Below, in pieces: positions 1 through 64,000 of a DNA stretch of 64,000 nucleotides. The DNA is taken from assembly GCA_002784045.1 (NCBI GenBank), contig PFJX01000113.1:2619-66618 (forward strand). The letters are read 5' to 3'. The notes beneath the pieces are model-generated. The model worked only from the letters and a program-made list of their open reading frames with translations. It was not told where the DNA came from and made no database searches. A program made the translations under genes and the position numbers. Within the stretch, counting starts at the first letter, position 1. The number at the start of each line of letters is the position of its first letter. Origin of the DNA: Hydrogenophilales bacterium CG_4_10_14_3_um_filter_63_21 (lineage in GTDB: Bacteria; Pseudomonadota; Gammaproteobacteria; Burkholderiales; Thiobacillaceae).

Positions 1-319
1 AATTGCCCGCGATCATCTTGCCCCCATTGGGCAGGCAGTCGGCGTAGGTCTTGCCACTCTTCAAGGGCGTGTTCCACAGCTTTTCGCCCTTCTCAAGTTC
101 GCTCAGGTAGGGGGGAAATTCCATGATGCTGTTGTACTGGGATTTCGCATCCGGATCGAACGCCAGCGCGCTGTAGATGTAGTCGTCAAACTTGAGGTCG
201 GGATACTTGTTTTTGAAATAGCTGACGAGCTTTTGCCGATCTTCTTCCGGGCCCGCATAAGCGGAAAACGCGCCCACCAAGATGCCCAGGCCGGCCAGTG
301 CAATAACGATTTTCTTCAT
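1..319 (-). CDS. soxA: SoxA-like c-type cytochrome, N-terminal part only (gene runs off the left edge)
   Basis: Absent from the ORF track because it is open at the window edge. Hand translation of the minus strand from ATG 319 gives MKKIVIALAGLGILVGAFSAYAGPEEDRQKLVSYFKNKYPDLKFDDYIYSALAFDPDAKSQYNSIMEFPPYLSELEKGEKLWNTPLKSGKTYADCLPNGGKMIAGN. It has a signal peptide and lies 29 nt downstream of soxX on the same strand. The SoxA resemblance is from memory, and the haem motifs lie outside the window. Confidence 0.6.
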   Translation of the reverse strand, partial: MKKIVIALAGLGILVGAFSAYAGPEEDRQKLVSYFKNKYPDLKFDDYIYSALAFDPDAKSQYNSIMEFPPYLSELEKGEKLWNTPLKSGKTYADCLPNGGKMIAGN

Positions 320-348
320 GCCATTCTCCAAAATTCGTGATGGTGGGG

Positions 349-690
349 TTACAGGCCGTAGAGAAATTCGACCACCTTGTCGATTTCTTGTTCAGTCAGT
401 ATTTGATGCTTGCCCATCGGTGGCATGAAGGATTCCGGGTTGCTCGCGGTGGCATCCCAGATCTTGGCGCGCAACACTTTCTTATCAGGGAAACGGGCTT
501 GCATGGCGATCAGCGGCGGGCCGCTTTCGCCGGGTTGCTCGGCATCGGGTAGCGTGGGCATGCCATGGCAGGCCAGGCAGTTGCCCTTGGAACGGTTGAA
601 GGCAATATCCTTGCCGGTTTCGGCGGCATAAGCCGAGCTGGCGAGCAGGGTGGCCAGCACCGCGGTGATGATGGAAGTGCGTTTCCGCAT
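349..690 (-). CDS. soxX: SoxX-like monohaem cytochrome c
   Basis: ORF 349..837 trimmed to ATG 690 (MRKRTSIITAVLATLLASSAYA signal peptide, AAGGAGA upstream). It has a single CLACH haem c motif, is about 113 aa, and is followed directly by soxA. Confidence 0.75.
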   Translation of the reverse strand: MRKRTSIITAVLATLLASSAYAAETGKDIAFNRSKGNCLACHGMPTLPDAEQPGESGPPLIAMQARFPDKKVLRAKIWDATASNPESFMPPMGKHQILTEQEIDKVVEFLYGL

Positions 691-797
691 GTCGTCTCCT
701 TCCTTGTGGTCGATTACAAAAAGTCTCCGTCCGGCTTCCCCCGAACGAAGGTCACGCTTCAGCGGGGACCGAGAATAGGGGGGATGTGGCTCACCAC

Positions 798-818
798 GCA
801 ATGCGAGTTGCTCGCATT
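798..818. promoter_or_regulatory. Perfect 9-3-9 palindrome caatgcgag-ttg-ctcgcattg upstream of soxXA
   Basis: Read directly from the sequence. It lies about 110-130 nt upstream of the soxX start, so it could be an operator or a leader hairpin. Confidence 0.3.
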
Positions 819-870
819 GGTACGATATAAGCGACACAAAAGTATGTTGCTACCAAGGTGCGAGAGGGGC

Positions 871-1087
871 GCGTAGGTCAGGTTGCGGCTTTATCGCTAC
901 CTGACACTTGCGAACGTCAGGTAGACGCTATGTAACTCGACATGGCTCGGTCGGAGCCACCCCATGCCATGAAACAACGACGTAGGTTGGGCGGAGGGAC
1001 GAAGCCCAACAACGGTGCGGCTGGTGTGGGGATGTTGGGCTTCGTTCCTCCGCCCAACCTACGCGTCAACCTGACCTCGGGTCTCCA
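871..1087. repeat. Nested REP/REPIN cluster (GTAG-headed palindromic units)
   Basis: Outer inverted repeat ggtcaggttg (876-885) / caacctgacc (1078-1087). Hairpin ctacctgac...gtcaggtag (897-924). Inner doublet cgtaggttgggcggagggacgaagcccaaca (991-1021) versus tgttgggcttcgttcctccgcccaacctacg (1043-1073) has 31-bp arms with 1 mismatch. It is intergenic between the soxX upstream region and the bepA stop. Confidence 0.75.
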
Positions 1088-1096
1088 GTTTGCGTA

Positions 1097-2515
1097 TCAT
1101 TTTTCCGCTTTCGCCGCCTGCTGCCGCTGTTTCATCTCGCGCAGGCGGGCGTCGATGATCGAGAGCGTGTAGAAGTCCGCGCCACCGGACTTCTGCGCCA
1201 GTTGTAACTGCTCGATGGCCGCATTCTGGCGATCCTGCAAGGCATAGGACTCGGCTTGCGCCAGATGCGATTGCGTCAGTTCACCCAGCGCCTGGTGGGC
1301 TTCGGCCAGGAGGGCATACAGCCTCGCGTCGGCAAACCAGGTACGTTGCTGTTCGCCGACGAAGATCAACGCCTCGCGTGGCTTGCCGGCGGCGAGCAGG
1401 GCGTGGGCATAGAGATAGGCCAGCGGGCGGTAGCTGGCGTGCGCGGGCATGGCGCGCGCCAGCAACTCGATTGCCTGCGAGGGTTGCCGCTCATTCAGCG
1501 CCAGTTCCGCCTTGAGGGCCAACACCACGGGGGAGGTGGCTTTGCTGGAATCCAACCTGGCTAGCGCCGTGTGCGCGCGTTCCGGTTTGCCGGCGCGCAG
1601 GGCCGCGCGGGCCAGGCCATACCAGGCGGCAGGGTCCGGATTGGCCTGAACCTGGGCTTCGAAGCGGCGTAGCGCATCGGCCGCTTCGCCTTCATTGGCT
1701 TGAATGCGCGCCCGTACCAGCAAAAATTCAAGGCTGTTGGCATGTTGTTTGTAGGGCAACTGCGCCACCCGATTCTGCATGTCGGCGATGCGCTGGTAAG
1801 TCAGCGGGTGGGTGCGCAGGTAGGCCGGCGCGTTGTTCTCATAAAGGCGCCCCTGCGACTGTAGGCGTTCGAAGAAAGTCACCATGCCCAGCGGCGCGAA
1901 ACCGGCATCATTCAGGATCTGAAGCCCGACGCGATCCGCCTCGCGCTCGTGTTCACGGGTGAAATCGAGTTGGTTCTGGATGTTCATCGCCTGCGCCGTT
2001 GCGATCACCGCCTCCGACGCCTGGCTGTTGGAACGCGCGGCCAGAATCGCCACCGCCAGGGCAGCCAGGGTGGCGATGCCGCTGAGTTGCTGGGAACCCA
2101 CCATGCGGGCGATGTGATGTTGGGTGACGTGGGCGAGTTCGTGGGAGAGCACGCCGGCCAGTTCGGATTCGTTGCGTGTGGCGGAAACCAGCCCGGTATG
2201 CACGCCGATAAAACCGCCGGGCAGGGCGAAGGCGTTGATGCTGGAGTCGCGCACCGGAAAGAACTCGTAATGCCGCCCTGGTTCGGGTGAGGCGGAGGCC
2301 AGCTTGTCGCCCAGGTTCGCCAGGTAATCTTCCAGAACCGGGTCGTCCAGATAGTCGGCGTCGTCGCGGACCTGGCGCATGATTTCCCGGCCGATCTGGT
2401 CCTCCTGGGATTCGGACAGGGTGGCACGGCTGGAATCGCCCAGATCGGGCAGGCCGGCGGCAACCACAGAATGAACGCTGAAGACAAGCAGGAGGGCGGC
2501 GGCGGTGGCTTTCAT
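1097..2515 (-). CDS. bepA: Periplasmic M48 zinc metalloprotease with C-terminal TPR repeats (BepA/YfgC-like)
   Basis: ORF 1097..2554. HELAHV zinc motif. The likely start is ATG 2515 (MKATAAALLLVFSVHSVVA signal peptide). The C-terminal half is TPR-like and Ala/Leu-rich. Confidence 0.8.
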   Translation of the reverse strand: MKATAAALLLVFSVHSVVAAGLPDLGDSSRATLSESQEDQIGREIMRQVRDDADYLDDPVLEDYLANLGDKLASASPEPGRHYEFFPVRDSSINAFALPGGFIGVHTGLVSATRNESELAGVLSHELAHVTQHHIARMVGSQQLSGIATLAALAVAILAARSNSQASEAVIATAQAMNIQNQLDFTREHEREADRVGLQILNDAGFAPLGMVTFFERLQSQGRLYENNAPAYLRTHPLTYQRIADMQNRVAQLPYKQHANSLEFLLVRARIQANEGEAADALRRFEAQVQANPDPAAWYGLARAALRAGKPERAHTALARLDSSKATSPVVLALKAELALNERQPSQAIELLARAMPAHASYRPLAYLYAHALLAAGKPREALIFVGEQQRTWFADARLYALLAEAHQALGELTQSHLAQAESYALQDRQNAAIEQLQLAQKSGGADFYTLSIIDARLREMKQRQQAAKAEK

Positions 2516-2559
2516 GGCGGGTATGATAGCGGCCCTTTTGCACTGGTTCCCCACGCGCC

Positions 2560-3063
2560 ATGAACAAATCCTTGGGCGACTTGACTCACTTTGATGAACA
2601 GGGCCGCGCCGTGATGGTCGGTGTCGGCGAGAAGGCGGAAACCCGGCGCGTGGCTGTCGCCGCCGGCCGCATTCGCATGCAGCCCGCGACCTTCGCCATG
2701 ATCCGCGACGGCGCCGCCAAGAAAGGCGATGTGATCGGTGTCGCGCGCCTGGCCGGCATCATGGCCAGCAAACGCACGCCTGACCTGATCCCGCTCTGCC
2801 ACCCCATCGCATTGACCCGGGTGACGCTGGAGTTCACGCTGATCGATGCCGCCTCGGCCATCGACTGCGCCGCCACGGCGGAAACCGTTGGCCGCACCGG
2901 TGTCGAGATGGAGGCCCTCACCGCCGCCAGCGTCGCCCTGCTCACCATCTATGACATGTGCAAAGCGGTGGATCGCGGCATGGTCATCGAATCGGTGCGC
3001 CTGCTAGAAAAGCTGGGCGGCAAGTCCGGGCATTGGCGCGCGCCTGTCGACAATCCTCTATGA
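2560..3063 (+). CDS. moaC: Cyclic pyranopterin monophosphate synthase MoaC
   Basis: 167 aa with ...[32 protein letters not shown]..., typical of MoaC. Confidence 0.9.
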
Positions 3064-3170
3064 AGACAATAAAGTCTTTATAAACATTGGGTTATTGCAT
3101 TCTATCGGGGCTCTGCTAAACAATAATCAGGCTGTATGACAGCCCATTTACCCACTTGAGGAGAATGGAA

Positions 3171-3536
3171 ATGCTCGATATCAACAAACTGGTTGCTGCT
3201 GAAAGCATGGCGCCCTGCGATGCGGACGCTTTTCTTAACGACCTGGAGCCCTGGAGCGAAGATAGGGCTCGCAAAGCCGCTCACGAAGAAGGAATCGGTC
3301 TGACGGACGCACATATGGATGTGATCTGTTATCTGCGTGACCACTTTGCCGAGTGTGGCCCGGAAACCAACGCCCGTAGCCTGCTGCGCAGTCTGGAAGA
3401 GGCTTATATCGAGCAGGGTGGACGCAAATATCTGTATCAACTGTTCCCACGCGGCCCGGTTACCCAGGGCTGCCGTTTGGCCGGCCTGCCCACGCCAGCC
3501 GGTAACGCCGATCTTTCCTTCGGCACGAGCCACTGA
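3171..3536 (+). CDS. DsrC/TusE-family protein lacking the penultimate C-terminal cysteine
   Basis: ORF 3156..3536. GAGGAG at 3158-3163 favours ATG 3171. The DsrC-like core is DVICYLRDHF...YLYQLFPRGPVTQGCRLAGLPTPAG. The C-terminal arm ends NADLSFGTSH instead of PKPTGCV. Confidence 0.75.
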   Translation: MLDINKLVAAESMAPCDADAFLNDLEPWSEDRARKAAHEEGIGLTDAHMDVICYLRDHFAECGPETNARSLLRSLEEAYIEQGGRKYLYQLFPRGPVTQGCRLAGLPTPAGNADLSFGTSH

Positions 3537-3554
3537 GTCACGTCAGTGGAAAGG

Positions 3555-3581
3555 AAAACGGCCCCGGAAGGGGCCGTTTTT
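3555..3581. terminator. Bidirectional rho-independent terminator
   Basis: aaaacggcccc-ggaa-ggggccgtttt is flanked by A and T runs and sits between convergent genes ending at 3536 (+) and 3596 (-). Confidence 0.8.
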
Positions 3582-3595
3582 CATCAACGAGGCGG

Positions 3596-3883
3596 CTATT
3601 TGATCCGCCCCATCGTTTTCATCACCACGCAGGGATCGCCGGAAATGGGGGGCAGCGCCACCCCTCGTACCTTGGCGCGCTGGTCCAGTTCCAGGTTGTG
3701 CGCATTCATGAAGGCACGGCACTCGTCCATCGACTTCATATTGGGCAGTTTGCTCGCGTAGTCCTTGCGTTCCGTGGGCGTCATCAAATCGGCGCCACGG
3801 ATATGGTCGCCCGAGGAATACCACGGGAAAGCCAGTGCCTGGCCGGCGCAAAAAAGGATGGGGAAAATCAGAAGTTTTTTCAT
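3596..3883 (-). CDS. Small secreted hypothetical protein (95 aa)
   Basis: ORF 3596..4051 trimmed to ATG 3883 (MKKLLIFPILFCAGQALA signal peptide). I recognise no family. Confidence 0.55.
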   Translation of the reverse strand: MKKLLIFPILFCAGQALAFPWYSSGDHIRGADLMTPTERKDYASKLPNMKSMDECRAFMNAHNLELDQRAKVRGVALPPISGDPCVVMKTMGRIK

Positions 3884-3951
3884 GGTCTGCAAAAAAATAG
3901 CCCTGGTTTGAACCAGGGCAAGTGTAGCCGAGTGGACGATTGAGTGTGGCG

Positions 3952-4284
3952 TCAAACGCACCCAGTCGGTTTCGGTGTGCCGGCGTAACGGCCAGCCTGC
4001 TTGGCGGGGCCGTAGGGAAACAGGTCGAAAAGAAATTTCTTGTCGCCCCATTCGGCGCCGAACTCGTCCTTCAGGCCCTTCTGCAAAATGCGCAGATTGG
4101 GCGCGGTGCCGTGTTCGTTGAAGTAGTCGCGCATGTAGTGAATGATCTTCCAGTGGTTTTCTGCCAGGGTCAGCTTGTCCTGCGATGCCAGAAATTCCGC
4201 CACATCCTCGGCCCAGTCACCCAGGTTGGCCAGATAGCCCTCGGGATCAGTCTCGATCATCCTTCCATTGATTTCCAGTTCCAT
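3952..4284 (-). CDS. tusE: TusE/DsrC-family sulfur carrier with C-terminal ...PKPTGCV
   Basis: ORF 3952..4329 trimmed to ATG 4284 (MELEINGRMIETDPEGYL...). The C-terminus is FPYGPAKQAGRYAGTPKPTGCV. The penultimate Cys is present, and the upstream second Cys position is Gly. Confidence 0.8.
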   Translation of the reverse strand: MELEINGRMIETDPEGYLANLGDWAEDVAEFLASQDKLTLAENHWKIIHYMRDYFNEHGTAPNLRILQKGLKDEFGAEWGDKKFLFDLFPYGPAKQAGRYAGTPKPTGCV

Positions 4285-4338
4285 GTTGCTTCCTCTCTCT
4301 TTGTTGCCGCAAGCGCGGTACGCCTCCAATATACTTAA

Positions 4339-4359
4339 ACTTGACTTATTAAGTCAAGT
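4339..4359. promoter_or_regulatory. 21-bp perfect palindrome acttgactta-t-taagtcaagt (operator-like)
   Basis: Read directly. It lies in an AT-rich divergent intergenic region, 55-75 nt upstream of the tusE-like start and about 90 nt upstream of lolC. Confidence 0.4.
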
Positions 4360-4449
4360 ATATTTTTAGACTCTGTTCGTGATCAAAGGCAGGCTGTTGG
4401 TGCGCTCAACCTACCTGGTAGCGCCCGCCTGTGGCAGACTCCGGCCCCC

Positions 4450-5694
4450 ATGCTGCCCTACGAACTCGCCATCGGCCTGCGCTATACCCGCGCCAAGCGC
4501 CGCAACCACTTTATTTCCTTTATCTCCATGACCTCGATGGCGGGCATTGCCCTCGGGGTGATGGCGCTGATTGTGGTGCTCTCCGTGATGAACGGTTTCC
4601 AGGAGGAATTGCGCGACCGCATTCTGGGGGTGGCCGCGCACATGGAAATCAGCGGGCCAGGTGGGCAACTGGCGGACTGGCCGAAGCTGGCGCGGCAGGT
4701 GGCAAAGCATCCGGAAGTGCGTGGCATGGCGCCTTATGTCTCCGGCCAGGCGCTGCTGGCGCTGGGCAGCGAGACCAAGGGGACGCTGATCCGCGGCCTG
4801 CTGCCGGAGGAAGAAAACAAGGTGGCGGAGTTCGCCAGGAAAATGACCAGCGGGCGCTTGGCCGACCTGAAGCCCGGTGAATTCGGCATCGTCCTGGGTG
4901 CTGATCTGGCGCGTTCCCTGGGCGCGTTCAAGGGCGACAAGCTGGCGCTGATTGCGCCGCAAGGCGTGGTGACGCCGGCCGGTATGCTGCCGCGGATCAA
5001 GCAATTCACCGTGGTGGGCATCTTCCGCATGGGCATGTTCGAGTATGACGCGGGGCTGGCCCTGATCCATCTCCAGGATGCGCAGAAGTTGTATCGGCTG
5101 GGCGGCAACGTCTCCGGCTTGCGCGTGAAACTGGCCGACATGGAGCGCGCGCCCTGGGTACTGCGGGAGCTCGCGAAAACCCTGCATGGCGATTACCTCC
5201 TGTCCGACTGGAGCATGAGCCACACCAACTTCTTCCAGGCGGTGCAGATCGAAAAACGCATGATGTTCATCATCCTCATCCTGATCGTCGCGGTGGCCGC
5301 TTTCAACATCGTCTCCACGCTGGTCATGGCGGTCACCGACAAGCAGGCCGATATCGCCATCCTGCGCACACTGGGTGCCAGGCCCGCGAGCATCATGGCC
5401 ATTTTCATGGTCCAGGGTAGCTTGATCGGCGTGGTCGGCACGCTGCTGGGGGTGGCTTCCGGCGTGCTACTCGCGCTCAACGTGGAGACCGTGGTGCCCT
5501 TGATCGAGCGGGCGGTGGGCATGGACCTGTTTCCGGCCGACGTTTATTACATCTCGAAACTGCCCTCGAAACTGATCTGGGGCGATGTGGCGACGATCGG
5601 CCTGGTCGCCCTGGTGCTCGCCTTCCTGGCGACGCTTTATCCGAGTTGGCGCGCGGCCCGAGTGCAACCGGCGGAGGCGCTCAGGTATGAGTGA
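4450..5694 (+). CDS. lolC: Lipoprotein-releasing system permease LolC/LolE family
   Basis: 414 aa with an FtsX-type permease layout. It is followed by lolD with an 8-nt overlap. Confidence 0.85.
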
Positions 5695-6376
5695 GGGGCA
5701 AGCGGCCGTGTTGGCCTGTAGCGGGCTGCGCAAGAGCTACTGGCAGGGGCCGCTGGAAGTGCCGGTGCTGGACGGCGTCGATCTGATCGTTGCGCGTGGC
5801 GAGCACATCGCGGTGATGGGGGCTTCAGGCGCGGGGAAAAGTACCTTGCTGCATGTGCTGGGCGGCCTGGACCGGCCCGATGCCGGCACCGTCACGGTGG
5901 CGGGTGAGGCAATCTGGTCGCTCTCGGAACTGGCGCGCGGCCGCTTGCGCAATCGGGCGTTGGGCTTCGTCTACCAGTTTCACCACCTGCTGGCCGAGTT
6001 CACCGCCCTGGAAAATGTCGCCATGCCGTTGTTGATCCGCCGCCAGGAGCGCGCAAGCGCCTTGGCCGAAGCGGGCCGGCGGCTGCAAGAAGTGGGCCTT
6101 GGCCATCGTATGGCGCACCGTCCCGGCGAACTCTCCGGCGGCGAGCGCCAGCGCGCCGCCATCGCTCGCGCCCTGGTCACGCAACCGGCCTGTGTGCTGA
6201 TGGACGAACCCACCGGCAACCTGGACCGGCAAAGCGCCGGCCGCATCCAGGATCTGCTCATGGACCTCTCGCTGCGTCACGGCACCGCCTTCCTGGTCGT
6301 CACCCACGACCCCGACCTGGCCGCGCGCCTGGGGCGAGTGCTGCATTTGACCGATGGCATTTTGGCGCCGGCCTGA
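5687..6376 (+). CDS. lolD: Lipoprotein-releasing system ATP-binding protein LolD
   Basis: ORF 5585..6376 trimmed to ATG 5687 ([11 protein letters not shown]...). Walker [10 protein letters not shown], signature LSGGERQR, Walker B VLMDEP. Confidence 0.85.
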
Positions 6377-6496
6377 GGGCTGGTATCCTGAGCGCTGGCT
6401 GGTATGAAAACCGGAATCGCGTGGTGCGCTATCGTTTACCCCATCCCACGGACCGGTTGACACGAACCTACGGCCGTTCTCTTTTTGGAGATTGCC

Positions 6497-7000
6497 ATGC
6501 GCTTCACCCTTGTCGGATTGATTTTGTTGCTCGCAACCCCCGCCTGGGGCGTTGATTTACCCCCCGACGCCAGCGTGAGTGGCGGCAAGACGATGGCGGC
6601 GAAAGTCATCGTCAACAGCGGCCGCTTGGCATGGACACCCTATAAACGCGATCTTGGCCGCTGGCTGACGCTGAGTTATCAGGACCGGCGCGCTACCCCG
6701 GAGCCGACCCCCTTCGAAATGAAGGCGCCGACGAATGGCGACGCCGCGCGCGGCAAGGCGCTGGCCTGGCAGTGGTGCATTACCTGCCACACCCTGCCGG
6801 GCGACGACTGGCCGGGTACCGTGGGCGGCCCGATGGCCAAGTACAAGCAGTTCAAGCATCCCGATGCCCTGGTGTTCCAGCAAATCTTTGATGCCCGCAT
6901 CTTCAACCCCAACACCGTGATGCCGGCCTACGGCACTTTCGGGCTGCTGGCCGAACAGGACATCCGCGATCTCGTGGCCTACCTGCAAAACCTCGAGTGA
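6497..7000 (+). CDS. soxX: SoxX-like cytochrome c, long form
   Basis: ORF 6485..7000 (TTG). GGAGA at 6486-6490 favours ATG 6497 (MRFTLVGLILLLATPAWG). It has a single CITCH motif and a ...NPNTVMPAYG...DLVAYL tail like SoxX. The mature N-terminal extension is about 50 aa longer than in copy 1. Confidence 0.65.
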   Translation: MRFTLVGLILLLATPAWGVDLPPDASVSGGKTMAAKVIVNSGRLAWTPYKRDLGRWLTLSYQDRRATPEPTPFEMKAPTNGDAARGKALAWQWCITCHTLPGDDWPGTVGGPMAKYKQFKHPDALVFQQIFDARIFNPNTVMPAYGTFGLLAEQDIRDLVAYLQNLE

Positions 7001-7010
7001 GGTGGACTTT

Positions 7011-7889
7011 ATGAAAACCCTGTTCTCCATTCTTGCCGCGGTCACCTCGTTTGCCGCCCTCGCGCAGCCGGAAATTCCCTACCGCGAATACGAGCCGCTC
7101 GACCAGTACGAACCGCATGTCTCTGGTGATCTCAAGCTGTCCGGTTCTTACCAGTACTGGAAAGATCCGGCCAAGCTGGATTACCGCATGGCGGGCAATC
7201 CGGACGAGAACTGGAAACTCAACTGGAAGTTCATGGACCCGCCGTTCAACCAGGCGGTGCATGGCGGCCATTTCGCGCTGGATCGCGGCGAAAAGTTGTT
7301 CAAGCAACTCGATGCGCATCACCGCTTCGCCGTCTGTCTGGGCGCCAAAAAGGGCAAGCTCAAGCACCTGCGCGCCGGCTATCCGCGCTGGCGCGATGAT
7401 CTGAAGCATGTCGCCGGCCTGGAGGAAGCCATCGAATATTGCGGCGCCAGACAGGGCCGCGTGTTGCAGAACGGTAGCTACGACAACAGCGCGATTTCCC
7501 TTTACCTCGCCAGCCTCGGCAACGGCCAGCCGATCGCTATCGACGTCGCCAAGGGGCCGCTGAAAGAGGCCTTCGAGCGCGGCCGCCACTTGTTCCATAC
7601 CCGGGTGGGCGCCTTCAACTTTTCCTGCTCTTCCTGCCACACCCATAACATCGGCAAGCGTCTGCGCGGCAACGTCATCACCACCCCTTATGGAGACGCC
7701 GCCCACTACCCGGTCTATCGCACGCAATTCGTGCTGCAATCGCTGCACCTGCGTTTTGCCGAATGCAACCTGGATACCCGCACCCAGCCTCTGTTGCCGG
7801 GCAGCCAGCCGTATACCGATCTGGAAGTATTCATGACCGCGCTGACCAACGGCTACCCGATCAGCGTGCCGGCCGAGCGCGACTGGTAA
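7011..7889 (+). CDS. soxA: SoxA-like monohaem cytochrome c
   Basis: ORF 7002..7889 (GTG); ATG 7011 begins MKTLFSILAAVTSFAALA. It has a single CSSCH motif and a downstream RFAECN cysteine, consistent with the SoxA Cys haem ligand. It directly follows soxX. Confidence 0.65.
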   Translation: MKTLFSILAAVTSFAALAQPEIPYREYEPLDQYEPHVSGDLKLSGSYQYWKDPAKLDYRMAGNPDENWKLNWKFMDPPFNQAVHGGHFALDRGEKLFKQLDAHHRFAVCLGAKKGKLKHLRAGYPRWRDDLKHVAGLEEAIEYCGARQGRVLQNGSYDNSAISLYLASLGNGQPIAIDVAKGPLKEAFERGRHLFHTRVGAFNFSCSSCHTHNIGKRLRGNVITTPYGDAAHYPVYRTQFVLQSLHLRFAECNLDTRTQPLLPGSQPYTDLEVFMTALTNGYPISVPAERDW

Positions 7890-8435
7890 TCAGCGCGGGC
7901 GCTGCCGGCGGCGGCGCAGATAGGCCAGGATGTATAGCCGCCAGGCGACTTGCACACCGGCATAGCCGAGCACCGCGAGCAAGCAGGCCAGGATCAAATC
8001 GCCGATCAGGAAGGTTTCACCCAAGCCCAGCAGCCACTGTCCGAAAGCCGGCGGGAAGTCGCTCCAGGGCTGGCTATGCCAGTCGAATGCGAATTCCTGG
8101 TAGCCAGCGCCCTGGCCACCGGTCACCCAACTGCCGATGCCATATGCGGCCAGGATCAATGGCGGCCAGGTAAACGGGTTGGTATAGAGCGTGGTGATGA
8201 CCGCCACCGGCAGGTTGACCCGGAACACGATCGCCAGAATCGCCGCGATGCCCATCTGCACCGGGCCCGGTGCCAGGCCGCCGAACAGCCCCGCCGCCAG
8301 CCCCCCGGCCACCGAATGGCGGTTCAGATGCCACAGGTTGGGATGTTTGAGCAGCGCCTGGAACGGACGCAGCAGGCGGTGATCGCGCACTGTGGCGTGA
8401 TCCGGGAGATATTTGCGGAAGAATTTGCGCGGCAT
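7890..8435 (-). CDS. DUF2062-family membrane protein
   Basis: 181 aa. MPRKFFRKYLPDHATVRDHRLLRPF...HPNLWHLNRHSVAGG... matches the DUF2062 N-terminal signature from memory. Confidence 0.7.
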   Translation of the reverse strand: MPRKFFRKYLPDHATVRDHRLLRPFQALLKHPNLWHLNRHSVAGGLAAGLFGGLAPGPVQMGIAAILAIVFRVNLPVAVITTLYTNPFTWPPLILAAYGIGSWVTGGQGAGYQEFAFDWHSQPWSDFPPAFGQWLLGLGETFLIGDLILACLLAVLGYAGVQVAWRLYILAYLRRRRQRPR

Positions 8436-8597
8436 GGCGGGATTCTATGAGGAAGCTCAAGGGAAGCAATCGGCTCGCGACCGCAGATCGTTTGCAAGTG
8501 GCACGGAAGCGCGCCTAACGGCCATGGCTTTGATGCCGCCCCGGAGGATGAAACCGGGGGCGAGCTTGTTTCACGCTAACCTGAAAACGCCCCACCC

Positions 8598-10937
8598 ATG
8601 ATCCGCCTCCTCATCCTCGCCTTCACCCTCGGCGCCGCTTTCCTGCAAACCCGGCCCGAGTTGCCGCCGCTGGCCTGGGCCGGGGCTCTCCCGCTGGCTT
8701 TCCCGCTGTTCCTCCGGCTACCCCGGCGCACGCGCCAGGCTGGCCTGCTGCTGGCCGCATTCGCCGCCGGTTTTTTCTATGCCGCCTGGCGCGCCGATCT
8801 GCGCTTGTCCGAACCATTGCCGCCGCTCTGGCAAGGGCGCGATGTCAGCCTGAGTGGGCGCGTGCTTGATCTGCCGGAAACCACGCCAAACGGCGTGCGC
8901 TTCCTGCTCGCGGTGTCGGCGGTCCGCACCCCCGGCGCCACCCTGCCGGCGCGTGTGCAACTTGGTTGGCACGGGCGGCCGGGCGAGCCGGTGCCCCAGG
9001 TGCGCGGCGGCGACTGCATCCAGGTGCTGGCGCGTCTTTATCGCCCGCATGGCAACGTCAATCCCGGTGGCTTTGACTACGAAGCCTGGCTGCTGGAACG
9101 CAACATTCGCGCTACTGGCAGCCTGGTCGGCCTGCCCGTCAGCGATAGGGCTTGCTCTGGCGGCTGGCGCGCGCGCCTTGATCGCACCCGTGAAGCCATC
9201 CGCGGCCACCTGCGCGACAGTCTCGGTGAGCGTCCCTATGCCGGCGTGGTGCGGGCGCTGGCGGTGGGCGATCAGGACGCTATTCCGCCCGCGCAATGGA
9301 CCCTGTTCCGGCAGACCGGGGTGACGCACCTGATGAGCATTTCCGGCCTCCACATCACCCTCTTTTCCGCCTTGATCTACGCGCTGGCGCGGGCCCTATG
9401 GCGGCGTGTTCCGGGCCTGGCCCTGCGCTTGCCGGCGCGTAAGGCGGGCGCGTTGCTCGGCTTTCTGGCCGCCGCCATTTACACCGCGCTGGCCGGTTTC
9501 GGCATTCCCGCGCAGCGCACCCTGTACATGCTGGCCGGCGCCGCCGGGGTGGCGCTGCTGGACCGCAACGGTAGCCCCTCGCGCCTACTGGCGGCGGCCC
9601 TGGCCGTGGTGGTGTTGCTCGATCCCTGGGCGGCGTTCGCGCCCGGCTTCTGGTTGTCCTTCGGCGCGGTGGCGGCGCTGCTCTGGGCCGGCAGCGGCCG
9701 CTTGCGCCCCCTGCCTGCCTGGCGCATGTGGGGGACGGCGCAATGGGCGGTGACCCTGGTGCTCACCCCGATTCTGCTGGCTTTGTTCCATGAAGTGTCG
9801 CTGGTTTCGCCGCTGGCCAATGCGTTGGCTATTCCCTTGATCAGCCTGATTGCGGTGCCGCTCTGCCTGGCTGCGGCGGTGCTGCCGTGGGGGCCACTCG
9901 CGGTGCTGGCGCATGCGGTCGTCAGCGTGGCCATGGTCGGGCTGGAGTGGCTGGCGCGCCTGCCGCAGCCGGTGTTCCACGCCGCCACGCCCAGCCTGCC
10001 AGCCTTGCTCCTGGCCCTGCTGGGCGCGGCCGTGCTGCTGTTGCCGCGCGGCGTGCCGACACGCTGGATGGGTTTGTTCCTGTTTCTGCCGCTGTTCTTC
10101 CCCCGGCTTCCCGCCCCGGCGCCGGGCGCGGCCTGGTTGACGGTGCTGGATGTCGGCCAGGGCGAGGCGCTGCTGCTGCGCACGGCGCGGCACAGCCTGC
10201 TGGTCGATGCCGGCCCGCGCTACCTCACCGGCGAGGATGCCGGCAGCCGCATCGTTGCGCCGACGTTGTGGCATCTGGGGATCAATCGCCTCGATGGCCT
10301 GATCCTGACCCATGACGACCTCGACCATAGTGGTGGCGTCGCCTATCTGCTGGCTAACCTCAAGCCCGGCTGGTTTCTCACCTCGCTGGCCGGTGTGCCA
10401 CGCGCCAGCTTGGGCGCGGTCGGCCAGGGTATCCTGGCGGCGCGGCCCGATGCGCGGCCCTGTGTCGCCGGGCAAACCTGGATCTGGGACGGCGTGGTTT
10501 TCCATGTGCTCCATCCGCCCGCGCATCACTACGCGCAGCCCGGCTATTCCGATAACGAGCGCGGCTGTGTGCTGCGGGTGGACGCGGTGGGCGGCAGCGC
10601 ATTACTGACGGCGGACATCGAGCGGTTGTCGGAAATGAACCTGCGGGAACGCCGGCAACCGGTGGCGGCCGATGTGCTGATCGCGCCGCACCACGGCAGT
10701 CGAACTTCCTCCACCCCCGATTTTCTGCAATCGGTGGCGGCGAAAATCATTGTCATCCCGGTTGGCCACCGCAACCGTTACGGGCATCCGCATCCGCAAG
10801 TGTTGGCGCGCTACCGGGCGCTGGGCGTTCAGCTCTGGCGCACCGATCGGGATGGCGCGGTGACGCTCAAGCTGGAGCGCCAGGGGATCGGAGTGGAACT
10901 GGCCCGGCAGGCGCGGCCGCGTTACTGGTGGGACTGA
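8598..10937 (+). CDS. comEC: DNA internalisation-related competence protein ComEC/Rec2
   Basis: 779 aa. Polytopic membrane core plus a C-terminal metallo-beta-lactamase-like domain (LTHDDLDHSGG ... APHHGS). Confidence 0.85.
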   Translation: MIRLLILAFTLGAAFLQTRPELPPLAWAGALPLAFPLFLRLPRRTRQAGLLLAAFAAGFFYAAWRADLRLSEPLPPLWQGRDVSLSGRVLDLPETTPNGVRFLLAVSAVRTPGATLPARVQLGWHGRPGEPVPQVRGGDCIQVLARLYRPHGNVNPGGFDYEAWLLERNIRATGSLVGLPVSDRACSGGWRARLDRTREAIRGHLRDSLGERPYAGVVRALAVGDQDAIPPAQWTLFRQTGVTHLMSISGLHITLFSALIYALARALWRRVPGLALRLPARKAGALLGFLAAAIYTALAGFGIPAQRTLYMLAGAAGVALLDRNGSPSRLLAAALAVVVLLDPWAAFAPGFWLSFGAVAALLWAGSGRLRPLPAWRMWGTAQWAVTLVLTPILLALFHEVSLVSPLANALAIPLISLIAVPLCLAAAVLPWGPLAVLAHAVVSVAMVGLEWLARLPQPVFHAATPSLPALLLALLGAAVLLLPRGVPTRWMGLFLFLPLFFPRLPAPAPGAAWLTVLDVGQGEALLLRTARHSLLVDAGPRYLTGEDAGSRIVAPTLWHLGINRLDGLILTHDDLDHSGGVAYLLANLKPGWFLTSLAGVPRASLGAVGQGILAARPDARPCVAGQTWIWDGVVFHVLHPPAHHYAQPGYSDNERGCVLRVDAVGGSALLTADIERLSEMNLRERRQPVAADVLIAPHHGSRTSSTPDFLQSVAAKIIVIPVGHRNRYGHPHPQVLARYRALGVQLWRTDRDGAVTLKLERQGIGVELARQARPRYWWD

Positions 10938-11030
10938 GGGCGCGCCGGCATCGCCGCTGGTTGACGTCCATCAAGGCCGCCGTCCTTGTTCGCGCCGACA
11001 CTCCCGCTTCCTTTTCCCCGCCGTAACCCC

Positions 11031-12224
11031 ATGTCCCGTCTCTGGTCGATCTACAGCGCCGCCCCGCATCGCGTCATGTTCCTTCCTGGCGCCCTGCAAA
11101 CCGTGCTGGCCATGCTCTGGTGGCTCTTCGACCTGGAAAACCGGCGCGCGGGCGGCGCCGGATTGAGCAGCCTGCCGGGGCCGGCGCTGCACCTCTGGTT
11201 GATGGTGTATGGCTGCTTCCCGTTTTTTATCTTCGGCTTCCTGTTCACGGCGGTGCCCAACTGGCTGAACGGGCCGGCCATTCCCCGGCGCGCCTACCTG
11301 GCGAGTGGGTTGCTCATGGCGCTGGGCCTGCCCCTGGTTTATGCCGGCCTGATCGCGGCCGGGCTGGCACTGCATCTGGCTGGCTGGAGCGTGGCGGTAT
11401 GGGCGCTGTTGCGCAGCCTCATCGGAGCGCCGTCGCAAGACAAACACCATGCCGGCATCGTCACGGCGGCGGTGGCGCTGGGTGGGGTGGGAGACGCGTT
11501 GTTCCTGGCCTGGGCCGGGGCGGCTTACCCCGCTGCTTTGCAGGGCGCCGAAGCCATCGGCCTGTGGGGGTTTCTGGTGCCCACCTTCCTGGCCGTGTGC
11601 CATCGCATGATTCCCTGGTTCACCAGCCGCATCGTGCCCAACTACGTGATGATCCGGCCCTATGGCCCGCTTTGGGGGCTGTTGGCGGGCGGTCTCGCGC
11701 ATGCCGTGCTGGAGGTGATGGAGCGGCGTGAATGGCTCTGGCTGGTGGATCTGCCGATGGCGATGGCCGTGTTCTGGTTCGCGATTCGTTGGGGGGTGGC
11801 GCGCGGGGCGCGGCAGGTTCGCCTGCTGGCCATGTTGCACCTGGCGTTTCTCTGGGCCGGGCTGGCGTTCGCGCTCTATGCCGGCGATAGTCTGGCGCGT
11901 TTCACCGGGCTGGCCTGGAGTGCCGGCCATGCGCCACTGCATGCCCTGGGCATCGGCTTCTTCTCCAGCATGTTGATCGGCATGGCCTCCCGCGTCAGCC
12001 TCGGCCATTCCGGCCGCAGGCTGGAAGCCGATGGCCTCACCTGGGGGCTGTTCTGGCTGGTGCAGGGGGTGGCGGTGCTGCGCATGTTGCCCGATCTGCT
12101 GCCAGGGTTGCCGCAAGGTTTGATTACGCTGGCCGGCGCGATGTGGTTGCTCGCCTTCGGCCTGTGGGCCGGGAAATACGCGCCGCTGTATTGGCGCCCA
12201 AGGCTGGATGGCAAACCGGGGTAG
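11031..12224 (+). CDS. nnrS: NnrS-family haem/copper membrane protein
   Basis: ORF 10986..12224; the likely start is ATG 11031 (MSRLWSIYSAAPHRVMFLPGAL...), a typical NnrS N-terminus. The protein is polytopic. Confidence 0.75.
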   Translation: MSRLWSIYSAAPHRVMFLPGALQTVLAMLWWLFDLENRRAGGAGLSSLPGPALHLWLMVYGCFPFFIFGFLFTAVPNWLNGPAIPRRAYLASGLLMALGLPLVYAGLIAAGLALHLAGWSVAVWALLRSLIGAPSQDKHHAGIVTAAVALGGVGDALFLAWAGAAYPAALQGAEAIGLWGFLVPTFLAVCHRMIPWFTSRIVPNYVMIRPYGPLWGLLAGGLAHAVLEVMERREWLWLVDLPMAMAVFWFAIRWGVARGARQVRLLAMLHLAFLWAGLAFALYAGDSLARFTGLAWSAGHAPLHALGIGFFSSMLIGMASRVSLGHSGRRLEADGLTWGLFWLVQGVAVLRMLPDLLPGLPQGLITLAGAMWLLAFGLWAGKYAPLYWRPRLDGKPG

Positions 12225-12252
12225 GGGCCAGCTTGTTGCACGTTAACCCGAC

Positions 12253-13578
12253 CTACTTCCTCGCCTTCCGGTCCAGTTCGCGCAGGTAAGCCAGGCGCTC
12301 ACCCATCTTGCCTTCCAGGCCGCGCGGGGTGGGGGCGTAGAAGCGCGGCGGCGCGGCCAGTTCGTCCGGGAAGTAATGCTCGCCGGCGGCGTAGGCTTCG
12401 GGTTCATCGTGGGCGTAGCGGTAAGCGCGGCCGTAGCCCAATGCCTTCATCAGTTTGGTGGGGGCGTTGCGCAGATGCACCGGCACCGCGCGTGAGCCAT
12501 CTTCCTTGACGAAGCCGTGTGCCGCGCCCCAGGCCAGATAACCGGCATTGGATTTGGGCGCGCAGGCCAGGTAGATCAGCGCCTGTGCCAGCGCCAGTTC
12601 GCCTTCCGGGCTGCCCAGGCGTTCGTAGGTTTCGGCGGCGTCCAGCGCCAGGCGGGCGGCGCGCGGGTCGGCCAGGCCGATGTCTTCCCAGGCCATGCGC
12701 ACGATGCGGCGCGCCAGATAACGCGGGTCGGCGCCACCGTCGAGCATGCGCGCGAACCAGTACAGCGAGGCATCGGGGTCGGAGCCGCGCACGCTCTTGT
12801 GCAGGGCGGAAATCTGGTCATAAAAGGCTTCACCACCCTTGTCGAAGCGGCGCAGCGAGGGCGACAGCGCTTGGGCGGCGAAGACCGCATCCACTTGCTC
12901 GACCCCGGCGATGCGCGCCGCCACCGCCAGTTGTTCGGCCAGATTGATCAGGCGGCGGCCGTCGCCATCGGCATAGGCCACCAGCAGCTTTTCCGCGTCG
13001 CCGCTCAGGTTCAGGCTCAGATGGCCCGGTTCCACGACGCGCGCGAGCAGGGCGGCGAGTTCGTTCTCATCCAGCGCGGATAGCACATAGACCTGGGCGC
13101 GTGAGAGCAGGGCGCCGACCACTTCGAACGAGGGGTTCTCGGTGGTTGCGCCGATGAAGGTGACCAGGCCGGATTCAACATGGGGCAGAAAGGCGTCCTG
13201 CTGCGCCTTGTTGAAGCGATGCACCTCGTCCACGAACAGGATGGTCTGGCGGCCATGAGCCTGGTTCATGCGTGCCCGCTCCACCGCCTCGCGGATCTCC
13301 TTCACTCCGGCCAGGACGGCGGAAATCTGGATGAAATCGGCGTCGAAATGGCGTGCGGCCAGCCTTGCCAGGGTGGTCTTGCCCACCCCCGGCGGCCCCC
13401 ACAGGATCATCGAATGCAGCCGCCGCGCGTCGAACGCCAATTTGAGCGGCATGCCCGGCCCGAGCAGATGCGCCTGGCCGATCACTTGATCCAGGCTTTG
13501 CGGGCGCATCGTCTCCGCCAGCGGCGCCTCGGCGTTGGCGGCCGGGGTGGCAAGGGAGTTGAAAAGATCGTCGCTCAT
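12253..13578 (-). CDS. rarA: Replication-associated recombination protein A (AAA+ ATPase)
   Basis: ORF 12253..13944 trimmed to ATG 13578 (MSDDLFNSL...). Walker [10 protein letters not shown] plus a MgsA-type C-terminal domain. The 122-aa upstream extension is Arg/Ala/Ser junk. Confidence 0.9.
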
Positions 13579-13588
13579 GGGGGGGCGC

Positions 13589-15412
13589 CTAATCCTGGCG
13601 CGCTTCGCCGTTCGGCAACTGGTCCTGGCACTCGCGGAAGATGCGCGATTGGCAGGTGCGGCAGATTTCCGGATCGAGCCTCGGGTAGATACCGGCGATG
13701 GCGTCGGGTTTGTGCTCGAAAATGTGGTCGCGGCCGATGTCTTCCTGATATCCGCCCAGGCGAAGAATCCGGCAGAAGCCCTCGCGCATTCCGCACAGGT
13801 AGAGTCCGCCGCCCAGGCGCCGCCTGCGCAGGGCTTCACGGCTGAGCATTTCGGCGCCGGCCAGATCGATGACGTTGATGCCCTTGGAGAACAACAGGAT
13901 GTGCCGGCGGGTGGGCGTGTTCTCGCCCACCGCAACCAGCGCATGCTGGATGTGGTCGACCGCGCCGAAATAGATGCCGCCTTCGATGCGCAGCATCTTG
14001 AGTTGCGGGCAATCCGGTTCGGCGCCGGTCTCGATGATGAACTTGCGCCGCGGGTTTTCCCGGTCGGCTGGGTCCGGGACGATGGAGCGGATGGCCGGGC
14101 GCGAGGTGCGCGAGAGGTAGAAGATCAGGGCGGTGACGATGCCGAAGAAGATGCCTTTTTCCAGGTCGATCACCGTGCCGATGAAGGTGACGCCGAGCAC
14201 CACAGTTTCCTCGCGGTGCACCTTGAGGATGGCGTGGATGTGGTGGAAATCGACCAGGCTCCAGGCGACCAGGAACAGCACCGCAGCCATCGCCGGAATG
14301 GGTAGATGCGCCGCCAAGGGGGCGACCAGCAGCAACACGGCGAACAGGAAAACCGAGGAGAACACCGCCGCCAGCGGCGTGCGGGCGCCCGCCTCGTAGT
14401 TGACGCCGCTGCGGTTGAAGGAACCGGACGAGGCATAGGCCGAGAAGAAACTGCCGACCAGGTTGGATAGGCCCTGGCCGATGAATTCCTGGTTGCCATT
14501 GATGTGTTGTTCGGACTTCGCGGCGATCGACCGCGAGATCGACACCGCTTCGGTGAGCGCCAGCACGGTGACGGCCAGCGCCGAGAAGAAGGTGTTTTTC
14601 AGCGCGTGCAGCGAGAAATCCGGCAACGAGAGCGGCGGCAGGCTGGCCGCGAGGGCGCCGACAGTGCGGATTTTGGTGGTGGCGACGCCAAACTCGGCGT
14701 TCAGCGCGGCGGCCGCGAGGCCGCCCACCACCATCGCCACGATCATGTAGGGCACCTTCGGGATGAAGCGCCGCGACAGCAGGCCGGCGAGCAGCGAGAT
14801 CACCGCCACCGCCAGGATGTAGGGATTGATCTTGTCGATCTGCAGGAACAATTCCTCCACCACCTTGTAGGCCGGCGCGCCACGCGGGATGTCGAGGCCG
14901 AAGAAGTTCTTCATCTGGCTGGCGGCGATCAGCAGCGCCGCGCCGGCGGTGAAGCCGATCACCACGGTATGCGAGATAAAGTTGACCAGGGCGCCCAGTT
15001 TGGCCAGGCCCATGGCCAACTGGAACAGGCCGGTGAGGAAGGTGAGGGTGAGCACCATGCCGATGAACGCCGGCGAACCCGGCTCGGCGTAGGGCGAGAC
15101 CGAGGCGAACACGACAATGGAAATCGCCGTGGTGGGCCCGGAGACCAGATGCCACGAGGAGCCGAACAGGGCGGCGACGAGGGTCGGGACCATCGCCGCG
15201 TAAATGCCATATTCCGGCGGCAGGCCAGCGATGGTGGCGAAGGCTACCGCCTGCGGCAGCACGATCAGCGCGCCGGTGAAGCCGGCGATGGCGTCGTGCC
15301 TGAGGTTGCCAGGGGTGACCCGGTCCTGCCATTTCAGGAACGGAAAGACTTTGTAGAGCCAGAGATTGCAGGCAAGGAATTTTCCGAAGCGGTCGCGTTT
15401 CAGCCAGGACAT
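13589..15412 (-). CDS. SulP-family anion permease with C-terminal STAS domain
   Basis: ORF 13589..15496 trimmed to ATG 15412 (MSWLKRDRFGKF...). It has the LRHDAIAGFTGALIVLPQAVAFATIAGLPPEYGIY signature and a Cys-containing C-terminal tail. Confidence 0.85.
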   Translation of the reverse strand: MSWLKRDRFGKFLACNLWLYKVFPFLKWQDRVTPGNLRHDAIAGFTGALIVLPQAVAFATIAGLPPEYGIYAAMVPTLVAALFGSSWHLVSGPTTAISIVVFASVSPYAEPGSPAFIGMVLTLTFLTGLFQLAMGLAKLGALVNFISHTVVIGFTAGAALLIAASQMKNFFGLDIPRGAPAYKVVEELFLQIDKINPYILAVAVISLLAGLLSRRFIPKVPYMIVAMVVGGLAAAALNAEFGVATTKIRTVGALAASLPPLSLPDFSLHALKNTFFSALAVTVLALTEAVSISRSIAAKSEQHINGNQEFIGQGLSNLVGSFFSAYASSGSFNRSGVNYEAGARTPLAAVFSSVFLFAVLLLVAPLAAHLPIPAMAAVLFLVAWSLVDFHHIHAILKVHREETVVLGVTFIGTVIDLEKGIFFGIVTALIFYLSRTSRPAIRSIVPDPADRENPRRKFIIETGAEPDCPQLKMLRIEGGIYFGAVDHIQHALVAVGENTPTRRHILLFSKGINVIDLAGAEMLSREALRRRRLGGGLYLCGMREGFCRILRLGGYQEDIGRDHIFEHKPDAIAGIYPRLDPEICRTCQSRIFRECQDQLPNGEARQD

Positions 15413-15831
15413 TTCTGCTCCAGACAGATGAGGTATGCGGCGCCATCCGGCGGCTGGTTGTAACGTTGCGCGGTCCAGATCATCTCGGCCAGGCACTCCA
15501 TGACCTGATGCTGGGCATCGTGTTCATCGCCCAGCATGGCGCGCAATTTTTCATAGCGCGCCTTCAACCCGGCAGGCTGGTCGATGGAAAGCTGCTCGCT
15601 GATCGCCAGATGCATGGACAGATGCAGGAAGGGATTGGTCTCGCCCAGTTCCGGGCGCCATTCGCGCTCCTGGTAGCGCGCCGGCGCTTCCAGGATGGCG
15701 TGGTATTCCGGATGCCGGCCGATGTGTTCCACCGTGATGGCTTCCAGATCGGTCAGGGGTGTCCCCACGCGGAATTTCTTCCAGGCTTCGAAGAAGAACA
15801 GGCGGGCTTGATCACGGGTGGGATTGAACAT
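15400..15831 (-). CDS. DUF1841-family protein
   Basis: ORF 15400..15849; MFNPTRDQARLFFFEAWKKF...HPEYHAILE... is typical of DUF1841. It overlaps the SulP start by 13 nt. Confidence 0.7.
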   Translation of the reverse strand: MFNPTRDQARLFFFEAWKKFRVGTPLTDLEAITVEHIGRHPEYHAILEAPARYQEREWRPELGETNPFLHLSMHLAISEQLSIDQPAGLKARYEKLRAMLGDEHDAQHQVMECLAEMIWTAQRYNQPPDGAAYLICLEQKCPG

Positions 15832-15942
15832 GTCATGGAGCGCCGGCATTCTGCCGGCTTAGATTGAAAACACGCAAAGCGCTCCCTGGCGCGGCTTCCG
15901 CCTGGGTAATAAATGGGGTGAGCGGCGCGATCGGCGCGAGGT

Positions 15943-16575
15943 TCATACCGTCTTCGCCTTGAAATCGCACAAGTCGCGAATCAGGCAGTTGCCGCACTCC
16001 GGCTTGCGCGCCTTGCACACATAGCGGCCGTGCAGGATCAGCCAGTGGTGGGCGTTGTGGCGGAATTCGGCGGGGACATAACGTAACAGCTTCTGCTCGA
16101 CTTCCAGCACGGTCTTGCCCGGCGCCAGGCCGGTGCGGTTGGCGACCCGGAAGATGTGCGTATCCACCGCGATGGTGGGCTCGCCAAAGGCGGTGTTGAG
16201 CACCACGTTCGCGGTCTTGCGGCCCACCCCTGGTAGGGCTTCCAGGGCTTCACGGTGGTTCGGCACCACGCCGCCGTGCTGGTCGAGCAGGATATGGCAG
16301 GTGGCGATCAGGTTTTTCGCCTTGGTCTTGAACAGGCCGATGCGGCGGATCTGCTGGATCAGGCCGTCCTCGCCCAGAGAGCACATTTTCTCGGGGGTGT
16401 TCGCGAGCGGAAACAAGGTCGCGGTCGCCCGGTTCACACTCACATCGGTCGCCTGGGCCGACAGCATCACCGCCACCAGCAGCTCGAATGGCGTGCGGTA
16501 ATGGAGTTCGGTGGTGGGGTGTGGATTGGCGGCGCGCAGACGTTCGAAGATGGCGCGGCGTTGGCTGGCGTTCAT
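15943..16575 (-). CDS. nth: Endonuclease III
   Basis: 210 aa with an HhH-GPD core (LPGVGRKTANVVL) and a C-terminal 4Fe-4S loop CKARKPECGNCLIRDLC. Confidence 0.92.
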   Translation of the reverse strand: MNASQRRAIFERLRAANPHPTTELHYRTPFELLVAVMLSAQATDVSVNRATATLFPLANTPEKMCSLGEDGLIQQIRRIGLFKTKAKNLIATCHILLDQHGGVVPNHREALEALPGVGRKTANVVLNTAFGEPTIAVDTHIFRVANRTGLAPGKTVLEVEQKLLRYVPAEFRHNAHHWLILHGRYVCKARKPECGNCLIRDLCDFKAKTV

Positions 16576-16674
16576 GGGGCGCGATGATAAGAGAAACTTG
16601 ACCCAAGCGTCTCGCCGGCTCGCAGGCGTCTCACCTGCGTCTTTTAACCCAGCCGGCTGCTAGCATCCGCCCCC

Positions 16675-17682
16675 ATGCGAATCGAAAACCTCCGCCAGCG
16701 CCTGCGCGGCCTCGGCGCCAAACCTTGCCATGAACAGCGCGTGCTTCAGGCGTGGGCACGGGTGCGCTCCGTGGATACCCGCCACCGCCGCGCCGAGGAT
16801 TTTCTGCCGCTGCGGTTGCGTGAGGCGCTCCCCGCGCTGGCCGAGGAACTCCGCGGGCTCGCCCATCTGCGTTCGGAACATCCCGGCGAGGACGGTTCGG
16901 CGCGCCTCCTGGTCGAACTGGGCGACGGCCAGACGGTGGAAAGCGTGCTGCTGCCGCGTGGCGGCCTCTGCATCTCCACCCAGGTCGGCTGCGCGGTGGG
17001 CTGCGTGTTCTGCATGACCGGCCGCGCTGGCCTGCTGCGCCAACTTGGGAGCGCCGAGATCGTTGCCCAGGTGGTGCTGGCCCGCACCCGGCGAGCCGTC
17101 AGACGGGTGGTGTTCATGGGCATGGGCGAGCCGGCCCACAACCTCGACAACGTCCTCGAAGCCATCGACCTGCTCGGTACGGTGGGCGCCATCGGCCACA
17201 AGAATCTGGTGTTCTCGACCGTCGGCGACCGCCGCGTGTTCGAGCGCTTGCCGCAAGGCGTGGTGAAGCCGGCCCTGGCCCTCTCCTTGCACACCACGCG
17301 CGCCGACCTGCGCGCCAAACTCTTGCCGAAAGCGCCGCGCATCGACCCGGAGGAACTGGTGGCGCTCGGCGAGCGCTACGCCCGCGCCACCGGCTACCCG
17401 ATCCAGTACCAGTGGACCCTGCTCGAAGGCATCAACGACAGCGACGAAGAACTCGACGCCATCGTCCGCTTGCTGGCTGGCAAATACGCGATGATGAATT
17501 TCATTCCCTACAACGCCAACGAAGGCCTCGGTTTCCAGCGCCCCACCTGGGAACACGCTTGGGCACTGGCGGGAAAGCTGCATCAACGCGGCATCCTCAC
17601 TCGATTGCGCAACTCGGCCGGCCAGGACATCGACGGCGGCTGCGGCCAGTTGCGAGCGCGAGCGCTGACGATGGAATCTTGA
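16675..17682 (+). CDS. RlmN/Cfr-family radical SAM methyltransferase paralogue
   Basis: 335 aa. CISTQVGCAVGCVFCMTG carries the radical SAM CxxxCxxC motif in RlmN-like context, and there is a C-terminal GQDIDGGCGQL motif. Confidence 0.75.
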   Translation: MRIENLRQRLRGLGAKPCHEQRVLQAWARVRSVDTRHRRAEDFLPLRLREALPALAEELRGLAHLRSEHPGEDGSARLLVELGDGQTVESVLLPRGGLCISTQVGCAVGCVFCMTGRAGLLRQLGSAEIVAQVVLARTRRAVRRVVFMGMGEPAHNLDNVLEAIDLLGTVGAIGHKNLVFSTVGDRRVFERLPQGVVKPALALSLHTTRADLRAKLLPKAPRIDPEELVALGERYARATGYPIQYQWTLLEGINDSDEELDAIVRLLAGKYAMMNFIPYNANEGLGFQRPTWEHAWALAGKLHQRGILTRLRNSAGQDIDGGCGQLRARALTMES

Positions 17683-17703
17683 TTTCCAAAGTCCGACAGA
17701 TTG

Positions 17704-18351
17704 CTAGCGGGCCCGCCGCTCCTGCATCCAGTTGCGCCACGCGATGAGTAGCCCCAGGCCGATGAAAGCGCCGGGCGGGAGGATGGCGATGAGGAGACCG
17801 TGGTAGTCGGGAATGACCGGGATCACCCAGTCTTTCGCCATCGGCCCCAACGCGAGGTCGATGCCGGAGAGCAGGGTGCCCTTGCCGACGATTTCGCGCA
17901 GGGCGCCCAGGGTAACCAGGACCCCGGTGAGGCCGAGGCCCATCATGGTGGCGTCGAGCACGGAGTGGCCGGTGGCACGTTTCGAGGCGAACGCCTCGAC
18001 CCGCGCCAGGACGATGCAGTTGGTGGTGATGAGCGGGATGAATACGCCTAGCACGATGTAGAGGGCATGGACCCAGGCGTGCATGGCCAGTTCCACCACG
18101 GTGACCAGGGCGGCGATGATGAGCACGAATACCGGGATGCGGATTTCATGCGGGATGATGTTGCGGATCACCGCCACCGAACCGCTGGCGATCGCCATCA
18201 CCAGGGTGGTGGCCAGCCCCAGCGAGAGGGCGTTGACCACGTTGCTGCTGATCGCCAGCAGCGGGCACATGCCGAGGATCTGGACCAGGCCGGGGTTCTG
18301 CTTCCATAGGCCGTTGGTGATGATGTCGCGGGTTTCCTGGCTGAACATCAT
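17704..18351 (-). CDS. rnfE: Rnf complex subunit E
   Basis: ORF 17704..18648 trimmed to ATGATG at 18351 (MMFSQETRDIITNGLWKQNPGLVQILGMCPLLA...). Confidence 0.9.
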   Translation of the reverse strand: MMFSQETRDIITNGLWKQNPGLVQILGMCPLLAISSNVVNALSLGLATTLVMAIASGSVAVIRNIIPHEIRIPVFVLIIAALVTVVELAMHAWVHALYIVLGVFIPLITTNCIVLARVEAFASKRATGHSVLDATMMGLGLTGVLVTLGALREIVGKGTLLSGIDLALGPMAKDWVIPVIPDYHGLLIAILPPGAFIGLGLLIAWRNWMQERRAR

Positions 18352-19082
18352 TGATCTCCAGAAGTAGGATGTGGTGAGCGTAGCGAACCGCATCGACTGT
18401 GGTCGCCTGTGGAAGGTGCGGTTCGTTCCTCTGATGAAGCCCCTACCGTTCGGTAACCACATCCTACGTTCAGCAATGCTTCCTGGTGCGCGGCGAAGTA
18501 CTGAAGCGCCTTGTGTGTGGCCTTGACTACGGCGCGTGGGGTGATGGTGGCGCCGGCCATGGAGTCGAAGCGGCCGCCGTCTTTGCGGACTTGCCACTGA
18601 TCGGCTGGGGTGTCGGCCAGGCTGCGAGCGTCGAACTGGGTAATCCACTTGTTCTTGGCGATTTCGATGTAATCGCCCAGGCCGGGGGTTTCGTGGTGCG
18701 CTGTCACGCGTACGCCGGCGATGCGGCCATCGGCGTGAATCCCCACCAGCAGGCGGATTTCACCGGCATAGCCGTCGGGCGCGGCGGCTTCCAGCACGAC
18801 CGCCGTTGATTTGCCTTCTTTTTGTGCGACATAGGACAGCCCCGGCCGTTTCAGGCCGAGTAAAGCGTTGACCGGCAGGGGGCGGGCGTCGCCCACCAGA
18901 TCGTTGTCGAAGCTGCCGGGCGGCAGGGTCTGCGAAATCAGCGCCAGTTTTTCCGCTTGTTCCGTGATTTCGATGGCCGGGTGGGTGAGGGTGTACGCCC
19001 CGGACAGGAGGCCGGCGCCGACCACGCAAAACAGCAGCAGAGTCAGCGCCGTGGAGAGCGTTTCGCGGATCGAAGGGATCAT
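18348..19082 (-). CDS. rnfG: Rnf complex subunit G (FMN-binding), with a repeat-derived C-terminal tail
   Basis: ATG 19082 (MIPSIRETLSTAL...) overlaps the rnfD stop as ATGA. It has a DSMAGATITPRAV FMN-attachment-type motif. The last ~39 codons are read through a REP doublet (18364-18457). Confidence 0.85.
   Translation of the reverse strand: MIPSIRETLSTALTLLLFCVVGAGLLSGAYTLTHPAIEITEQAEKLALISQTLPPGSFDNDLVGDARPLPVNALLGLKRPGLSYVAQKEGKSTAVVLEAAAPDGYAGEIRLLVGIHADGRIAGVRVTAHHETPGLGDYIEIAKNKWITQFDARSLADTPADQWQVRKDGGRFDSMAGATITPRAVVKATHKALQYFAAHQEALLNVGCGYRTVGASSEERTAPSTGDHSRCGSLRSPHPTSGDQ
18364..18457. repeat. GTAG-headed REP doublet inside the rnfG 3' end
   Basis: gtaggatgtggt (18364-18375) is the reverse complement of accacatcctac (18446-18457). 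There is an inner pair cgaaccgca / tgcggttcg. Confidence 0.75.
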
Positions 19083-20116
19083 GCCTTGCCCCGCTTGCCA
19101 CCGTGTTTGTGGCCAAACACGCGCGGCTGTGTGTAGGCGTCGATGAAGGGGACCGCCACGTTCATCAGCAAGACGGCGAAGGCGACGCCATCGGGATAGC
19201 CGCCGAAGGTGCGGATGATGACCGTGAGAAAGCCGGCCAGGCCCGCGTAGATCAACTTGCCGCGCGGCGTGCTGGCGGCGGTGACCGGGTCGGTGGCGAT
19301 GAAGAAGGCGCCCAGCATGGCGCCGCCGGAGAACAGGTGGAACAGCGGGCTGGCATGAAGCGCCGGGTCGAGCAGATGCAGCAGGCCGGCGGTGGCGGCG
19401 ATACCGGCCAGGAACGCGAACGGGATATGCCAGGTGATGAGGCGGTTGGACACGAGTAGCAGGCCGCCGACCAGATACATCGACGCGACGATTTCCTGGC
19501 CGCGCCCGCCAGCCCAGCCGAAGATCGGCTGGCCGAGGATGTCGGCCGCGTCCTTGCCGAGGCGCACCTGGGTTTTCCAGGTATCCAGCGCAGTGGCCGA
19601 GGTATAGGCATCCGGGCTGATCGAACCGGCACCAGCAAACACCAGATCGAAGGCTTCCCACAGATTCGGCGTGGCTTGGGCCACCCCCAGGGGCGCGGCC
19701 CATTGCGTCATGGCCAGCGGGAAACTGATGATCAGGGCCGCATAACCCACCATCGCCGGGTTGAACGGGTTCTGCCCGAGGCCGCCGTAGAGGTGTTTGG
19801 CCACCGCCACCGCGAAGAACACGCCGAGCAGATATAGCCACCACGGCGCCAGCGTGGGCAGAGCCAGGGCCAGCAGGCAGGCGGTGACCAGCACCGAGCC
19901 ATCGCTGAGGAAGGGCTTCAGGGGGATGCCACGCATCAACAGGATGAACGCCTCGAAACCGATGGCGAAGGCGCCGCACAGCAATAGGCTGACCAGGATG
20001 CCGGGGCCGAAAAACCAGACCTGGGCGATGACGCCGGGAATCAGCGCGGCGAGCACCTTCAGCATCACCAAGGTGACGGAGTTGTTCTCGCTCAGGATGT
20101 AGGGGGAGCCGTTCAT
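19079..20116 (-). CDS. rnfD: Rnf complex subunit D
   Basis: ATG 20116 ([18 protein letters not shown]...), 345 aa, polytopic. It has ATGA overlaps on both sides. Confidence 0.9.
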   Translation of the reverse strand: MNGSPYILSENNSVTLVMLKVLAALIPGVIAQVWFFGPGILVSLLLCGAFAIGFEAFILLMRGIPLKPFLSDGSVLVTACLLALALPTLAPWWLYLLGVFFAVAVAKHLYGGLGQNPFNPAMVGYAALIISFPLAMTQWAAPLGVAQATPNLWEAFDLVFAGAGSISPDAYTSATALDTWKTQVRLGKDAADILGQPIFGWAGGRGQEIVASMYLVGGLLLVSNRLITWHIPFAFLAGIAATAGLLHLLDPALHASPLFHLFSGGAMLGAFFIATDPVTAASTPRGKLIYAGLAGFLTVIIRTFGGYPDGVAFAVLLMNVAVPFIDAYTQPRVFGHKHGGKRGKA

Positions 20117-21774
20117 GATGGCGAGTTGCCGGTTTCGGGTTGCGTGATTTCGGCGCCGGCGCGGCGCGCCTCGATCTCGGCGATCTGCTTCTCCACCGCC
20201 GGAGGCAGGTTTTCGGTGTTCTGCGGGGTAACGCTTTCCTTGGCCTTCTTCGCGCGCTCCAGTGCGGCTTGCAGGATGGCTTTTTTGTGTTCGGCTTCCG
20301 GGTCGCTGGCGGTTTCCGCGCCACCCAAGGCCGCCGCGGCATCCCTGGCCTTGTTCTCGGCGACCTTGGCGGCGAGTTTTCCCGCTTTTTCCCGCTTCTC
20401 CCGCTCCAGGCGGAAGGCCTTGAATTCGTGGCGCGCGCGGGCCTGGTCGGCGTCCTGCTTGTGGCGCTCGCGTTCCCAGATTTCGCTCTTGGCGAAGCGG
20501 AAGAAATCCACCAGCGGGATGTGGCTGGGGCAGACATAGGTGCAGCAGCCGCATTCGATGCAATCGAACAGGTCGTAACTCTGCGACTTGCCGAAATCCT
20601 TGGCGCGCGCGAACCAGTACATCTCGAACGGTTGCAGATCGGCCGGGCAGGCGCGCGCGCAGGCGCCGCAGCGGATGCAGGGCAGGATCAGGGGACTGGC
20701 CGGGAAGTGGGCGCGATCCTTGACGATGAGGCAGTTCACCGCCTTGGTGATGGGCGACGCGCGGTCTTCCAGGTCGAAGCCCATCATCGGGCCGCCGACC
20801 AGTTCGCCGGTGGCGCCCGGCAGCGCGCCGCCCGCCGCCGCCAGCAGGTCCGTCACCGGCGTGCCCAGGCGCACTTCGTAATTGCCGGGCGTGGCGACGT
20901 GGCCGGTCACCGTCACCACCCGGGAAAGCATCGGTTCGCCCAGAACCACGGCGCGATACAGCGCATAGGCGGTGCCGACGTTGAACACCTGCACCCCGAC
21001 ATCGGTGGAGCGGCCGCCGGTGGGCGTCTCGCGGCCGGTGAGAATATAGGTGAGCTGCTTGCCGCCGCCGGTGGGATAAAGGGTCGGCACGGCCACCACT
21101 TCGGCCTCGTTTGCCACCGCCGCGCGCAGGGCGGCGATGGCTTCCGGCTTGTTGTCCTCGATGCCGATCAGCACCTCGCGGGCTCCCAGCATGTGGCGCA
21201 TCACCGCCACCCCTTGCAGGATTTCTGCCGCGCGCTCGCGCATCAGGCGGTCGTCGCAGGTAATCCAGGGCTCGCACTCGGCGCCGTTGAGGATCAGGGT
21301 GTCGATGCCGGCGCCTTCCGGATTCAGCTTGATGAAACTGGGGAATACCGCGCCGCCGAGGCCGGCCAGGCCCAGGTCGCGAATGCGGTTGCGTAGCGCG
21401 GAAGGATTGAGTGCTTGCCAGTCGAGCGGCTGGAATTCGATGGCTTGATCGAGCCCGTCCGACTCGATCACCACGCACAGGTCGGCCAGGCCGGAGGGAT
21501 GCGGTACCTCATGCGGCGCCACCGCCAGCACGCGGCCGGAGGTGGGGGCGTGCACGGCGGTGGAGACATACCCTTCCGCCGCCCCGATCATCTGCCCGCG
21601 TAGCACCGTGTCGCCCGCTTGCACCAGCGCCCGCGCCGGGCCGCCGATGTGCTGCCGCAGCGCCACCAGGTAGCGCGGCAGCAAGGGCATGAGGCGAATC
21701 GGCGTGGCGTTGGAGACATCCTTGTGGCCTTCGGGATGGACGCCGCCGTTGAAGGTGAGAAGCTTTCTGCTCAT
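20113..21774 (-). CDS. rnfC: Rnf complex subunit C
   Basis: ATG 21774 ([18 protein letters not shown]...). Two ferredoxin motifs, [12 protein letters not shown] and [12 protein letters not shown], plus a Lys/Ala/Glu-rich C-terminal tail. Confidence 0.9.
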
Positions 21775-22319
21775 GCCACCCTCCGGATCGCATGGACCGG
21801 ATAGCGCCATTTCCAGGTAGCCACGCCTTCCTTGACCACTTCCATGTGGATGCAGTCCACCGGGCACGGCGGTAGGCAGAGTTCGCAGCCGGTGCATTGG
21901 TCGGCGACGATGACGTGCAACTGTTTGGCGGCGCCGACGATGGCATCCACCGGGCAGGCCTGGATGCACAGGGTGCAGCCGATGCAGGTGTTGTCGTCGA
22001 TCACCGCGACCGATTTCGGCTTCGGCTCCAGACCCTCGCCGAGCGGCTTCGGATCGACGCCGAGTAATTCCGCCAGGCGCTTCACCCCGTCCTCGCCGCC
22101 GGGCGGGCACTTGTTGATGTCCGCCTCGCCACGGGCGATGGCTTCGGCATACGGCTTGCAGCCGGGGAAACCGCACTGGCCGCACTGGGTCTGCGGCAGG
22201 ATGGCGTCGATTTTCTCGACTAGCGGGTCGTCTTCGACGCGGTATTTGATCGACGCCCAGCCGAGCACGGCGCCCAGCACCAGGCCGATGCCGGCCATCA
22301 CCAGGATCGCCGACAGCAT
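21771..22319 (-). CDS. rnfB: Rnf complex subunit B
   Basis: 182 aa. N-terminal TM segment, CGQCGFPGC cluster, and [12 protein letters not shown] / [12 protein letters not shown] ferredoxin motifs. Confidence 0.9.
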
Positions 22320-22894
22320 TACTTGATCAACCCCGCGAACCCCATGAACGCCAGGCTCATCAGGCCGGCGGTGACCATGGCGATGGAGACGCCCTTGAAC
22401 GGTTTCGGCACTTCCGCCGCTTCCAGGCGTTCGCGCATGGCGGCGAACAAGATCAGCACCAGGGTGAACCCGAGCGCGCCACCCATGCCGAAGAACAGCG
22501 ATTCCATGAAGTTGTGCTGCTCCATCACGTTGAGCAGCGGAATGCCGAGTACCGCGCAGTTGGTGGTGATCAAGGGCAGATAGATGCCCAGCACGCGGAA
22601 CAGCACCGGCGAGGTTTTCTTGATGAACATCTCGGTGAAACCGACGATGCCGGCAATGACCACGATGAACGACAGGGTGCGCAGATAGCCGAGATCCGCG
22701 CCAAGTAAATAGGTATCGATCAGATTACTGACACCAGAGGCCAGGGTCAGCACGAAGGTGGTGGCCGCGCCCATGCCGATTGCCGTTTCCAGCTTGCGCG
22801 ATACGCCCATGAATGGGCACAGGCCCAATATCTTGGACATCACGATGTTGTTCACGAACACCGTGGCGATGAGGATGAGCAGGTAGTTTTCCAT
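22319..22894 (-). CDS. rnfA: Rnf complex subunit A
   Basis: 191 aa ([32 protein letters not shown]...). One-nucleotide TAATG overlap with rnfB. Confidence 0.9.
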
Positions 22895-23000
22895 TTGGGC
22901 GGGGGCGTGCGGCGGGCGCGATTATCGCCCCCCGCCTGGCCCGGCAACAACCCTGCCAGCCATGCAGCCATGCGCCGCTCGGGCGCGCCTCAGGCCGCGC

Positions 23001-24932
23001 TCAGCCACCGATGCTTTCCAGCGTTTCCTGCCGCTCCAGCCATTCGGCTTCAAGTTGTTCGAGTCCCTTGGCCAGGCTGGCTTGCTCGAACAGGTGGGCT
23101 TTGAGCGCGTCTTTCTGTGTCTCGGTGTAGAGCGCGGGGTCGGTGAGCAGGGTTTCCAGTTCCGCGCGGCGCGTGTTGTGCCGCGCCATCTGTTCTTCCA
23201 GGCGCTTGATACGGGTTTCAATGGGTTTTCTTTGCGCGGACAGACGCTGCCGGGCTTCGGCTTCCTGGCGCTTCTGTTCCTTGCGGTCGACCGGCGCTGA
23301 GGCGGCGGTGGATTCTCGCGCGGCCGGTTTGCCCAGTTTGGTTTTGAACAACCAGTCACGGTAATCGTCGAGATCGCCGTCAAAGGATTTCAGGCCACCT
23401 TCGGCGACGATCAGAAATTCTTCAGTGGTGGCGCGTAGCAGGTGGCGGTCGTGTGAGACCAGCACCAGCGTGCCTTCGAACTGGGCCAGCGCCACGGTCA
23501 GCGCCTCGCGGGTTTCCAGGTCGAGGTGGTTGGTGGGTTCGTCGAGCAACAGCAGGTTGGGGCGTTGCCAGACGATCAGGGCCAGGGCCAGGCGCGCCTT
23601 TTCGCCGCCGGAGAAAGGGGCGATCGGGGTGGTGGCCATCTCGCCGGCGAAGTTGAAGCCGCCGAGGAAGTTGCGCAGTTCCTGTTCCCGCACCGTCGGC
23701 GCGAGTTTGGCCAGGTGCCAGAGCGGGGTCTGGTCGTGGCGCAGCATTTCCACCTGGTGCTGGGCGAAGTAGCCGATCGAAAGGCCCTTGCCCTGGCTGA
23801 CTTTGCCCGAGAGTGGCGGTAGTTCGCCGACCAGGGTCTTGATCAGGGTGGACTTGCCGGCGCCGTTCACACCCAGGAGGCCGATGCGGCTCCCGGCCTG
23901 GAGGGTGAGGTTAAGGCCCGCGAGGATCACTTTGTCCGCTGCCCCCTCCGTCCGGTAACCCGCTACCCCCTCTTCCAGCACCAGCAGCGGGTTTGGCGCC
24001 CGCTCCGGTTCGCGGAATTCAAAACTGAAGCCGGCGGTGGCGTGGAGGGGGGCAAGTTCTTCCATCTTGGCCAGCATCTTCATCCGCGATTGTGCTTGTT
24101 TGGCTTTGCTGGCCTTGGCTTTGAAGCGGTCGATGAAGGATTGCAGGTGGGCGCGTTCCCGCGATTGTTTTTCGAATGTAGCCTGGCCGAGCGCGAGGTC
24201 GATGGCACGCTGTTTCTCGAAGGCGGAGTAGTTGCCGCCGTAGCGCTTGAGCTTCTTGTCCCAGAGGTGGGCGATGACGTTGGTCACGCCATCGAGAAAA
24301 TCGCGGTCGTGGGAAATGATGATCAGCGTGCCGGGGTAGCGTTTCAGCCAGTCTTCCAGCCAGAGGATGGCGTCGAGGTCGAGGTGGTTGGTGGGCTCGT
24401 CGAGCAACAAGAGGTCGGACGGGCAGATCAGCGCCTGTGCCAGGTTAAGACGCATGCGCCAGCCGCCGGAGAAGCTGGCGACCGCTTGCCGCATCTGGGC
24501 GTGGCTGAAACCCAGGCCGGTGAGCAGCGTCTCGGCGCGTGCGCGCACGGTGTAGGCGTCGGCATCGGCCAGGGCGGTATGGAGTTCGCCGATGAGGTTG
24601 CCAACCTCGTGGCCGTCGTGGGCGGCTTCGGCGTCGGCGAGTTGGCTTTCCAGGCGGCGCAGTGTGGTGTCACCGTCGATGGCGTAATCCAGTGCCGGGC
24701 GGTCGAGCGCCGGGGTTTCCTGGGCGACATGGGCAATGCGCCAGGCGGCCGGGAAATCGACCTCGCCGGCATCGGGATGCAAGTCGCCGCGCAGTAGCGC
24801 GAACAGGCTGGATTTTCCGGAACCATTGGCGCCGATGAGGCCAACTTTTTCGCCGGGATTGAGGGTGAGATCAGCACTTTCCAGTAAAGGTTTGGTGCCA
24901 CGGATGAGGGTGAGTTTCTGCAGGCGGATCAT
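23001..24932 (-). CDS. ABC-F family ATPase (YheS-like)
   Basis: ORF 23001..24941. Two ABC cassettes (GANGSGKSS and GVNGAGKST), no TM segments, and a C-terminal coiled coil. Confidence 0.85.
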   Translation of the reverse strand: MIRLQKLTLIRGTKPLLESADLTLNPGEKVGLIGANGSGKSSLFALLRGDLHPDAGEVDFPAAWRIAHVAQETPALDRPALDYAIDGDTTLRRLESQLADAEAAHDGHEVGNLIGELHTALADADAYTVRARAETLLTGLGFSHAQMRQAVASFSGGWRMRLNLAQALICPSDLLLLDEPTNHLDLDAILWLEDWLKRYPGTLIIISHDRDFLDGVTNVIAHLWDKKLKRYGGNYSAFEKQRAIDLALGQATFEKQSRERAHLQSFIDRFKAKASKAKQAQSRMKMLAKMEELAPLHATAGFSFEFREPERAPNPLLVLEEGVAGYRTEGAADKVILAGLNLTLQAGSRIGLLGVNGAGKSTLIKTLVGELPPLSGKVSQGKGLSIGYFAQHQVEMLRHDQTPLWHLAKLAPTVREQELRNFLGGFNFAGEMATTPIAPFSGGEKARLALALIVWQRPNLLLLDEPTNHLDLETREALTVALAQFEGTLVLVSHDRHLLRATTEEFLIVAEGGLKSFDGDLDDYRDWLFKTKLGKPAARESTAASAPVDRKEQKRQEAEARQRLSAQRKPIETRIKRLEEQMARHNTRRAELETLLTDPALYTETQKDALKAHLFEQASLAKGLEQLEAEWLERQETLESIGG

Positions 24933-25031
24933 GGCGTGCAATTATCCCCGAAATGCCGTTTTTTCCTGTCTTTGCATCTCGCAGACCACCTCTTGGCCTA
25001 GGATTAATGCAACGCGTCCACGGAGGCCGAT

Positions 25032-26750
25032 ATGCGCCGCCCCATCAGCCTGAAAATCTTCAGCATCACCACGGCCCTGTTGGCGTTGATGGTGATCGTC
25101 ACCTGGCTATCGGTTTTCAATTTCCGCCTGTTGAACAACCAGGTTCAGGCGCTTGCCGATTACTACCTGCCCTTGCAGGAGCAGGTGGCCAGCGTCGAAA
25201 TCCTGGTGCGCCAGCAGATCGTGCACATGGAGCGGGTCGTGGCCGGCATGCAGTCGGCCAAGCCGGATGCCGAGTTTCTCGCGAAGGAATCGGGCAATTT
25301 CGACAATCGCGGCGTCAATGCCGACCAGATCGTCGATTCGTCCCTAAGACTGCTGGCAGAGGCGGATGCGGCCAGGGATATCGAACTGGATCGCGTCACC
25401 CTGGCCGTGCTGGGCCGGCAGTTGCCGGCGATCCAGACCGCGCGTCAGCGTTTCCACGCCGCCTTCCGCATGTACCAGATCGAGGCGGAGGAGGGTAACC
25501 GCCGCTCGGAGAAAGTCGTCAGGGAAGCCTTATCGCACGAGAAGGACAACCTGGACGTGGAAATCCAGAAGGTCATCGACCTGCTCAACAAACTCACGCA
25601 AGACACCGCCCAGCAAGCCAAGGCGGAGGAAGCGCGCGCCACCCGGCTGAACTGGATAGTCACCGGCATTGCCACCGTACTCGGCCTGATCTTTGCCTTT
25701 CTGGTGACACGCTCCCTGGTCGAACCGATCAAGCGTTTGCTCGGCGGCACCCAGGCGGTGGAGAAGGGCGACCTGGGCGTGGAAATCCTGGTGCATACCC
25801 GCGACGAGATCGCCGTGCTGGCGGATTCCTTCAACCACATGGTGGTGGGGCTGCGCGAGAAAGAGCACATCAGGGAGACCTTCGGCCAATACGTCGATCC
25901 GCGCATCGTCCGCGGCCTGCTGGAAAACCGCTTGCCGGCGGAAGGTGGCCAGCGTCGGGTGATGTCGGTCTTCTTCTCCGACCTGGCCGATTTCGCTCGC
26001 ATGTGCGAATGCCTGACGCCGGACGCGTCGGTGCGCTTCCTCAACCGCTATTTTTCCCTGATGGCCGAGGTCATCCGCTCGCGCCAAGGCATCATCGACA
26101 AATTCATCGGCGATTCCGTGATGGCGTTCTGGGGCGCGCCCTTCACCGAGGAAACCGGCCACGCCGAACTGTGCTGCGCCGCCGCGCTCGATCAGATGGC
26201 CCAGTTTGAGGCATTCCGCGCCGATCTGCCGAATCTGCTCGGCGTGCGTTTCGGCCTGCCCAAGGTGGACATCCGCATGGGCATCGCCAGCGGCGAGGTC
26301 ACGGTGGGCAACATCGGTTCGGAAACGGCGCGCGGCTACACGGTGATCGGCGATACCGTGAACCTGGCCTCGCGCCTGGAACAGGCCAACAAGTTTTACG
26401 GTACGCGCATCCTGGTCAGCGCGGAAACCCGCCATCTGGCCGGGGAAAGTCTGGCCTTCCGGGAAATCGACACGCTGCGCGTCATCGGCAAGATCGAGCC
26501 GATCCGGGTGTACGAACTATTGGGTTATCACGTTGATTCGACGGCCGCCGAACTGATTACGCTGTTCGAAACCGGCCTGGCGCACTACCGCAAACAGGAT
26601 TGGGACGCGGCCGAGACCGCCTTCAACGCCTGTCTGAAACTCTTTCCGGAAGATCGGCCGAGCGCTGTGTTTCTCGACCGGATACGGACATTTCGCCAGT
26701 CGCCACTGAGTCCGGACTGGGACGGCGTCTGGATCGCGCTGAGCAAGTAA
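25032..26750 (+). CDS. Membrane-anchored HAMP-domain class III adenylate/guanylate cyclase
   Basis: 572 aa. N-terminal TM, extracytoplasmic helical region, second TM, HAMP (...VEKGDLGVEILVHTRDEIAVLADSFNHM...), then a cyclase core (VFFSDLADFARM ... GDSVMAFWGAP ... IGDTVNLASRLE). Confidence 0.8.
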   Translation: MRRPISLKIFSITTALLALMVIVTWLSVFNFRLLNNQVQALADYYLPLQEQVASVEILVRQQIVHMERVVAGMQSAKPDAEFLAKESGNFDNRGVNADQIVDSSLRLLAEADAARDIELDRVTLAVLGRQLPAIQTARQRFHAAFRMYQIEAEEGNRRSEKVVREALSHEKDNLDVEIQKVIDLLNKLTQDTAQQAKAEEARATRLNWIVTGIATVLGLIFAFLVTRSLVEPIKRLLGGTQAVEKGDLGVEILVHTRDEIAVLADSFNHMVVGLREKEHIRETFGQYVDPRIVRGLLENRLPAEGGQRRVMSVFFSDLADFARMCECLTPDASVRFLNRYFSLMAEVIRSRQGIIDKFIGDSVMAFWGAPFTEETGHAELCCAAALDQMAQFEAFRADLPNLLGVRFGLPKVDIRMGIASGEVTVGNIGSETARGYTVIGDTVNLASRLEQANKFYGTRILVSAETRHLAGESLAFREIDTLRVIGKIEPIRVYELLGYHVDSTAAELITLFETGLAHYRKQDWDAAETAFNACLKLFPEDRPSAVFLDRIRTFRQSPLSPDWDGVWIALSK

Positions 26751-26804
26751 CGCGGCGAGAAAGGCCCGGACAAGGCTCGCCGCGACGGCCGGCGCTCATC
26801 TAGT

Positions 26805-26837
26805 CCTCAGTTGGCCCTCAGTTGGCCCTCAGTTGGC
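26805..26837. repeat. 3 x 11-bp perfect tandem repeat (cctcagttggc) spanning a stop codon
   Basis: Copies at 26805-26815, 26816-26826 and 26827-26837. The TGA stop of the minus-strand gene (26831..26829) lies in the third copy. Confidence 0.9.
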
Positions 26838-27125
26838 AATATCCCAGTCGGAATGGCAGGTGCAGGTCGGACTGATCGTGTTGTCACAGCAGACGATCTT
26901 GCCCGCGCGGCAGCCGCAAATACCTTTGTGCCCCTTGCAGCAATCGGCCTGGCTGACCTGGGCGGTGGCGAGGCGTTGGCCGACCGGCGCGGGGCAGGCT
27001 TGTGGCAGGGACAATGCAGCGGGCGCCGGTGACTGGGTGCTCGCCGCGGCGCCATCGGTATCGGCCAGCAAGGCTCCGGAATAGATCAACGTGGCCAGCA
27101 GCAACAGCTTGATCGGCATTTTCAT
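26829..27125 (-). CDS. Small secreted cysteine-rich protein (98 aa)
   Basis: ORF 26829..27518 trimmed to ATG 27125 (MKMPIKLLLLATLIYSGALLA signal peptide, GGAGTA upstream). The C-terminal 38 residues, DCCKGHKGICGCRAGKIVCCDNTISPTCTCHSDWDIAN, hold 8 Cys. Confidence 0.6.
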   Translation of the reverse strand: MKMPIKLLLLATLIYSGALLADTDGAAASTQSPAPAALSLPQACPAPVGQRLATAQVSQADCCKGHKGICGCRAGKIVCCDNTISPTCTCHSDWDIAN

Positions 27126-27223
27126 GATGGGTACTCCAGGAAAGAGGCCATCCCAATATATGCCATCCAGACGCCAAGTCGGCGCTTCCGTGTCACTGAT
27201 CAGGGACTGGCTCGGGTTGCTGG

Positions 27224-27260
27224 AAGCAAAAGAAAAACGGCTGCCGAAGCAGCCGTTTTT
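27224..27260 (-). terminator. Rho-independent terminator of the Met-rich protein gene
   Basis: The minus strand reads aaaaacggctgc-ttcg-gcagccgttttt followed by cttttgc. It lies 18 nt after the stop at 27278. Confidence 0.8.
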
Positions 27261-27277
27261 CCTGATGCGATCCCGTG

Positions 27278-28108
27278 TTACTTGGCGGGAGCGGCCGGAG
27301 CGGCGGCGGGAGCGGCCGGGACCGGGAACGGGAAGGCGTAGGGCTGGCCGGCGGCGGGAACCTGCAGCATCTGGGTCCAGGCGTTCGGATCGAAGAAGTT
27401 GAAGGCGGGGGCGGCGCCGGCGGCCGGAGCGGCGTAGGTGGGGAAGGTCGGCAGAGCCGGCAGGGTCGGCAGTGTCGGCAGAGCGCCCGTGGCGCCGGGG
27501 GTCATGAAGCCTTTCCACATGTCACCGTAAGAAGCCGGGTTCATGGAAGCGCCCGCCCAGCCCATATACAGGTTGGGGTTGATCGGAGCCGTCATGAGTT
27601 GCATGGAGCGGGGGTCCAGAGGCGACATCATCCACTTCATGTACAGGTTCGGGTTGATGGAATTCATCAGCATGGACATGACCTTGGGGTCCAGCGGCGA
27701 CATGGCCCAGCGCATCATCTTGCCCGGATCAGACAGTTGGGTGAGCACGGCGGTGTAGAAGTTGGGGTCCATACTGGCGGCCAGCCACTTCATGTAGACG
27801 TTGGGGTCGGCGAACTGGGCCATGTTGCTGTAGGCGCCAGGCTGGGTCATGGAATTCATGAAGTTCAGCCAGTTGCCCGGGTCCATCATGTTGTTGCCCA
27901 TGGTGGTGTAGAAGCCGGGTTCGGTGACCGCGTTCAACCAGGGCACGAATACCTTCGGATCTTTGTAGGCGGACATGTTCTGGGTCATGTCGGTCATACG
28001 GGCCAGCCAGGCTTCCGGAGTCTGGGGAATCGGCTTGGCGGGGGCGTCAGCGAAGGCGGCGGGGGCGGCGCAGACCAGCAGGGCGGCGGCGAGGGATTTC
28101 AGTTTCAT
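27278..28108 (-). CDS. Secreted methionine-rich repeat protein with Pro/Ala-rich tail
   Basis: 276 aa with an MKLKSLAAALLVCAAPAAFA signal peptide. About 12 degenerate (D/N)Pxx(Y/W/F)xxW(L/M) units, for example DPNVYMKWLAASMDPNFY, NPNLYMKWMMSPLDPRSM, NPNLYMGWAGASMNPASY. I hand-counted 28 Met. Confidence 0.7.
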   Translation of the reverse strand: MKLKSLAAALLVCAAPAAFADAPAKPIPQTPEAWLARMTDMTQNMSAYKDPKVFVPWLNAVTEPGFYTTMGNNMMDPGNWLNFMNSMTQPGAYSNMAQFADPNVYMKWLAASMDPNFYTAVLTQLSDPGKMMRWAMSPLDPKVMSMLMNSINPNLYMKWMMSPLDPRSMQLMTAPINPNLYMGWAGASMNPASYGDMWKGFMTPGATGALPTLPTLPALPTFPTYAAPAAGAAPAFNFFDPNAWTQMLQVPAAGQPYAFPFPVPAAPAAAPAAPAK

Positions 28109-28167
28109 GGCAATCTCCTAGAGGTAATGGGACAACTTGGACAATCGGCTTGGGTAGAACGATCTGT

Positions 28168-28263
28168 GCCTATCCGGTTGTCGCAGACAAAACGCTACAG
28201 CTAGGGGCTTTGCTACGCATGTCGCCACTATGGGCAGTGTCCTTCTGTGCTAACCGGATAGGC
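28168..28263. promoter_or_regulatory. 12-bp perfect inverted repeat gcctatccggtt ... aaccggataggc enclosing 72 nt
   Basis: Arms at 28168-28179 and 28252-28263. They are flanked by mirror-ordered gggtag and aacgatc words. The element lies upstream of the Met-rich protein gene on its strand. Confidence 0.35.
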
Positions 28264-28393
28264 ATGGAACGATCGGGTAGCAGGAGAGTATCAACATATG
28301 CTGATGTACTCCATGCGCTCATGACTCTGCCTTATCAGTGGCGCTCGATTGTTGTATTTTCGACACATCTGACGGATCCCTATAATCGGTTCC

Positions 28394-28840
28394 ATGATGA
28401 AGCAATCCGCCGCCCTCGGGGCCGCCGGCTGGGATAGGCCGGAATGGGCCGACGCCTTCTATCCCTCGGACATGCCGCAAGAATGGCGTCTGACTTTTTA
28501 CAACACCCAATTTGATTGCGTTTTTCTGGCCGCATCGTCTTGGCGGCAGGCCGGCGCGGCAGCCTATGAGGCATGGGCCGCGGATACCCATGAACAGTTT
28601 GTGTTTCTTCTGGAAGGTGCCCACTCGGAAGCGTTGCCCGAGGTGTTGGCGGGGCGGGCGCTGGGGGTTGGTCGGGAGGATTCGCGGCTATTCTGGTTCG
28701 ACCGGGATACCTCACTCAAAACCCTCGCCGAGCGGCTCGCACAGCCCGCAAGCGGGGCGCCACTTTACCTGCTCAGCCGCGACGGCGACCTGGGGCAGAT
28801 CGAGCGGGTACGCACCTTGCTGGAGTTGATGGGGCTTTGA
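28394..28840 (+). CDS. Hypothetical protein, weak DUF72-like N-terminus
   Basis: 148 aa. GWDRPEWADAFYPSDMPQEWRLTFYNTQFDCVFL recalls the DUF72 N-terminal motif but the protein is much shorter. TATAAT at 28381-28386 ends only 7 nt before the ATG, so the transcript may be leaderless. Confidence 0.4.
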   Translation: MMKQSAALGAAGWDRPEWADAFYPSDMPQEWRLTFYNTQFDCVFLAASSWRQAGAAAYEAWAADTHEQFVFLLEGAHSEALPEVLAGRALGVGREDSRLFWFDRDTSLKTLAERLAQPASGAPLYLLSRDGDLGQIERVRTLLELMGL

Positions 28841-28917
28841 GCCCTGGGCTCCAGGCCATAGAATGCCGCGCGTTTGTTCCTGATTCGTTGCCAATAAGAA
28901 AGAAAAGCGTTTTCCTT

Positions 28918-29718
28918 GTGTCAGACAATCTCATCGAGATTCGCGATCTATCCTTCGCCTACCGCGAAAGGCTGGTGCTCAAAGGCATCAACCTCACCGC
29001 CAGGCGTGGCCAGGTCATCGCCATCATGGGCATTTCCGGGGGGGGCAAGACCACTCTGCTGCGCCTGATTGGCGGCGCGCTCAAGGCTACTCGTGGCGTG
29101 CTTGAGGTGGATGGGGTCGACATGGCGACTCTGGATCAGGAGGGGTTGTATCAACTGCGTCGGCGCATGGGCATGCTGTTCCAGTTCGGTGCCCTGTTCA
29201 CCGACTTGTCGGTATTCGACAACGTGGCGTTCCCGTTGCGTGAACATACCGATCTGCCGGAAGAAATGATCCGCGATCTGGTGTTGATGAAGCTGAATGC
29301 GGTAGGTCTGCGCGGAGCGGCCGACTTGATGCCATCGGAGCTTTCCGGCGGCATGGCGCGCCGGGTGGCACTGGCGCGCGCAATTGCCCTGGAGCCGCGC
29401 CTGATCCTTTATGACGAGCCGTTCGCCGGACTCGACCCGATTTCCCTGGGGGTCAGCGGCAACCTGATCCGCCGCCTCACCGATACCCTGGGAGTGACTT
29501 CCATCGTCGTGACCCATGACATCCAGGAGTCCCTGCGCATGGTGGATTACGTCTATTTCGTTTCCGCGGGCGTGATCGCGGCGCAAGGGACACCCGATGA
29601 ACTGCGTGCCTCGACCGAACCCTTCGTGCACCAGTTCGTGCATGGCGAGGAAAATGGGCCGGTTCCCTTCCACTACCCGGCGCCCCCTTATGCTGATGAA
29701 CTGGAACTCGCCACATGA
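28918..29718 (+). CDS. mlaF: Phospholipid ABC transporter ATP-binding protein MlaF
   Basis: ORF 28837..29718 (TTG). GTG 28918 gives VSDNLIEIRDLSFAY..., typical of MlaF. Walker A GISGGGKTT, signature LSGGMARR. Confidence 0.85.
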   Translation: MSDNLIEIRDLSFAYRERLVLKGINLTARRGQVIAIMGISGGGKTTLLRLIGGALKATRGVLEVDGVDMATLDQEGLYQLRRRMGMLFQFGALFTDLSVFDNVAFPLREHTDLPEEMIRDLVLMKLNAVGLRGAADLMPSELSGGMARRVALARAIALEPRLILYDEPFAGLDPISLGVSGNLIRRLTDTLGVTSIVVTHDIQESLRMVDYVYFVSAGVIAAQGTPDELRASTEPFVHQFVHGEENGPVPFHYPAPPYADELELAT

Positions 29719-30506
29719 ATAGTCTGCTCGACAGCCTGCGTGGCATCGGCGCCCGCGTGATCGACGGCATCTGGCGTATGGGGGTGGCGACGCGTTTCTT
29801 CCTGAGGACGCTGCTGCAATCCGGGCAGAGTTTCCGCCGTTTTCATCTGATCATTCGTGAGATCTTCAGCGCGGGTGTTCTTTCTCTGATCATCATCCTG
29901 GTGTCCGGCCTGTTCGTCGGCATGGTGCTGGGCCTGCAAGGCTATGAAACATTGCAGACCTACGGCTCCGAGGAAGCCCTGGGTACCCTGGTCGCACTCT
30001 CCCTGGTGCGCGAACTGGGGCCGGTGCTTGCCGCATTGCTGTTCGCCAGCCGCGCCGGTTCGTCAATTACCGCCGAGATCGGCCTGATGAAGGCGACCGA
30101 GCAACTGGCGGCGATGGAGATGATGGCGGTGGACCCGATCGCTCGCGTGGTGGCGCCACGTTTCTGGGGCGCGGTGATTTCCATGCCGATCCTGGCCGCC
30201 CTGTTCTCGGCGATGGGCATCCTGGGTGGCTATCTGGTTGGTGTGGTGCTGATCGGTGTCGACGAAGGTTCGTTCTGGTCGCAGATGCAGGCCGCCGTCG
30301 ATTTCCGCGAAGATATTCTCAATGGCGTCATCAAGAGCCTGGTGTTTGGCGTCGCGGTGACCGCCATTGCCCTGTTCGAGGGCTATGACGCGCCGCCGAC
30401 GGCGGAGGGCGTCTCCCGCGCCACCACCCGTACCGTGGTGACTTCTTCCCTGGCCATCCTGGGCCTGGATTTCATCCTGACCGCATTCATGTTCCGTGGA
30501 GTCTGA
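29715..30506 (+). CDS. mlaE: Phospholipid ABC transporter permease MlaE
   Basis: 263 aa, polytopic, with a 4-nt overlap with mlaF. Confidence 0.85.
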   Translation: MNSLLDSLRGIGARVIDGIWRMGVATRFFLRTLLQSGQSFRRFHLIIREIFSAGVLSLIIILVSGLFVGMVLGLQGYETLQTYGSEEALGTLVALSLVRELGPVLAALLFASRAGSSITAEIGLMKATEQLAAMEMMAVDPIARVVAPRFWGAVISMPILAALFSAMGILGGYLVGVVLIGVDEGSFWSQMQAAVDFREDILNGVIKSLVFGVAVTAIALFEGYDAPPTAEGVSRATTRTVVTSSLAILGLDFILTAFMFRGV

Positions 30507-30509
30507 TCC

Positions 30510-30989
30510 ATGCAGCGCGCAACCCTCGACCTCTGGGTCGGCATCTTCGTGGTGGCCGGCATCGCCGCCATCCTGTTTCTTGCCCTCAAGGTGGGCAACA
30601 TGGGCAGTTTCGATAGCGCCTCGACTTATACGGTGAAAGCCTCGTTCGAGAACATCGGTGGACTCAAGGTACGGGCGCCGATCAAGAGTGCCGGCGTGGT
30701 GGTCGGCCGCGTCTCCAACATCGGTTTCGATTCCAAGACCTATGAAGCCACGGTTTCGCTGAAACTGGATACTCGCTACAAATTCCCCAAAGACACCAGC
30801 GCTTCCATCATGACTTCCGGCCTGCTGGGCGAGCAGTACATCGCCCTGGAAGCGGGTGGAGAAGAGAAGATGCTGAGCGATGGCAATACCCTGAAAATTA
30901 CCCAGGGCGCCGTGGTGCTGGAGAATCTGATCGGCCAGTTCCTCTACAACAAATCTGAAGGTGAGGCGAAACCCGCGGCGCCGCGGTGA
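30510..30989 (+). CDS. mlaD: MCE-domain protein MlaD
   Basis: 159 aa. N-terminal TM followed by an MCE fold signature (GGLKVRAPIKSAGVVVGRV). Confidence 0.85.
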   Translation: MQRATLDLWVGIFVVAGIAAILFLALKVGNMGSFDSASTYTVKASFENIGGLKVRAPIKSAGVVVGRVSNIGFDSKTYEATVSLKLDTRYKFPKDTSASIMTSGLLGEQYIALEAGGEEKMLSDGNTLKITQGAVVLENLIGQFLYNKSEGEAKPAAPR

Positions 30990-31122
30990 GGCGCAAATCC
31001 GCCGAGTTTGTGGCTATTTCATCCGAGCAGGCGGCCGCAAACCTTCCAGTAACAACATACGCTTGACCATGCCGGGCTTGCCCCCGCACAGTGAAACCCA
31101 ATTGCATCTATCAGGAAAGATC

Positions 31123-31734
31123 ATGTATCGCTTGTTGAAACACTTCATTTTCATGCTGGCCGCGGGCGCGCTCTCGGCTTCGGCGCAAGCGGCCGAGCTG
31201 AGCCCAGACGTCCTGGCCCGGAATGTCACCAATGACGTCTTGCGCATCGTTCGCCATGACAAAGAGATCGCTAACGGCAACGCCGCCAAGGTCAATATTT
31301 TGGTGGAGCAGAAAATCCTGCCCCTGTTTGATTTCAGGCACATGGCCCAGTTGGCCGTCGCCAAGCATTGGCCCAAGGCAACGCCGGAACAGCAGGAAAG
31401 CCTGACCAACCAGTTTCGCGCCATGTTGGTCCGCACCTACGCGTCGTCCTTGACCAGCGTGGCGGACTACAAGATCGAGTTCAAGCCGTTCCGCGCCTCT
31501 CCCGGGGATAGCGACGTCACCGTCAGTACCGAAGTGAGCAAGCCCGGCGCGCCGCCCATTCCCATTGATTACCGCCTGGAAAAGGCCAGCGACAATGGCT
31601 GGAAAGTGTTCGATGTGATCGTCGATAACGTCAGCCTGGTGACGGTCTACCGTAACTCGTTCAATTCCGAAGTGCGCAAGGGGGGCATCGACGGTCTGAT
31701 CGCCGCCCTCGAACGTCGTAACAAGAAGCCATGA
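31123..31734 (+). CDS. mlaC: Periplasmic phospholipid-binding protein MlaC (Ttg2D family)
   Basis: ORF 30961..31734 trimmed to ATG 31123 (MYRLLKHFIFMLAAGALSASAQA signal peptide). Confidence 0.8.
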   Translation: MYRLLKHFIFMLAAGALSASAQAAELSPDVLARNVTNDVLRIVRHDKEIANGNAAKVNILVEQKILPLFDFRHMAQLAVAKHWPKATPEQQESLTNQFRAMLVRTYASSLTSVADYKIEFKPFRASPGDSDVTVSTEVSKPGAPPIPIDYRLEKASDNGWKVFDVIVDNVSLVTVYRNSFNSEVRKGGIDGLIAALERRNKKP

Positions 31735-31741
31735 GGTTGGC

Positions 31742-32014
31742 ATGATCCATGTGGAAGCCGGCGTCGCGCTGTTCGATGGCGATCTGACCCTGGCCAACGC
31801 CAGCCAGTGGCTGGCCCAGGGAGAAGCGGCTCTGAAACAGGGGACGGCGACTTTCGATCTGGCCAGGCTTGGCCATCTCGACTCTTCCGCCCTCAGTCTG
31901 CTGTTGTCCTTGCGCCGCCGTGCCGAAGCGTCGGGAAGCGCCATCGAATTCCGCAATATTCCGGAAAGCCTTGCCAGCCTCGCCAAGTTGTACGGCGTCG
32001 CGGAGCAGATTTAA
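31742..32014 (+). CDS. mlaB: STAS-domain protein MlaB
   Basis: 90 aa with a LDSSALSLLLSLRR STAS-like core, in the position after mlaC. Confidence 0.7.
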   Translation: MIHVEAGVALFDGDLTLANASQWLAQGEAALKQGTATFDLARLGHLDSSALSLLLSLRRRAEASGSAIEFRNIPESLASLAKLYGVAEQI

Positions 32015-32027
32015 CTCCCCTGTTTTC

Positions 32028-32933
32028 ATGACAACCGCTGTCCGCCTGCGCGGCGTGGAAAAGCACTTTCCGCATGTGCATGCCCTGCGCGGCATCGACC
32101 TCGACATCGAGCAAGGCGAGTTCTTCGCCCTGCTGGGCCCCAACGGCGCCGGCAAGACCACCCTCATCAGCATCCTCGCCGGGCTTACCCGCGCAACCAA
32201 AGGGGTGGTGGAAATCATGGGTTTCGACGTGACCCGCCAGTACCGTGAGGCGCGTCGCGCGCTTGGCGTGGTGCCGCAGGAACTGGTGTACGACCCCTTT
32301 TTCACCGTGCGCGAAACATTGCGCCTTCAGTCCGGCTATTTCGGGCTACGCCGCAACGATGCCTGGATCGACGAGTTGCTGGATAACCTGGGGCTCGCCG
32401 ACAAGGCGGATACCTATACCCGCCGCCTCTCCGGTGGCATGAAACGGCGGGTGCTGGTGGCGCAGGCGCTGGTGCACAAGCCGCCGGTGATCGTTCTCGA
32501 TGAGCCTACCGCCGGTGTCGATGTGGAGCTGCGGCAATCGCTGTGGGCTTTCATCCGCCGTTTCAATCGCGAGGGCCATACCATCGTCCTCACCACGCAC
32601 TACCTGGAAGAAGCCGAGGCCCTGTGCCAGCGGGTGGCCATGCTCAAGGAAGGCCGCATTGTCGCGCTGGATCGCACCGAGAACCTGTTGCGCGCGGGGG
32701 CCGAGCGGCATTTGCTGCTGGAACTCGATCCCCCCGAACTGCCGGCTTTCCTGCAATCTCGCCTGAAGGGCCGGGAAGGGCAACACTTCGTGCTTGACCT
32801 GCCTGACTATGGCGATCTTGAAGCCATCCTCGCCAACCTGCGCGCGGCAGGCATCGCTATCCGTGGCATGAGCCTGGCGCAGGCCGATCTGGAAGAGGTG
32901 TTTCTGAAGATCATGCATGGGGGAGCGTCGTGA
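32028..32933 (+). CDS. ABC-2 type transporter ATP-binding protein (YadG-like)
   Basis: ORF 31869..32933 trimmed to ATG 32028 (MTTAVRLRGVEKHF...). Walker A GPNGAGKTT, signature LSGGMKRR. Confidence 0.8.
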   Translation: MTTAVRLRGVEKHFPHVHALRGIDLDIEQGEFFALLGPNGAGKTTLISILAGLTRATKGVVEIMGFDVTRQYREARRALGVVPQELVYDPFFTVRETLRLQSGYFGLRRNDAWIDELLDNLGLADKADTYTRRLSGGMKRRVLVAQALVHKPPVIVLDEPTAGVDVELRQSLWAFIRRFNREGHTIVLTTHYLEEAEALCQRVAMLKEGRIVALDRTENLLRAGAERHLLLELDPPELPAFLQSRLKGREGQHFVLDLPDYGDLEAILANLRAAGIAIRGMSLAQADLEEVFLKIMHGGAS

Positions 32934-32940
32934 ACCACCG

Positions 32941-33030
32941 CCGTCATTCCCGCGCAGGCGAGAATCCAGGTCGTAGGTCTGATTGCAGTTTGATGAACGA
33001 ACTGGATTCCCGCGTTCGCGGGAATGACGG
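32941..33030. repeat. Inverted pair of dRS3-like units (ATTCCC-N8-GGGAAT type)
   Basis: ccgtcattcccgcgcaggcgagaatccag (32941-32969) and ctggattcccgcgttcgcgggaatgacgg (33002-33030). They lie between the ATPase and permease genes of the ABC-2 pair. Confidence 0.75.
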
Positions 33031-33045
33031 CCGAGGTGACACGAA

Positions 33046-33804
33046 ATGAGCGGCGGCTTTCGCACCCTGTTGTACAAGGAAATCCTGCGCTTCTGGAAGG
33101 TGCTGGTGCAGACCGTGGGGGCGCCGGTGCTCACCGCCTTGCTGTATCTGCTGGTTTTTTCGCATGTGTTGTCCGAGCACGTGCAGGTCTATCCCGGCGT
33201 GCGCTACACCGCGTTTCTGATGCCCGGCCTGATCATGATGTCAATCCTGCAGAACGCTTTCGCCAACAGTTCTTCATCGCTGATCCAGTCCAAGATCACC
33301 GGCAACATCGTTTTTGTCCTGCTGCCGCCACTGTCCTATCTGGAGTTTTTCCTCGCCTACCTGATCGCGGCGCTGGTGCGCGGTTTCGCCGTGGGGGTGG
33401 GGGTGCTGCTGGTTGGTCTGTTTTTTGCCGACATCGAAATGCGCTACCCGCTCTGGATATTGGCTTTCGCGCTGGCATCCGGCGCCGTTTTCGCCTGCAT
33501 CGGCATCCTGGCGGGCATTTGGGCGAACCAGTTCGATAATCTCGCCGCCGTGCAGAACTTCATCATCATGCCGCTCACCTTTCTCTCCGGCGTGTTCTTT
33601 TCCATCCATTCCCTGTCGCCATTCTGGCAAAGCGTCACCCACCTCAATCCGGTTTTCTACATGATCGACGGCTTCCGCTATGGCTTCTTCGGCCAGGGCG
33701 ATGTCGACCCTTGGCTGGGGCTGGCGGTGGTCACGCCCTTCGTCCTGCTGCTTTCCGGCCTGACTTTGGTGATGCTGAAGTCCGGCTATAAACTTCGCCA
33801 TTGA
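33046..33804 (+). CDS. ABC-2 type transporter permease (YadH-like)
   Basis: 252 aa, six predicted TM segments, adjacent to the ATPase. Confidence 0.8.
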   Translation: MSGGFRTLLYKEILRFWKVLVQTVGAPVLTALLYLLVFSHVLSEHVQVYPGVRYTAFLMPGLIMMSILQNAFANSSSSLIQSKITGNIVFVLLPPLSYLEFFLAYLIAALVRGFAVGVGVLLVGLFFADIEMRYPLWILAFALASGAVFACIGILAGIWANQFDNLAAVQNFIIMPLTFLSGVFFSIHSLSPFWQSVTHLNPVFYMIDGFRYGFFGQGDVDPWLGLAVVTPFVLLLSGLTLVMLKSGYKLRH

Positions 33805-33823
33805 TTTTTATCAGGATATTCAA

Positions 33824-35345
<1,522 letters not shown>

Positions 35346-35357
35346 TTTGCCATTTCC

Positions 35358-35372
35358 GTAATCATGTATTAC
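35358..35372. promoter_or_regulatory. Inverted repeat GTAAT-N5-ATTAC upstream of the vapB-like gene
   Basis: Read directly in the AT-rich 60-nt gap between murA and the antitoxin gene. It is a candidate antitoxin operator. Confidence 0.35.
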
Positions 35373-35405
35373 CGTTAATACAAATTCGTTGCCAAGGAGC
35401 CGATC

Positions 35406-35663
35406 ATGGCCACCAGCGTCCGTCTACCCAACCGCGTCGAACAGGCGCTGGCCGCTTATTGCGTGGAAACCCAACGCAGCAAGTCGGAAGTCATCATCGA
35501 ACTGCTAGAGCAGCGTTTCAGCCTCGCCGAATCGGAAGCCACGCCTTATGAACGCGCCGAGGCGGCGGGGTTTATCGGTTGTGTCGAAGGTGCTGAGCCG
35601 GTTTCGGGTGGCTACAAGAAACGTGCTCAATCCGCGATTGCCGCCAAACACGGCCGCGCATGA
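35406..35663 (+). CDS. Ribbon-helix-helix antitoxin (VapB-like)
   Basis: 85 aa. MATSVRLPNRVEQALAAYCVETQRSKSEVIIELLEQRF has an RHH pattern. 4-nt overlap with the PIN gene. Confidence 0.7.
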   Translation: MATSVRLPNRVEQALAAYCVETQRSKSEVIIELLEQRFSLAESEATPYERAEAAGFIGCVEGAEPVSGGYKKRAQSAIAAKHGRA

Positions 35664-36070
35664 CCACCATCCTGGTGGATACCGGCCCCTTGGTGGCCTT
35701 GTCCGACAAGCGCGACAAGTTTCACGAAGCCAGCAAGACTTTCCTGAAGAACTATCGCGGCCGCCTGCTCACCACCTGGGCGGTGCTGACCGAGTTCTCC
35801 CATCTGGCGCCCTCGGTCGCGGCCACGCTGCCGCTGTATCGCTGGATCGACAACGGGGGATTGGAAGTTTTTCCCCTCGGGCGCGATGAACTCGTGCGCG
35901 CGGTGGACTGGATCGAGCGCTATGCCGATCAACCAATGGACCTGGCCGACGCCTCGCTGGTGGTTGCCGCGCTTGCCACCGGCCACACCCAGATCTGGAC
36001 GCTGGACCGCCTCGACTTCGAGACCTATCGGTTGCCCAGCCGCAAGCGCTTCAAGCTGGTTGGCCAGTAG
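35660..36070 (+). CDS. vapC: PIN-domain toxin (VapC-like)
   Basis: 136 aa. ILVDTGPLVAL (first acidic residue) ... TEFSHL ... DLADASLVV ... WTLDRLDF is a typical PIN acidic-residue pattern. Confidence 0.75.
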   Translation: MTTILVDTGPLVALSDKRDKFHEASKTFLKNYRGRLLTTWAVLTEFSHLAPSVAATLPLYRWIDNGGLEVFPLGRDELVRAVDWIERYADQPMDLADASLVVAALATGHTQIWTLDRLDFETYRLPSRKRFKLVGQ

Positions 36071-36072
36071 CA

Positions 36073-36096
36073 CCGGCATCTCTGCCGGCGTTTTTT
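36073..36096 (+). terminator. Rho-independent terminator after vapC
   Basis: ccggca-tctc-tgccgg followed by cg and TTTTTT. Confidence 0.7.
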
Positions 36097-36135
36097 GGCC
36101 TATACAGACGAGCCGGCAGGATGCCGGCGCTACGC

Positions 36136-37566
36136 TTACCCCACCAATTTTTGATACAGCGCTTCATATTCCCTCGCGCTTTTCTCCCAACTGAAATCGC
36201 GCTTCATCCCGGCGCGCATCATGCGTTGCCACGCCTTCGCGTCGGTGTAAGTGTGCAAGGCACGCTCGATGGCCAGCCAGAGGGCGTGCGGCGTGGGTTC
36301 GTGGAAGACGAAACCGGTGACGCCGTCTTCCACCGTGTCTTGCAGGCCGCCGGTGGCGTGGACGATGGGCACCGTACCGTAGCGCAGGCTGTAGAGCTGA
36401 TTGAGGCCGCAAGGCTCGAAGCGGGAGGGCATCAGGAAGAGGTCGGAGCCGGCCTCGATGCGGTGCGACAGCCCTTCGTCATAGCCGATCACCGCCGCGA
36501 CCCGGCCTGGATGCTGTGCGCAGAGATCGCGGAAAGCCACTTCCAGTGCCTTCTCGCCGGTACCCAGCAAGGCGATCTGGCCGCCCCGGTGCAGGATGCC
36601 GTCGGCCACCGCAAGGATCAGGTCGAGGCCTTTCTGCTGCGCCAGGCGGGCGATGATCCCGAACAGCGGGGTGTCGTGGCTGGGCTCCAGGTTGAGATCC
36701 TGTTGCAGTTTGAGCTTGCAGTGCTTCTTGCCTATGAGCGCGCGCGAGGAAAACTTGCACGGCAGGTGGTGATCGGATGAGGGATTCCATTCGCCGCTGT
36801 CGATGCCGTTGAGGATGCCGACGAGGTCATCGCCGCGCGCGGCCAGCAGCCCCTGCATACCCATGCCCAGCGCGGGCTGGCGGATTTCCTCGGCATAGGT
36901 CGGCGAGACCGTGGTGAGGCGATCGGCGTAGTAAAGACCGGCCTTGAGGAAGGATAGGTTGCCGTAATACTCGACGCCTTCGACCGCGAAACTTTCCGGC
37001 GGCAGCCCCACCGTGATCAGGTCGGCGGGTGGGAAGATGCCCTGATAAGCCAGGTTGTGCACGGTCATGACGGTTGCCGTCGTTTCCCCGGCAAGGCGCA
37101 AATAAGCCGGGGCCAGGCCGGTTTGCCAGTCGTTGCAATGCAGAATGTCCGGGCGCCAGGCTAACGGCGCATTTTTGGAAAACTCGCTTGATGCGAGGAG
37201 GGCGGCGGCTTTGGAGAACACCGCGAAACGCAGGGCATTGTCGGGGTGGTCATGGCCGGCCACGTCTTGGTACGGTCCGCCCTCCCGCTGGAACAATTCG
37301 GGGGCATCGAGGATATAGAGCGGCACGCCGTTGTCGGGCATGGCGGCTTCCAGCAGGGTGGCCACCCTGCCGCCCGGCAGTTCATTCAGGGTGCACACGG
37401 GTTTCACGGCGTCGACCCCGGCCAGTACGGCCGGGTAACCGGGGAGCAATAGACGGCAGTCAAGGCCGATCGCGCGCAAGGCGACGGGGAGCGCGCCGGA
37501 AACATCGGCCAGCCCACCGGTCTTGATCAACGGTCTGGCTTCGGAAGTGGCGTACAGAATACGCAT
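36136..37566 (-). CDS. glgA: Glycogen synthase
   Basis: ORF 36136..37857 trimmed to ATG 37566 (MRILYATSEARPLIKTGGLADVSGALP...). Confidence 0.92.
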   Translation of the reverse strand: MRILYATSEARPLIKTGGLADVSGALPVALRAIGLDCRLLLPGYPAVLAGVDAVKPVCTLNELPGGRVATLLEAAMPDNGVPLYILDAPELFQREGGPYQDVAGHDHPDNALRFAVFSKAAALLASSEFSKNAPLAWRPDILHCNDWQTGLAPAYLRLAGETTATVMTVHNLAYQGIFPPADLITVGLPPESFAVEGVEYYGNLSFLKAGLYYADRLTTVSPTYAEEIRQPALGMGMQGLLAARGDDLVGILNGIDSGEWNPSSDHHLPCKFSSRALIGKKHCKLKLQQDLNLEPSHDTPLFGIIARLAQQKGLDLILAVADGILHRGGQIALLGTGEKALEVAFRDLCAQHPGRVAAVIGYDEGLSHRIEAGSDLFLMPSRFEPCGLNQLYSLRYGTVPIVHATGGLQDTVEDGVTGFVFHEPTPHALWLAIERALHTYTDAKAWQRMMRAGMKRDFSWEKSAREYEALYQKLVG

Positions 37567-37917
37567 GGAAAGTCCTTGAGTAGGAGGCCCGCTTGCGCGC
37601 CGAACTGCCACGCCCGCGCACGTTATGAAAGAAGTAATCGGGTATCCCGGTAACCCTACCGGAAACCCGTGTCCGCTTGAAGCGACCACAGCGATTGGCC
37701 GCAAACAAAAAGGATGGTTACGCGCGGCAACACCCGTCATGCCGAAATAGCGAGAGGACAGGTTGACGAAACCAGAGCGAAAGTGTTCATCCGGGATTAT
37801 TTCGCGGGGGACGTGCCGAGCTCGCCACCATCGGCCCAGCCGAGGCCACCGCCACAAGTTGTGTTTTTATGTCCTCTCTGCGCGATAGGTATCGCGGCTA
37901 TTGGCGGGGAGGGGGCG

Positions 37918-37949
37918 AAAAAAAGCCCCGCCGCGGAAGCCGGCGGGGC
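37918..37949 (-). terminator. Rho-independent terminator of the porin gene
   Basis: The minus strand reads gccccgccg-gcttccg-cggcggggc followed by TTTTTTT, about 35 nt after the stop at 37983. Confidence 0.8.
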
Positions 37950-37982
37950 AAGTCACCCTGATAGGTCTGATTGGGCGGATGG

Positions 37983-39377
37983 TCAGTAAATCATCGTCAA
38001 TTGCACCCCCACCTTGTCACCCACCCCTTGCAGGTTGGCATTGGCGTTTGTGCAGGGAGCTCCCGCGGCAGTGCACTCGAAGTCACGCATCTCGTAGTTG
38101 ACGGTAACGCGTGTCTTGGGATTGAAGTGGTACTGCATCCCCAGGGTCCACTTGTCGAAGCGGTGCTCGTTCAGGCGCTCCTCAAGGCGGTTCAGGGTGT
38201 CGAAGCGCACATCGAGTTCGAACTTGGTGTTGGGGATGTACCAGCCGCCTTCGACATACCAGCCACTGGCCTTGGCATCGGCGCCATTGCCTTGGGCGGG
38301 AGCCGTAAAGTAGAAGTTGGGTTTGTCCGGGCCGCTCCAGATCATGCCATCCGCCGTGATGTACTCGGCCGTAACGCGGAACGGTTTCTTCATGTACTTC
38401 ACCCCCAGGCCGGCACGATCGCGGTTGTAGGATTTGGCGTTGGCCGTACTGTCAGCGGTGAGATCAAGAAGGCGCTTGCCCCACTGGCTCCAGGCGAAGA
38501 ACTTCAGGCCTGCCACATTGATGCCTTGGCCGCCGTACTTCTTCTCCGCTGACACATATAGGTACTTGTCGTATTCACCATCGCTGTTGTTGAACTGGAC
38601 GCCGTTGCCGTTGCCGATCATCGCCGCGTAGGACAGTTCCCAGTCTTTTCCCACATTGAAGGCATCGAACACCTGCACACCCACATCGCGGAAGGCGCCG
38701 ACCGAACTGTCGAATGTGTTCAGGCTGGCGCCGCCCTGAAGCTGGGCCTCGGTATACGGGCCAACATTGCTGGTGGCCGCGTTGCATGGAGCGGTGACCC
38801 CGGTGCAATCGGTGAACCCCTTGTTCGGGAACCGCTCCAGCAACAGGCCGTTGGTTGCTTCGGTGAAGTTGATGTAGTCGAAGACATGAATTGCCTGCAG
38901 CCCTTCTTCGGCGCCGGGCGTCTTGAACAGGCCGGCACGAATCCGTGCGCCCGGAATGTAATTCAGGGTAACGCTGGCATCGATCAGCTTGGCAAAGGCG
39001 CCGCTGGGGTGGGTGACTCCGTTGTTGCCCATCTCGAGCAACGCGAAATAGTTGATATTGCTGTCGAGCGGGAAGCCGGTGCCGCGGATGCCGATCGTGG
39101 CCCGCGGGATGTTGAAGCCGTCTTGTGTGTCGAGCTCAGGACCAAGCATTTTGGGCGCCACGAATCCCCCCGCGGCATTGGGGTCGCTGAAGTCCTTCTC
39201 ATACTTGGCCTGGACATACCCCCACACATTGGCGCGCGCCGAGGCGCCTGCCGGCTCGGTCCCCTGCAGCATGAGCCAGTTGGCGGCCAGCGCCGAGCCG
39301 GTGGCGCCGGCCAGGGCAAAAGCGTGGACGGCGCCAATCACGGTACGCTTGAACAGTTTCTTGCCTTGCATTTCCAT
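37983..39377 (-). CDS. Outer-membrane beta-barrel porin (family uncertain)
   Basis: 464 aa with a signal peptide ending ALA-ANW, alternating beta-strand pattern and a C-terminal ...GVQLTMIY aromatic end. Confidence 0.7.
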   Translation of the reverse strand: MEMQGKKLFKRTVIGAVHAFALAGATGSALAANWLMLQGTEPAGASARANVWGYVQAKYEKDFSDPNAAGGFVAPKMLGPELDTQDGFNIPRATIGIRGTGFPLDSNINYFALLEMGNNGVTHPSGAFAKLIDASVTLNYIPGARIRAGLFKTPGAEEGLQAIHVFDYINFTEATNGLLLERFPNKGFTDCTGVTAPCNAATSNVGPYTEAQLQGGASLNTFDSSVGAFRDVGVQVFDAFNVGKDWELSYAAMIGNGNGVQFNNSDGEYDKYLYVSAEKKYGGQGINVAGLKFFAWSQWGKRLLDLTADSTANAKSYNRDRAGLGVKYMKKPFRVTAEYITADGMIWSGPDKPNFYFTAPAQGNGADAKASGWYVEGGWYIPNTKFELDVRFDTLNRLEERLNEHRFDKWTLGMQYHFNPKTRVTVNYEMRDFECTAAGAPCTNANANLQGVGDKVGVQLTMIY

Positions 39378-39449
39378 TCCTCCTTGAGCAGATCCAACAG
39401 GATCAAAACAGGGCCGGTTGCCCTGAAAATGGGTAAAGCTATGTATTGA

Positions 39450-39896
39450 TCAGGGTTTGACGTAGATGTAGCCCTGCTTGACCAGCTCGCCGATGCGCAC
39501 GATGCCGCCGGGCACAACCTTGGCGACCGGGTTCAGCTTGGGTTCTTCACCGAGCTGCTTGGTGAAGCCCTTCAGCGTGTTGCCGCAAGCGGCGAAACGC
39601 ACGCCACTCTGAGCAAGAGAATCAAGACGCTGGGCGTTGACGTTGTTGGCGAACATCAGACGCAGGCCGGGGCCATAGGCCACGATCTCGATGTCCACTT
39701 GCCCGGGCGGGTAGGCCTCCAGGAGGTTCGCGGCGTTGTTCAGGATGAGATCCTGCTTGGAAGGATCCAGGTCACTGATGTGCAGGACGTAGTGGTAGTC
39801 CGCCATGCTTTGCTCGGCCGCCAGAACCGATGTGGGGTTGGTGATGGAAAGCAGGGAGATGAAGGCCAGGGCCAGGGTGCGTAGCGAGCAATACAT
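39450..39896 (-). CDS. Secreted DsrE/DsrF-like (COG1416-type) protein, paralogue 1
   Basis: 148 aa, signal peptide. Core YVLHISDLD...IEIVAYGPGLRLM...VRFAACGNTLKG...VVPGGIVRIGELVKQGYIYVKP. Confidence 0.7.
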   Translation of the reverse strand: MYCSLRTLALAFISLLSITNPTSVLAAEQSMADYHYVLHISDLDPSKQDLILNNAANLLEAYPPGQVDIEIVAYGPGLRLMFANNVNAQRLDSLAQSGVRFAACGNTLKGFTKQLGEEPKLNPVAKVVPGGIVRIGELVKQGYIYVKP

Positions 39897-40101
39897 CGAG
39901 AGTCTCCATTGGGTTGTAAATCATGAAATTGCGTCGTTGCTAGAGGCGCCGTAAGCAAGCCGATGGCCTGACGGTTATCGTCAAAGCACAGCATTTCGGG
40001 GGGGCGAGACGAAAGGAAGAAATTCCCCATCGTCTTGATCAATCTCCGGCCGGGACCGGAGGTTTGTCGGTGGTGAAACTGCCTGAGGCTTGAGTGCCAG
40101 C

Positions 40102-40581
40102 TCAGGGTTTCAGGTAGACAAAACCCTCTCTGGCCTGGAGCTTGCCGATTTCGGCGACACCGGAGGGCACCACCTGGGCTTCCAGGATCACGGCGCTGTC
40201 ATCCAGCTTGCGGCCCTTGAGGGTGTTGCGGCACACATCGAAAGTGACGCCGCGGTTCTTCAGGCCTGCCACTTGGGGTTCGTACAGGCCCTTGTCGTCC
40301 TTGGCCTCGTTGAGCAAGAAGTCGATGCCTTTGCCGTGGGTAACCACCACGATCTGGACGCCCGGGCTGGCATCCAGGTGGTTTTCTATATTGCGCAAAG
40401 CCATGCGTGCGACGCTGGCATCGTTGATGTGGTAGACCACTTTTTCCTGGACCGGCGCTTCTTCCACGACCGGCACGGCCGGCTTCATGTGTGTGGCGGC
40501 GGTGGCGGGGACACTGAAGCCCGCGCTTGCGGCGCCCAGTGCGAGGCTGAATAACGTGGCGCGAATCAATGAATGCTGCAT
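40102..40581 (-). CDS. Secreted DsrE/DsrF-like (COG1416-type) protein, paralogue 2
   Basis: 159 aa, signal peptide. Core VVYHINDAS...IVVVTHGKGIDFL...VTFDVCRNTLKG...VVPSGVAEIGKLQAREGFVYLKP. Confidence 0.7.
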   Translation of the reverse strand: MQHSLIRATLFSLALGAASAGFSVPATAATHMKPAVPVVEEAPVQEKVVYHINDASVARMALRNIENHLDASPGVQIVVVTHGKGIDFLLNEAKDDKGLYEPQVAGLKNRGVTFDVCRNTLKGRKLDDSAVILEAQVVPSGVAEIGKLQAREGFVYLKP

Positions 40582-40632
40582 GGTCTACTCCAAAGAGGGT
40601 TATGAGCGGGTGTTGTCAAACACCTTGCGAAT

Positions 40633-40661
40633 AAGACGGGCCGGCCTCTCTGTTTATTCCC
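40633..40661 (-). promoter_or_regulatory. Candidate ECF-type promoter GGGAATAAAC-N13-CGTCTT facing the DsrE-like/porin genes
   Basis: The minus strand reads GGGAATAAAC (40661..40652), 13 nt, CGTCTT (40638..40633). Both boxes are the same words as in the plus-strand copy. Confidence 0.5.
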
Positions 40662-40682
40662 GGATTTATTTTTCTCTTTGCA

Positions 40683-40711
40683 GGGAATAAACCGGGTGCC
40701 AGCTCCGTCTT
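40683..40711 (+). promoter_or_regulatory. Candidate autoregulated ECF-type promoter GGGAATAAAC-N13-CGTCTT facing the sigma factor gene
   Basis: GGGAATAAAC at 40683-40692, 13 nt, CGTCTT at 40706-40711. AGGAGA at 40730-40735 and TTG start at 40741. Confidence 0.5.
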
Positions 40712-40740
40712 GTTAAAACAAGGCCCACCAGGAGAAGCCT

Positions 40741-41286
40741 TTGTTGCCCTTCGTGTTCGATTTCGCCACTCGCCGCCGTCTCGAGGCCATGCGGCCCCGC
40801 TTGTACCGGCTGGCCTACGCTTGGTGCCATGACCCGCATCTGGCCGATGATCTGGCGCAGGATGCGCTGGCCAAGTCGCTCACCCGCATGGCGCAGTTGC
40901 GTGAGGCTCAGGCTCTGGAGGGCTGGCTGTTTTCGATCCTCAACAACTGTTGGCGCGATCATTTGCGTGGAGGCCGCGAGTTCGAGGACATCGCCGAGAT
41001 GGATGAGCTGATTTACTCCGGCGAGCCCGGCCCCGAGCAGCAGGTTTCCCGGCGCCAGACGCGTGACCGGGTGCGCCGCGCCATCGCCTGCCTGCCACTG
41101 GGGCAGCGCCAGGTGCTGACCCTGGTGGACATCGAGGAATGCGCCTATGCGCAAGTGGCCGGAATTCTGGAAATCCCGGTAGGCACGGTGATGAGCCGTC
41201 TCTCACGCGCGCGCCAGGCGTTGCGCGGGCTTCTGGAGAACGAGGATAAACGCGTCACGCAGACGCACCTCAGGAGGGTGAAATGA
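40741..41286 (+). CDS. ECF (group 4) sigma-70 family sigma factor
   Basis: 181 aa. Region 2 (LADDLAQDALAKSL...GWLFSILNNCWRDHLR) and region 4 (LPLGQRQVLTLVDIEECAYAQVAGILEIPVGTVMSRLSRAR). TTG start with a good SD. ATGA overlap with the next gene. Confidence 0.8.
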   Translation: MLPFVFDFATRRRLEAMRPRLYRLAYAWCHDPHLADDLAQDALAKSLTRMAQLREAQALEGWLFSILNNCWRDHLRGGREFEDIAEMDELIYSGEPGPEQQVSRRQTRDRVRRAIACLPLGQRQVLTLVDIEECAYAQVAGILEIPVGTVMSRLSRARQALRGLLENEDKRVTQTHLRRVK

Positions 41287-42014
41287 ACGAGTCAAAAAAC
41301 GAACCGGTTTCGCGCGAGCACATCAACGCTTATCTGGATGGCGAACTGGCCCTCGAGGAGCGCGAACACCTGCTAATTCGGATGGCGAGCGATCCCAACC
41401 TGCGCGCCGAAATTTGCGCCCAACGCACCCTCAAGGAACAGGTTCGCGCCGCTTATGACGACCTGCCGCGCCCCAATGCCAGCGCCACGCACCGCTACCT
41501 CAACGCGGCCTGGCGCCAATCGCTGGCGGCGGGGGTGTTGTTGGTCCTGGGCTTGAGCGGTGGCTGGTTGGCCCATGATCGTCTGGATCAATCGCCGGTA
41601 GTCGAGCGCCTAGCGGGCCTGCCCGCTGGTTTACAGCCGGTTACCCTGAGTGAACGGGTGGATACGCAACGCGTGGTTCTGCATCTCGATAGCAGCGCCC
41701 CAGAGCGCCTTTCCGCTTCACTGGATGTAGCGGAGCGTCTGGCGCGGTCACGCGGCCAGGGCCAGGTGGAGCTGGTGGTCAACAGCTTCGGACTGGACCT
41801 GCTGCGCCAGGATCGCAGCCCCGAGCGGGCGCGCATCGAGCGCCTGGCGGAACGTTATCCCAACCTGGTCTTCGTAGCCTGCGGCCAGACCGTGGCGCGC
41901 CTGCTGCGGGAAGGGCAACCAGTGGTGTTGCTGCCGGAGGCGCGCGTGGCCTCGTCCGCCATCAATGAAATCATGGCGCGACTGCGCCAGGGCTGGGTGT
42001 ACGTGAAAGTTTGA
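41283..42014 (+). CDS. Membrane anti-sigma factor with periplasmic DsrE-like domain
   Basis: 243 aa. N-terminal anti-sigma helix (HINAYLDGELALEEREHLL), one TM (LAAGVLLVLGLSGGWLA), then VVLHLDSS...VELVVNSFGLDLL...LVFVACGQTVAR...RLRQGWVYVKV, which is alignable to the two secreted paralogues. Confidence 0.7.
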   Translation: MNESKNEPVSREHINAYLDGELALEEREHLLIRMASDPNLRAEICAQRTLKEQVRAAYDDLPRPNASATHRYLNAAWRQSLAAGVLLVLGLSGGWLAHDRLDQSPVVERLAGLPAGLQPVTLSERVDTQRVVLHLDSSAPERLSASLDVAERLARSRGQGQVELVVNSFGLDLLRQDRSPERARIERLAERYPNLVFVACGQTVARLLREGQPVVLLPEARVASSAINEIMARLRQGWVYVKV

Positions 42015-42105
42015 ACCTGGATTTCTCGGTTGCACACGCGCACTCGGGCGCGTTTAGCCGCCGTTTCTCAGATCATCGGATGTTTCACGGTAACTGTTTG
42101 AATTG

Positions 42106-42184
<79 letters not shown>

Positions 42185-42256
42185 ACTTGAACTGGCCTCG
42201 GAACCGAGAACAGCGAAACGGACAACAACAAACAACGGGTTGGTTACCCTCTACCA

Positions 42257-42280
42257 CGCACTGCTCAACGCACTGCTCAA
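42257..42280. repeat. 2 x 12-bp perfect tandem repeat (cgcactgctcaa) spanning the ispB stop codon
   Basis: Copies at 42257-42268 and 42269-42280. The minus strand reads ...GAA TTT TGA GCA GTG CGT TGA..., giving two in-frame stops. Confidence 0.9.
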
Positions 42281-43245
42281 AATTCGCGGCTGACCGCGAA
42301 GGCCGACAATTCTAGCAAAGCCGCCTTGTATTGGCTATCCGGAATCGCCGCCAAAGCGTTGCGTGCCAAGGCGGCTTCAGCCTCGGCCTGGCGGCGAGCG
42401 TGGTCGAGGGCGCCGGTGTTCCGCACGATGGTGAGGATTTCATCGAAGTGGCTGGCATCGCCCTGCTTGATGGCGTTGCGGATGCTTTCAGCCTGCTCCG
42501 GAGCGGCGTGCTTCATGGCGAACAGCAAGGGGAGGGTGGGCTTGCCTTCGGCCAGGTCGTCGCCGACGTTCTTGCCGATCACCTCGCTGGTTCCGGAATA
42601 GTCCAGGACATCGTCGATAATCTGGAACGCGGTGCCCAGGTGCATGCCGTAAGCTCCCAGGGCATCTTCCTGCTCTCGCGCGGCGCCCACGATGATGGCG
42701 CCCAGGCGTCCGGCGGCTTCGAACAATTTCGCGGTCTTGTAGCGGATGACGCGCAGATAGGCTGCCTCGTCGACGTCCGGGTCATTGCAATTCATGAGCT
42801 GCAAGACCTCGCCCTCGGCAATGACGTTGGTGGCATCCGAGAGCACTTCCATGACGCGCATGTTGTGCAGTGAAACCATCATCTGAAATGCGCGGGAATA
42901 AAGAAAGTCGCCCACCAGTACGCTGGCCGCGTTGCCAAACAGGGCATTGGCGGTATCCCTGCCGCGGCGCAGGGCGGAGGTGTCCACCACATCATCGTGG
43001 AGCAAGGTTGCGGTATGGATGAACTCCACCACGGCGGCGAGTTCGTGATGTTGCCCGCCGTCATGGCCCATCGCCTTCGCCGAAAGCACCACCAGGGCGG
43101 GCCGCAGGCGTTTGCCGCCACTGTGGATGATGTATTCGGAAACCTGCCGCACCAGCGCGACATCGGAGTGCAAGCGTAAACGGATGACCTGATCGACCTG
43201 GGCCATGTCGGCGCTCAGGAGCGCTTGCAGCGGGGTGGATGACAC
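42277..43245 (-). CDS. ispB: Octaprenyl diphosphate synthase
   Basis: 322 aa with both polyprenyl synthase Asp-rich motifs (LLHDDVVD and QIIDDVLD). Confidence 0.9.
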   Translation of the reverse strand: MSSTPLQALLSADMAQVDQVIRLRLHSDVALVRQVSEYIIHSGGKRLRPALVVLSAKAMGHDGGQHHELAAVVEFIHTATLLHDDVVDTSALRRGRDTANALFGNAASVLVGDFLYSRAFQMMVSLHNMRVMEVLSDATNVIAEGEVLQLMNCNDPDVDEAAYLRVIRYKTAKLFEAAGRLGAIIVGAAREQEDALGAYGMHLGTAFQIIDDVLDYSGTSEVIGKNVGDDLAEGKPTLPLLFAMKHAAPEQAESIRNAIKQGDASHFDEILTIVRNTGALDHARRQAEAEAALARNALAAIPDSQYKAALLELSAFAVSREF

Positions 43246-43292
43246 GATGTGGACGAAGGTCAGGTGAGGGTGGAAGACAAGGGTGCCATGGT

Positions 43293-43368
<76 letters not shown>

Positions 43369-43483
43369 ACACTGGGCGGCGGATTATACATTTCTGGCGG
43401 CAATGCCCAAACCGGCTTCATCCGTTCCGAATTTTCTCGGTTGAACGGGTAATCTCTCCTGACGGGAAACAACCGGCCACACC

Positions 43484-43570
43484 GTAGGAGCGGACCGTGT
43501 CCGCGACCTTTTGCGTGGACTCCCCACCATTCGCCTGTTCGGGGCGATCGCGGACTCGGTCCACTCCTAT
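43484..43570. repeat. GTAG-headed REP doublet
   Basis: gtaggagcggaccgtgtccgcga (43484-43506) versus tcgcggactcggtccactcctat (43548-43570). They are inverted with a few mismatches, and each unit is itself a hairpin. Confidence 0.7.
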
Positions 43571-43716
43571 GTGCGCCTACGGGACTGCCATGTTGTTTCA
43601 CGTTGAAATGGAAGGATCTCCGCTGCGCGCTCTTCTGTACAGAATAGGTGCTTGAAATAAAAGAGGAAAACTGATATATAAGCAAACTCTAATATTTCTT
43701 CATAAGAGGAGCGGCT

Positions 43717-44043
43717 ATGTTTGGCATGGTCAACATCAAGGAACTGGACGTCGATGCCCTCGACGCCAACAAGGCACAAATCCACCTGATCGACGTGCGC
43801 ACGGAAGGTGAGGTGTCGCGTGGCGTCATCGACGGGGCCATCCACATTCCGTTGCACCTGCTGCCGTTGCGCGCGACGGAAATTCCGCAGGACAAGCCGG
43901 TGGTGATCTACTGCAATTCGGGTGCCCGTTCCGCGCAAGCCTGTGCCTTCATGGCCGCCAAGGGCTTCCAAAATATGCACAATCTGTCGGGTGGCATCAT
44001 GGCCTGGGCGCGTTCCGGCAAGCCGCTCGCGGCCTTGTCCTGA
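43717..44043 (+). CDS. Single-domain rhodanese sulfurtransferase
   Basis: 108 aa with active-site loop CNSGARS. First gene of a rhd-tusA-dsrE2 arrangement. Confidence 0.8.
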   Translation: MFGMVNIKELDVDALDANKAQIHLIDVRTEGEVSRGVIDGAIHIPLHLLPLRATEIPQDKPVVIYCNSGARSAQACAFMAAKGFQNMHNLSGGIMAWARSGKPLAALS

Positions 44044-44154
44044 GCGCCTTGGGAGGGCTTGATCCAGGCCCTGGCCTCGCGTTGCAATCTCCCCACAAGC
44101 GGTATAAATTACCCCGGCTTTTTTAGCACTTGTTAATTTTCTGAAGGAACACCC

Positions 44155-44382
44155 ATGAACTTCGACAAAGAACTCGACGCCAAAGGGCTGAACTGCCCTC
44201 TGCCCATCCTTCGCTGCAAGAAGGCCCTGAACGATATGACCTCCGGCCAGATCCTGCGCGTGATCGCCACTGACCCGGGTTCCGTCAAGGACTTCGCCGC
44301 CTTTGCCAAACAGACCGGCAACGAACTCCTTACCTCCGCCGAAGCGGGTGGCGAGTACACCTTCTTCATCAAGAGGAAGTAA
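44155..44382 (+). CDS. tusA: TusA-family sulfur carrier
   Basis: 75 aa with the LDAKGLNCPLPILRCKKAL CPxP motif. Confidence 0.85.
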   Translation: MNFDKELDAKGLNCPLPILRCKKALNDMTSGQILRVIATDPGSVKDFAAFAKQTGNELLTSAEAGGEYTFFIKRK

Positions 44383-44418
44383 GCACTTCTTTCCAACAAT
44401 CGCGTTTCGAGAGGTGGT

Positions 44419-44934
44419 GTGATGGACGATACAAAGAAGCTGGCGATCATTGCGACCAAGGGCACGCTGGACTGGGCTTACCCCCCGTTCATTCTGGCGT
44501 CCACGGCCGCCGCCCTGGGTTATGAAACCCAGATTTTCTTCACCTTCTACGGCCTGCAGATGCTGCGCAAAGATCTGAGCTGCCTGAAGGTCAGCCCCCT
44601 GGGCAACCCGGGTATGCCCATGAAGATGCCGTTCGGACCGAAGTGGTTCAAGGACATCAACTGGAACATCCCCAACGCCGTGCAATCGCTGATTCCGGGC
44701 TACGAATCCCTGGCCACCACCCTGATGAAGCAAACCATCAAGAACAACGGCGTGGCAACCATCCCTGAACTGCGTGAGCTGTGCCAGGAAGCCGAAGTCA
44801 AGTTCATCGCCTGCCAGATGACGGTCGAATTGTTTGGCTTCGAACACAGCGACTTTATCGACGGCATCGAATACGGCGGCGCCGCCACCTTCTTCGAATT
44901 CGCCGGCGAGACGGACATCTGTCTGTTCATTTAA
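44419..44934 (+). CDS. dsrE2: DsrE2-like (DsrE/DsrF family) protein
   Basis: 171 aa. KLAIIATKGTLDWAYPPFILASTAAALG...FIACQMTV... follows tusA, as in described rhd-tusA-dsrE2 clusters. Confidence 0.75.
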   Translation: MMDDTKKLAIIATKGTLDWAYPPFILASTAAALGYETQIFFTFYGLQMLRKDLSCLKVSPLGNPGMPMKMPFGPKWFKDINWNIPNAVQSLIPGYESLATTLMKQTIKNNGVATIPELRELCQEAEVKFIACQMTVELFGFEHSDFIDGIEYGGAATFFEFAGETDICLFI

Positions 44935-44952
44935 GGCTGGTTAACAAGTATC

Positions 44953-44984
44953 AAAAAAGCCGCCCTAGGGCGGCTTTTTTATTT
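44953..44984 (+). terminator. Rho-independent terminator after dsrE2
   Basis: aaaaaagccgccc-ta-gggcggctttttt followed by attt. Confidence 0.8.
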
Positions 44985-44987
44985 ATA

Positions 44988-45230
44988 TCAATCGGTTACC
45001 GTGAAAATCGCCAACGACCCGTGCGGGGCGCTCCTGTAACTGGCCCTTCCAGTCGATGTTCTGGTTGGGAGGTATGTCGAATATTGCGCCAACTCGGCCA
45101 AGGCCTTATCGCCCTTGAGCGCTGCCATCGCCACTTGCGCCTTGGCTGCTGGCGAGTGGTTGCGTCGTTTCCCTTCTGCTCTTGCTCCTTTCTGGGCCTC
45201 ATACATGGCGCAGTGCGGCAAGGCTATCAC
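44988..45230 (-). pseudogene. IS3-family transposase OrfA remnant (frameshifted and truncated)
   Basis: KRRNHSPAAKAQVAMAALKGDKALAELAQ matches the conserved IS3 OrfA N-terminus. The continuation FDIPPNQNIDWKGQLQERPARV is readable only in another frame. There is no OrfB and no terminal repeats. Confidence 0.6.
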
Positions 45231-45314
45231 TTAGCGGGCTGTCCGAATTTCCGTGGCCCTCTGTATGGCGTTTAGATGGGGAGTCTGGACGCTTACGGTT
45301 GAGCGGTAGGTGGT

Positions 45315-45364
45315 ATTCAACAATTCAACATTGTTCTTGACAACGAAAACTATAGGTATAAAAA
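45315..45364 (+). promoter_or_regulatory. Candidate promoter of the molybdoenzyme block
   Basis: AT-rich junction: 2 x 8-bp direct repeat attcaaca (45315-45330), TTGACA (45337-45342), 16 nt, TAAAAA (45359-45364). The -10 is weak. Confidence 0.3.
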
Positions 45365-45447
45365 GAGATTCATGTCTTTCTACCAAGCGTTTGTTTGAAT
45401 ACTTGATTGTGAGGCACTTTTTTTGTCCTTAACACGAGGAGAAACAA

Positions 45448-48381
45448 ATGAATCTGCTCGACAACAGCCTGACCCGGCGGGATTTCCTCAAGGTCACCGG
45501 GAGCGTCGCGGTCATGACGCAAATCCAGCCGGCGAGCGCCCAGGAATGGCTGTCGCAAGTTGGCAAAACAGGGTCGAAGGCCGATGTGGTCGGCACCGAC
45601 GCCAAGCTCGTGCGTAGCGTCTGTCTGATGTGCCATAGCGGTTGCGGCATCCAGGGCACGATCGTCAACGGCGAGCTGGTCAAGCTCGACGGCAACCCCT
45701 ATCACCCGAACACCTACGACTATGTGTCCAAGGGTGACCTCGTCGAGGAGAGCGATCTCGACGGCGGCATCGGCGGCAAGGATGTGGGCACGTTGTGCGC
45801 GAAGGGTCAGGCGGGCGTCTATGCCCTCTACAACGCCAACCGCCTCAAGCACCCGCTGAAGCGGGTCGGCCCGCGCGGCTCCGGCAAGTGGAAAACCATC
45901 TCCTGGGAACAGGCGATGACGGAAATCGCCGAGGGCGGGATGCTGTTCAAGGACGTGCCGGGTGAAGAGACCCGGGTGGTCGAGGGGCTCAAGTCCATCC
46001 TCAGCAACGACAAGCCCATCGGGCCCGAAGATTCCGACTTCATGGACGAGGCGCCGCCCGAAGGCTATGGCCCGAAACGCAACCAGTTTGTCTGGGCGCA
46101 CGGACGCAATGAGCAGTCGCCGCTGACCCCGCGTTTCGTCAAGGAAGCGGCCGGCGTGCCGCACATGCTCAACCACTGCGACCGCTGCTCCGGCACCCTC
46201 TACAACGTGATCGAGCATTGCCTGAACGTGCCGCCTTACGAGATCGGCGCCTATGCCGATTACGAATACTGTAGTTACCTGATCAGCGTGGGTTCCAACG
46301 TCACCCACGCCGACTACCCCGGCCAGACCCGTGCACGCTACCTGCAGAAGTTCGCCAAGCGCACGGGGCCTTACGCCAAGGAGTTCAAGCATGTGGTCGT
46401 CGATCCCTGGCTCTCGCCGGCGGCGGCCAAGGCCCTGCAGTCGGGCAAGGGCGAGTGGATCCCCCTCAAACCCGCCAGCGACGCCTTCTTCCTGATCGGC
46501 ATGAACCGCTGGATGATCGACAACAAGGCCTACAAGGCGGACTACCTGGCCCTACCCAACGAGCAGGCGGCGAAGAAGACCGGTCGCCGCAACTGGACCG
46601 ACATGACCTACCTGGTCAGGACTGTGGAGCCGAAGCTCTACCTCACCGGCAAGGATGCCGGGCTGGGCCAGTCCGACTACGTGGTGCTGGTGGGCGGCAA
46701 GCCGACCCTGTTCCACGATGTGGAAGGTGCGGCGGACCTGGATGCCGAGGTCGAAATCAAGGGCGTGGTGTACAAGACGGTGTTCCGCCTGCTGCGCGAG
46801 CGCAGCCACGAGAAGACCCTCGAGGAATGCGAGCAGGAATGCGACATTCCGCCCGGGACGATTGCCCATCTGGCTCGGGAGTTCGCCAATGCCAAGCACC
46901 CGGTCATCGAGTTTGCCCGCGGCCCCATCCAGCAGAGCAACGGTTGGTGGAACGGCCAGGCGCTCATCACCTTGAACATGATGGTCGACAACATCGACCG
47001 CAAGGGCGGCTATATCCCTGGCCACAAGGCTTACGGCGGGGACGTGAAAAATCCCGTCAAGCGCTCGGCGACAGGCGTGACGATCGATCGCCACAAGTCG
47101 AAGTATCAGGGCAAGAAGACGCTCTCCACCCGGCCCTGGTATCCGTTGGCCTCGCGCACGGTGACCAGCGAGTTTTTCTCCTCCCTGCGCCAGGGCTACC
47201 CCTATCGCATCAAGGCCTACCTCAACTACTACAACGACCCGGCCTACACGCAGCCGTTCAACACGCCGGTGATCGAGGCGTTGCTGAACCTGAAGGCCAT
47301 GCCGCTCACCTTCAGCATCGACGCCAACATGGGTGAGACCAGCCAGTTGTGCGATTACGTGTTGCCGGACTCGACTTACCTGGAGCGCATCGGCGGCTTC
47401 AAGACCTATCCACCGGTCAAGACGCGCGTCGCCGGCGTGCGGATGCCGATGGTGGGCACGCTGGACCCGGTAACGAAGAACTATCGCGGCCTCTATCCGG
47501 ATGTGCAGACCGGTGACGACACCCTGATCCAGCTCGCACTGCGCTGCGGTCTGCCCGGTTTCGGCAAGGACGCCGGTGGGCCGGGGGTGGATCTCTTCAA
47601 CTCCTGGCAGTTCTGGAACGAGTATTTCAAGAACGGCGACTACAAGGGCGAGCCGGGGCTGGATCCGGACAGCCGCCTGATCAAGTTGGGCGGCAAGTTC
47701 GAGAATCCGGGCAAGCAATATGATGCCGAAGGCGTATACACGCGTTTCCCGGGCAGCCGGCAGGTACGCGGCCTGATGGCCTACGCGTCGAACGTGGCGG
47801 CCAACAAGAACAGCATGACCGGCAAGTATTTCGACGGTCTGCCGACCTACCGCGCCATCATCGACTGCAAGGAACAGCCGCTCGATCCCGCCCTGTGGCA
47901 GGAATATCCGTTCCAATTGCATACCCACAAGGACGCCTGGCACACCCAGTCGCGCACCATGGACAACCTCTGGCTGGCCTCGATCAAGCCGCAGAATTTC
48001 GCGGAAATGAATCCGGCCGATGCACAGAGGCTGGACGTCATCACCGGCGACTGGGTCAAGGTGAAGTCGCCGTCTTCCAAGCACATCCCCTTCGTGGAAC
48101 TTTCGTTGGGCGATGGCTGGTTCAAGATGCAGGTGCGCGTCACCAGCCGCATCCGCCCGGGGGTTTTCTCGGTGAACCAGGGCTATGGGCGCTGGGGGGC
48201 CGGAGGCAGGAAGTGGGATGCGGACGGCAAGTCGCAGTTCTACGACAAGCGCATCGCTGCGGGTTTCAGCATCAATCCGCTGTACATGGCCGATCCCGTT
48301 TTGGGCGACCGCGTCATGTGCGATCCGGTGGCGGGTGGCACCCAGAGCAACGGGACCCCGTTGCGCGTGGAAAAAGTCTGA
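45448..48381 (+). CDS. Tat-exported molybdopterin (Mo-bisPGD) oxidoreductase catalytic subunit, TtrA-like
   Basis: 977 aa. Twin-arginine signal LTRRDFLKV...PASA and an N-terminal FeS motif CLMCHSGCG. DGNPYHPN, IGMNRWMIDNKAYKADYLALPN, QGYPYRIKAYL and DYVLPDSTYLE resemble Salmonella TtrA as I remember it. Confidence 0.75.
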   Translation: MNLLDNSLTRRDFLKVTGSVAVMTQIQPASAQEWLSQVGKTGSKADVVGTDAKLVRSVCLMCHSGCGIQGTIVNGELVKLDGNPYHPNTYDYVSKGDLVEESDLDGGIGGKDVGTLCAKGQAGVYALYNANRLKHPLKRVGPRGSGKWKTISWEQAMTEIAEGGMLFKDVPGEETRVVEGLKSILSNDKPIGPEDSDFMDEAPPEGYGPKRNQFVWAHGRNEQSPLTPRFVKEAAGVPHMLNHCDRCSGTLYNVIEHCLNVPPYEIGAYADYEYCSYLISVGSNVTHADYPGQTRARYLQKFAKRTGPYAKEFKHVVVDPWLSPAAAKALQSGKGEWIPLKPASDAFFLIGMNRWMIDNKAYKADYLALPNEQAAKKTGRRNWTDMTYLVRTVEPKLYLTGKDAGLGQSDYVVLVGGKPTLFHDVEGAADLDAEVEIKGVVYKTVFRLLRERSHEKTLEECEQECDIPPGTIAHLAREFANAKHPVIEFARGPIQQSNGWWNGQALITLNMMVDNIDRKGGYIPGHKAYGGDVKNPVKRSATGVTIDRHKSKYQGKKTLSTRPWYPLASRTVTSEFFSSLRQGYPYRIKAYLNYYNDPAYTQPFNTPVIEALLNLKAMPLTFSIDANMGETSQLCDYVLPDSTYLERIGGFKTYPPVKTRVAGVRMPMVGTLDPVTKNYRGLYPDVQTGDDTLIQLALRCGLPGFGKDAGGPGVDLFNSWQFWNEYFKNGDYKGEPGLDPDSRLIKLGGKFENPGKQYDAEGVYTRFPGSRQVRGLMAYASNVAANKNSMTGKYFDGLPTYRAIIDCKEQPLDPALWQEYPFQLHTHKDAWHTQSRTMDNLWLASIKPQNFAEMNPADAQRLDVITGDWVKVKSPSSKHIPFVELSLGDGWFKMQVRVTSRIRPGVFSVNQGYGRWGAGGRKWDADGKSQFYDKRIAAGFSINPLYMADPVLGDRVMCDPVAGGTQSNGTPLRVEKV

Positions 48382-48391
48382 GGAGACCGTC

Positions 48392-49009
48392 ATGACTGAA
48401 TACAGCCCCATACTCCCCCGCGAAGCCGTCGAGCGGTCGTTCGCCAAACAGGGTCCGAAGCAGTACACGCTCTGGGTGGACATCGAGCACTGCATCGGCT
48501 GCAACGCCTGCACCATTGCCTGCAAAGCGGAAAACAACACGCCTATCGGTGTGGATTACAACCGCGTCATCGAGATCGAGGAAGGCGACTTCCGCGATGC
48601 GAAGAAGAAACCCGACATCGGTGTGACCTTCGTGCCCATGCCCTGCATGCACTGCGGCCGGCCGGCCTGCCAGGCGGCCTGCCCGGTGGGGGCGATCACC
48701 AAGCGAGAAGACGGCATCGTCCTCATCAACAAGGACAAATGCATCGGTTGCCGCTACTGCGCCTGGGCCTGCCCATACGGCGCGCCCCAGTTCAACGCCG
48801 AGGCCAAGGTGATGGAGAAATGCACGCTTTGTGTCCATCGCGTCGAGAAGGGCCTGCAACCCGCCTGCGTGACGACCTGTCCGGCCAAGGTGAGGTTCTT
48901 CGGCGAGCTGAACGAGCTCACCCCGCTCATCCGCGAGCGTCGCGCGCGTAGCGTGAACATCGCCGTCGTCGGGACCGACACCAAGCCCAGCGTGCAATAC
49001 ACCAAGTAA
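48392..49009 (+). CDS. Four-cluster 4Fe-4S electron-transfer subunit (TtrB/PsrB/DmsB type)
   Basis: ORF 48185..49009 trimmed to ATG 48392 (GAGGAG upstream). Motifs CIGCNACTIACK, CMHCGRPACQAACP, CIGCRYCAWACP and CTLC...CVTTCP. Confidence 0.85.
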   Translation: MTEYSPILPREAVERSFAKQGPKQYTLWVDIEHCIGCNACTIACKAENNTPIGVDYNRVIEIEEGDFRDAKKKPDIGVTFVPMPCMHCGRPACQAACPVGAITKREDGIVLINKDKCIGCRYCAWACPYGAPQFNAEAKVMEKCTLCVHRVEKGLQPACVTTCPAKVRFFGELNELTPLIRERRARSVNIAVVGTDTKPSVQYTK

Positions 49010-49024
49010 GCACCAAGTAAGCAC
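48999..49024. repeat. 2.4 x 11-bp tandem repeat (caccaagtaag) spanning the FeS-subunit stop codon
   Basis: Copies at 48999-49009 and 49010-49020 plus a partial copy at 49021-49024. The TAA stop (49007-49009) lies in copy 1. Confidence 0.9.
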
Positions 49025-49182
49025 CCCTTCGGGGGATGCGAGGCGGCGGGAGATATCAACTCCCGCCGGTTCGTGTCTTCCCTGGGACGAGCCATGAGTA
49101 CGTTGCTGTTTCATGCAACGGGGCGGCGCGATAGGCGCCATGTCGAGTTACATGTTGTTTCAACGCCAGGACCGCCGAGGAT

Positions 49183-50370
49183 ATGAACAGCTTGATGGAA
49201 TTTCGCGATGAGGCGCCGGTGCGGGTGGAAAGCACGCTGTGCGCCCGTTTCCGCAGTACCAAGTCGAAGTGCGCGGCATGCGCCCTGGTGTGCCCCGTGC
49301 CCGGCGCCATCCACCTGGATGAGGATGGCGCGGAAGTCAAGGCAGCCTGCGTGGGCTGCGGCGCCTGTGCCTCGGCCTGCCCGAACGGCGCGATCCGACC
49401 GCGCCAGGAAGATGACATCCGGCTGGATGACGGGCGATTCACCGCGCGCATCCGTGAACGGGTTCGCGCCGGGGCGACGTTCCGTTTCGCCTGCGACATG
49501 GCGCAAGGCCAGGCGGATATGGTCTTGCCCTGTCTCTCCCGCCTGACCGAGGCACTGGTCCTGGAACCGCTCCGGGGAGGCGCTGAGCGGGTCGAGCTGA
49601 TGGCCCCGGACTGCGCGGCCTGCGGGCTCAGAAAGGCGGCCCCCCAGTGGCAGAAGGTCATGGATTTTTCCCGCGCGCTGTGCGAGACGGCGGGGCTGGA
49701 GGCGACTCGCGTGGAAAGCGTGCGGGTGCCCAGCGGGAAGGCGGTGGAAACGCGTCCTCCGGAAAAAGCCGGTGGCTCGCGCCGGGCGATGTTCCGCTCC
49801 ATGGCCGAGCGTTGGGAGGCGAGCGGAACGGCCCCGGACGCGACGGCCGAAGCTGCCGAGCCCACGCCTCCGGAAGCCTTCCGGGACATCGTGCAGCGGC
49901 ATTCGGACAACCCCAAGCGGGTCGCTCTGCTGGACGTGCTGGACGCGCTGCCCGGCGTGAAGCCCGTGCCGAGTGTGGCCACCTCGGTCGTCCTCGCCGA
50001 CGGAATACCGCTGGCGCAACTGGAGGTGGATCACCGCTGCGTGGGTTGCAGCGTGTGCGAAACGCTTTGTCCGGTTGGCGCCCTCAAACACCGGGACGAG
50101 GGCGAGACCTATGTGCTGGAGCTGGATGCCGCGCGCTGCACCGGTTGCCGCGTGTGCGAGGTGGTCTGCTATCACCAGGCCATCCATCTGCGCGATACGG
50201 TGGACCTCGCGCTGCTGTTCGAGCGTCCCCGCGTCACCCTGGTGTCCGCCACCAAGCGAACCTGTAGCGCCTGCCGCGAGCCATTCCTGGGCGCTGCCTC
50301 CGAATTCTGTCCTGCCTGCCGCTTGAGCGGCGATCGTCGTGAAACGATCGCCCGGCGCTTTTTCCTCTGA
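49183..50370 (+). CDS. Cytoplasmic polyferredoxin-like protein with C-terminal Cys4 motif
   Basis: 395 aa with no signal peptide. Motifs CAACALVCP, CVGCGACASACP, CVGCSVCETLCP and CTGCRVCEVVC, and a C-terminal CSAC...CPAC. The central region is low-complexity and Ala/Glu/Pro-rich. Confidence 0.7.
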   Translation: MNSLMEFRDEAPVRVESTLCARFRSTKSKCAACALVCPVPGAIHLDEDGAEVKAACVGCGACASACPNGAIRPRQEDDIRLDDGRFTARIRERVRAGATFRFACDMAQGQADMVLPCLSRLTEALVLEPLRGGAERVELMAPDCAACGLRKAAPQWQKVMDFSRALCETAGLEATRVESVRVPSGKAVETRPPEKAGGSRRAMFRSMAERWEASGTAPDATAEAAEPTPPEAFRDIVQRHSDNPKRVALLDVLDALPGVKPVPSVATSVVLADGIPLAQLEVDHRCVGCSVCETLCPVGALKHRDEGETYVLELDAARCTGCRVCEVVCYHQAIHLRDTVDLALLFERPRVTLVSATKRTCSACREPFLGAASEFCPACRLSGDRRETIARRFFL

Positions 50371-50380
50371 GGGAACCCGA

Positions 50381-51073
50381 ATGATGCCTGCCGAAGAAAT
50401 GCAAAACATCGCCGCCGGGCGCGCGCATACCTATTCCATCCTGGCCATGCTCTATGCCGCCCCGCCGACGGCGGAGTTGGCGGCCATGGTGCGCGCGGGC
50501 GGTCTCGCGCCGGAAGGGGGAAGCGCCCTGAGCGCGGCCGCCGACGCCCTGACGGAAGCCTTCCGCAACGACGCGGCGCAAGGGCTGCCCGACAGCGACC
50601 TGGTCGCCGAGCATACCCGGCTCTTCGTCCTGCCTTCCGGCGTGGTGCCCCATGAGTCTTATTACCTGGACGACAGCCATCGCCTGGGCGGGCACGCCAC
50701 CGTCGCTGTGCAGCGTTACTACGAGGCGGCGGGCACGCAAACGACCAGCACCTGCCTGGAGCTTGCGGATCACATGGGCGTGGAACTGGAGTTCATGAAG
50801 TTTCTTTGCGATATCGAGCGGCAGTTCTGGCAGGAGCCGAACCCGGAGGGTTTACAGCGCTGCCTGGACTTCCAGGCCGGTTTTCTCGACGGCCACCTGT
50901 TGCGCTGGCACAAAACCCTGTGCGAGCGGGTGCAGGGCGACACCAGCCTGGACATCTACCGCGCGCTGGCCCGCCTCACCCTGGAGTTCCTGGAAGCCGA
51001 GCGTACTTTTGTGCCTGATTTGACCGAGTCAATCCGTTCCGAATGGAGGACAGCATGCGTATCCGAATCGTGA
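50381..51073 (+). CDS. TorD/DmsD/NarJ-family redox enzyme maturation chaperone
   Basis: ORF 50339..51073; ATG 50381. EHTRLFV...HESYY...DHMGVELEFMKFL is typical of the TorD family. Confidence 0.75.
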   Translation: MMPAEEMQNIAAGRAHTYSILAMLYAAPPTAELAAMVRAGGLAPEGGSALSAAADALTEAFRNDAAQGLPDSDLVAEHTRLFVLPSGVVPHESYYLDDSHRLGGHATVAVQRYYEAAGTQTTSTCLELADHMGVELEFMKFLCDIERQFWQEPNPEGLQRCLDFQAGFLDGHLLRWHKTLCERVQGDTSLDIYRALARLTLEFLEAERTFVPDLTESIRSEWRTACVSES

Positions 51074-51618
51074 CCCTTTTGTCTTTGATGCTCGCCTCGA
51101 CGGCCGCTCTGGCCTTCGAAGCCCAGACCCCCGTGCCCTGGCCACCCAAGGCGGTTCCCAACCCGGAGAAGGGCGAGGTTCCCGATGCCAGAGCCGAGAA
51201 CAAGGTCTGCATGGGCTGCCACAAGAAAATCCTGTATGTGAAGACCGTGCGCGACAAGAAAAGGCCGAACCTGCACCGCCTGCACCTGACTTCCAAGAAA
51301 ACCGCCTTTGGCGGGGCGAACCTTTACTGCGCCACCTGCCACGAGACGGTTACTCCCGCGGAAGGCAAGGCGGCCAGGAAAGAAGGCTGGTTCATCCCCG
51401 CCAAGAGCGAAGTCCCGCATCCGGATGGGATGTTGGCCCCCGCCGGGGTCTGGAAAAAGACCGTCGTGCGCGCCGGGGAAGGCACCCGCTACGACCGTGT
51501 CGACACCCTGCTGCAATCCGATCCGCATCCCTTCAAGCCGACCCTCGGACGGCTGGTGTGCGCGGACTGCCATGGCCCGGAGAGCGGCATCAAGACGTTT
51601 TACGGCGCGCCCCAGTGA
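51043..51618 (+). CDS. Periplasmic trihaem c-type cytochrome
   Basis: 191 aa (or a start at ATG 51055, MRIRIVTLLSLMLASTAALA signal peptide). Three CxxCH motifs: CMGCH, CATCH and CADCH. Confidence 0.8.
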   Translation: MEDSMRIRIVTLLSLMLASTAALAFEAQTPVPWPPKAVPNPEKGEVPDARAENKVCMGCHKKILYVKTVRDKKRPNLHRLHLTSKKTAFGGANLYCATCHETVTPAEGKAARKEGWFIPAKSEVPHPDGMLAPAGVWKKTVVRAGEGTRYDRVDTLLQSDPHPFKPTLGRLVCADCHGPESGIKTFYGAPQ

Positions 51619-51654
51619 GGCACGACTGGCTGCGGCAAGCATAGGAACGAGTTC

Positions 51655-53466
51655 ATGAAGAACCACCCCCCTCATCCCCGCAAGGCGCTCGGACTGGTCT
51701 TGGCCGGCATCCTGCTCGGCGGCCTCTCCGGCCCGTGGGCACAAGCCGCTGCGGCGGCCCCGCCCTCGTATGAGGCGGAGATACTGCGCAGATTGCAGGA
51801 ACTGGAAAGCCAGGTTGCCCAGTACCGAACCGAGACCGCGCGCTTGCAGGCGGAACTCGCCAGGCGGGAAAGCGGCCAGGCGGCCCTGCCGCTTACCGCC
51901 GCCGTGCCGTCGCCCCAGGGCAAACCCGCCGCCGCCGATGAATGGGGTGAGCCCGAGGTCGTCAAGAAGGCGGAAGGGCGCGACGAGGAAGCCCGTCGCC
52001 GGCTGACTGCGCTGGAGACCCAGTACCGCAAGACCGCCGCCGAGGCTGCCAAGCAGGATGAGGCGCAAAGAGACAAGGTCAAGTACGACTTTTCCGCCAA
52101 ATTCAAGACCCGGGTCAATGTTCGCGACAACTTCAACCTGGACAACCCGGCTCAGGCCTGGAAATACGATAACGCGACCTTCGTCGATTACCGCTTCCAA
52201 CTGGGCATCGAGGCTTCCTACGATCAGTTTCTCGCCAAGTTTTTGCTCGACAAGGGCAACTTCGTGTTCGACTGGAAGGAAGACGGCGAAGGCACGCTGG
52301 AGCGCTGGGGGCAGTTCCAGACCGTCAACTCCGCCATGGTGCGTGAACTCTATGCGCAGTACACGGGGTCGTTCATGGTGCGTCTCGGTCGCCAGAACTG
52401 GGAGGGCGATATCGTCCTGCAAGGCCCGATGGATTCGATCCGCCTCCAGTACCCCTTCGGACAACTGCCCTGGGGGCAGACCACGCTGACGGCCGGTTAC
52501 CTCGCGGTTTCCGGCGGCTGGCCCAACTACACGGGTTTCAAAGCTTCCGGCGGTCCGCCCGCCGGCGACCGCGGTGCCTTGCTGGGCGCCTACAACGACC
52601 TCGACGCTTATTATCTCGACCTGGACATCCGCGCTTCGAAGGCGCTGCGCATCAAGCCCTATCTCATCAAGGTGATCGACAACGGCAATGCCGGCAGCGC
52701 CGACCTGAACCTGGACAAGGACTTCGACGACACCACCATGCGCCGCGACGGCGGTTTCGAACCGCTCTGGACCGGGCTTACCGCGAGCGCCGAGTTCAAG
52801 GGGCTGAAACTGGATGCCGAGGCGGTCTGGCTGACCGGGGATGTCGCCAGGGGCCGCAAGGTCGACGCCCATGCCTTCCTGGTCCAGGCCAACCGCGATT
52901 TCGGCCCGGTGGCGTCCCTGAAGAGCCTCTCCGCCGGGTTGCAATTCGGCCTGGGCTCCGGCAACGGCACGCGCGATAACTCCGGTCTCGGCACGGGGAC
53001 GCTGAGCAACTTCAACGGCCTGTCGCTCTGCCGCGACCGGAACAAGTTCGGCAATATCTTCAGCGAGGACATCCGCGCCGGCTATTTCCTGTGGGACAGC
53101 AACCTGTCCAACATCACCTATGTGCGTCTGGATGCCACCCTGGAACCGGTCAAGAGCCTGCGTCTGACGCCCTCGATCAGCCGCATCTGGACCACCGAAC
53201 CGGTGTTCGCCGGCGCCGGTCCGGTGTTCGACTGGAGCAGGGGTTTCAACTTCGCGATCACCAACCCGACCACGGCCAGCACGACGCGCACGACCAACGA
53301 TGTGGGCTGGGAGATCGACCTGGACGTGACTTATCCGCTGTTCAAGAACCTGGACAGCTTCCTTTCATTGGGTTATTTCCGGCCCGGCGCGGTCTATGCC
53401 CGGCCCGACGGCAGCAACCCCAAGGCCGCCTACGAAATCGTCCTCGGCGGCGAGTTCAAGTTCTGA
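51655..53466 (+). CDS. Outer-membrane beta-barrel protein with N-terminal coiled coil
   Basis: 603 aa. Signal peptide, about 100 aa of heptad-like Glu/Arg/Ala/Gln-rich helix (EAEILRRLQELESQVAQYRTETARLQAELARRE), then an alternating beta-strand pattern ending ...VLGGEFKF. Confidence 0.7.
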   Translation: MKNHPPHPRKALGLVLAGILLGGLSGPWAQAAAAAPPSYEAEILRRLQELESQVAQYRTETARLQAELARRESGQAALPLTAAVPSPQGKPAAADEWGEPEVVKKAEGRDEEARRRLTALETQYRKTAAEAAKQDEAQRDKVKYDFSAKFKTRVNVRDNFNLDNPAQAWKYDNATFVDYRFQLGIEASYDQFLAKFLLDKGNFVFDWKEDGEGTLERWGQFQTVNSAMVRELYAQYTGSFMVRLGRQNWEGDIVLQGPMDSIRLQYPFGQLPWGQTTLTAGYLAVSGGWPNYTGFKASGGPPAGDRGALLGAYNDLDAYYLDLDIRASKALRIKPYLIKVIDNGNAGSADLNLDKDFDDTTMRRDGGFEPLWTGLTASAEFKGLKLDAEAVWLTGDVARGRKVDAHAFLVQANRDFGPVASLKSLSAGLQFGLGSGNGTRDNSGLGTGTLSNFNGLSLCRDRNKFGNIFSEDIRAGYFLWDSNLSNITYVRLDATLEPVKSLRLTPSISRIWTTEPVFAGAGPVFDWSRGFNFAITNPTTASTTRTTNDVGWEIDLDVTYPLFKNLDSFLSLGYFRPGAVYARPDGSNPKAAYEIVLGGEFKF

Positions 53467-53468
53467 CC

Positions 53469-53825
53469 ATGAACAAGATCGCCCGCACCCTCATCCTGAT
53501 CGCCGGCATGGCGGCGGCCTTCGCCACCCCGCCGGCAGCGTGGTCCGAGGACATGCCTTACCTGAACGTCTTCACCGAGCGCCTGTGCACCCTGCGGCCG
53601 CCGCCGGTATTTGCCTTCCGGGCGGAGGCCACCGGCCTGACACCGCCCCTGAAATTCCACTGGGATCTCGGCAACGAACAAGTATGGGAAGGCCAGCATG
53701 TGCCGGAGCAGGCCTACGATTTCGGCCGCTACAACGTGATTCTGAGCGTGACGGATGCCACCGGGCGGACCCGGCGGGCGAGCCTGACGATCGACGCGAG
53801 TGCGCCCGGCTGCGGTGGAATTTGA
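53469..53825 (+). CDS. Secreted PKD-domain protein
   Basis: ORF 53091..53825 trimmed to ATG 53469 (MNKIARTLILIAGMAAAFA). PKD signature WDLGNEQ...YDFGRYNVILSVTDATGRT. Ends ...SAPGCGGI. Confidence 0.65.
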   Translation: MNKIARTLILIAGMAAAFATPPAAWSEDMPYLNVFTERLCTLRPPPVFAFRAEATGLTPPLKFHWDLGNEQVWEGQHVPEQAYDFGRYNVILSVTDATGRTRRASLTIDASAPGCGGI

Positions 53826-53852
53826 AATTCATTACTTTGGAACGAAACCCTC

Positions 53853-54803
53853 ATGAAACTTGAAAACTTTGCAAAATGCATGGCAATCGCGGCCTTGCTG
53901 GTGTGCCACCCCATCGCTTGGGCCGACGAGGAATCGAGCGTGCGCCTGACCCAGAGCGATGGCGCCGTCGAGATCGTCAAGGCGGGCGCGGCGGCCGGGT
54001 CACCCGCCCGCGAGGGCGCGGTCCTCGAACGGGGCGACCGCCTGGTCACCCGCGACAAGTCCGCCGCGCTGCTGCTGTGGTCCAATGGCAGCATGGTCAA
54101 GCTCTATCCCAACACCGAAATCGTGCTGGCGGGTGTCTCCTTCGATCTGGAAAAGAAGATGGAAATGACCTTGCTGGACCTGGAGAAAGGGCGCCTCTTC
54201 GTCAAGGCGCAAGTCCCGGAACACCTGTTCTCCGAATTCAAGGTGCGCATGGGCGGGCAGGAGCTGCGCACCCAGGGGGCCGAGTTTGCCCTTGCCCATG
54301 ACGCGGAGAAGAAAAGCTTCAAGGCGCTGTCCCTGAGTGGTCGTCTGGTGATGGACCTGGGCACCACTCGCCTCAGGATCGACGACGGCCAGCAGGCCGC
54401 GGCCAACATCGGCGGCAAGTTGACCCAGGACGACATCAAGCCCATGGAAGACAAGACCCGGCAATCCCTGGCCAAGGTCTCCAAGGACCTGGGCGGCAGC
54501 CTGCTCATGGAAGAGACCGTCGGCGCCACCGGCGGGAAGCTTGTCATCAAGATCGGCGGCGTGGCCAACCGGCGCGGCAGCACACCGTACAAGGTGAATT
54601 TCAAGGCCCTGGTCAAGGGCGGCAGCGGCAAGCTCAAATCCGTCACCTGGGACTTCGGCGACGGCGAGTCCGCCGCCGGCAGGGAGGCGGAGCACACCTT
54701 CACCCAGGGCCTGTACGTGGTCATCCTGCGGGCCGAGGACGAAAACGGCGACAAGGCCTCCGCCCAGACCGGCATCTCGGTGGAGGCGGACTGTGGCTGC
54801 TGA
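53853..54803 (+). CDS. Secreted FecR-domain protein with C-terminal PKD domain
   Basis: 316 aa with a signal peptide ending AWA. FecR-like beta-sandwich region (GDRLVTRDKSAALLLWSNGSMVKLYPNTEI), then WDFGDGESAAGREAEHTFTQGLYVVILRAEDENGD. Ends ...EADCGC. Confidence 0.6.
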   Translation: MKLENFAKCMAIAALLVCHPIAWADEESSVRLTQSDGAVEIVKAGAAAGSPAREGAVLERGDRLVTRDKSAALLLWSNGSMVKLYPNTEIVLAGVSFDLEKKMEMTLLDLEKGRLFVKAQVPEHLFSEFKVRMGGQELRTQGAEFALAHDAEKKSFKALSLSGRLVMDLGTTRLRIDDGQQAAANIGGKLTQDDIKPMEDKTRQSLAKVSKDLGGSLLMEETVGATGGKLVIKIGGVANRRGSTPYKVNFKALVKGGSGKLKSVTWDFGDGESAAGREAEHTFTQGLYVVILRAEDENGDKASAQTGISVEADCGC

Positions 54804-54830
54804 GCGTGGACATCCCATAGGAGGCTGAAA

Positions 54831-55802
54831 ATGCTGACGGATGGTTGTGGACGCCGCGTGGATTACTTGAGGCTATCGGTCACGGATCGCTGTGATCTGC
54901 GCTGCTCGTATTGCATGCCGACGGGGTTCAAGGATTACGAGGAACCCGCGCATTGGCTGAGCTTCGACCAGATCGAGCGTCTGCTGTCCGTCTTTGCCCG
55001 CCTGGGGATGCGCCGAATCCGGCTGACCGGCGGCGAACCCCTGCTGCGCAACAACCTGACCGAGCTGGCCCGCCGGCTCGCCGCGCTGCCGGGTGTGGAG
55101 GACCTGTCCCTGTCCACCAACGGCACCCAGTTGGCTAAATACGCATCCCGATTGAAGGCAGCGGGGGTCACGCGGCTGAACGTCAGCCTGGACTCCCTGG
55201 ACCGCCGGCGGGTCCGCGCCATCACCAAGCGGGATGTCCTGCCCCAGGTGCTCGATGGCCTCGAAGCCGCGCGGGCGGCGGGCTTCTCGCTCATCAAGGT
55301 CAACATGGTGGCGCTGGCCGGCACGACCGACGCCGACATCGAAAACATGGTGGCCTACTGCATGGAACGGGGCTTCGTGCTGCGCCTGATCGAGACCATG
55401 CCGGTGGGCGCGACCGGCCGCGATGCGGGCTACCTGGATCTGCGCCCGGTGCGGGAGCGGCTGCGCGCGCGCTTCGGGCTGGTGGACGGCGTGGTGCCGG
55501 GCGGCGGCCCCGCCCGCTATCTGGTCGCTCCAGACGGGGGCTTCCAGATCGGCTTCATCACGCCGATCTCGCAGCACTTCTGCGCAACCTGCAATCGGGT
55601 GCGCCTGTCGGTGGACGGCCGGATGTTCCTGTGCCTGGGCCAGGATAACGCGGTGGATTTCCGCCGCCTGCTGTTGGACGGTGGCGACGACGCGGCCATC
55701 GAGCGGGCCTTGCTGGACGGGCTGCGCGCCAAGCCGGCGCGCCACGAGTTCAACCAACAACCGGACCGGATCGTGCGATTCATGTCCATGACCGGGGGGT
55801 AG
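54831..55802 (+). CDS. moaA: GTP 3',8-cyclase MoaA (radical SAM)
   Basis: 323 aa with YLRLSVTDRCDLRCSYCMP and the C-terminal cluster CATCNRVRLSVDGRMFLC. Confidence 0.9.
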   Translation: MLTDGCGRRVDYLRLSVTDRCDLRCSYCMPTGFKDYEEPAHWLSFDQIERLLSVFARLGMRRIRLTGGEPLLRNNLTELARRLAALPGVEDLSLSTNGTQLAKYASRLKAAGVTRLNVSLDSLDRRRVRAITKRDVLPQVLDGLEAARAAGFSLIKVNMVALAGTTDADIENMVAYCMERGFVLRLIETMPVGATGRDAGYLDLRPVRERLRARFGLVDGVVPGGGPARYLVAPDGGFQIGFITPISQHFCATCNRVRLSVDGRMFLCLGQDNAVDFRRLLLDGGDDAAIERALLDGLRAKPARHEFNQQPDRIVRFMSMTGG

Positions 55803-55904
55803 CGAAATGCCGTGCTTACGACGATCAAGGGCTGGGGAAATTCCGGTCGGCAGCGGCCGCGATGAAGCGGAAGTCGGACTTTGGGAAACACTTTGGAGAA
55901 GATC

Positions 55905-58298
55905 ATGATTGAGATGGAACTGACCAGAAGAACCTTTCTGAAGGTGGCCGGAGCCTCCGCCGCCGTCGCCGGACTGCCGCTCTCCAGCGGCGCCGAAGCT
56001 GCACCCGTCGCCACGACTTTCGGCGCCGCCGGCGCAGCGCCCGTGCCCGACCAGGTGGTGACTGCGGGCTGCCCGTTTTGCCAGAGCACCTGCAGCATGA
56101 AGGTGCATGTCCGCGAGGGCCGCATCGTGAATGTCTACGGCAATCCGGACGACCCGGTCACGGAAGGCAGGCTCTGCCCCAAGGGCCAGGCCAGCGTGGA
56201 TATGCTCTACAACAAGTATCGCCTCAAGTCGCCGCTGAAACGGGTGGGGCCGCGCGGCAAGCCGGAGTCCTATCAGGAGATCAGTTGGGATCAGGCGTTG
56301 ACGGAGATCGCCGACAAGCTCAAGGCCGTCAGTGTCAAACACGGGCCGGAGGCGCTGGCCTGGTGGGTGGGGGGCAGGAGCGAATCCCAGGCGCGCGCGG
56401 GGCTGACCGGCACGTTCCAGAAACTCTACGGCACGCCTCACCGCGAGGGCACCGGGCCGTTCTGCAACCTGGCCGGCACCACCGCATCGAATTCCATCCT
56501 GGGCCACAACAACCCGCCCTGGACCTACACCCGGGACGACTTCGGCGGCGCGGATTGGTACATGCTCGTCGGCGCCAACATGGCCGCCTGCAAAGTCGTG
56601 GCCTTCGGCAAGGTCAATGACCGGCGGGTCATGGGCAAGGCCAAAATCATCGCGGTGGACCCGCGCATGTCGGAAACCGCCGGCGCGGCCGATCTGTGGC
56701 TGCCGATCAAGCCTTCCACGGACATGGCGCTGGCCCTGGCGATGATGCATCACATCATCGAGAAGGACCTGCACAACAAGGCGTTCATCGAGAAGAAGGT
56801 GCTGGGCTTCGACAAGCTGAAGGCCTTCCTCGCCGAGAAGCAATACACCCCGGAATGGGCCGAGAAGGTCACCGGCATCCCGGCCGCGATCATCAAGGAG
56901 ATTTCGGAAGAATATGCCCGCACCGAGAAGGCGGTCATCATGGGCAATGCGGGCCTCTCCCATCACACCAACGGCCACATCACGCACCGCACCTTCCACA
57001 TGCTCGCCGCGATCACCGGCCATTACGGCAAGCCCTCCATGGGCTACGGTTGCGGCAATACCGGCGCGACGCCGATGGGCAGCATTTCGGTGCCGGAAGA
57101 CCGGGTGGTCAAACCCAAGCGGCAACGGCTGGGACGCTCGCCTGCCGCCTGGGTCGAGCCGATGATCACCGGCAAGCCCTATCCCATCAAGGCCTTCATC
57201 TCCACCAGCAATCCGCTGGTGCAGTGGGGGGATATCCAGCGCGCCATGACCGCCCTCGACAACCTGGATGTCTCCGTTTACTACAGCATGTTCCCCAGTA
57301 TCGAGACGCAGTATTTCGATTACATCCTGCCGGTATCGCCCTGGGCGGAGTCGGGCGGCGTGACGCCGGTGTCCGACGAGCGCCGCAACATCTTCGTGCC
57401 GCACATCATCCAGCCGCAGCACCAGGCCTGGCCGGAGCGCTGGATATTCATCGAACTGGGCAAGAAGATGGGCTGGGGCGACATCTTCAAGGACGAATAT
57501 AAGGACGCCATCGTGCTGCAACGGGCGATGGCCAAGAAGACCGGTTTTTCGCCCGAGCGTTTCCTCGCCAAGAAAGATGCCGCGCTGCGGGGGCCGCTGC
57601 CCAAGCCGGACTCGCCCGAGGTGGGCACCCTGTACACCGAAGCGCATGGCGTGCCCGGCAAGAAGGGGCAGTTTCCCCGGCCCTCGGGCAAGATCGAGAT
57701 CTGGACCGAGGTACTGGAGAAGATGTATGCGGCCCAGGGCATCAGCCCCCTGCCCGAGTTCTACGTGGATCCCGAGATCGGCATGAAAGACGGGCTGCCT
57801 TACCTGGAATATCTGGACTCCGATTCGGATGTCGGCATCACTTCGCTGATGAAGGGCATCGTCGCGGTCGGCAACATGCGGGCGCGGCGGGTCAAGATCA
57901 AGTACCCGGAAAAACCCGAACTGGCGGACTTCGACATGTACCTGACCTCCGGCCGTCCGAGTGCGGCGCACTTCGGCGACGGCACCCATTGGATACAAAG
58001 CCTCAACGACCAGGCCCCCGATCAGTTCTGCCTGATCCATCCCGACAAGGCCGCGCGCATCGGCGTGGTCACCGGCGACACGGTCAAGGTGGAAGGGCTC
58101 AAAGGCGCCGTGCTGGCCAAGGCATGGGTCTACGAGGGAATACGCAAGGACACGGTGTTCGTGCCCAACACCTATTCGGACCGGCAACCGTTCGCCCAGT
58201 GGAAGTCCCTGAACTTCATCGTCGACAAGGACAAGCGCTGTCCGGTCTCCGACCAGATCAACTACAAGGCGCTGGTCTGCAAGGTCACCAAGGCCTAG
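55905..58298 (+). CDS. Second Tat-exported Mo-bisPGD oxidoreductase catalytic subunit (Psr/Phs/Fdh-like clade, substrate unknown)
   Basis: ORF 55881..58298; ATG 55905 with GGAGA upstream. Twin-arginine signal LTRRTFLKVAGASAAVAG, FeS motif CPFCQSTC...C, and a candidate Cys Mo ligand in GTGPFCNLAG. Confidence 0.75.
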   Translation: MIEMELTRRTFLKVAGASAAVAGLPLSSGAEAAPVATTFGAAGAAPVPDQVVTAGCPFCQSTCSMKVHVREGRIVNVYGNPDDPVTEGRLCPKGQASVDMLYNKYRLKSPLKRVGPRGKPESYQEISWDQALTEIADKLKAVSVKHGPEALAWWVGGRSESQARAGLTGTFQKLYGTPHREGTGPFCNLAGTTASNSILGHNNPPWTYTRDDFGGADWYMLVGANMAACKVVAFGKVNDRRVMGKAKIIAVDPRMSETAGAADLWLPIKPSTDMALALAMMHHIIEKDLHNKAFIEKKVLGFDKLKAFLAEKQYTPEWAEKVTGIPAAIIKEISEEYARTEKAVIMGNAGLSHHTNGHITHRTFHMLAAITGHYGKPSMGYGCGNTGATPMGSISVPEDRVVKPKRQRLGRSPAAWVEPMITGKPYPIKAFISTSNPLVQWGDIQRAMTALDNLDVSVYYSMFPSIETQYFDYILPVSPWAESGGVTPVSDERRNIFVPHIIQPQHQAWPERWIFIELGKKMGWGDIFKDEYKDAIVLQRAMAKKTGFSPERFLAKKDAALRGPLPKPDSPEVGTLYTEAHGVPGKKGQFPRPSGKIEIWTEVLEKMYAAQGISPLPEFYVDPEIGMKDGLPYLEYLDSDSDVGITSLMKGIVAVGNMRARRVKIKYPEKPELADFDMYLTSGRPSAAHFGDGTHWIQSLNDQAPDQFCLIHPDKAARIGVVTGDTVKVEGLKGAVLAKAWVYEGIRKDTVFVPNTYSDRQPFAQWKSLNFIVDKDKRCPVSDQINYKALVCKVTKA

Positions 58299-58346
58299 CG
58301 CGGCGGTCCGGAGTCACAGACATCAGTTCTTGGAAAAGGAATCGAA

Positions 58347-58880
58347 ATGAGCCAGTTAGCGATTATGGTGGACCTGGAGCGCTGCATCGGATGCCGCTCC
58401 TGCGAAATCTCCTGCAAACTCGAAAACGGAGCCGAGAAGGCCCGGAACAAGATCATCCGGCTTGATCCCCGCGAGGGAAGCCGGCTGTCCTTCATGTTCA
58501 TGCCCTGCATGCATTGCGAAACCCCGGCCTGCAGCCAGGCCTGTCCCACCGGGGCCATCTTCAAGCGGGCCGAGGACGGGGTGGTGCTGATCGACGAGGG
58601 CAAGTGCATCGGCTGCCGCTATTGTTCGTGGGCCTGCCCCTACGGCGCCATGGGCTTCGACGCGGAACGGATGGTGGCCGACAAGTGCACCTACTGCGCC
58701 CATCGCCTTGCTCGCGGCGAGACGCCCTCCTGCGTCTCCAAGTGTCCGGGCCACGCGCTCAGTTTCGGTAAGGTCGATGCTCTCAGTGCCCAGGCAAAGT
58801 CGGAAGGACGCCAGATTCTCGACACCAATGCCGGTCGGACGAATCCCTCCACGTTCTATCTGGCGCGGCTGGGCAAGTAG
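58347..58880 (+). CDS. 4Fe-4S electron-transfer subunit of the second molybdoenzyme
   Basis: 177 aa with CIGCRSCEISCK, CMHCETPACSQACP, CIGCRYCSWACP and CTYC...CVSKCP. Confidence 0.85.
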   Translation: MSQLAIMVDLERCIGCRSCEISCKLENGAEKARNKIIRLDPREGSRLSFMFMPCMHCETPACSQACPTGAIFKRAEDGVVLIDEGKCIGCRYCSWACPYGAMGFDAERMVADKCTYCAHRLARGETPSCVSKCPGHALSFGKVDALSAQAKSEGRQILDTNAGRTNPSTFYLARLGK

Positions 58881-58941
58881 GTTTACGACGCATGGACCCA
58901 GGCTGGCATGCGCGGGCTGGTCTGGTTTTGAAGGAGTAGGT

Positions 58942-59550
58942 ATGCCCGGTAGTTTCGATGCGCCGTCGGACCCGTTGTGGTCCGACCTTTACGCCCAGTT
59001 GAGCGAGTTCTTCAAGGAGCCCTCTCCGGGCTTCGTGGAGGACGTCGCCTCCGGCCGGCTGGCCCGGTTCTTCGAGGAGCGGCGCGGGTTGTTGGGGCTC
59101 GACACCACCCTGATCACAGGCCTCGCGCCGGACGGGGAAGCACTGGGAGAGGAATACCGGCGGCTCTTCACCGGCCCGATGCCCCCCTACATCGTGCCGG
59201 TCGAGAGCGTGTACAAGCGTTGGGCGAATTCACCCGATTGCCAGTTGCCGATCGCCCTGGAAAAGGGCTACCTGATGGGAGACCCCGCCCTGGACATGCT
59301 GCGGCGTTATCGGGATCGCGGCATGGAGGTGCCGGATGCCTTCTCCTCCATGCCCGACCACCTCGCCCTCGAACTGGAATACCTGGCGTTCCTGGCTAGC
59401 CAGGGTGACGACCCGGCGTGTAGGGAATTTCTGTCCAGCCACCTGGATTGGCTGGGCGACCTGGTGCGCGACATCGAGAACGCGGGTGGAGGTGGTTTTT
59501 ATCTCTCCGGCGCCCGGATTGCCCGCGATATTGTCAAGTCGGCTCTGTAA
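58942..59550 (+). CDS. Second TorD-family maturation chaperone
   Basis: ORF 58708..59550 trimmed to ATG 58942. EEYRRLFTGP...VESVY...PDHLALELEYLAFL is typical of the TorD family. Confidence 0.7.
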   Translation: MPGSFDAPSDPLWSDLYAQLSEFFKEPSPGFVEDVASGRLARFFEERRGLLGLDTTLITGLAPDGEALGEEYRRLFTGPMPPYIVPVESVYKRWANSPDCQLPIALEKGYLMGDPALDMLRRYRDRGMEVPDAFSSMPDHLALELEYLAFLASQGDDPACREFLSSHLDWLGDLVRDIENAGGGGFYLSGARIARDIVKSAL

Positions 59551-59574
59551 TGAAGACCTAACGAGGAACACACC

Positions 59575-61971
59575 ATGACGAAGATATTTCTGGTCGAGTT
59601 CTCCCTGCGCCGTCCCAAGCTGGTACTCCTGCTGGCGGCGCTGCTCACCCTGGTGTTCCTCAGCCAGTTTCCCAAGATGCGCACGGACACCAACCCGAAG
59701 CACATGCTGCCCGATACCTCGGACGTGCGGGTGTGGAACGACAAGGTGGACAAGACCTTCGCCCTCTACGAGGACACCATCGTCGTCGGCGTGGAGAATG
59801 AAGTGAGCGCCGCCGGGGTGCTCAACCCCGATACCCTGGGCCGCCTGGCGCGCATCACCGATGCCATCCTGCTGCTGGACGGGGTGGCCTCCCGCGACGT
59901 CAACGGCTTCACCACCATCACCAACGTCACCGCCGAGGCCGGCACCCTGAAGGTGGGGCCGCTGATGCCGGCGGCGCCCAAGACTGCGGCCGAGGCGAAG
60001 GCGTTCGAGCGAACCTTGTTCGGCAATCCGCTGTTCGTCGACCGGATCATCTCCAAAGACGGCAAGACCACCGCCCTCTACGTGCCGCTGGAAAAGGGCG
60101 CCAACGGCGCCGAGATCGCGGAAAAGCTCCGCGTGATCGTGGCGAAGGAGCCGGGGCCGGAGCGCTACTACATCGCCGGCGACCCGGTGGCGCGCGATAC
60201 CTTCGGCGCCGAGATGTTCAAGCTCATGGCCATCTTCTCGCCCATCGCCGGCGCCATCATGTTCATCGCCATCCAGCTCATGTTCCGCAACCTGGCGCTG
60301 TCGGCCACCATGATGGGGGTGTCGATGGTGGCGATCATCTGGAGCATGGGCCTCTTGATCGGCGTGGGCTTCCCGGTGCACATCATGAGTTCCATGGCGC
60401 CGGTCTTCCTCATGGCCATCGCCACCGACAGCATCCATATCTTCAACGAGTTCTATTTCCGTTACCGGGAACGGCGTGGAGACCAGGACGCCAAGCTGAC
60501 GGCGATCCGCGAGACCATGGCGGCGGTGAACCGCCCGGTGCGTTACACGGCGCTGGCCACGGCGGCGGGTTTTGCCGTGATGTTGTTCATGAACATCATC
60601 CCGGTCCAGGTGTTCGGCGGCCTGATCGCCTTCGGCACCATCGTCCTGCGCCTGTTGTCCTTCAGCTTCATCCCGGCGGTGCTCACCTTCGTGAGCGAGG
60701 ACAAGCTCAAGGCCGCGGCCGAGGGCGCGGCGCGCGACCGCCTGGGGCCGGCATTGGGCCGGCTCGGGGCCTTCGGCGCGGCGCGTCCGGGCCTCACGGT
60801 GGCGGCGGTGCTGGTGCTGGCGGCGATCTCGGTCTGGGGCATGTCGAAGATCCACATCAACAACAACCTGGTCTCCTGGTTCAAGGCGGACAGCGAGATC
60901 CGCGTCGCCGACACGGCGATGAACGCGGCGCTGGGCGGCACCTCGCTGGGCTATCTGGTGGTCGAATCCATAGAGCCCCCCCCGAAGTCGCTGCTTCGCG
61001 GCGACCTCCCCCCAGGGGGCGAAGAAACTCTTGGGGCGGCCCGGCGAGTTTCTTCAGCGCCGGAGTTCATGAAAGACCCGGCGGCGATGCGCTGGATCGA
61101 AGGCCTGCAACGCCACCTGGAGGCATCAAAGGTGGTTGGCAAGACCTTCTCGGTGGCCGATTACGTGAAGCGCATCAACCGCGTGCTGCACGAGGACGAT
61201 GCCAAGTTCGATGCCGTGCCGGACACCAAGGACAGCGTCGGCCAATACCTGTTCCTGTTCAGCATGTCGGCCAAGCCTTCCGACCTCGACAACGTCGTCG
61301 ATCCGACCTTCACCAAGGCCAACGTCTGGGTGCAGATGAAGACCTGGGACGCCGACGCCATGCGCCAGGTGATCGCCGCCACGGCGGCCTATCAGACGGC
61401 GCATCCCCTGCCGGTGACGGTGAAGCCGGCCGGCATCGCCTACTTCAACCTGGTGTGGAACGAGGAAGTGCTGGGCGACCTGGTGCTCGGCTTCAGCCTC
61501 GCCCTGGCGGTGGTGTTCGTCATCCTGGCGCTCGACTTCCGCTCGCTGAAATGGGCACTGGTCGCTTATACGCCGCTGCTCTTCACCATCCTGCTGATCT
61601 ACGGCGTGGTGGGTTTCGTCGGCAAGGATTTCGACATGCCGCTGTCGGTGATGAGCACCCTGTCCTTAGGCATGGCGGTGGACTTCGCCATCCACTTCGT
61701 TAGTCGCTTCCGGCAGCGGCGCGAGGAAGAAGGCGCCCGTGAAACGGTGGCGGAAAGCCTGGCCTGGACGGCGGCGCGCCCCGGCAAGGGCATCATGCGC
61801 AACGCGCTGCTGTTCGCGGCGGCCTTCTCGGTGATGATGGCCGCGCCGCTGACGCCCTACATGGCGGTGGGCGCCTTCATCGTCGCCATGATGCTGCTCT
61901 CGGCCCTGTTCACCCTGCTGCTGCTGCCGGCGCTGGTGATGCTGGGGCGGCGCTGGCTGGCCGTGGAATAA
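59575..61971 (+). CDS. RND-superfamily exporter of the MMPL/HpnN-like (COG1033) type
   Basis: 798 aa. Two blocks each of one TM plus a large periplasmic loop plus five TMs. Typical of 12-TM RND proteins lacking AcrB-size loops. Confidence 0.75.
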   Translation: MTKIFLVEFSLRRPKLVLLLAALLTLVFLSQFPKMRTDTNPKHMLPDTSDVRVWNDKVDKTFALYEDTIVVGVENEVSAAGVLNPDTLGRLARITDAILLLDGVASRDVNGFTTITNVTAEAGTLKVGPLMPAAPKTAAEAKAFERTLFGNPLFVDRIISKDGKTTALYVPLEKGANGAEIAEKLRVIVAKEPGPERYYIAGDPVARDTFGAEMFKLMAIFSPIAGAIMFIAIQLMFRNLALSATMMGVSMVAIIWSMGLLIGVGFPVHIMSSMAPVFLMAIATDSIHIFNEFYFRYRERRGDQDAKLTAIRETMAAVNRPVRYTALATAAGFAVMLFMNIIPVQVFGGLIAFGTIVLRLLSFSFIPAVLTFVSEDKLKAAAEGAARDRLGPALGRLGAFGAARPGLTVAAVLVLAAISVWGMSKIHINNNLVSWFKADSEIRVADTAMNAALGGTSLGYLVVESIEPPPKSLLRGDLPPGGEETLGAARRVSSAPEFMKDPAAMRWIEGLQRHLEASKVVGKTFSVADYVKRINRVLHEDDAKFDAVPDTKDSVGQYLFLFSMSAKPSDLDNVVDPTFTKANVWVQMKTWDADAMRQVIAATAAYQTAHPLPVTVKPAGIAYFNLVWNEEVLGDLVLGFSLALAVVFVILALDFRSLKWALVAYTPLLFTILLIYGVVGFVGKDFDMPLSVMSTLSLGMAVDFAIHFVSRFRQRREEEGARETVAESLAWTAARPGKGIMRNALLFAAAFSVMMAAPLTPYMAVGAFIVAMMLLSALFTLLLLPALVMLGRRWLAVE

Positions 61972-61987
61972 AGGCCGGCAGTAAGGG

Positions 61988-62098
61988 TGTAGGGTGCGCC
62001 GTGCGCACCGCTTGCCGCTGGCTGGTGCGCACGGCGCAGCGGAGTCGTTGCGCTTTAGCGCTTACGAATCCGGCGTGCTCCTTGCGGGCGCACCCTAC
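61988..62098. repeat. GTAG-headed REP doublet
   Basis: tgtagggtgcgccgtgcgcaccg (61988-62010), an internal ggtgcgcacggcgca, and a terminal gcgcaccctac (62088-62098). It lies between the RND gene and the LolA-like gene. Confidence 0.7.
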
Positions 62099-62140
62099 GG
62101 AATCAATGGGTTGTATTGTGTTTCTGATAAGGAGATGGAC

Positions 62141-62929
62141 ATGAAACGATGGTCAGTCTTGCTCGCGGCTTTGCTCTTGCCGATTCCCGCCCTGGCGCTC
62201 ACTGGTGAGGAGGCGATGAAGAAGTCCCAGGCGGCGTTCCTCTACCCCGGCAAAGACTTCAAGGCCCGTGTGCTCATGAAGCTCATCAACAGGGACGGCC
62301 AGGAGCGGGTGCGCGAGTTGACCATGCTGCGCCGGAACGTGGGCGCGCCGGGCGGCGAGCAGAAATACTTCATGGTTTTCTTCAAGCCGAACGACGTGAA
62401 GGACATGAGCTTCATGACCTACAAATACCCGGCGAAGGACGATGACCGCTGGATGTTCATCCCGGCGGTGAACATGGTCAAACGCATCGCCGCGCAGGAC
62501 AAGCGCTCCAGTTTCGTCGGCTCGGACTTCACCTACGAGGATGTCTCGGGCCGCGACATCGAGGACGACAGCCACGCCATCGAACGCGAGGAGAAGGTGG
62601 GCGGCCGCGACTGCTACGTGGTGAAGAGCACGCCCAAGACTGGTGACGCCGATTTCGGCCACAAGCTCACCTGGGTGGACAAGGCGAATTTCCTGCCGCT
62701 GAAGGAGGAGCAGTACGACCGCAAGGGCGCCCGCTACAAGGAGTTCAGCGCCGACGAGGTGGCCGAGGTCAAAGGCTTCCCCACCGTGGTCCGGCGCACC
62801 ATGAAGAACCTGCAAACCGGCCACCGCACCGAGGTCGGCTACAGCAAGACCGACTACAACCTCGGCATCGACGACAGCCTGTTCTCCGAGCGCTTCCTGC
62901 GCCAGCCGCCACGCAAATGGGTGGACTGA
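62141..62929 (+). CDS. LolA-like outer-membrane lipoprotein-sorting family protein
   Basis: ORF 61994..62929 trimmed to ATG 62141 (MKRWSVLLAALLLPIPALA). FVGSDFTYEDV is typical of the LolA_like family as I remember it. Confidence 0.65.
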   Translation: MKRWSVLLAALLLPIPALALTGEEAMKKSQAAFLYPGKDFKARVLMKLINRDGQERVRELTMLRRNVGAPGGEQKYFMVFFKPNDVKDMSFMTYKYPAKDDDRWMFIPAVNMVKRIAAQDKRSSFVGSDFTYEDVSGRDIEDDSHAIEREEKVGGRDCYVVKSTPKTGDADFGHKLTWVDKANFLPLKEEQYDRKGARYKEFSADEVAEVKGFPTVVRRTMKNLQTGHRTEVGYSKTDYNLGIDDSLFSERFLRQPPRKWVD

Positions 62930-64000
62930 TGCGAAGTTCGACGCTGCTCTTCTGCCTACTCGCGGCGCTGCCGATGGCCGCGCGGGCCGAGGTGGCGTTT
63001 TCGGGTTTTGTGCAGCAGAACACGGCGTTCAACAGCGACGGCGCCAATCCGGACGGGCGCCACTACAAGTGGTTGGAGGAGCGGGCGCGCCTTCAGGTGG
63101 ATGCCACGAAAGACGCCTGGCACCTGCTGGCGAAGGGGGATGTGGCCTACGATCATCTCGGTCGGCAGGGGGAGTCCGAGCTGCGCGAGGGCTACGTCGA
63201 TTACACCGCCGACGGCTGGGACCTGCGCATCGGCCGGCAGGTCATCACCTGGGGCCTGGGCGATCTGGTCTTCGTCAACGATGTCTTCCCCAAGGATCAC
63301 GAAGCGCTGTTCGCCGGCCGGCCGCTGGAATACCTGAAACGCGGGGTCGACGCCGTGAAGCTCGGCGCCTACCCGGAATTCGCCTCCTTCGAACTCGTGC
63401 TGGCGCCGGATTTCCGCGAGAGCCGCATCCCGGACGCGGGCCGTTTCCACCTCTTCGGCCCCCCGCCGACGGCGACGGAAAAGCCCGGGCAGGGCGAGTG
63501 GAGCCTGCGCGCCTACCGGGACGTGGCCGGCTGGGATGCCGCGCTCTATCTGCACCACGGCTTCCAGCGCACCCCGTCCATGCGGCCGAATCCGAACACG
63601 TTCTTTTATCCGGAACTGTCCATCTACGGCGCCAGCCTGTCCGGCCGCGCCGGCGAGGGGGTGCTCAGCCTGGAGGCCGCGTATTACGATTCCCGCCAGG
63701 ATCGCGCCGGCAGCGATTTCACAGTGCCCAATTCCCAGACACGCTTGCTCGCCGCCTGGCAAACCCAGCCCTGGGAAGACTTCACCCTCAACCTCCAGTA
63801 TTACGCGGAGCACATGCACGACTACGCCGCCTACCGCGCCGCGTTGCCGGCGGGGTTCCCGGTCGAGGCGCGCTGGAGCCCTACCCTGGGTTTCCGCGCC
63901 ACCCAGTTCTTCCTGCATCAGACCTTGCGCCTGTCGGTCTATGCGTCACAGAACACCAGCAACGGGGACACTTTCCTCAATCCCGAATTGCGCTACAGCT
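62929..64000 (+). CDS. Outer-membrane beta-barrel protein (DUF1302-like?), C-terminally truncated by the window edge
   Basis: Absent from the ORF track because the end is open. Hand translation from ATG 62929 (TGATG overlap) gives MRSSTLLFCLLAALPMAARAEVAFSGFVQQNTAFNSDGANPDGRHYKWLEERARLQVDATKDAWHLLAKGDVAYDHLGRQGESELREGYVDYTADGWDLRIGRQVITWG.... There are no stops to position 64000. Confidence 0.6.
   Translation, partial: MRSSTLLFCLLAALPMAARAEVAFSGFVQQNTAFNSDGANPDGRHYKWLEERARLQVDATKDAWHLLAKGDVAYDHLGRQGESELREGYVDYTADGWDLRIGRQVITWGLGDLVFVNDVFPKDHEALFAGRPLEYLKRGVDAVKLGAYPEFASFELVLAPDFRESRIPDAGRFHLFGPPPTATEKPGQGEWSLRAYRDVAGWDAALYLHHGFQRTPSMRPNPNTFFYPELSIYGASLSGRAGEGVLSLEAAYYDSRQDRAGSDFTVPNSQTRLLAAWQTQPWEDFTLNLQYYAEHMHDYAAYRAALPAGFPVEARWSPTLGFRATQFFLHQTLRLSVYASQNTSNGDTFLNPELRYS

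Follow-up and report, generated by a model that had tools for sequence, protein, structure and literature searches.

An ECF26-like sigma/anti-sigma pair with a DsrE-like periplasmic domain, a candidate extracytoplasmic sulfur sensor

An analysis of a 64-kb stretch of DNA, referred to here as the window, identified a five-gene module in which the periplasmic domain of an anti-sigma factor resembles two secreted proteins encoded beside it. The module is probably, and with moderate confidence, an ECF26-type switch whose anti-sigma factor has a DsrE-like domain in place of the usual periplasmic one. This domain would sense reactive sulfur on Cys200, with P2, or P2 with P1 and a porin, as the output of the switch. 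Because the domain is one more copy of a protein of the sulfur-carrier type, with a single invariant Cys, and the switch in all likelihood activates its secreted sister copies, the pair is a candidate for extracytoplasmic sulfur sensing: a switch through which a sulfur-oxidising host may detect sulfur compounds outside the cytoplasm.

The genes for the porin (37983-39377, 464 aa), P1 (39450-39896, 148 aa) and P2 (40102-40581, 159 aa) are on the minus strand, and those for the ECF sigma factor (40741-41286, 181 aa, TTG start) and the anti-sigma factor (41283-42014, 243 aa) are on the plus strand. All five open reading frames were found at the coordinates given in the initial annotation, and the peptide strings quoted there are present in the translations. 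It had also described the sigma and anti-sigma genes as overlapping at ATGA and divergent from P2-P1-porin, and this agrees with the strands of the listed genes and with a 4 bp overlap of ...GTG AAA TGA with ATG AAC. The upstream neighbour of the anti-sigma gene is the sigma gene in all 60 untruncated related loci. The P2-P1-porin transcription unit ends at an intrinsic terminator on the minus strand (37925..37949; GCCCCGCCG...CGGCGGGGC, then a T7 run). On the same strand, a hairpin of the CCTCCGG-N5-CCGGAGG type, without a T-run, lies directly 3' of P2 (40044..40062) and is kept in loci L001, L002 and L014, and a weak hairpin followed by TTTTGATCC lies between P1 and the porin gene (39409..39425) and is a possible attenuator.

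The DsrE-like domain of the anti-sigma factor (residues 129-243; 41667..42014, plus strand) is of the COG1416/MTH1491 type by profile and AF2/Foldseek comparison. The homology that had been proposed for the three domains is beyond chance in pairwise BLASTP: residues 132-242 match P1 with E=6e-11 and 29% identity, the match to P2 has E=1e-6, and P1 and P2 match each other with E=7e-14. On these alignments, the C-terminal domain and the secreted proteins P1 and P2 are paralogues. A profile of the anti-sigma family finds 1L1S (MTH1491, E=1e-14) and 2PD2 (ST0148, E=7.5e-7) in the PDB. The AF2 model (mean pLDDT 87.5, and over 90 across the DsrE-like domain) places three helices at the N-terminus, a transmembrane helix at residues 73-100 and, at 130-242, an alpha/beta domain that superposes on 1L1S with a TMt of 0.88 and an rmsd of 1.9. 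The fold is therefore supported in all three proteins, by Pfam PF02635 for P1 and P2 and by profile and structural match for the anti-sigma factor. Counting against the favoured reading, Pfam DsrE misses the sensor domain, with only one of 32 family members matched at E<=0.01.

One Cys column is common to P1, P2 and the anti-sigma factor, as had been noticed, and it is also Cys in MTH1491 and ST0148. In the anti-sigma factor this is Cys200 (codon 41880-41882), which is invariant, with Trp238 and Tyr240, in all 150 relatives of a set of diverse representatives with a mutual identity of 50% or less. Exactly one Cys is present in the periplasmic domain of every one of them. The family signature residues His134, Asn167/Gly170, Cys200 and GW-Y are kept in the sensor domain. 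The equation of this Cys with the sulfur-carrying Cys78 of DsrE/TusD held only in part: it is topologically consistent, and the best hhalign alignment pairs Cys200 with TusD Cys78, but at E=0.15-0.38 the pairing is without statistical support.

The rest of the anti-sigma factor consists of a predicted cytoplasmic anti-sigma domain (ASD; residues 1-61, 41283..41465, plus strand), of three helices in the AF2 model and homologous to the N-terminal half of an ECF26 anti-sigma factor, and a single transmembrane helix (residues 73-100, 41499..41582, plus strand) with a conserved G90xxxG94-W95 motif. With this one hydrophobic helix, the sensor domain should face the periplasm, as first proposed. The HxxxCxxC zinc motif is absent from the ASD in the window; zf-HC2 matches 15 of 32 anti-sigma members, and Cys45 is conserved in 81% of the relatives. 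In the PDB the N-terminal profile matches MucA and RseA_N best (E ~0.05).

P1 and P2 are predicted secreted DsrE-like proteins of the COG1416 type. Both match Pfam DsrE over threshold (P1, E=8.6e-6; P2, E=4.2e-10) and begin with the typical signal peptides that had been recognised. Cys104 is the sole Cys of mature P1 (codon 39585-39587, motif AACGNT), and Cys117 is the single Cys of P2 (codon 40231-40233, motif CRNT), where all 120 close homologues likewise have a single Cys. The P1 family includes 463 matches named 'DsrE family protein'. P2 is the core divergent target, and the P2-type DsrE is central to the module; P1 and the porin are accessory members, present in about 10 of the 60 related loci. 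The porin also carries a typical signal peptide, read from its N-terminus, and belongs to the Porin_O_P family (anion-selective OprO/OprP type; Pfam PF07396, E=1.7e-10). It adjoins the DsrE genes in those same loci and in L068. Its match to the selenite/tellurite porin ExtI reaches only 21 bits, the cut-off being 150.

The gap between P2 and the sigma gene holds two back-to-back promoters, TGGAATAAA-N14-CGTCTTA. The promoter of P2(-P1-porin) is on the minus strand (40635..40660; -35 GGAAT at 40660-40656, a 17-nt spacer, -10 CGTC at 40638-40635), and the putative autoregulatory promoter of sigma/anti-sigma is on the plus strand (40684..40709; GGAAT at 40684-40688, CGTC at 40706-40709), beginning 57 nt 5' of the TTG start. 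Exact GGAAT-N17-CGTC occurs only twice in the window, at these two divergent sites, and 0.01 matches to the longer pattern are expected in 64 kb. Among the related loci the plus-strand copy is upstream of sigma in 58 of 60, and the minus-strand copy is present in 42 of the 45 with a divergent DsrE gene versus 5 of the 15 without (Fisher test p=8.5e-6, which overstates independence because the loci share ancestry). The two motif copies thus track the presence of sigma and of the divergent DsrE gene. The spacers are variable, and positions outside the search pattern are conserved (A after GGAAT, TA after CGTC). At L068, an independent genomic location, the same five genes are found and the only exact matches, two in number, again fall between the P2 and sigma genes, and in a genome with P2 but no sigma/anti-sigma genes the motif was not found.

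The conservation of the twin ECF promoters makes it very probable that the divergent genes are under the control of this sigma factor, and the predicted wiring of sigma, promoters and targets is well supported. The proposal that it induces the carriers and a dedicated porin stands for P2, less so for P1 and the porin given their accessory status. Two observations count against the favoured reading here. In five loci nothing recognisable as a gene follows the minus-strand copy of the promoter, and no ECF promoter lies directly upstream of P1 or the porin gene in the window, where their control depends on read-through of the hairpin after P2. In L006, P1 has its own GGAATAAAC-N13-CGTC promoter.

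The sigma factor consists of sigma2 and sigma4 only (Pfam Sigma70_r2 and Sigma70_r4_2; TIGR02937 over cut-off). At 42% identity (E=2e-32) it matches the sigma factor encoded at a locus with catalase and cytochrome b genes, a neighbourhood that fits the published description of ECF26s1, and both end in the tail LRRVK. That locus has the same back-to-back promoter pair, GGAATAAA-N14-CGTC. The N-terminal halves (ASD and transmembrane helix) of the two anti-sigma factors are homologous (E=2e-5), whereas their C-terminal domains are unrelated. An assignment to RpoE/AlgU (ECF02) was rejected, the matches to those structures reaching only E about 1e-10 to 1e-15. The published ECF26 consensus, -35 GGAAT and -10 CGTC, has been validated for the sulfite-responsive SmRpoE4 and SnSigE; SnRpoE1 responds to tetrathionate (PMC6527743). 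By homology and motif comparison, the sigma factor, the ASD/transmembrane half and the promoter motif are ECF26-like.

The initial annotation had regarded a DsrE-like sensor as new among ECF groups. The fusion does appear to be new, no description of it having been found in the literature, but the ECF type is no orphan. The fusion family comprises about 510 clusters at 50% identity, annotated "hypothetical", and is monophyletic with the sigma factor as its constant partner. It lies in sulfur-oxidiser lineages, with all 62 loci from Thiobacillus, Hydrogenophilales, Sulfuritalea, Gallionellaceae, Thiotrichales, Chromatiales and Thiohalophilus.

In the proposed mechanism, by analogy with single-pass anti-sigma factors, the cytoplasmic N-terminal helices would hold the sigma factor at the membrane. 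The most likely signal would be a reactive inorganic sulfur species that covalently modifies the lone Cys200 thiol. Polysulfide or another source of sulfane sulfur could leave a persulfide there, and tetrathionate or thiosulfate chemistry an S-thiosulfonate. Delivery to the sensor may be direct or by hand-over from the secreted paralogues. The modified anti-sigma factor would be inactivated, probably by regulated proteolysis of the RseA/MucA type, freeing sigma. The reading of both promoters by sigma is well supported by the comparative evidence. The plus-strand promoter would provide autoregulation, and the minus-strand promoter would express P2, with P1 and the anion-type porin in this genome, as far as the terminator at 37925. 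In DsrE and TusD, sulfur is carried as a persulfide at the corresponding Cys. We know of no COG1416/MTH1491 member whose biochemical function has been established, so that loading of this Cys with sulfur would be extrapolated from DsrE, TusD and DsrE3, a point against the favoured reading. Reaction with tetrathionate leaves a thiosulfonate on the Cys of DsrE-family proteins (PMC4175335), and sulfane sulfur or thiosulfonate on Cys may by analogy be the signal here. A further point against it is that the canonical ECF26 systems have no DsrE-like domain and yet sense sulfite.

The strongest alternative, itself rather unlikely, is that the DsrE-like domain serves for docking rather than as a chemical sensor, forming hetero-oligomers with P2, P1 or both, much as RseB/MucB bind RseA/MucA. 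The amount or loading state of free P2 would then set the protection of the anti-sigma factor from proteolysis, giving negative feedback on P2 synthesis. The T33 components and MTH1491 are trimers. The sensor and its targets have a common fold, the family member ST0148 is a building block of the designed T33 cage (8UJA), the GxxxG motif of the transmembrane helix suggests oligomerisation, and the ASD resembles RseA and MucA. P2 is directly sigma-controlled in 45 of the 60 loci, and a secreted paralogue shares an operon with the anti-sigma gene in L057. P2 is also far more conserved than the sensor (64-94%, about 80%, identity across loci versus only ~50% for the anti-sigma factor there). However, an interface-only role leaves the invariant single Cys and the family pocket residues of the sensor unexplained. 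Furthermore, no secreted COG1416 gene is present within +/-7 kb at 14 of the 60 sigma/anti-sigma loci, and P2 is found without the module, so sensor and carriers are not obligatorily coupled; these two findings count against the sulfur-sensing reading also. A relay version of docking is compatible with sulfur sensing and not strictly exclusive of it.

It is improbable that the lone Cys instead senses H2O2 or HOCl (as sulfenic acid) or the thiophilic toxicants Cu, Hg, Cd, As, Se or Te, with P2 and P1 as protective periplasmic thiol proteins with no tie to sulfur energy metabolism. The nearest sigma relatives found, of the ECF26s1 type, sit with genes for a catalase-family peroxidase and cytochrome b, and the conserved His134/Cys200 pair could ligate a metal. 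The weak matches of P1 to the YedF selenium-metabolism model (12.5 versus 110 bits) and of the porin to ExtI are far under their cut-offs, however, and the distribution is confined to sulfur-oxidising lineages. The characterised ECF26 signals are sulfur oxyanions, and sulfur transfer is the sole characterised chemistry of the fold family (PMC4175335). Least probable is a non-sensory, membrane-anchored working carrier with sigma freed by generic envelope stress or an unlinked protease signal: every family signature residue is kept, as in an active paralogue, and a DegS-like protease gene lies 2-5 kb off in several loci, but that neighbour is lineage-specific synteny, the extracytoplasmic domain of single-pass anti-sigma factors is normally the signal input, the monophyletic fusion always has its sigma partner, and the paralogous carriers as output imply a dedicated rather than a general stress circuit.

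Returning to the sulfur-sensing switch, its closest known counterparts are the ECF26 systems, here RpoE4-SMc04050 of S. meliloti with sorT, SigE of Starkeya novella with sorAB, the RpoE1 type, and ECF26s1 with catalase/cytochrome b561. With these the module shares its sigma factor (about 42% identity and the LRRVK tail), an overlapping downstream anti-sigma gene with a homologous ASD and transmembrane half, the promoter consensus GGAAT(AAA) and CGTC, and autoregulation with a divergent or adjacent periplasmic target; the characterised members respond to the sulfur oxyanions sulfite and tetrathionate. It differs in a DsrE-like/COG1416 periplasmic half with an invariant Cys, unrelated to the canonical C-terminus, in its targets, which are secreted DsrE-like proteins, in some cases with a porin, in place of sulfite dehydrogenase or catalase-like and cytochrome b genes, and in its hosts, chemolithotrophic sulfur oxidisers among Beta- and Gammaproteobacteria.

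RseA/MucA (with RseB/MucB, DegS/AlgW and RseP) have the same N-in single-pass topology without a zinc motif, their sigma-binding helices are the top, though weak, PDB sequence matches, and a periplasmic domain is the input, with a periplasmic partner protein plausible here too. In place of the RseA periplasmic region the window has a DsrE-like module with an alpha/beta fold; its sigma factor is distinct from RpoE/AlgU, and any protease steps would be putative. The fold, in which a conserved Cys sits where beta3 ends and alpha3 starts, is that of the sulfur-relay proteins DsrE, TusD and DsrE3 and of the structural-genomics orphans MTH1491 and ST0148. DsrEFH, TusBCD and DsrE3 are cytoplasmic, whereas the domains in the window are predicted to be periplasmic, two secreted and one membrane-tethered, and one would be used as a signalling input. 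Genes for handling sulfur compounds are likewise regulated by the cytoplasmic CstR, SqrR/BigR and FisR, by the two-component systems RsrS-RsrR and TspS-TspR of Acidithiobacillus, and by TtrSR, all known bacterial sensors of sulfur species that are reduced or intermediate. CstR and SqrR use Cys-based covalent sensing. Two-component systems are described as sensing thiosulfate or tetrathionate in the periplasm (PMC5093147). Unlike all of these, the chassis in the window is an ECF sigma/anti-sigma pair, and its sensor has a DsrE-like fold with the candidate reactive Cys in the periplasm.

The five genes of the module are arranged divergently, as the initial annotation had described. On the plus strand, the gene for the ECF sigma factor (40741-41286) overlaps that for the 243 aa anti-sigma factor (41283-42014), the sigma TGA and the anti-sigma ATG being shared as ATGA. 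On the minus strand are the genes for the secreted DsrE-like proteins P2 (159 aa; 40102-40581) and P1 (148 aa; 39450-39896), followed by that for a 464 aa porin (37983-39377) and a strong intrinsic terminator (37949-37925). P1 and P2 score 26.4 and 40.2 bits against PF02635 (DsrE; cut-off 22.7), and by reading of the sequence both have the typical signal peptides that had been assigned to them, as does the porin. The porin belongs to the Porin_O_P family of OprO/OprP-type anion porins (PF07396, E=1.7e-10, 41.1 bits; cut-off 20.9), which is also matched by its orthologue at locus L024 (E=1.5e-15). Identity as the ExtI porin of selenite/tellurite operons (NF040900) was rejected: the match is confined to the C-terminal 75 residues, and its 21.4 bits fall far short of the cut-off of 150. 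A link to selenium through this match and a YedF match of P1 was likewise dismissed, both being far under their cut-offs. Two Cys-x6-Cys pairs, Cys435/442 (38054-38077) and Cys191/198 (38786-38809), occur in the porin, in CT..APC loops that resemble each other; as a family feature these did not hold, only the second pair being retained, in close relatives only.

The paralogy proposed between the C-terminus of the anti-sigma factor and P1 and P2 is real. In BLASTP comparisons, anti-sigma residues 132-242 match P1 (E=6e-11, 29% identity) and P2 (E=1e-6), and P1 matches P2 with E=7e-14. The Pfam DsrE model does not match the C-terminus of the window anti-sigma factor, and matches just one of 32 relatives at E<=0.01. 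A family profile of these 32 relatives matches two proteins of the DsrE-like COG1416/MTH1491 subfamily, MTH1491 (1L1S; E=1e-14, positions 127-241) and ST0148 (2PD2; E=7.5e-7). The AF2 model of the domain has pLDDT >90 and a three-layer alpha/beta DsrE fold, and Foldseek matches it to 1L1S (TMt 0.88, rmsd 1.9), 2PD2 (0.80), YchN 1JX7 (0.67) and the DsrE-like 3PNX. The PF02635/COG1416 fold expected of all three proteins is therefore recognised in P1 and P2 above the Pfam threshold, and in the sensor domain through the family profile and the AF2/Foldseek comparison.

The invariant Cys noted in P1, P2 and the anti-sigma C-terminus does occupy a single alignment column, shared with a Sulfuritalea paralogue and also Cys in MTH1491 and ST0148. 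Its further equation with the sulfur-carrying Cys of DsrE/TusD stands as to topology: in the AF2 model Cys200 ends strand 195-200, ahead of helix 201-209, the same topological position as in TusD (...NIC78VAAAL). A profile alignment of COG1416 domains with E. coli TusD (sequence of 2D1P) pairs the two Cys at a non-significant E=0.15, so the claim that this is the same Cys is topological only. We know of no COG1416 member with a known activity.

The fusion family is large. With a word-indexed search, 129 relatives of full length were recovered, at 37-100% identity. When 1.84 billion representatives were searched exhaustively with the profile, 510 clusters passed E<=1e-30 and 935 passed E<=1e-10. 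The best 150 from the profile search, 50% identical or less among themselves, were used for residue counts; all are 221-303 aa and matched end to end. Cys200, Trp238, Tyr240 and Asp19 are invariant in all 150, in each of which the periplasmic domain has exactly one Cys, and His134, Asn167, Gly170 and Gly237 are kept in at least 94%. The corresponding Cys is present in 120 of 120 P2 homologues. In a neighbour-joining tree all sensor domains form one clade, sister to P1 and P2, so the fusion arose once. Public databases name the relatives 'hypothetical protein' (e.g. WP_131447096.1 from the cultured Parasulfuritortus cantonensis, a host of the module at EZJ19_09850-09860); JGI labels them COG1416.

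The AF2 model of the whole anti-sigma factor (mean pLDDT 87.5) has N-terminal helices at residues 11-18, 24-36 and 38-59, a long hydrophobic helix at 73-100 and the alpha/beta domain at 130-242. The N-terminal helices are a candidate class I anti-sigma domain. With the zf-HC2 model the window protein gives E=0.004, and 15 of 32 relatives also match (7e-5 at best), each of these scores lying under the gathering score. In a search of the N-terminal profile against PDB, the two best matches, both weak (E about 0.05), are MucA and RseA_N. The HxxxCxxC zinc motif of ZAS was not found in the N-terminus of the window protein, by alignment by eye and residue counts in the family. Its positions, which by the ZAS consensus would be Arg, Asp37 and Leu40 here, are mostly Asp and Leu at 37 and 40 across the 150 relatives. 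The only N-terminal Cys, Cys45 (codon 41415-41417), lies outside this motif and is kept in 121 of the 150; it sits in helix 3 of the anti-sigma domain (ASD), predicted to be on the cytoplasmic side. Within the TM helix, a GxxxG-W motif (G90xxxG94-W95; 41550-41567) is nearly invariant and could be a feature for oligomerisation or for a site-2 protease.

The sigma factor contains only the sigma2 and sigma4 regions (Sigma70_r2, E=2.4e-12; Sigma70_r4_2, E=1.4e-15) in about 180 aa, as in ECF (group 4) factors. Its score with the NCBIfam profile TIGR02937 (sigma70-ECF) is 79.9 bits (cut-off 42.9), and its PDB matches are SigE, SigH, AlgU, SigW and RpoE.

The 159 bp gap between P2 and the sigma gene holds two promoter sites back-to-back, each GGAATAAAC-N13-CGTC, one for sigma/anti-sigma (40684-40709, plus strand; beginning 57 nt ahead of the sigma start) and one for P2 (40660-40635, minus strand). 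Transcription is predicted to start near 40718 (plus strand) and 40626 (minus strand). The two sites are the only exact matches to GGAAT-N17-CGTC in the 64-kb window. Across 62 related loci, 60 of them intact on the sigma side, 52 and 41 distinct sites gave the family consensus TGGAATAAA-N14-CGTCTTA; the form aTGGAATAAA-N14-CGTCtTA holds for plus- and minus-strand copies alike. The spacers of these sites differ almost everywhere and positions outside the search pattern are conserved. At L068 there are exactly two matches, again both in the P2/sigma gap.

All 62 loci are from lineages of sulfur-oxidisers: Thiobacillus/Thiobacillaceae, Hydrogenophilales, Tepidiphilus, Hydrogenophilus, Gallionellaceae, Sulfuritalea, Thiotrichales, Chromatiales and Thiohalophilus. 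At each of the 60 intact loci the anti-sigma gene directly follows the sigma gene, and 45 of these loci have a divergent gene for a secreted COG1416 protein. This gene is P2-type and stays 64-94% identical even at loci whose anti-sigma factor is down to about 50% identity; that of the Sulfuritalea loci is from a separate clade. At L057 a secreted paralogue is encoded downstream, in the same operon as the anti-sigma gene. A search of six-frame translations with the family HMM found no further COG1416 ORF within +/-7 kb at the 14 modules lacking a tblastn match to P2.

The plus-strand promoter copy is present at 58 of 60 loci. The minus-strand copy is present at 42 of 45 loci with a divergent DsrE gene, versus only 5 of the 15 without (Fisher p=8.5e-6, a value that overstates independence because the loci are related). 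This comparison supports the earlier proposal that the sigma factor induces the divergent DsrE-like genes. It is well supported, on these sequence comparisons, that the ECF26-type sigma factor would be held by a single-pass anti-sigma factor, and equally so that it would control its own expression and that of one or more divergent genes for secreted DsrE-like proteins. The five minus-strand GGAATAAA-N14-CGTC copies at L035 (~3419), L037 (~5554), L050 (~6377), L059 (3181-3206) and L060 (2667-2692) have no DsrE-like or other credible gene found behind them, that of L059 being aimed into the 3' end of an rpiA-like gene. They may be vestigial, or may drive a small RNA or peptide.

The part of the earlier model that made a dedicated porin a target has fared less well than the divergent DsrE gene (45 of 60 loci), for P1 with the porin, or the porin alone, occurs at only about 10 loci. 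L068 and L069 carry the five genes as a unit at another chromosomal position. Within the window there is no ECF promoter upstream of P1 or the porin; a GGAAT...CGTC pair there was rejected on its 10-nt spacer. At L006 a terminator follows P2 and a third promoter copy stands ahead of P1. In the window, transcription of P1 and the porin presumably has to pass through a conserved hairpin without a T-run that closely follows P2 (40044-40062, minus strand). This inverted repeat and a second one in the P2-P1 intergenic region (TGACGATAACCGTCA; 39969-39983, minus strand) are kept in L001, L002 and L014, and the two could be sites of processing, attenuation or regulator binding.

A P2 of 70% identity at L067 (6001-6456) lies in the gnd/zwf...glgA slot, as at many Thiobacillus loci, without sigma and anti-sigma genes and with no promoter motif upstream. 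This argues that the secreted carrier has a function independent of the switch. The neighbouring gnd, zwf and glgA were rejected as parts of the system, their presence being lineage synteny instead.

The input to the switch would be the periplasmic DsrE-like domain, with its lone invariant Cys as the probable reactive site. The signal would probably be a sulfur species that leaves a persulfide or thiosulfonate on Cys200, reaching it directly or by transfer from P2/P1, upon which the sigma factor would be freed by proteolysis. Precedent comes from subfamilies other than COG1416, DsrE3A and TusA having been shown to form Cys-S-thiosulfonates with tetrathionate (PMC4175335). A relay, in which P2 (with P1) would take up sulfane or thiosulfonate sulfur in the periplasm and trans-persulfidate Cys200 of the membrane-tethered paralogue, the covalent loading state then freeing the sigma factor, can be put forward only tentatively. 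That the periplasmic domain instead binds P2 as a partner or serves in feedback is rather unlikely, and that it senses an oxidant or a soft metal is more doubtful again. A tethered enzyme without a sensory role is highly improbable. The relay reading, if true, would give the first extracytoplasmic sensor from a sulfur-relay fold and the first function assigned to the COG1416/MTH1491 family.

Other genes near the module and its relatives may be recorded here. A cluster at 43717-44934 on the plus strand encodes a rhodanese (108 aa), TusA (75 aa) and a 171-aa DsrE2 that scores 264 bits with NF047629 (cut-off 210). It lies 1.7 kb further downstream than the anti-sigma gene, with tRNA-Pro, an ispB-like gene and tRNA-Thr in between. 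It is a cytoplasmic sulfur-relay set, with no ECF26-type promoter ahead of it. In one subclade, at L068 (1002-3984) and also at L031, L044, L052 and L055, a gene for a 601-aa DUF255/Thioredox_DsbH thioredoxin-domain protein overlaps the end of the anti-sigma gene, with which it is probably co-transcribed. A gene for a DegS/AlgW-like protease (Trypsin_2+PDZ) adjoins it, and such a protease is also found at L040 and L048. It is possible that these are accessory redox and site-1 protease parts, or mere lineage synteny. At L062 (5031-5823, plus strand) and 11 other Sulfuritalea loci, a gene for a membrane protein of the TauE/SafE family (Pfam E=3.5e-54), a family of sulfite/organosulfonate exporters, is convergent to the divergent DsrE-like gene. 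In the window, overlapping small ORFs at 35406-36070 (plus strand), between a murA-like gene and glgA, resemble by eye a ribbon-helix-helix antitoxin (85 aa) and a PIN-domain VapC-type toxin (136 aa). At 51655-58298 (plus strand) Pfam identifies an Alginate_exp-type outer-membrane protein, a FecR+PKD-domain protein, MoaA and an 805-aa molybdopterin oxidoreductase; these genes are unrelated to the module.

The initial annotation knew of no ECF group with a DsrE-like sensor, and no description of an anti-sigma/DsrE fusion was found in the searchable literature, nor anything relevant for COG1416, MTH1491 or DsrE family protein together with sigma factor. The main text of the ECF reclassification paper makes no mention of DsrE or sulfur. 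Architecture surveys based on Pfam would be blind to the fusion.

To our knowledge, little is understood of the ways in which chemolithotrophic sulfur oxidisers perceive reduced and intermediate sulfur species outside the cytoplasm, and the sulfane-sulfur sensors known to us are cytoplasmic repressors or sigma-54 activators. The module is a concrete, widespread and unannotated candidate for extracytoplasmic sulfur sensing, with about 510 clusters at 50% identity. With Cys200 as a one-residue hypothesis and two defined promoters, it is directly testable. The structural-genomics orphans of COG1416/MTH1491 thereby gain a functional handle: predicted periplasmic work with a Cys under absolute constraint. 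The module also provides an orthogonal ECF switch for immediate use, possibly one responsive to sulfur compounds.

As judged from sequence, the signalling chassis of the module is ECF26-like, so that chassis and promoter code would belong to an already known group. The promoters of the sulfite-responsive ECF26 factors SmRpoE4 and SnSigE have -35 GGAAT and -10 CGTC (Tan et al. 2019; PMC6527743), as do the window sites, and SnRpoE1 responds to tetrathionate (PMC6527743). Plasmid-borne relatives of the window sigma factor were found by tblastn at 36-44% identity. One of these loci, L071 on a Gluconobacter plasmid, has genes for a catalase-family peroxidase (-1) and cytochrome b (-2) divergent from its sigma/anti-sigma pair, in agreement with the neighbourhood of catalase and cytochrome b genes described for ECF26s1 (Casas-Pastor et al.). 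Its sigma factor is 42% identical to that of the window over the full length (E=2e-32), the C-terminal LRRVK being common to both, and the locus has the same back-to-back GGAATAAA-N14-CGTC pair. The described ECF26 contexts, genes for sulfite-oxidising enzymes or for catalase and cytochrome b561, are absent at the window module, where the divergent genes instead encode secreted DsrE-like proteins with or without a porin.

The anti-sigma factors of the window and L071 are homologous in BLAST over ASD and TM only (residues 6-100, E=2e-5), with no match between their C-terminal domains. The COG1416 HMM does not match the anti-sigma factors of L071 (ECF26s1-type) and L070 (Sinorhizobium meliloti plasmid), both encoded beside a sigma gene related to that of the window. 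This suggests that ECF26 has diversified through swaps of the sensor domain with the promoter code retained. Canonical ECF26 anti-sigma factors are of the COG5662 type, with an N-terminal ASD, one TM segment and a canonical periplasmic C-terminal region; the window protein departs from these in its C-terminus, which appears to have been swapped.

Follow-up and report, generated by a model that had tools for sequence, protein, structure and literature searches.

Twin divergent ECF-type promoter motifs between a sigma/anti-sigma operon and an operon for DsrE-like proteins and a porin

Two copies of one bipartite motif, one on each strand, were identified between an ECF sigma factor gene and a divergent operon for two DsrE-like proteins and a porin, in the window (the whole 64-kb stretch of DNA that was analysed). 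We infer the transcription starts and the dependence on the adjacent sigma factor, and consider it highly likely that the two motifs are divergent ECF promoters under its control. Through this pair of motifs, a defined, conserved regulon is linked to a sigma factor and an anti-sigma factor with a DsrE-fold sensor. The promoters are of an already catalogued ECF type and will not surprise a specialist, since the motif matches the mapped ECF26 promoters as well as the ECF207 prediction. The combination of an ECF sigma factor with an anti-sigma factor whose DsrE-fold sensor is paralogous to the targets appears to be an undescribed variant, as judged from open-access papers and preprints. The elements of the intergenic region are as follows.

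40633-40661, minus strand: promoter motif facing the DsrE-like/DsrE-like/porin operon; -35 box GGGAATAAAC at 40661-40652, -10 box CGTCTT at 40638-40633
40662-40682, no strand: A+T-rich core between the two -35 boxes; 21 nt, GGATTTATTTTTCTCTTTGCA
40683-40711, plus strand: promoter motif facing the sigma/anti-sigma operon; -35 box GGGAATAAAC at 40683-40692, 13-nt spacer, -10 box CGTCTT at 40706-40711

The boxes of the two copies are identical at 16 of 16 positions and equally spaced, as the preliminary description had stated; in plus-strand letters, the minus copy reads GTTTATTCCC at 40652-40661 and AAGACG at 40633-40638. The same description had called the spacers unrelated. This stands in that they share no significant similarity, but it does not stand to the letter, as 6 of the 13 spacer positions are common to both copies, modestly more than expected in DNA of 63% G+C. 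When both strands of the 64 kb were searched for GGGAATAAAC-N13-CGTCTT with up to two mismatches, these two sites were the only matches; chance expectation for the window was 0.04, and two or more matches occurred in 0 of 100 shuffled sequences. Scored with a two-block weight matrix derived from the orthologous sites described below, both copies reach 22.6 bits, and the next best site in the window 13.1. Because the window holds no further site, the local regulon comprises the two divergent operons; the earlier notion of a self-contained regulon thus holds for the 64-kb window. A third site before the second DsrE-like gene, as found in one orthologous locus (L007), was also sought: the one candidate, GGAAT-N10-CGTC at 40006-40028 on the minus strand, was rejected for its wrong spacing and low score. 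No sigma-70-like promoter was detected in the intergenic region.

The genes on either side, together with a terminator-like hairpin, are listed here.

37925-37949, minus strand: hairpin resembling a strong intrinsic terminator, with 9 G-C pairs and then a T run; closes the target operon
37983-39377, minus strand: outer-membrane porin of the Porin_O_P family, 464 aa; Pfam Porin_O_P 1.7e-10; syntenic in many loci
39450-39896, minus strand: periplasmic DsrE-like protein 2, 148 aa; signal peptide; Pfam DsrE 8.6e-6
40102-40581, minus strand: periplasmic DsrE-like protein 1, 159 aa; signal peptide, conserved Cys117; Pfam DsrE 4.2e-10; PDB 1L1S 1.3e-9
40741-41286, plus strand: ECF sigma factor, 181 aa; Pfam Sigma70_r2 2.4e-12 and Sigma70_r4_2 1.4e-15; NCBIfam sigma70-ECF above cut-off
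41283-42014, plus strand: anti-sigma factor, 243 aa; start overlaps the stop codon of the sigma gene

The gene for DsrE-like protein 1 is the first of the target operon, and the porin gene is probably the last, co-transcribed with the two DsrE-like genes. On the plus strand, 29 nt separate CGTCTT from the TTG start of the sigma gene at 40741, with a ribosome-binding site, AGGAG, between them at 40730-40734. Extrapolation from the mapped Sinorhizobium meliloti promoters predicts a plus-strand transcription start near 40718 and a minus-strand start near 40626, the latter upstream of the ATG of the first DsrE-like gene at 40581. The core between the -35 boxes (40662-40682) is 71% A+T, versus 37% for the window, and the equivalent gaps between copies in 33 orthologous loci have a mean A+T content of 60%, versus 37% for the loci as a whole. 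This core may act as an UP-element-like region shared by both promoters. A search of open-access papers and preprints found no transcription start, expression or binding data for this locus or its orthologues.

The preliminary description had likened the boxes to the general GGAAC/CGT architecture of ECF-dependent promoters, and their -35/-10 layout indeed agrees with that of ECF26 promoters mapped in S. meliloti by 5'-RACE and RNA-seq (PMC6180224). The promoters mapped there read GGAATAAG-N14-CGTCTC for rpoE4, GGGAATAG-N14-CGTCTC for SMc04291, GGGAAT-N16-CGTCTC for sorT and GGGAATAAA-N14-TGTCTT for the rpoE1 operon (PMC6180224). A -35 GGAAT and a -10 CGTC have been confirmed by 5'-RACE and heterologous reporters in S. 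meliloti and Starkeya novella (PMC6527743), and the engineered promoter Pecf26_up601 carries TGGAATAA-N14-CGTTT (PMC3817407). In ECF classification 2.0, for which the bioRxiv version was used, ECF26 promoters are described with GGAATAAA in the -35 and GTT in the -10 element, and those of ECF207, a group split from ECF26, as GGAATAAA-Xn-GTC. In both copies in the window, GGGAATAAAC extends GGAAT to GGAATAAA, CGTCTT supplies the CGTC/GTC of the -10 element, and GGAAT and CGTC are 17 nt apart, within the 16-17 nt spacing that the mapped S. meliloti promoters also have. The plus copy is oriented toward the sigma gene at a promoter-like distance.

That a sigma factor gene lies downstream of the plus copy, as first described, is confirmed by its domain content: Sigma70_r2 and Sigma70_r4_2 are the only domains of the product, which is therefore an ECF sigma factor. 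BLASTP against a reference set of 56 sigma factors from 43 original groups gave ECF26_4464 as the best match (90.9 bits, 40% identity) by a small margin over ECF12 (80.1 bits), and ECF12 was the top match for 4 of 8 other family members tested. Because ECF12, 26, 15, 206 and 207 are mutually close in ECF classification 2.0, we term the protein ECF26/207-like and assign it to no group. The characterised sigma factors nearest to it respond to sulfite or thiosulfate. The anti-sigma factor stands at the +1 position and has one transmembrane helix, as described for ECF26 and ECF207; the zinc finger HX3CX2C and/or RskA/COG5662-type extracytoplasmic domain described for anti-sigma factors of these groups is absent from it.

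Homologues of the anti-sigma factor fall into more than 120 clusters (37-89% identity). A profile made from 20 of them led to 80 genomic loci, 77 of which were usable (680 kb, both strands scanned); near-identical population contigs (L001-L006) were too similar to be informative. The carriers are Gallionellaceae, Thiobacillus, Parasulfuritortus, Hydrogenophilales, Sulfuritalea, Thioalkalivibrio, Halothiobacillus, Woeseiaceae and other sulfur-oxidising Beta- and Gammaproteobacteria. In nearly all loci the anti-sigma gene is immediately preceded by an orthologous sigma gene, and a DsrE-like gene, often followed by a porin gene, is usually divergent from that sigma gene. The pattern GGAATA-N15-17-CGTC had 127 matches in the 77 loci, 110 of them no more than 400 nt upstream of a sigma gene start; as these upstream regions make up 4.5% of the sequence, the enrichment is ~136-fold. 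For 10 of the 17 outliers, the gene downstream is a DsrE-like gene or a second sigma paralogue at another place in the locus. Short boxes such as these could in principle recur by chance, but the shuffles, the low expected number of matches and this conservation refute a chance origin of the twin occurrence, to which we attach next to no probability.

With the strict pattern, a copy facing the sigma gene was found in 69 of the 77 loci, most of the remainder having variants, and a second, reverse copy facing the DsrE-like gene within 400 nt was found in 41. Where a locus has one site only (28 loci), that site is always directed toward the sigma gene; no locus among the 77 had the opposite orientation alone in the strict-pattern scan. 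The motif spans 26 nt in 104 of 110 sites, while divergent copies are separated by anything from 11 to 156 nt. Measured to the extrapolated start codon of the sigma gene, the -10 box is 13-63 nt away in 65 of 69 loci; measured to the DsrE-like start, it is 2-85 nt away in 34 of 37. These distributions are consistent with the autoregulation suggested at the outset for the plus copy. They likewise favour the proposal that the minus copy is a target promoter, as judged from the way in which the motif tracks DsrE-like genes even where these have been relocated within the locus.

Unforced positions were conserved too, namely the A after GGAAT, the A-rich extension, the T after CGTC and the C that ends CGTC; this fourth-position C, which was not imposed by the search pattern, is 98% conserved. 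Spacer positions carry ~0.1 bit each, and the family consensus for the -35 box is tGGAATAAa. In relatives from the lineage of the window itself (54-89% anti-sigma identity), the boxes are the only invariant columns of the intergenic region. Three of the loci that seemed to lack the motif (L065, L078 and L084) have a CATC variant of the -10 box, and in two with a rearranged, co-directional operon (L046 and L047) the one site, a weaker one, precedes the first gene. When the motif was re-examined in L045 and L069, weak candidates were found and no convincing site.

An inverted repeat between divergent operons could also be read as a single palindrome that serves as the operator for a dimeric or tetrameric transcription factor in control of both sides. 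The arms do form a 32-nt inverted repeat with 75% complementarity, and operators shared between divergent operons are frequent. A single operator is nevertheless hard to reconcile with an inter-copy distance that varies more than tenfold across loci, with the 28 loci that have one copy only, always toward the sigma gene, or with the strict orientation of the sites, and it was rejected on these grounds. In addition, lone copies stand before DsrE-like, sox and transporter genes at a great distance from the sigma gene, each copy is itself bipartite with the fixed 17-nt spacing of mapped ECF promoters, and the sigma factor is the only DNA-binding regulator with conserved synteny. We therefore regard a shared operator as very unlikely.

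Still less credence is given to the repeat being a structural DNA or RNA element, such as a cruciform, hairpin, terminator, REP-like repeat or small RNA. The region 40625-40720 has a folding energy of -17.7 kcal/mol (z = -3.6) when treated as single-stranded DNA; however, this energy is a by-product of the arrangement, because two inverted copies of one motif pair trivially. The repeat has no T run and is placed between two gene starts rather than gene ends, there is no other copy of it in the 64 kb and no match in Rfam, and no compensatory changes that would preserve pairing were seen in the spacers across relatives. There is no conserved structure, since the copies in other loci are single or variably spaced. 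Fixed internal spacing, strict orientation, a promoter-like distance to the start codon and a variable distance between copies together mark the motifs as promoters, and neither as an operator nor as a structural element.

A different question is which sigma factor reads them. The boxes could be used in vivo by a paralogous ECF26/207-type sigma factor encoded elsewhere, in which case the adjacent factor would not be autoregulated. GGAATAAA/GTC-type promoters are common to the whole clade (ECF26 and ECF207), some loci have two sigma paralogues (L026 and L082), and RpoE1 and RpoE4 of S. meliloti cross-activate each other's promoters (PMC6180224). Against this, the motif lies directly upstream of this particular sigma gene in ~70 genomes from two proteobacterial classes, autoregulation is the rule for ECF26 according to ECF classification 2.0, and parsimony favours the adjacent factor. 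Control by a distant paralogue is accordingly improbable, although it is the least improbable of the alternatives considered, and the adjacent sigma factor is the preferred reader of both promoters.

The anti-sigma factor consists of a three-helix N-terminal domain (residues ~11-59), a transmembrane helix (~75-101) and a periplasmic DsrE-fold domain (~118-243); this last, the sensor domain, had been overlooked in the preliminary description. In an AlphaFold2 model (pLDDT 87.8), three helices at the N-terminus are followed by a long transmembrane helix and then by an alpha/beta domain. The N-terminal domain shares 41% identity over 58 aa with the ECF26 anti-sigma factor AS26_837 (E = 1e-5). The Pfam zf-HC2 profile scored 17.6 bits, below its cut-off of 22.2, and neither HxxxCxxC nor CxxC was found in the cytoplasmic domain, where C45 is the sole invariant cysteine.

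The C-terminal 115 residues of the anti-sigma factor are homologous to both DsrE-like proteins (E = 6e-11 and 1e-6), and DsrE-like protein 2 is in turn paralogous to protein 1 (7e-14) as well as to this domain (6e-11). A family-based profile aligned MTH1491 (PDB 1L1S) with residues 126-239 (E = 9e-15), and Foldseek aligned the alpha/beta domain with 1L1S at a TM score of 0.88 and an rmsd of 1.9 A, with further matches, DsrE/YchN-type structures included, to 2PD2, 3PNX, 1JX7 and 3MC3. H134 and C200 are invariant in 86 anti-sigma sequences; C200 aligns with a cysteine that shows 100% conservation among 74 secreted DsrE-like targets and that MTH1491 has as well. From the homology, the fold and the aligned cysteine it follows that the sensor domain of the regulator is a paralogue of its predicted targets. 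Sensor and targets both have the fold and the active-site cysteine of the DsrE/DsrF-like superfamily (PF02635, MTH1491 subgroup), and this combination suggests a role in sulfur chemistry. The term 'DsrE' is absent from the group descriptions of ECF classification 2.0, and a full-text search of open-access papers and preprints found neither an anti-sigma factor with a DsrE domain nor a corresponding regulon.

With the matrix cut-off set at 12, the 77 loci have 168 sites, of which 73 precede sigma genes, 60 precede DsrE-like genes and 35 precede other sequences. The top sites in this last group lie before soxY (L067), an ORF ending in SoxZ (L064), a transporter of the YeeE/YedE type (Sulf_transp; L039) and c-type cytochromes (L060 and L084), and a TGTC variant of the -10 box precedes a TlpA-like redoxin in three loci (L043, L051 and L080). 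The sites before sox, transporter, cytochrome and redoxin genes, the restriction of the carriers to sulfur oxidisers and the response of the nearest characterised sigma factors to sulfite or thiosulfate together tie the module to the oxidation or handling of reduced sulfur in the periplasm. The exact motif also occurs in unrelated metagenome contigs: among the 79 matches listed, an ECF sigma gene lies just downstream of 9 and a DsrE-like gene downstream of 2. These would fit an autoregulatory promoter used across the clade, and they are silent on the regulon of the source genome.

In the mechanism that we propose, GGAATAAA would serve as the -35 element, read by region 4 of the sigma factor, and CGTC(TT), 17 nt downstream of GGAAT, as the -10 element, read by region 2. 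The two motifs would be independent, divergent promoters, both used by the adjacent sigma factor. From the plus copy, transcription of the sigma/anti-sigma operon would provide positive autoregulation, curbed by the co-produced anti-sigma factor; from the minus copy, the operon for two secreted DsrE-like proteins and the porin would be expressed. At rest, the N-terminal domain of the anti-sigma factor would hold the sigma factor at the inner membrane. A periplasmic signal acting on the DsrE-fold domain would then free the sigma factor, so that both promoters fire together. The signal would most probably be a sulfur species, reduced or sulfane, that acts at the invariant cysteine, plausibly Cys200, and release may require regulated proteolysis, as with other single-pass anti-sigma factors.

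More tentatively, the module could be a hitherto unrecognised trans-envelope sulfur sensor of chemolithotrophic sulfur oxidisers, with feedback from sulfur carriers onto the regulator; we hold this to be a real possibility, though not the probable one. Cys200 would become persulfidated, or would bind polysulfide or thiosulfate-derived sulfur, and sigma release would follow. The sigma factor would then induce secreted paralogues of the sensor along with the porin; the induced set would in some lineages also include soxYZ, a YeeE-type transporter and c-type cytochromes. Because DsrE-family proteins oligomerise, the free paralogues, once induced, could in addition bind to the sensor domain or take sulfur from it. 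The carrier proteins of the pathway would in this way report their own loading state to the regulator. To our knowledge, few regulators have been described through which lithotrophic sulfur oxidisers sense periplasmic sulfur species and induce their periplasmic oxidation machinery. The module is widely conserved in sulfur oxidisers and readily testable: as the promoter is easily recognised, any genome can be scanned for its predicted regulon, and simple reporter assays will serve to test the prediction.

Among known systems, the S. meliloti RpoE4/EcfR4-sorT and RpoE1/EcfR1 systems and Starkeya novella SigE-sorAB (all ECF26) have the same GGAAT(AAA)-N17-CGTC(T) promoter architecture. They likewise have an autoregulated sigma/anti-sigma operon with a single-pass anti-sigma factor at the +1 position, and a small regulon of periplasmic sulfur-metabolism proteins encoded next to the sigma gene. 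By contrast, their anti-sigma factors are of the COG5662/RsiW-like or zinc-finger type, whereas that of the window has a DsrE fold and no HxxxCxxC. Their targets are a sulfite dehydrogenase, a cytochrome and pseudoazurin, compared with DsrE-like proteins and a porin here, and their hosts are heterotrophic or facultative Alphaproteobacteria, as opposed to chemolithotrophic Beta- and Gammaproteobacteria. ECF207, compared by its description, is proteobacterial, with a one-TM anti-sigma factor at +1, and its predicted promoter, GGAATAAA-Xn-GTC, is that of the window motif; the conserved neighbours given in that description are a calcineurin-like phosphoesterase and a cupredoxin, with no mention of DsrE. 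E. coli RpoE-RseA-RseB follows the same logic, with a single-pass anti-sigma factor and periplasmic sensing, an autoregulated operon and outer-membrane targets. It differs in its promoter (GGAACTT/TCTRA), sensor domain and signal, and the regulated proteolysis of that system is an assumption for the module described here.

DsrEFH, TusBCD and DsrE3-type sulfur-relay proteins have the DsrE fold and a conserved cysteine in common with the module, and in these systems the conserved cysteine position carries persulfide sulfur. They differ in being cytoplasmic hetero-oligomers, and they are more distant from the module both in sequence and in structure (TM 0.5-0.7); we know of no signalling role for them. 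The closest solved relatives of the sensor and of the regulated proteins are small archaeal DsrE-fold proteins, MTH1491 (1L1S) and ST0148 (2PD2), the relation to the regulated proteins having a profile E-value of 1e-9. All of these share a Cys-x-N/S-T motif and a C-terminal GW-Y-x-K/R motif. MTH1491 and ST0148 are stand-alone and cytoplasmic, whereas the DsrE folds of the window are secreted or fused to a transmembrane anti-sigma domain. We know of no function established for the MTH1491-like branch of the DsrE superfamily, which gains from these loci a first functional context, as secreted proteins co-regulated with a porin or with soxYZ.

Between the genes of the DsrE-like/porin operon, which diverges from the ECF sigma/anti-sigma operon, two features were seen:

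40006-40028, minus strand: GGGGAATTTCTTCCTTTCGTCTC, between the two DsrE-like genes
39409-39425, minus strand: weak terminator-like hairpin (6 pairs then TTTTGATCCT), between the DsrE-like 2 and porin genes

The first carries GGAAT and CGTC boxes 10 nt apart, versus 17 nt in the ECF promoter motif. At the equivalent place in L007, one of the related loci retrieved by anti-sigma homology, there is a full-length motif site (position 3695, minus strand). The window site could be an internal promoter that has decayed, or it could be coincidental. The hairpin could attenuate expression of the porin relative to that of the DsrE-like genes.

Gene order within the module differs in some of the related loci. 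L046 and L047 have it rearranged, with the DsrE-like, porin, sigma and anti-sigma genes running in one direction; a single weaker motif (TGGAAGCAAT-N12-CGTCTT, 12.6 bits) precedes the first gene, and the sigma gene has no copy immediately before it. In five Thioalkalivibrio loci (L055, L056, L058, L059 and L070), the DsrE-like gene is not divergent, lying on the same strand downstream of the anti-sigma gene, and the sole motif there (GGAATAGC...GCGTC) faces the sigma gene. The DsrE-like target gene in these loci may therefore simply belong to the autoregulated operon.

Variants of the -10 box were lineage-specific. CATC replaces CGTC in some Gammaproteobacteria (TGGAATAAA-N13-GCATCTT; L065, L078 and L084), and TGTC precedes a TlpA-like redoxin gene in L043, L051 and L080, resembling the TGTC box found for the rpoE1 operon in S. 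meliloti.

In the window, the module is flanked by two housekeeping genes:

36136-37857, minus strand: glycogen/starch synthase
42277-43245, minus strand: polyprenyl (octaprenyl-type) diphosphate synthase

In the close relatives L087 and L088, 6-phosphogluconate dehydrogenase takes the downstream position instead; conservation thus does not extend to the flanks of the module, even at identities of 78-87%. A sulfur-trafficking cluster with no ECF motif upstream of it lies about 2 kb beyond the sigma/DsrE module on its downstream side (43717-48381, plus strand):

within 43717-48381, plus strand: rhodanese, 108 aa
within 43717-48381, plus strand: TusA, 75 aa
44419-44934, plus strand: DsrE2/DrsE_2-family protein
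45448-48381, plus strand: molybdopterin oxidoreductase, 977 aa, Tat-like signal

The sigma/DsrE module, which is of bacterial type, also occurs, with DsrE-like genes and a pair of sigma paralogues, on a contig labelled as an 'uncultured Halobacteria archaeon' MAG (L082, contig CAVYIJ010000001.1); this contig looks mis-binned or mislabelled.

Follow-up and report, generated by a model that had tools for sequence, protein, structure and literature searches.

The window, a stretch of 64,000 nucleotides from Hydrogenophilales bacterium CG_4_10_14_3_um_filter_63_21 (PFJX01000113.1:2619-66618), ends within a block of co-directional plus-strand genes. On its 5' side the block is bounded by a strong bidirectional intrinsic terminator (44953-44980), whose stem of 12-13 bp includes six GC pairs and is accompanied by a T-run on either strand; it closes the rhd-tusA-dsrE2 operon lying directly upstream. 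The terminator is followed by a promoter and leader region of low GC content (44981-45447, plus strand) with a ribosome-binding site, GAGGAG, at 45437; an Rfam search of this region matched no family. The leader is non-coding, and no plus-strand gene begins at 45231, where the first-pass annotation had set the start of the block. Apart from this boundary, the block is situated where that annotation placed it and contains all of the components described.

The first gene of the block (45448-48381, plus strand as are all that follow) encodes Mo1, a Tat-exported Mo-bisPGD catalytic subunit of 977 aa having the domains Molybdop_Fe4S4, Molybdopterin and Molydop_binding. Next to it is FeS1 (48392-49009), a DmsB/TtrB-type ferredoxin subunit with four clusters; it has no signal peptide of its own and presumably leaves the cytoplasm together with Mo1. 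A cytoplasmic polyferredoxin of 395 aa (49183-50370), absent from the earlier gene list, is also part of the block. Its sequence contains about four 4Fe-4S motifs, is weakly similar to MvhD/FlpD in the middle and carries CxxC...CxxC at the C-terminal end. TorD1 (50381-51073), a Tat-proofreading chaperone of the TorD/NarJ family for Mo1, precedes a periplasmic trihaem c-type cytochrome (51043-51618) with three CXXCH motifs and a Sec signal. Downstream are OMP1 (51655-53466), an AlgE-like outer-membrane beta-barrel (Alginate_exp, E 2.8e-10), a small secreted PKD-like protein of 118 aa (53469-53825; C-terminus GCGGI) and the periplasmic FecR/PKD protein (53853-54803), in which a FecR-like domain, a helical linker and a PKD domain are followed by a terminal CGC.

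The second half of the block begins with MoaA (54831-55802), a GTP 3',8-cyclase catalysing the initial step in making the molybdenum cofactor (TIGR02666, 348 bits at a cut-off of 284), which is followed by Mo2 (55905-58298), a second Tat-exported Mo-bisPGD catalytic subunit of 797 aa with a TAT_signal match, by its four-cluster ferredoxin subunit FeS2 (58347-58880) and by its TorD-family chaperone TorD2 (58942-59550). The block thus holds two catalytic modules, Mo1/FeS1/TorD1 and Mo2/FeS2/TorD2, each with its own FeS subunit and chaperone as originally described. The RND transporter, apparently of HAE3/MMPL type (59575-61971), is the only protein of the block having membrane helices beyond a signal peptide; it scores above the cut-off of Pfam MMPL (117 bits) and below that of TIGR00921 HAE3 (166 bits, cut-off 352). 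The remaining genes encode a LolA-like or TP_0789-like periplasmic protein (62141-62929; LolA_like PF17131, 210 bits) and OMP2 (62929-64000), a small outer-membrane barrel that is cut by the window edge and is 396 aa long on longer contigs. OMP2 has weak similarity to Wzi and DUF1302 (E 4e-4 for the latter, below the gathering score).

The gaps quoted previously (10, overlap, 36, 2, 27, 27, 102, 48, 61, 24, 169, overlap), a series beginning at the polyferredoxin-to-TorD1 junction, were reproduced exactly. The 169-nucleotide spacer between the RND and LolA-like genes had been called REP-filled. It contains GC-rich nested inverted repeats (61989-62098), with 15-nucleotide perfect arms inside 12-nucleotide perfect arms, but the element is present in a single copy in the window, and the REP label is therefore not established. 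Longer contigs bearing the identical locus were used to read past position 64000. There the block continues, as had been expected, with co-directional genes for a FadL/Toluene_X protein of 449 aa and for an unknown protein of 291 aa, after which the strand switches. Fifteen genes were counted from 45448 to the window edge, so the 17 consecutive genes of the first-pass annotation are reached only with the two beyond it.

Mo1 carries the Tat motif TRRDFLK and the FS0 motif CxxCxxxC. When compared with the NCBIfam models, it matches TtrA best (339 bits), then PhsA (184) and ArrA (79); its TtrA score is well below the equivalog cut-off of 1750 (NF011567). Mo1 stands at a greater distance from TtrA than do relatives about 35% identical to it, which score 324-630 bits on the TtrA model, three of the six tested being about equal to Mo1. 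Its sequence strongly implies that Mo1 is a Cys-ligated, TtrA/SrdA-like member of the lineage that comprises the tetrathionate, selenate (Srd) and alternative arsenate reductases. Characterised members of this lineage act on sulfur, selenium and arsenic compounds (PMC7331816). The active-site motif of Mo1 is N-H243-C244-D-R246-C247-S-G-T, in which Cys247 aligns with the molybdenum-ligand cysteine of ArrA. The pattern NHC(D/S)RC(A/S)GT was found in all 13 family sequences aligned, 12 of them from database relatives and one being Mo1 of the window itself, and the relatives of about 35% identity mostly have DHTSICETSHH at this position. There is thus a strong indication that H-C-x-R-C is a family-specific motif with a second active-site cysteine. 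The AlphaFold2 (AF2) model of Mo1 (pLDDT 39.5) is too poor for the geometry of the CxxC site or of the funnel to be described. The polyferredoxin gene always lies beside that of the TorD chaperone, and the polyferredoxin is for this reason probably a maturation factor, with a role resembling that of NapF. Judged by their sequences, Mo1 and FeS1 would very probably undergo maturation in the cytoplasm, in which TorD1 and the polyferredoxin take part, before export by the Tat system.

Mo2 is Psr/Phs/Fdh-like and has a single cysteine ligand in the motif GPFCNLAG. Its best match in the PDB is Thermus PsrA (195 bits), and its score on the PhsA model, 285 bits, is below the cut-off of 694.

The FecR/PKD protein ends in C-x-C in all 30 sequences examined (28 loci, the window and the window's duplicate contig). 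In a further alignment of 25 sequences, no cysteines other than C314 and C316 are invariant. In the AF2 model (pLDDT 78) a FecR/PupR-like docking domain is joined by a linker to a PKD domain, the C-x-C standing directly after the last strand; Foldseek matches include 4m0h and 6ovk (E about 1e-6). The architecture is not that of a FecR anti-sigma factor, because a periplasmic FecR-like domain with a cleavable signal peptide is present and neither a transmembrane helix nor an anti-sigma part is found. The C-terminal cysteine of the small PKD protein is confined to the betaproteobacteria. OMP1 is conserved in all complete loci and begins with an Ala/Glu/Arg/Gln-rich stretch of about 120 residues, which by eye appears coiled-coil-like.

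A core of eight genes, encoding Mo1, FeS1, the polyferredoxin, TorD1, a c-type cytochrome, the AlgE-like barrel, the small PKD protein and the FecR/PKD protein, has conserved synteny across 57 loci that represent about ten phyla. The hosts belong to Rhodocyclales, Rhodoferax, Muproteobacteria, Sedimenticola (including two cultured species), Planctomycetota, Methylomirabilota, Nitrospirota, Armatimonadota, Desulfobacterota and Lindowbacteria. Since the same gene order is found in 57 independent loci, the block is more than a chance assembly, and the co-occurrence in other genomes that had been put forward as a check is borne out for this core. Mo1 identity among the core loci is 63-93%, below which there is a gap down to about 41%. 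Mo1 is always encoded together with an AlgE-like channel and a FecR/PKD protein. Conversely, a search seeded with the FecR/PKD protein gave 40 loci, and all 40 have the Mo1 core in so far as their upstream DNA can be read. The small PKD protein is facultative (35 of the 57 loci). The system is rare: among 5.8 billion proteins, Mo1 accounts for about 60 clusters and the FecR/PKD protein for 246. Neither catalytic subunit reaches the cut-off of any curated NCBIfam equivalog, and a literature search found no paper describing the cluster, in agreement with the earlier view of the block as a candidate undescribed system. It is apparently a conserved, hitherto undescribed molybdenum-enzyme system of groundwater bacteria belonging to many phyla.

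The window contains no NrfD-type anchor, and the TtrC/NrfD-type quinol-oxidising subunit is absent from the block. The description of the enzymes as anchorless and as coupled to cytochromes rather than quinones is thus valid for this lineage, but it does not extend to the family, because in 19 of the 57 loci a module of tetrahaem cytochrome, FeS protein and NrfD is situated upstream of Mo1 in a ttrBCA/srdBCA-like order. The trihaem cytochrome, found in proteobacterial loci, and the NrfD module are mutually exclusive (36 and 19 loci, respectively, none having both). This pattern strongly implies that the trihaem cytochrome is the electron partner of Mo1 in the present genome, and just as strongly that Mo1 of Nitrospirota, Desulfobacterota and Methylomirabilota would use the quinone module instead.

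The absence of a regulator, also noted in the first-pass annotation, is likewise a property of this copy. Most relatives have one of two regulatory sets, or both: in about 25 of the 57 loci there is a PhnD-type (PF12974) binding protein with a histidine kinase and a sigma-54 regulator, and nine loci have an ArsR-rhodanese regulator. A palindrome, GTTAC-N6-GTAAC, is conserved in the betaproteobacterial relatives; the leader at 44981-45447 has neither this palindrome nor the divergent sensor genes of the relatives. In TtrS and ThsS, a domain with the PF12974 fold is the sensor of tetrathionate and thiosulfate (PMC5408782). Sensors of this type, together with TtrA as the best model for Mo1 and the B-C-A order of the NrfD-bearing loci, are what would be expected if Mo1 were an ordinary, divergent reductase of soluble tetrathionate, thiosulfate or selenate. 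The barrel and the FecR/PKD protein would then serve uptake or cell-surface signalling only, in keeping with the classical role of FecR-like domains as signalling modules that contact outer-membrane proteins, and moaA, Mo2, the RND genes and FadL would be mere neighbouring operons on a genomic island. Within the available flanks, most loci do lack the accessory modules: Mo2 is present in 11 of the 57 and the RND-module genes in 17, while moaA adjoins the core in 16. The block is accordingly not one conserved 17-gene unit, as had been supposed, but a maximal concatenation of the core with facultative modules. However, these add-ons (moaA, FadL and the Mo2 and RND modules) are found repeatedly beside the core, in several phyla and in different positions and orientations, which argues against random adjacency. 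Moreover, the FecR/PKD protein has only a signal peptide where a signalling protein would have a transmembrane or anti-sigma part, the barrel and the C-x-C protein accompany Mo1 across phyla without exception and in fixed order, and the active-site motif differs sharply from that of the TtrA-like relatives. An ordinary soluble-substrate reductase is thus rather unlikely. Their limited occurrence (17 and 11 loci within the available flanks) means that the RND module and Mo2, which take up varied positions across phyla, may serve other functions.

The binding proteins of the relatives match PtxB (89 bits) and ArrX (81 bits) best in the PDB, AioX giving 34 bits. Such a PtxB/ArrX-like oxyanion sensor fits selenite, arsenate and phosphite as well as thiosulfate. 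In the aioXSR and arxXSR systems a binding protein, a kinase and a sigma-54 regulator form a divergently oriented triad. The relatives' PF12974 protein, kinase and sigma-54 regulator of NtrC type have this same architecture, shared with TtrSR and ThsSR, and are divergent in betaproteobacteria; unlike in aioXSR, the binding protein is nearer to PtxB and ArrX than to AioX, and the window differs from all four systems in lacking the sensor genes. Arsenic or antimony respiration or detoxification is suggested by this resemblance and by the ArrX match. Mo1 would then be a new arsenite/antimonite oxidase or arsenate/antimonate reductase under Aio/Arx-like X-S-R and ArsR control, and the C-x-C protein an As(III)/Sb(III) chaperone. 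C-x-C motifs do bind As(III), in ArsR, as well as Cu(I), in CCS. ArsR-family regulators adjoin the core in relatives, an alternative arsenate reductase belongs to the lineage of Mo1, and the distribution in groundwater bacteria is patchy and of the horizontal-transfer type typical of arr/arx islands and other metalloid-respiration islands, which is odd for mainstream sulfur metabolism. Nevertheless, both Mo1 (79 bits) and Mo2 (144 bits) are far below the ArrA cut-off of 1600, and at the substrate-contacting residues of ArrA, which we take to be Ser and Lys, the Mo1 alignment has Cys and Tyr. The DNA-binding half of the ArsR-rhodanese regulator has no cysteine and lacks those of the ELCVCDL type; the regulator's cysteines are confined to CRGPHC in the rhodanese loop, which fits persulfide-type sensing better than sensing of As(III). 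No ars, acr3 or arsM gene was found among the annotated neighbour genes. Furthermore, the locus is carried by S. selenatireducens AK4OH1, which is incapable of arsenate respiration and lacks any homologue of arr (PMC5052931). An arsenic or antimony substrate is consequently improbable.

The exporter genes resemble AmeABCD of Castellaniella defragrans, which exports apolar monoterpenes (PMC6394551). There an HAE3-family RND pump is encoded beside a periplasmic member of the LolA superfamily and a DUF1302-type protein of the outer membrane, and the block has putative counterparts of all three. The LolA-like protein of the block, however, belongs to PF17131 (262 aa) and not to DUF1329 (451 aa), OMP2 has 396 aa as compared with 605 aa and matches DUF1302 weakly, and no homologue of AmeC (Ycf48/BNR-like) was seen in the block. 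An anaerobic periplasmic transformation of an apolar organic compound, with ethylbenzene-dehydrogenase-like hydroxylation, uptake by FadL and tolerance conferred by an Ame-like RND pump, would suit the FadL/Toluene_X and HAE3 RND/LolA-like/DUF1302-like genes in or beside the block, the link of AmeABCD to monoterpene metabolism (PMC6394551) and the several hosts from anaerobic aromatic- or hydrocarbon-degrading lineages (Rhodocyclales, Sedimenticola, Desulfobacula), but it is highly improbable in view of the position of Mo1 and Mo2 outside the Asp-ligated type II clade, the restriction of the EbdA match to the FS0 region, the lack of a haem-b gamma subunit, the oxyanion-type sensor, the absence of downstream catabolic genes from every locus inspected and the facultative occurrence of FadL and the RND genes.

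The interpretation that we prefer, with a probability of about 0.45, is that the block is a horizontally mobile respiratory island encoding an uncharacterised periplasmic complex iron-sulfur molybdoenzyme for a thiol-reactive chalcogen substrate. Our best guess is that the substrate is a compound of sulfur or selenium. Sulfane or chain sulfur would be likeliest, whether as polysulfide, as polythionate or as sulfur derived from thiosulfate, and selenium a close second; the range proposed earlier (polythionate, polysulfide or elemental sulfur, or a metalloid) still appears right. Besides the synteny of the core, the lineage of Mo1, the terminal C-x-C and the PF12974 sensor of the relatives, sulfur-relay genes near the core speak for this interpretation: rhd-tusA-dsrE2 in the window, genes for DsrE and a DedA-rhodanese fusion in Sedimenticola, and a cysteine-desulfurase-like gene in Rhodoferax and one further locus. 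The adjacency of rhd-tusA-dsrE2 in the window may be incidental, since the relatives are situated in other genomic contexts. The following steps, which go beyond a Cys-ligated molybdoenzyme of the periplasm and its cytochrome or NrfD partner, are those that we infer. The substrate would enter through the dedicated AlgE-like channel and be held by the C-x-C tip of the FecR/PKD protein, as is done by the cysteine carriers SoxY and Sud, whereupon the Mo/CxxC site would oxidise or reduce it. In this cytochrome-coupled, sulfur-oxidising betaproteobacterium the substrate would more likely be oxidised, its electrons entering the cytochrome c pool. Mo2/FeS2 might carry out a second, related step, and the Ame-like RND/LolA/barrel set and FadL might move an apolar product or substrate, such as S8 or an Se0-like form, across the envelope.

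A bolder form of the chalcogen interpretation, which we consider improbable, would make the island a trans-envelope route dedicated to zero-valent or chain sulfur or selenium. The FecR/PKD protein would be docked under the AlgE-like channel and bind the chalcogen species covalently at its C-x-C tip, a new DMSO-reductase-family enzyme with a CxxC active site would oxidise or reduce the carrier-bound atom, and the Ame-like RND/LolA/barrel set with FadL would carry the element, in its hydrophobic form, over the outer membrane in shuttle fashion. Such a pathway would, if true, explain at the molecular level how insoluble S0 and Se0 are mobilised or disposed of by bacteria.

Among known systems, the porin-cytochrome conduits MtrAB and DmsEF are similar to the block in that a multihaem cytochrome gene adjoins genes for a barrel and a DMSO-reductase-family enzyme. 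Their cytochromes have ten haems, however, whereas that of the block has three CXXCH motifs (two in other phyla), and the barrel matches Alginate_exp only and is not MtrB/DmsF-like. With both the decahaem cytochrome and the MtrB-type barrel absent, the earlier notion of an envelope-spanning redox system, taken to mean that electrons cross the outer membrane, is not upheld; nothing in the block suggests such a transfer. The resemblance to TtrABC and SrdBCA is closer. Mo1 has the large size (about 1000 aa), Tat export, Cys-ligated Mo-bisPGD, FS0 cluster and four-cluster FeS partner of these enzymes, the NrfD-bearing relatives retain the B-C-A gene order, and a PF12974-type sensor is associated. 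It differs from TtrABC in having NHCDRCSGT (HCxRC) in place of DHTSICETSHH (HTSICE..SHH), and from both systems in the obligatory barrel, FecR/PKD C-x-C protein and cytoplasmic polyferredoxin of its locus and, in this genome, in the replacement of the membrane subunit by a cytochrome c.

The FecR/PKD protein may be compared with SoxY of SoxYZ, an Ig-like beta-sandwich with a reactive cysteine a few residues from its C-terminus, right after the last strand. SoxY ends in ...VTIGGCGG, the FecR/PKD protein in ...ISVEADCGC and the small PKD protein in ...PGCGGI. No match to the SoxY Pfam family was found and SoxY is not among the Foldseek matches, so that the position of the C-terminal cysteine alone is analogous; in addition, the FecR/PKD protein has two cysteines instead of one and is fused to a FecR-like domain, and the partner enzyme is of the DMSO-reductase family and not SoxXA, SoxB or SoxCD. 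PsrABC and PhsABC resemble the block through the Psr/Phs-like Mo2, though the block contains no NrfD anchor. In Wolinella, Sud delivers polysulfide sulfur to Psr, and is thus a precedent for a periplasmic cysteine protein feeding a molybdenum enzyme; the candidate carrier here would be the FecR/PKD protein in place of a rhodanese.

The block most probably encodes a periplasmic molybdoenzyme system that is conserved, so far undescribed, and obligatorily linked to an outer-membrane channel and to a partner protein with a cysteine tip (probability about 0.8); its localisation, cofactor type, partner set and conservation are directly evident. It consists of 15 consecutive plus-strand genes running from position 45448 to the edge of the window. 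The co-directional arrangement described in the first-pass annotation is thus present, with 15 genes rather than the 17 claimed; the list of intergenic gaps was reproduced exactly, and no plus-strand gene starts at 45231, which had been taken as the start of the block. The first gene encodes the catalytic subunit Mo1 (977 aa), which has a TRRDFLK Tat signal and Fe4S4, molybdopterin and dinucleotide-binding domains. It is followed by the iron-sulfur subunit FeS1, a cytoplasmic polyferredoxin of 395 aa, the chaperone TorD1, a trihaem cytochrome c, the Alginate_exp-like outer-membrane barrel OMP1 (51655-53466, +), a small PKD-like protein of 118 aa, a FecR+PKD protein and MoaA. The second catalytic subunit, Mo2, also with a Tat signal, is the tenth gene and precedes FeS2, TorD2, an RND transporter of the HAE3/MMPL type, a LolA-like protein and OMP2, a small Wzi/DUF1302-like barrel (62929-64000, +) that is incomplete at the window edge. 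Longer metagenome contigs with an identical RND protein continue beyond OMP2 with genes for FadL/Toluene_X and for an unknown protein of 291 aa, after which the strand switches. FadL handles hydrophobic molecules.

Since, signal peptides aside, membrane helices are found within the block only in the RND protein, both molybdoenzymes are anchorless in the window. No intrinsic terminators above chance were found inside the block. A palindrome in one of its spacers is real, and its interpretation as a REP element was rejected because it is single-copy in the window. In DNA of such high GC content the greedy ORF caller selected antisense ORFs, and gene presence was therefore judged by tblastn with the window proteins. 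Two long antisense ORFs, 43567-44847 (-; 426 aa) and 54873-58187 (-; 1104 aa), overlap real plus-strand genes and are high-GC artefacts, not genes.

The block starts after a strong bidirectional terminator (44953-44980), which closes a sulfur-relay operon lying directly upstream (43717-44934, +) and composed of rhodanese (43717-44043, +), TusA (44155-44382, +) and DsrE2-type (44419-44934, +) genes. This gene order is known from sulfur oxidisers with reverse Dsr. An additional DsrE-like gene is situated at 40102-40581 (-). An ECF sigma factor gene (40741-41286, +) is followed and overlapped by a 243-aa ORF lacking a Pfam match, possibly its anti-sigma factor; this region (40741-42014, +) is, as far as can be told, unrelated to the block. 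An Rfam search of 43000-64000 matched no Moco riboswitch, only a single tRNA gene (43296-43368, -; 72 bits), which separates ispB (42277-43245, -) from the rhodanese operon and might be a landmark of island integration. The upstream region has a different genomic context from that of the closest relative, L007 (93% Mo1 identity), consistent with a relocated island. An 80-aa ORF (44988-45230, -; …AKAQVAMAALKGDKALAELAQ…) sits where relatives carry regulator genes. It has no Pfam match, and its one tblastn match among plasmids is weak and unannotated; that it may be an IS3-family (OrfA-like) remnant is an unproven suggestion. Upstream of Mo1 no consistent sigma-54 promoter pattern was found in the window and 25 relatives, and a sigma-70 promoter scan was at chance level.

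When a single genome for each GTDB species was scanned, the Mo1 family was found in Rhodocyclales (Sulfuritalea, Sulfurisoma), Rhodoferax, Muproteobacteria, Planctomycetota, Methylomirabilota/Rokubacteria, Nitrospirota/Thermodesulfovibrionia, Armatimonadota, Desulfobacterota and Lindowbacteria, and in the isolates Sedimenticola selenatireducens DSM 17993 (contig NZ_KE386614.1, about 105.9-128.9 kb) and S. hydrogenitrophicus SB48. The clade extends over at least ten phyla, and metagenomes from aquifers and the deep subsurface commonly contain it. Its members form a tight group, with identities of 63-93% and next relatives at or below about 41%. Searching with the window proteins (tblastn) showed a core order, Mo1-FeS1-polyferredoxin-TorD1-(cytochrome)-OMP1-(small PKD)-FecR/PKD, that is fixed across phyla. 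In the reverse direction, 40 loci were found on metagenome contigs from the FecR/PKD protein, and the Mo1 core is present in every one with enough upstream DNA, confirming that the genes occur together in other genomes. The accessory modules lie on either side and on either strand, varying by phylum: they are inverted upstream in Sedimenticola, co-directional upstream in Nitrospirota and downstream in the window. At L087, a related locus, a Mo2 homologue of 73% identity again directly follows the core. From the fixed core and the variable accessory modules, the window therefore holds one conserved core in maximal concatenation with facultative modules. The initial view of the block as one system stands for the core and not for the full set of genes. 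The recurrence of the accessory modules in varied positions and strands argues for functional linkage, not chance. An ordinary reductase of a soluble substrate, with unrelated neighbouring operons, is the likeliest of the alternative readings, though an unlikely one.

Counts were made over 57 loci with a complete core; the flanks extend at most 10 kb, so that all are lower bounds. The trihaem cytochrome is present at 36 loci and an NrfD module at 19; the two never occur together (0/57), and two loci have neither. A c554-type tetrahaem cytochrome is found at 24 loci, moaA at 16, Mo2 at 11 and any RND-module gene at 17. In Nitrospirota, Desulfobacterota and Methylomirabilota, genes for a tetrahaem cytochrome, a 307-aa FeS protein and NrfD lie upstream of Mo1 in B-C-A order, and in NrfD-bearing loci the cytochrome between TorD1 and OMP1 is a dihaem protein of about 315 aa. 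Quinone coupling is thus an alternative solution, and the anchorless state, correctly recognised for both enzymes of the window, is lineage-specific. An extracellular electron conduit was rejected on account of too few haems and the wrong barrel family.

Regulators are encoded at most loci, namely a PF12974 periplasmic binding protein (26 of 57), an sCache/HAMP histidine kinase (25) and an NtrC-type sigma-54 regulator (23), divergent from Mo1 in betaproteobacteria; an ArsR-rhodanese fusion (9/57) is a further one. Betaproteobacterial loci (L007-L016, L033, L045, L049, L071) have a GTTAC-N6-GTAAC palindrome about 70-95 nt upstream of Mo1, probably an operator. None of these elements is present in the window, so the reported absence of a regulator holds there and not for most related loci.

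Several loci show further variation. At L096, L097 and L102 the FecR/PKD gene is followed at a distance of 1-2 kb by a second paralogue of 62-65% identity, which adjoins an inverted FadL gene in two of the three. Extra, unrelated gene pairs of the DMSO-reductase family (24-31% identity to Mo1 or Mo2) occur within 10 kb of the core at L010, L035, L044, L110, L111, L118 and L121, indicating that the locus is often part of a "molybdoenzyme island". Two metagenome contigs, L088 and L089, carry a variant without outer-membrane genes, comprising a PF12974 binding protein, kinase, GerE-type regulator, FeS, NrfD, a 756-aa molybdoenzyme, a 58%-identical Mo2 homologue, FeS, TorD, polyferredoxin and Cu_amine_oxidN1-domain proteins. 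The variant probably represents a related two-enzyme system in its Gram-positive form.

Neither catalytic subunit reaches a curated equivalog cut-off. Mo1 scores 339 bits against the TtrA model (cut-off 1750), 184 against PhsA (694) and 79 against ArrA (1600); Mo2 scores 285 against PhsA (694) and 279 against Fdh-alpha (666). Thermus PsrA is the top PDB sequence match of both. Mo1 relatives of about 35% identity score 324-630 bits on the TtrA model, and of six tested three are clearly above the 339 bits of Mo1 and three about equal, placing Mo1 at the distant end of the TtrA lineage. TtrA, SrdA (selenate) and an alternative arsenate reductase form one Cys-ligated lineage in published phylogenies, which also mention an unnamed MAG-derived sister lineage (PMC7331816, PMC10100899). 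In a profile alignment, C247 of Mo1 lies opposite the Mo-ligand Cys of ArrA. The motif N-H-C-(D/S)-R-C-(A/S)-G-T-(F/L)-Y-N is common to all 13 family sequences aligned (the window Mo1 and 12 database relatives); at this site the usual sequence of TtrA-like relatives is D-H-T-S-I-C-E-T-S-H-H. By this comparison the Mo1 family has a second Cys ahead of the ligand, with two residues between them (CxxC), a new Arg, and no Glu or His-His, and its active site is, as judged from the aligned sequences, remodelled. An AF2 model of Mo1 from a 14-sequence alignment was unusable (pLDDT 39.5). Mo2 has one Cys motif, GPFCNLAG. Its distant relatives (P0158-P0214; 36-42% identity) from Burkholderiales, Alpha- and Gammaproteobacteria, also uncharacterised, are proteins of about 980 aa that combine Fer4 and molybdopterin domains in a single chain; in P0158, the only one scanned, the ferredoxin part is N-terminal.

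The FecR/PKD protein carries a Sec signal and lacks both a membrane part and an anti-sigma part. Its AF2 model (25 sequences, pLDDT 78) is composed of a beta-sandwich domain, a helical linker and a PKD domain, and Foldseek relates the beta-sandwich to FecR/PupR-type periplasmic signalling domains (4m0h, 6ovk; E about 1e-6). Such domains bind outer-membrane proteins. The C-terminus reads ...[IL]S[VA]E-x-x-C-x-C in 30 of 30 sequences examined, across phyla, and these cysteines are the sole invariant ones of the protein. The small PKD protein is facultative, with a GC(G/A)xI ending confined to betaproteobacteria. OMP1 has an Ala/Glu/Arg/Gln-rich N-terminal stretch that appears coiled-coil-like by eye; neither it nor the small PKD protein had an informative match among PDB sequences. 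The polyferredoxin lacks a signal peptide and is invariably beside TorD, including at L088/L089; a NapF-like maturation role would be the simplest reading.

The closest solved relatives of the binding protein are phosphite-binding PtxB (89 bits) and arsenate-binding ArrX (81 bits), with AioX at 34 bits, and the fold of the binding protein is also the one by which TtrS and ThsS sense tetrathionate and thiosulfate (PMC5408782). These likenesses suggest that a small oxyanion is sensed. In the ArsR-rhodanese regulator the DNA-binding half has no Cys and CRGPHC is found in the rhodanese loop only, which points to persulfide-type rather than As(III) sensing. Genes for sulfur relay adjoin the locus in arrangements that are unrelated to one another: rhd-tusA-dsrE2 in the window, DsrE and a DedA-rhodanese fusion in Sedimenticola, and cysteine-desulfurase-like genes in Rhodoferax and L087. 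Metalloid (As or Sb) metabolism would suit the ArrX likeness and the arsenate reductase in the TtrA lineage; it appears improbable given the regulator and given S. selenatireducens, which has neither arsenate respiration nor arr (PMC5052931). The genome of this species already contains ser-, clr-, pcr-, nar- and nap-type clusters, and the paper describing it does not mention the Mo1 locus (PMC5052931). A role of Mo1 as selenate reductase in Sedimenticola is less likely because of the serABDC-like cluster. The RND/LolA-like/DUF1302-like trio resembles AmeABCD, an exporter of apolar monoterpenes (PMC6394551). An apolar organic substrate is very improbable.

For the periplasmic molybdoenzyme system with its channel and cysteine-tipped partner, we infer the substrate, carrier role and reaction direction as follows. 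A thiol-reactive chalcogen species (sulfane or chain sulfur, polythionate or thiosulfate-derived sulfur, or selenium) would pass through OMP1 and be captured by the C-x-C tip of the FecR/PKD protein docked at the channel. Oxidation or reduction would then occur at the Mo/CxxC site of Mo1. In the sulfur-oxidising betaproteobacterium of the window the electrons would go to the cytochrome c pool, which makes oxidation the more plausible direction; in NrfD-bearing lineages they would pass to or from menaquinone. Mo2/FeS2 would perform a related second step, and the apolar elemental form would be moved by the Ame-like system and FadL. The whole chain, from channel and C-x-C carrier through Mo1 and Mo2 to Ame-like/FadL transport, is tentative, its chances lying slightly below even.

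Much anaerobic cycling of S, Se, As and N is the work of complex iron-sulfur molybdoenzymes, and a further biogeochemical reaction has come to light with every clade newly characterised. Should the carrier model hold, it would become directly testable how the Gram-negative envelope handles insoluble elemental sulfur or selenium, a question of long standing. Experimental access is good, as S. selenatireducens DSM 17993 and S. hydrogenitrophicus SB48 are cultured hosts for genetics and biochemistry. A literature search found nothing relevant on this gene cluster and, with no curated equivalog matched, the system appears undescribed, as the first-pass annotation proposed. The parts belong to known superfamilies, and it is their combination, the active-site motif and the obligatory channel with its C-x-C partner for which no description was found. 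To our knowledge, no family of the superfamily other than that of Mo1 is obligatorily tied to an outer-membrane channel of its own and to a periplasmic protein with a cysteine tip.
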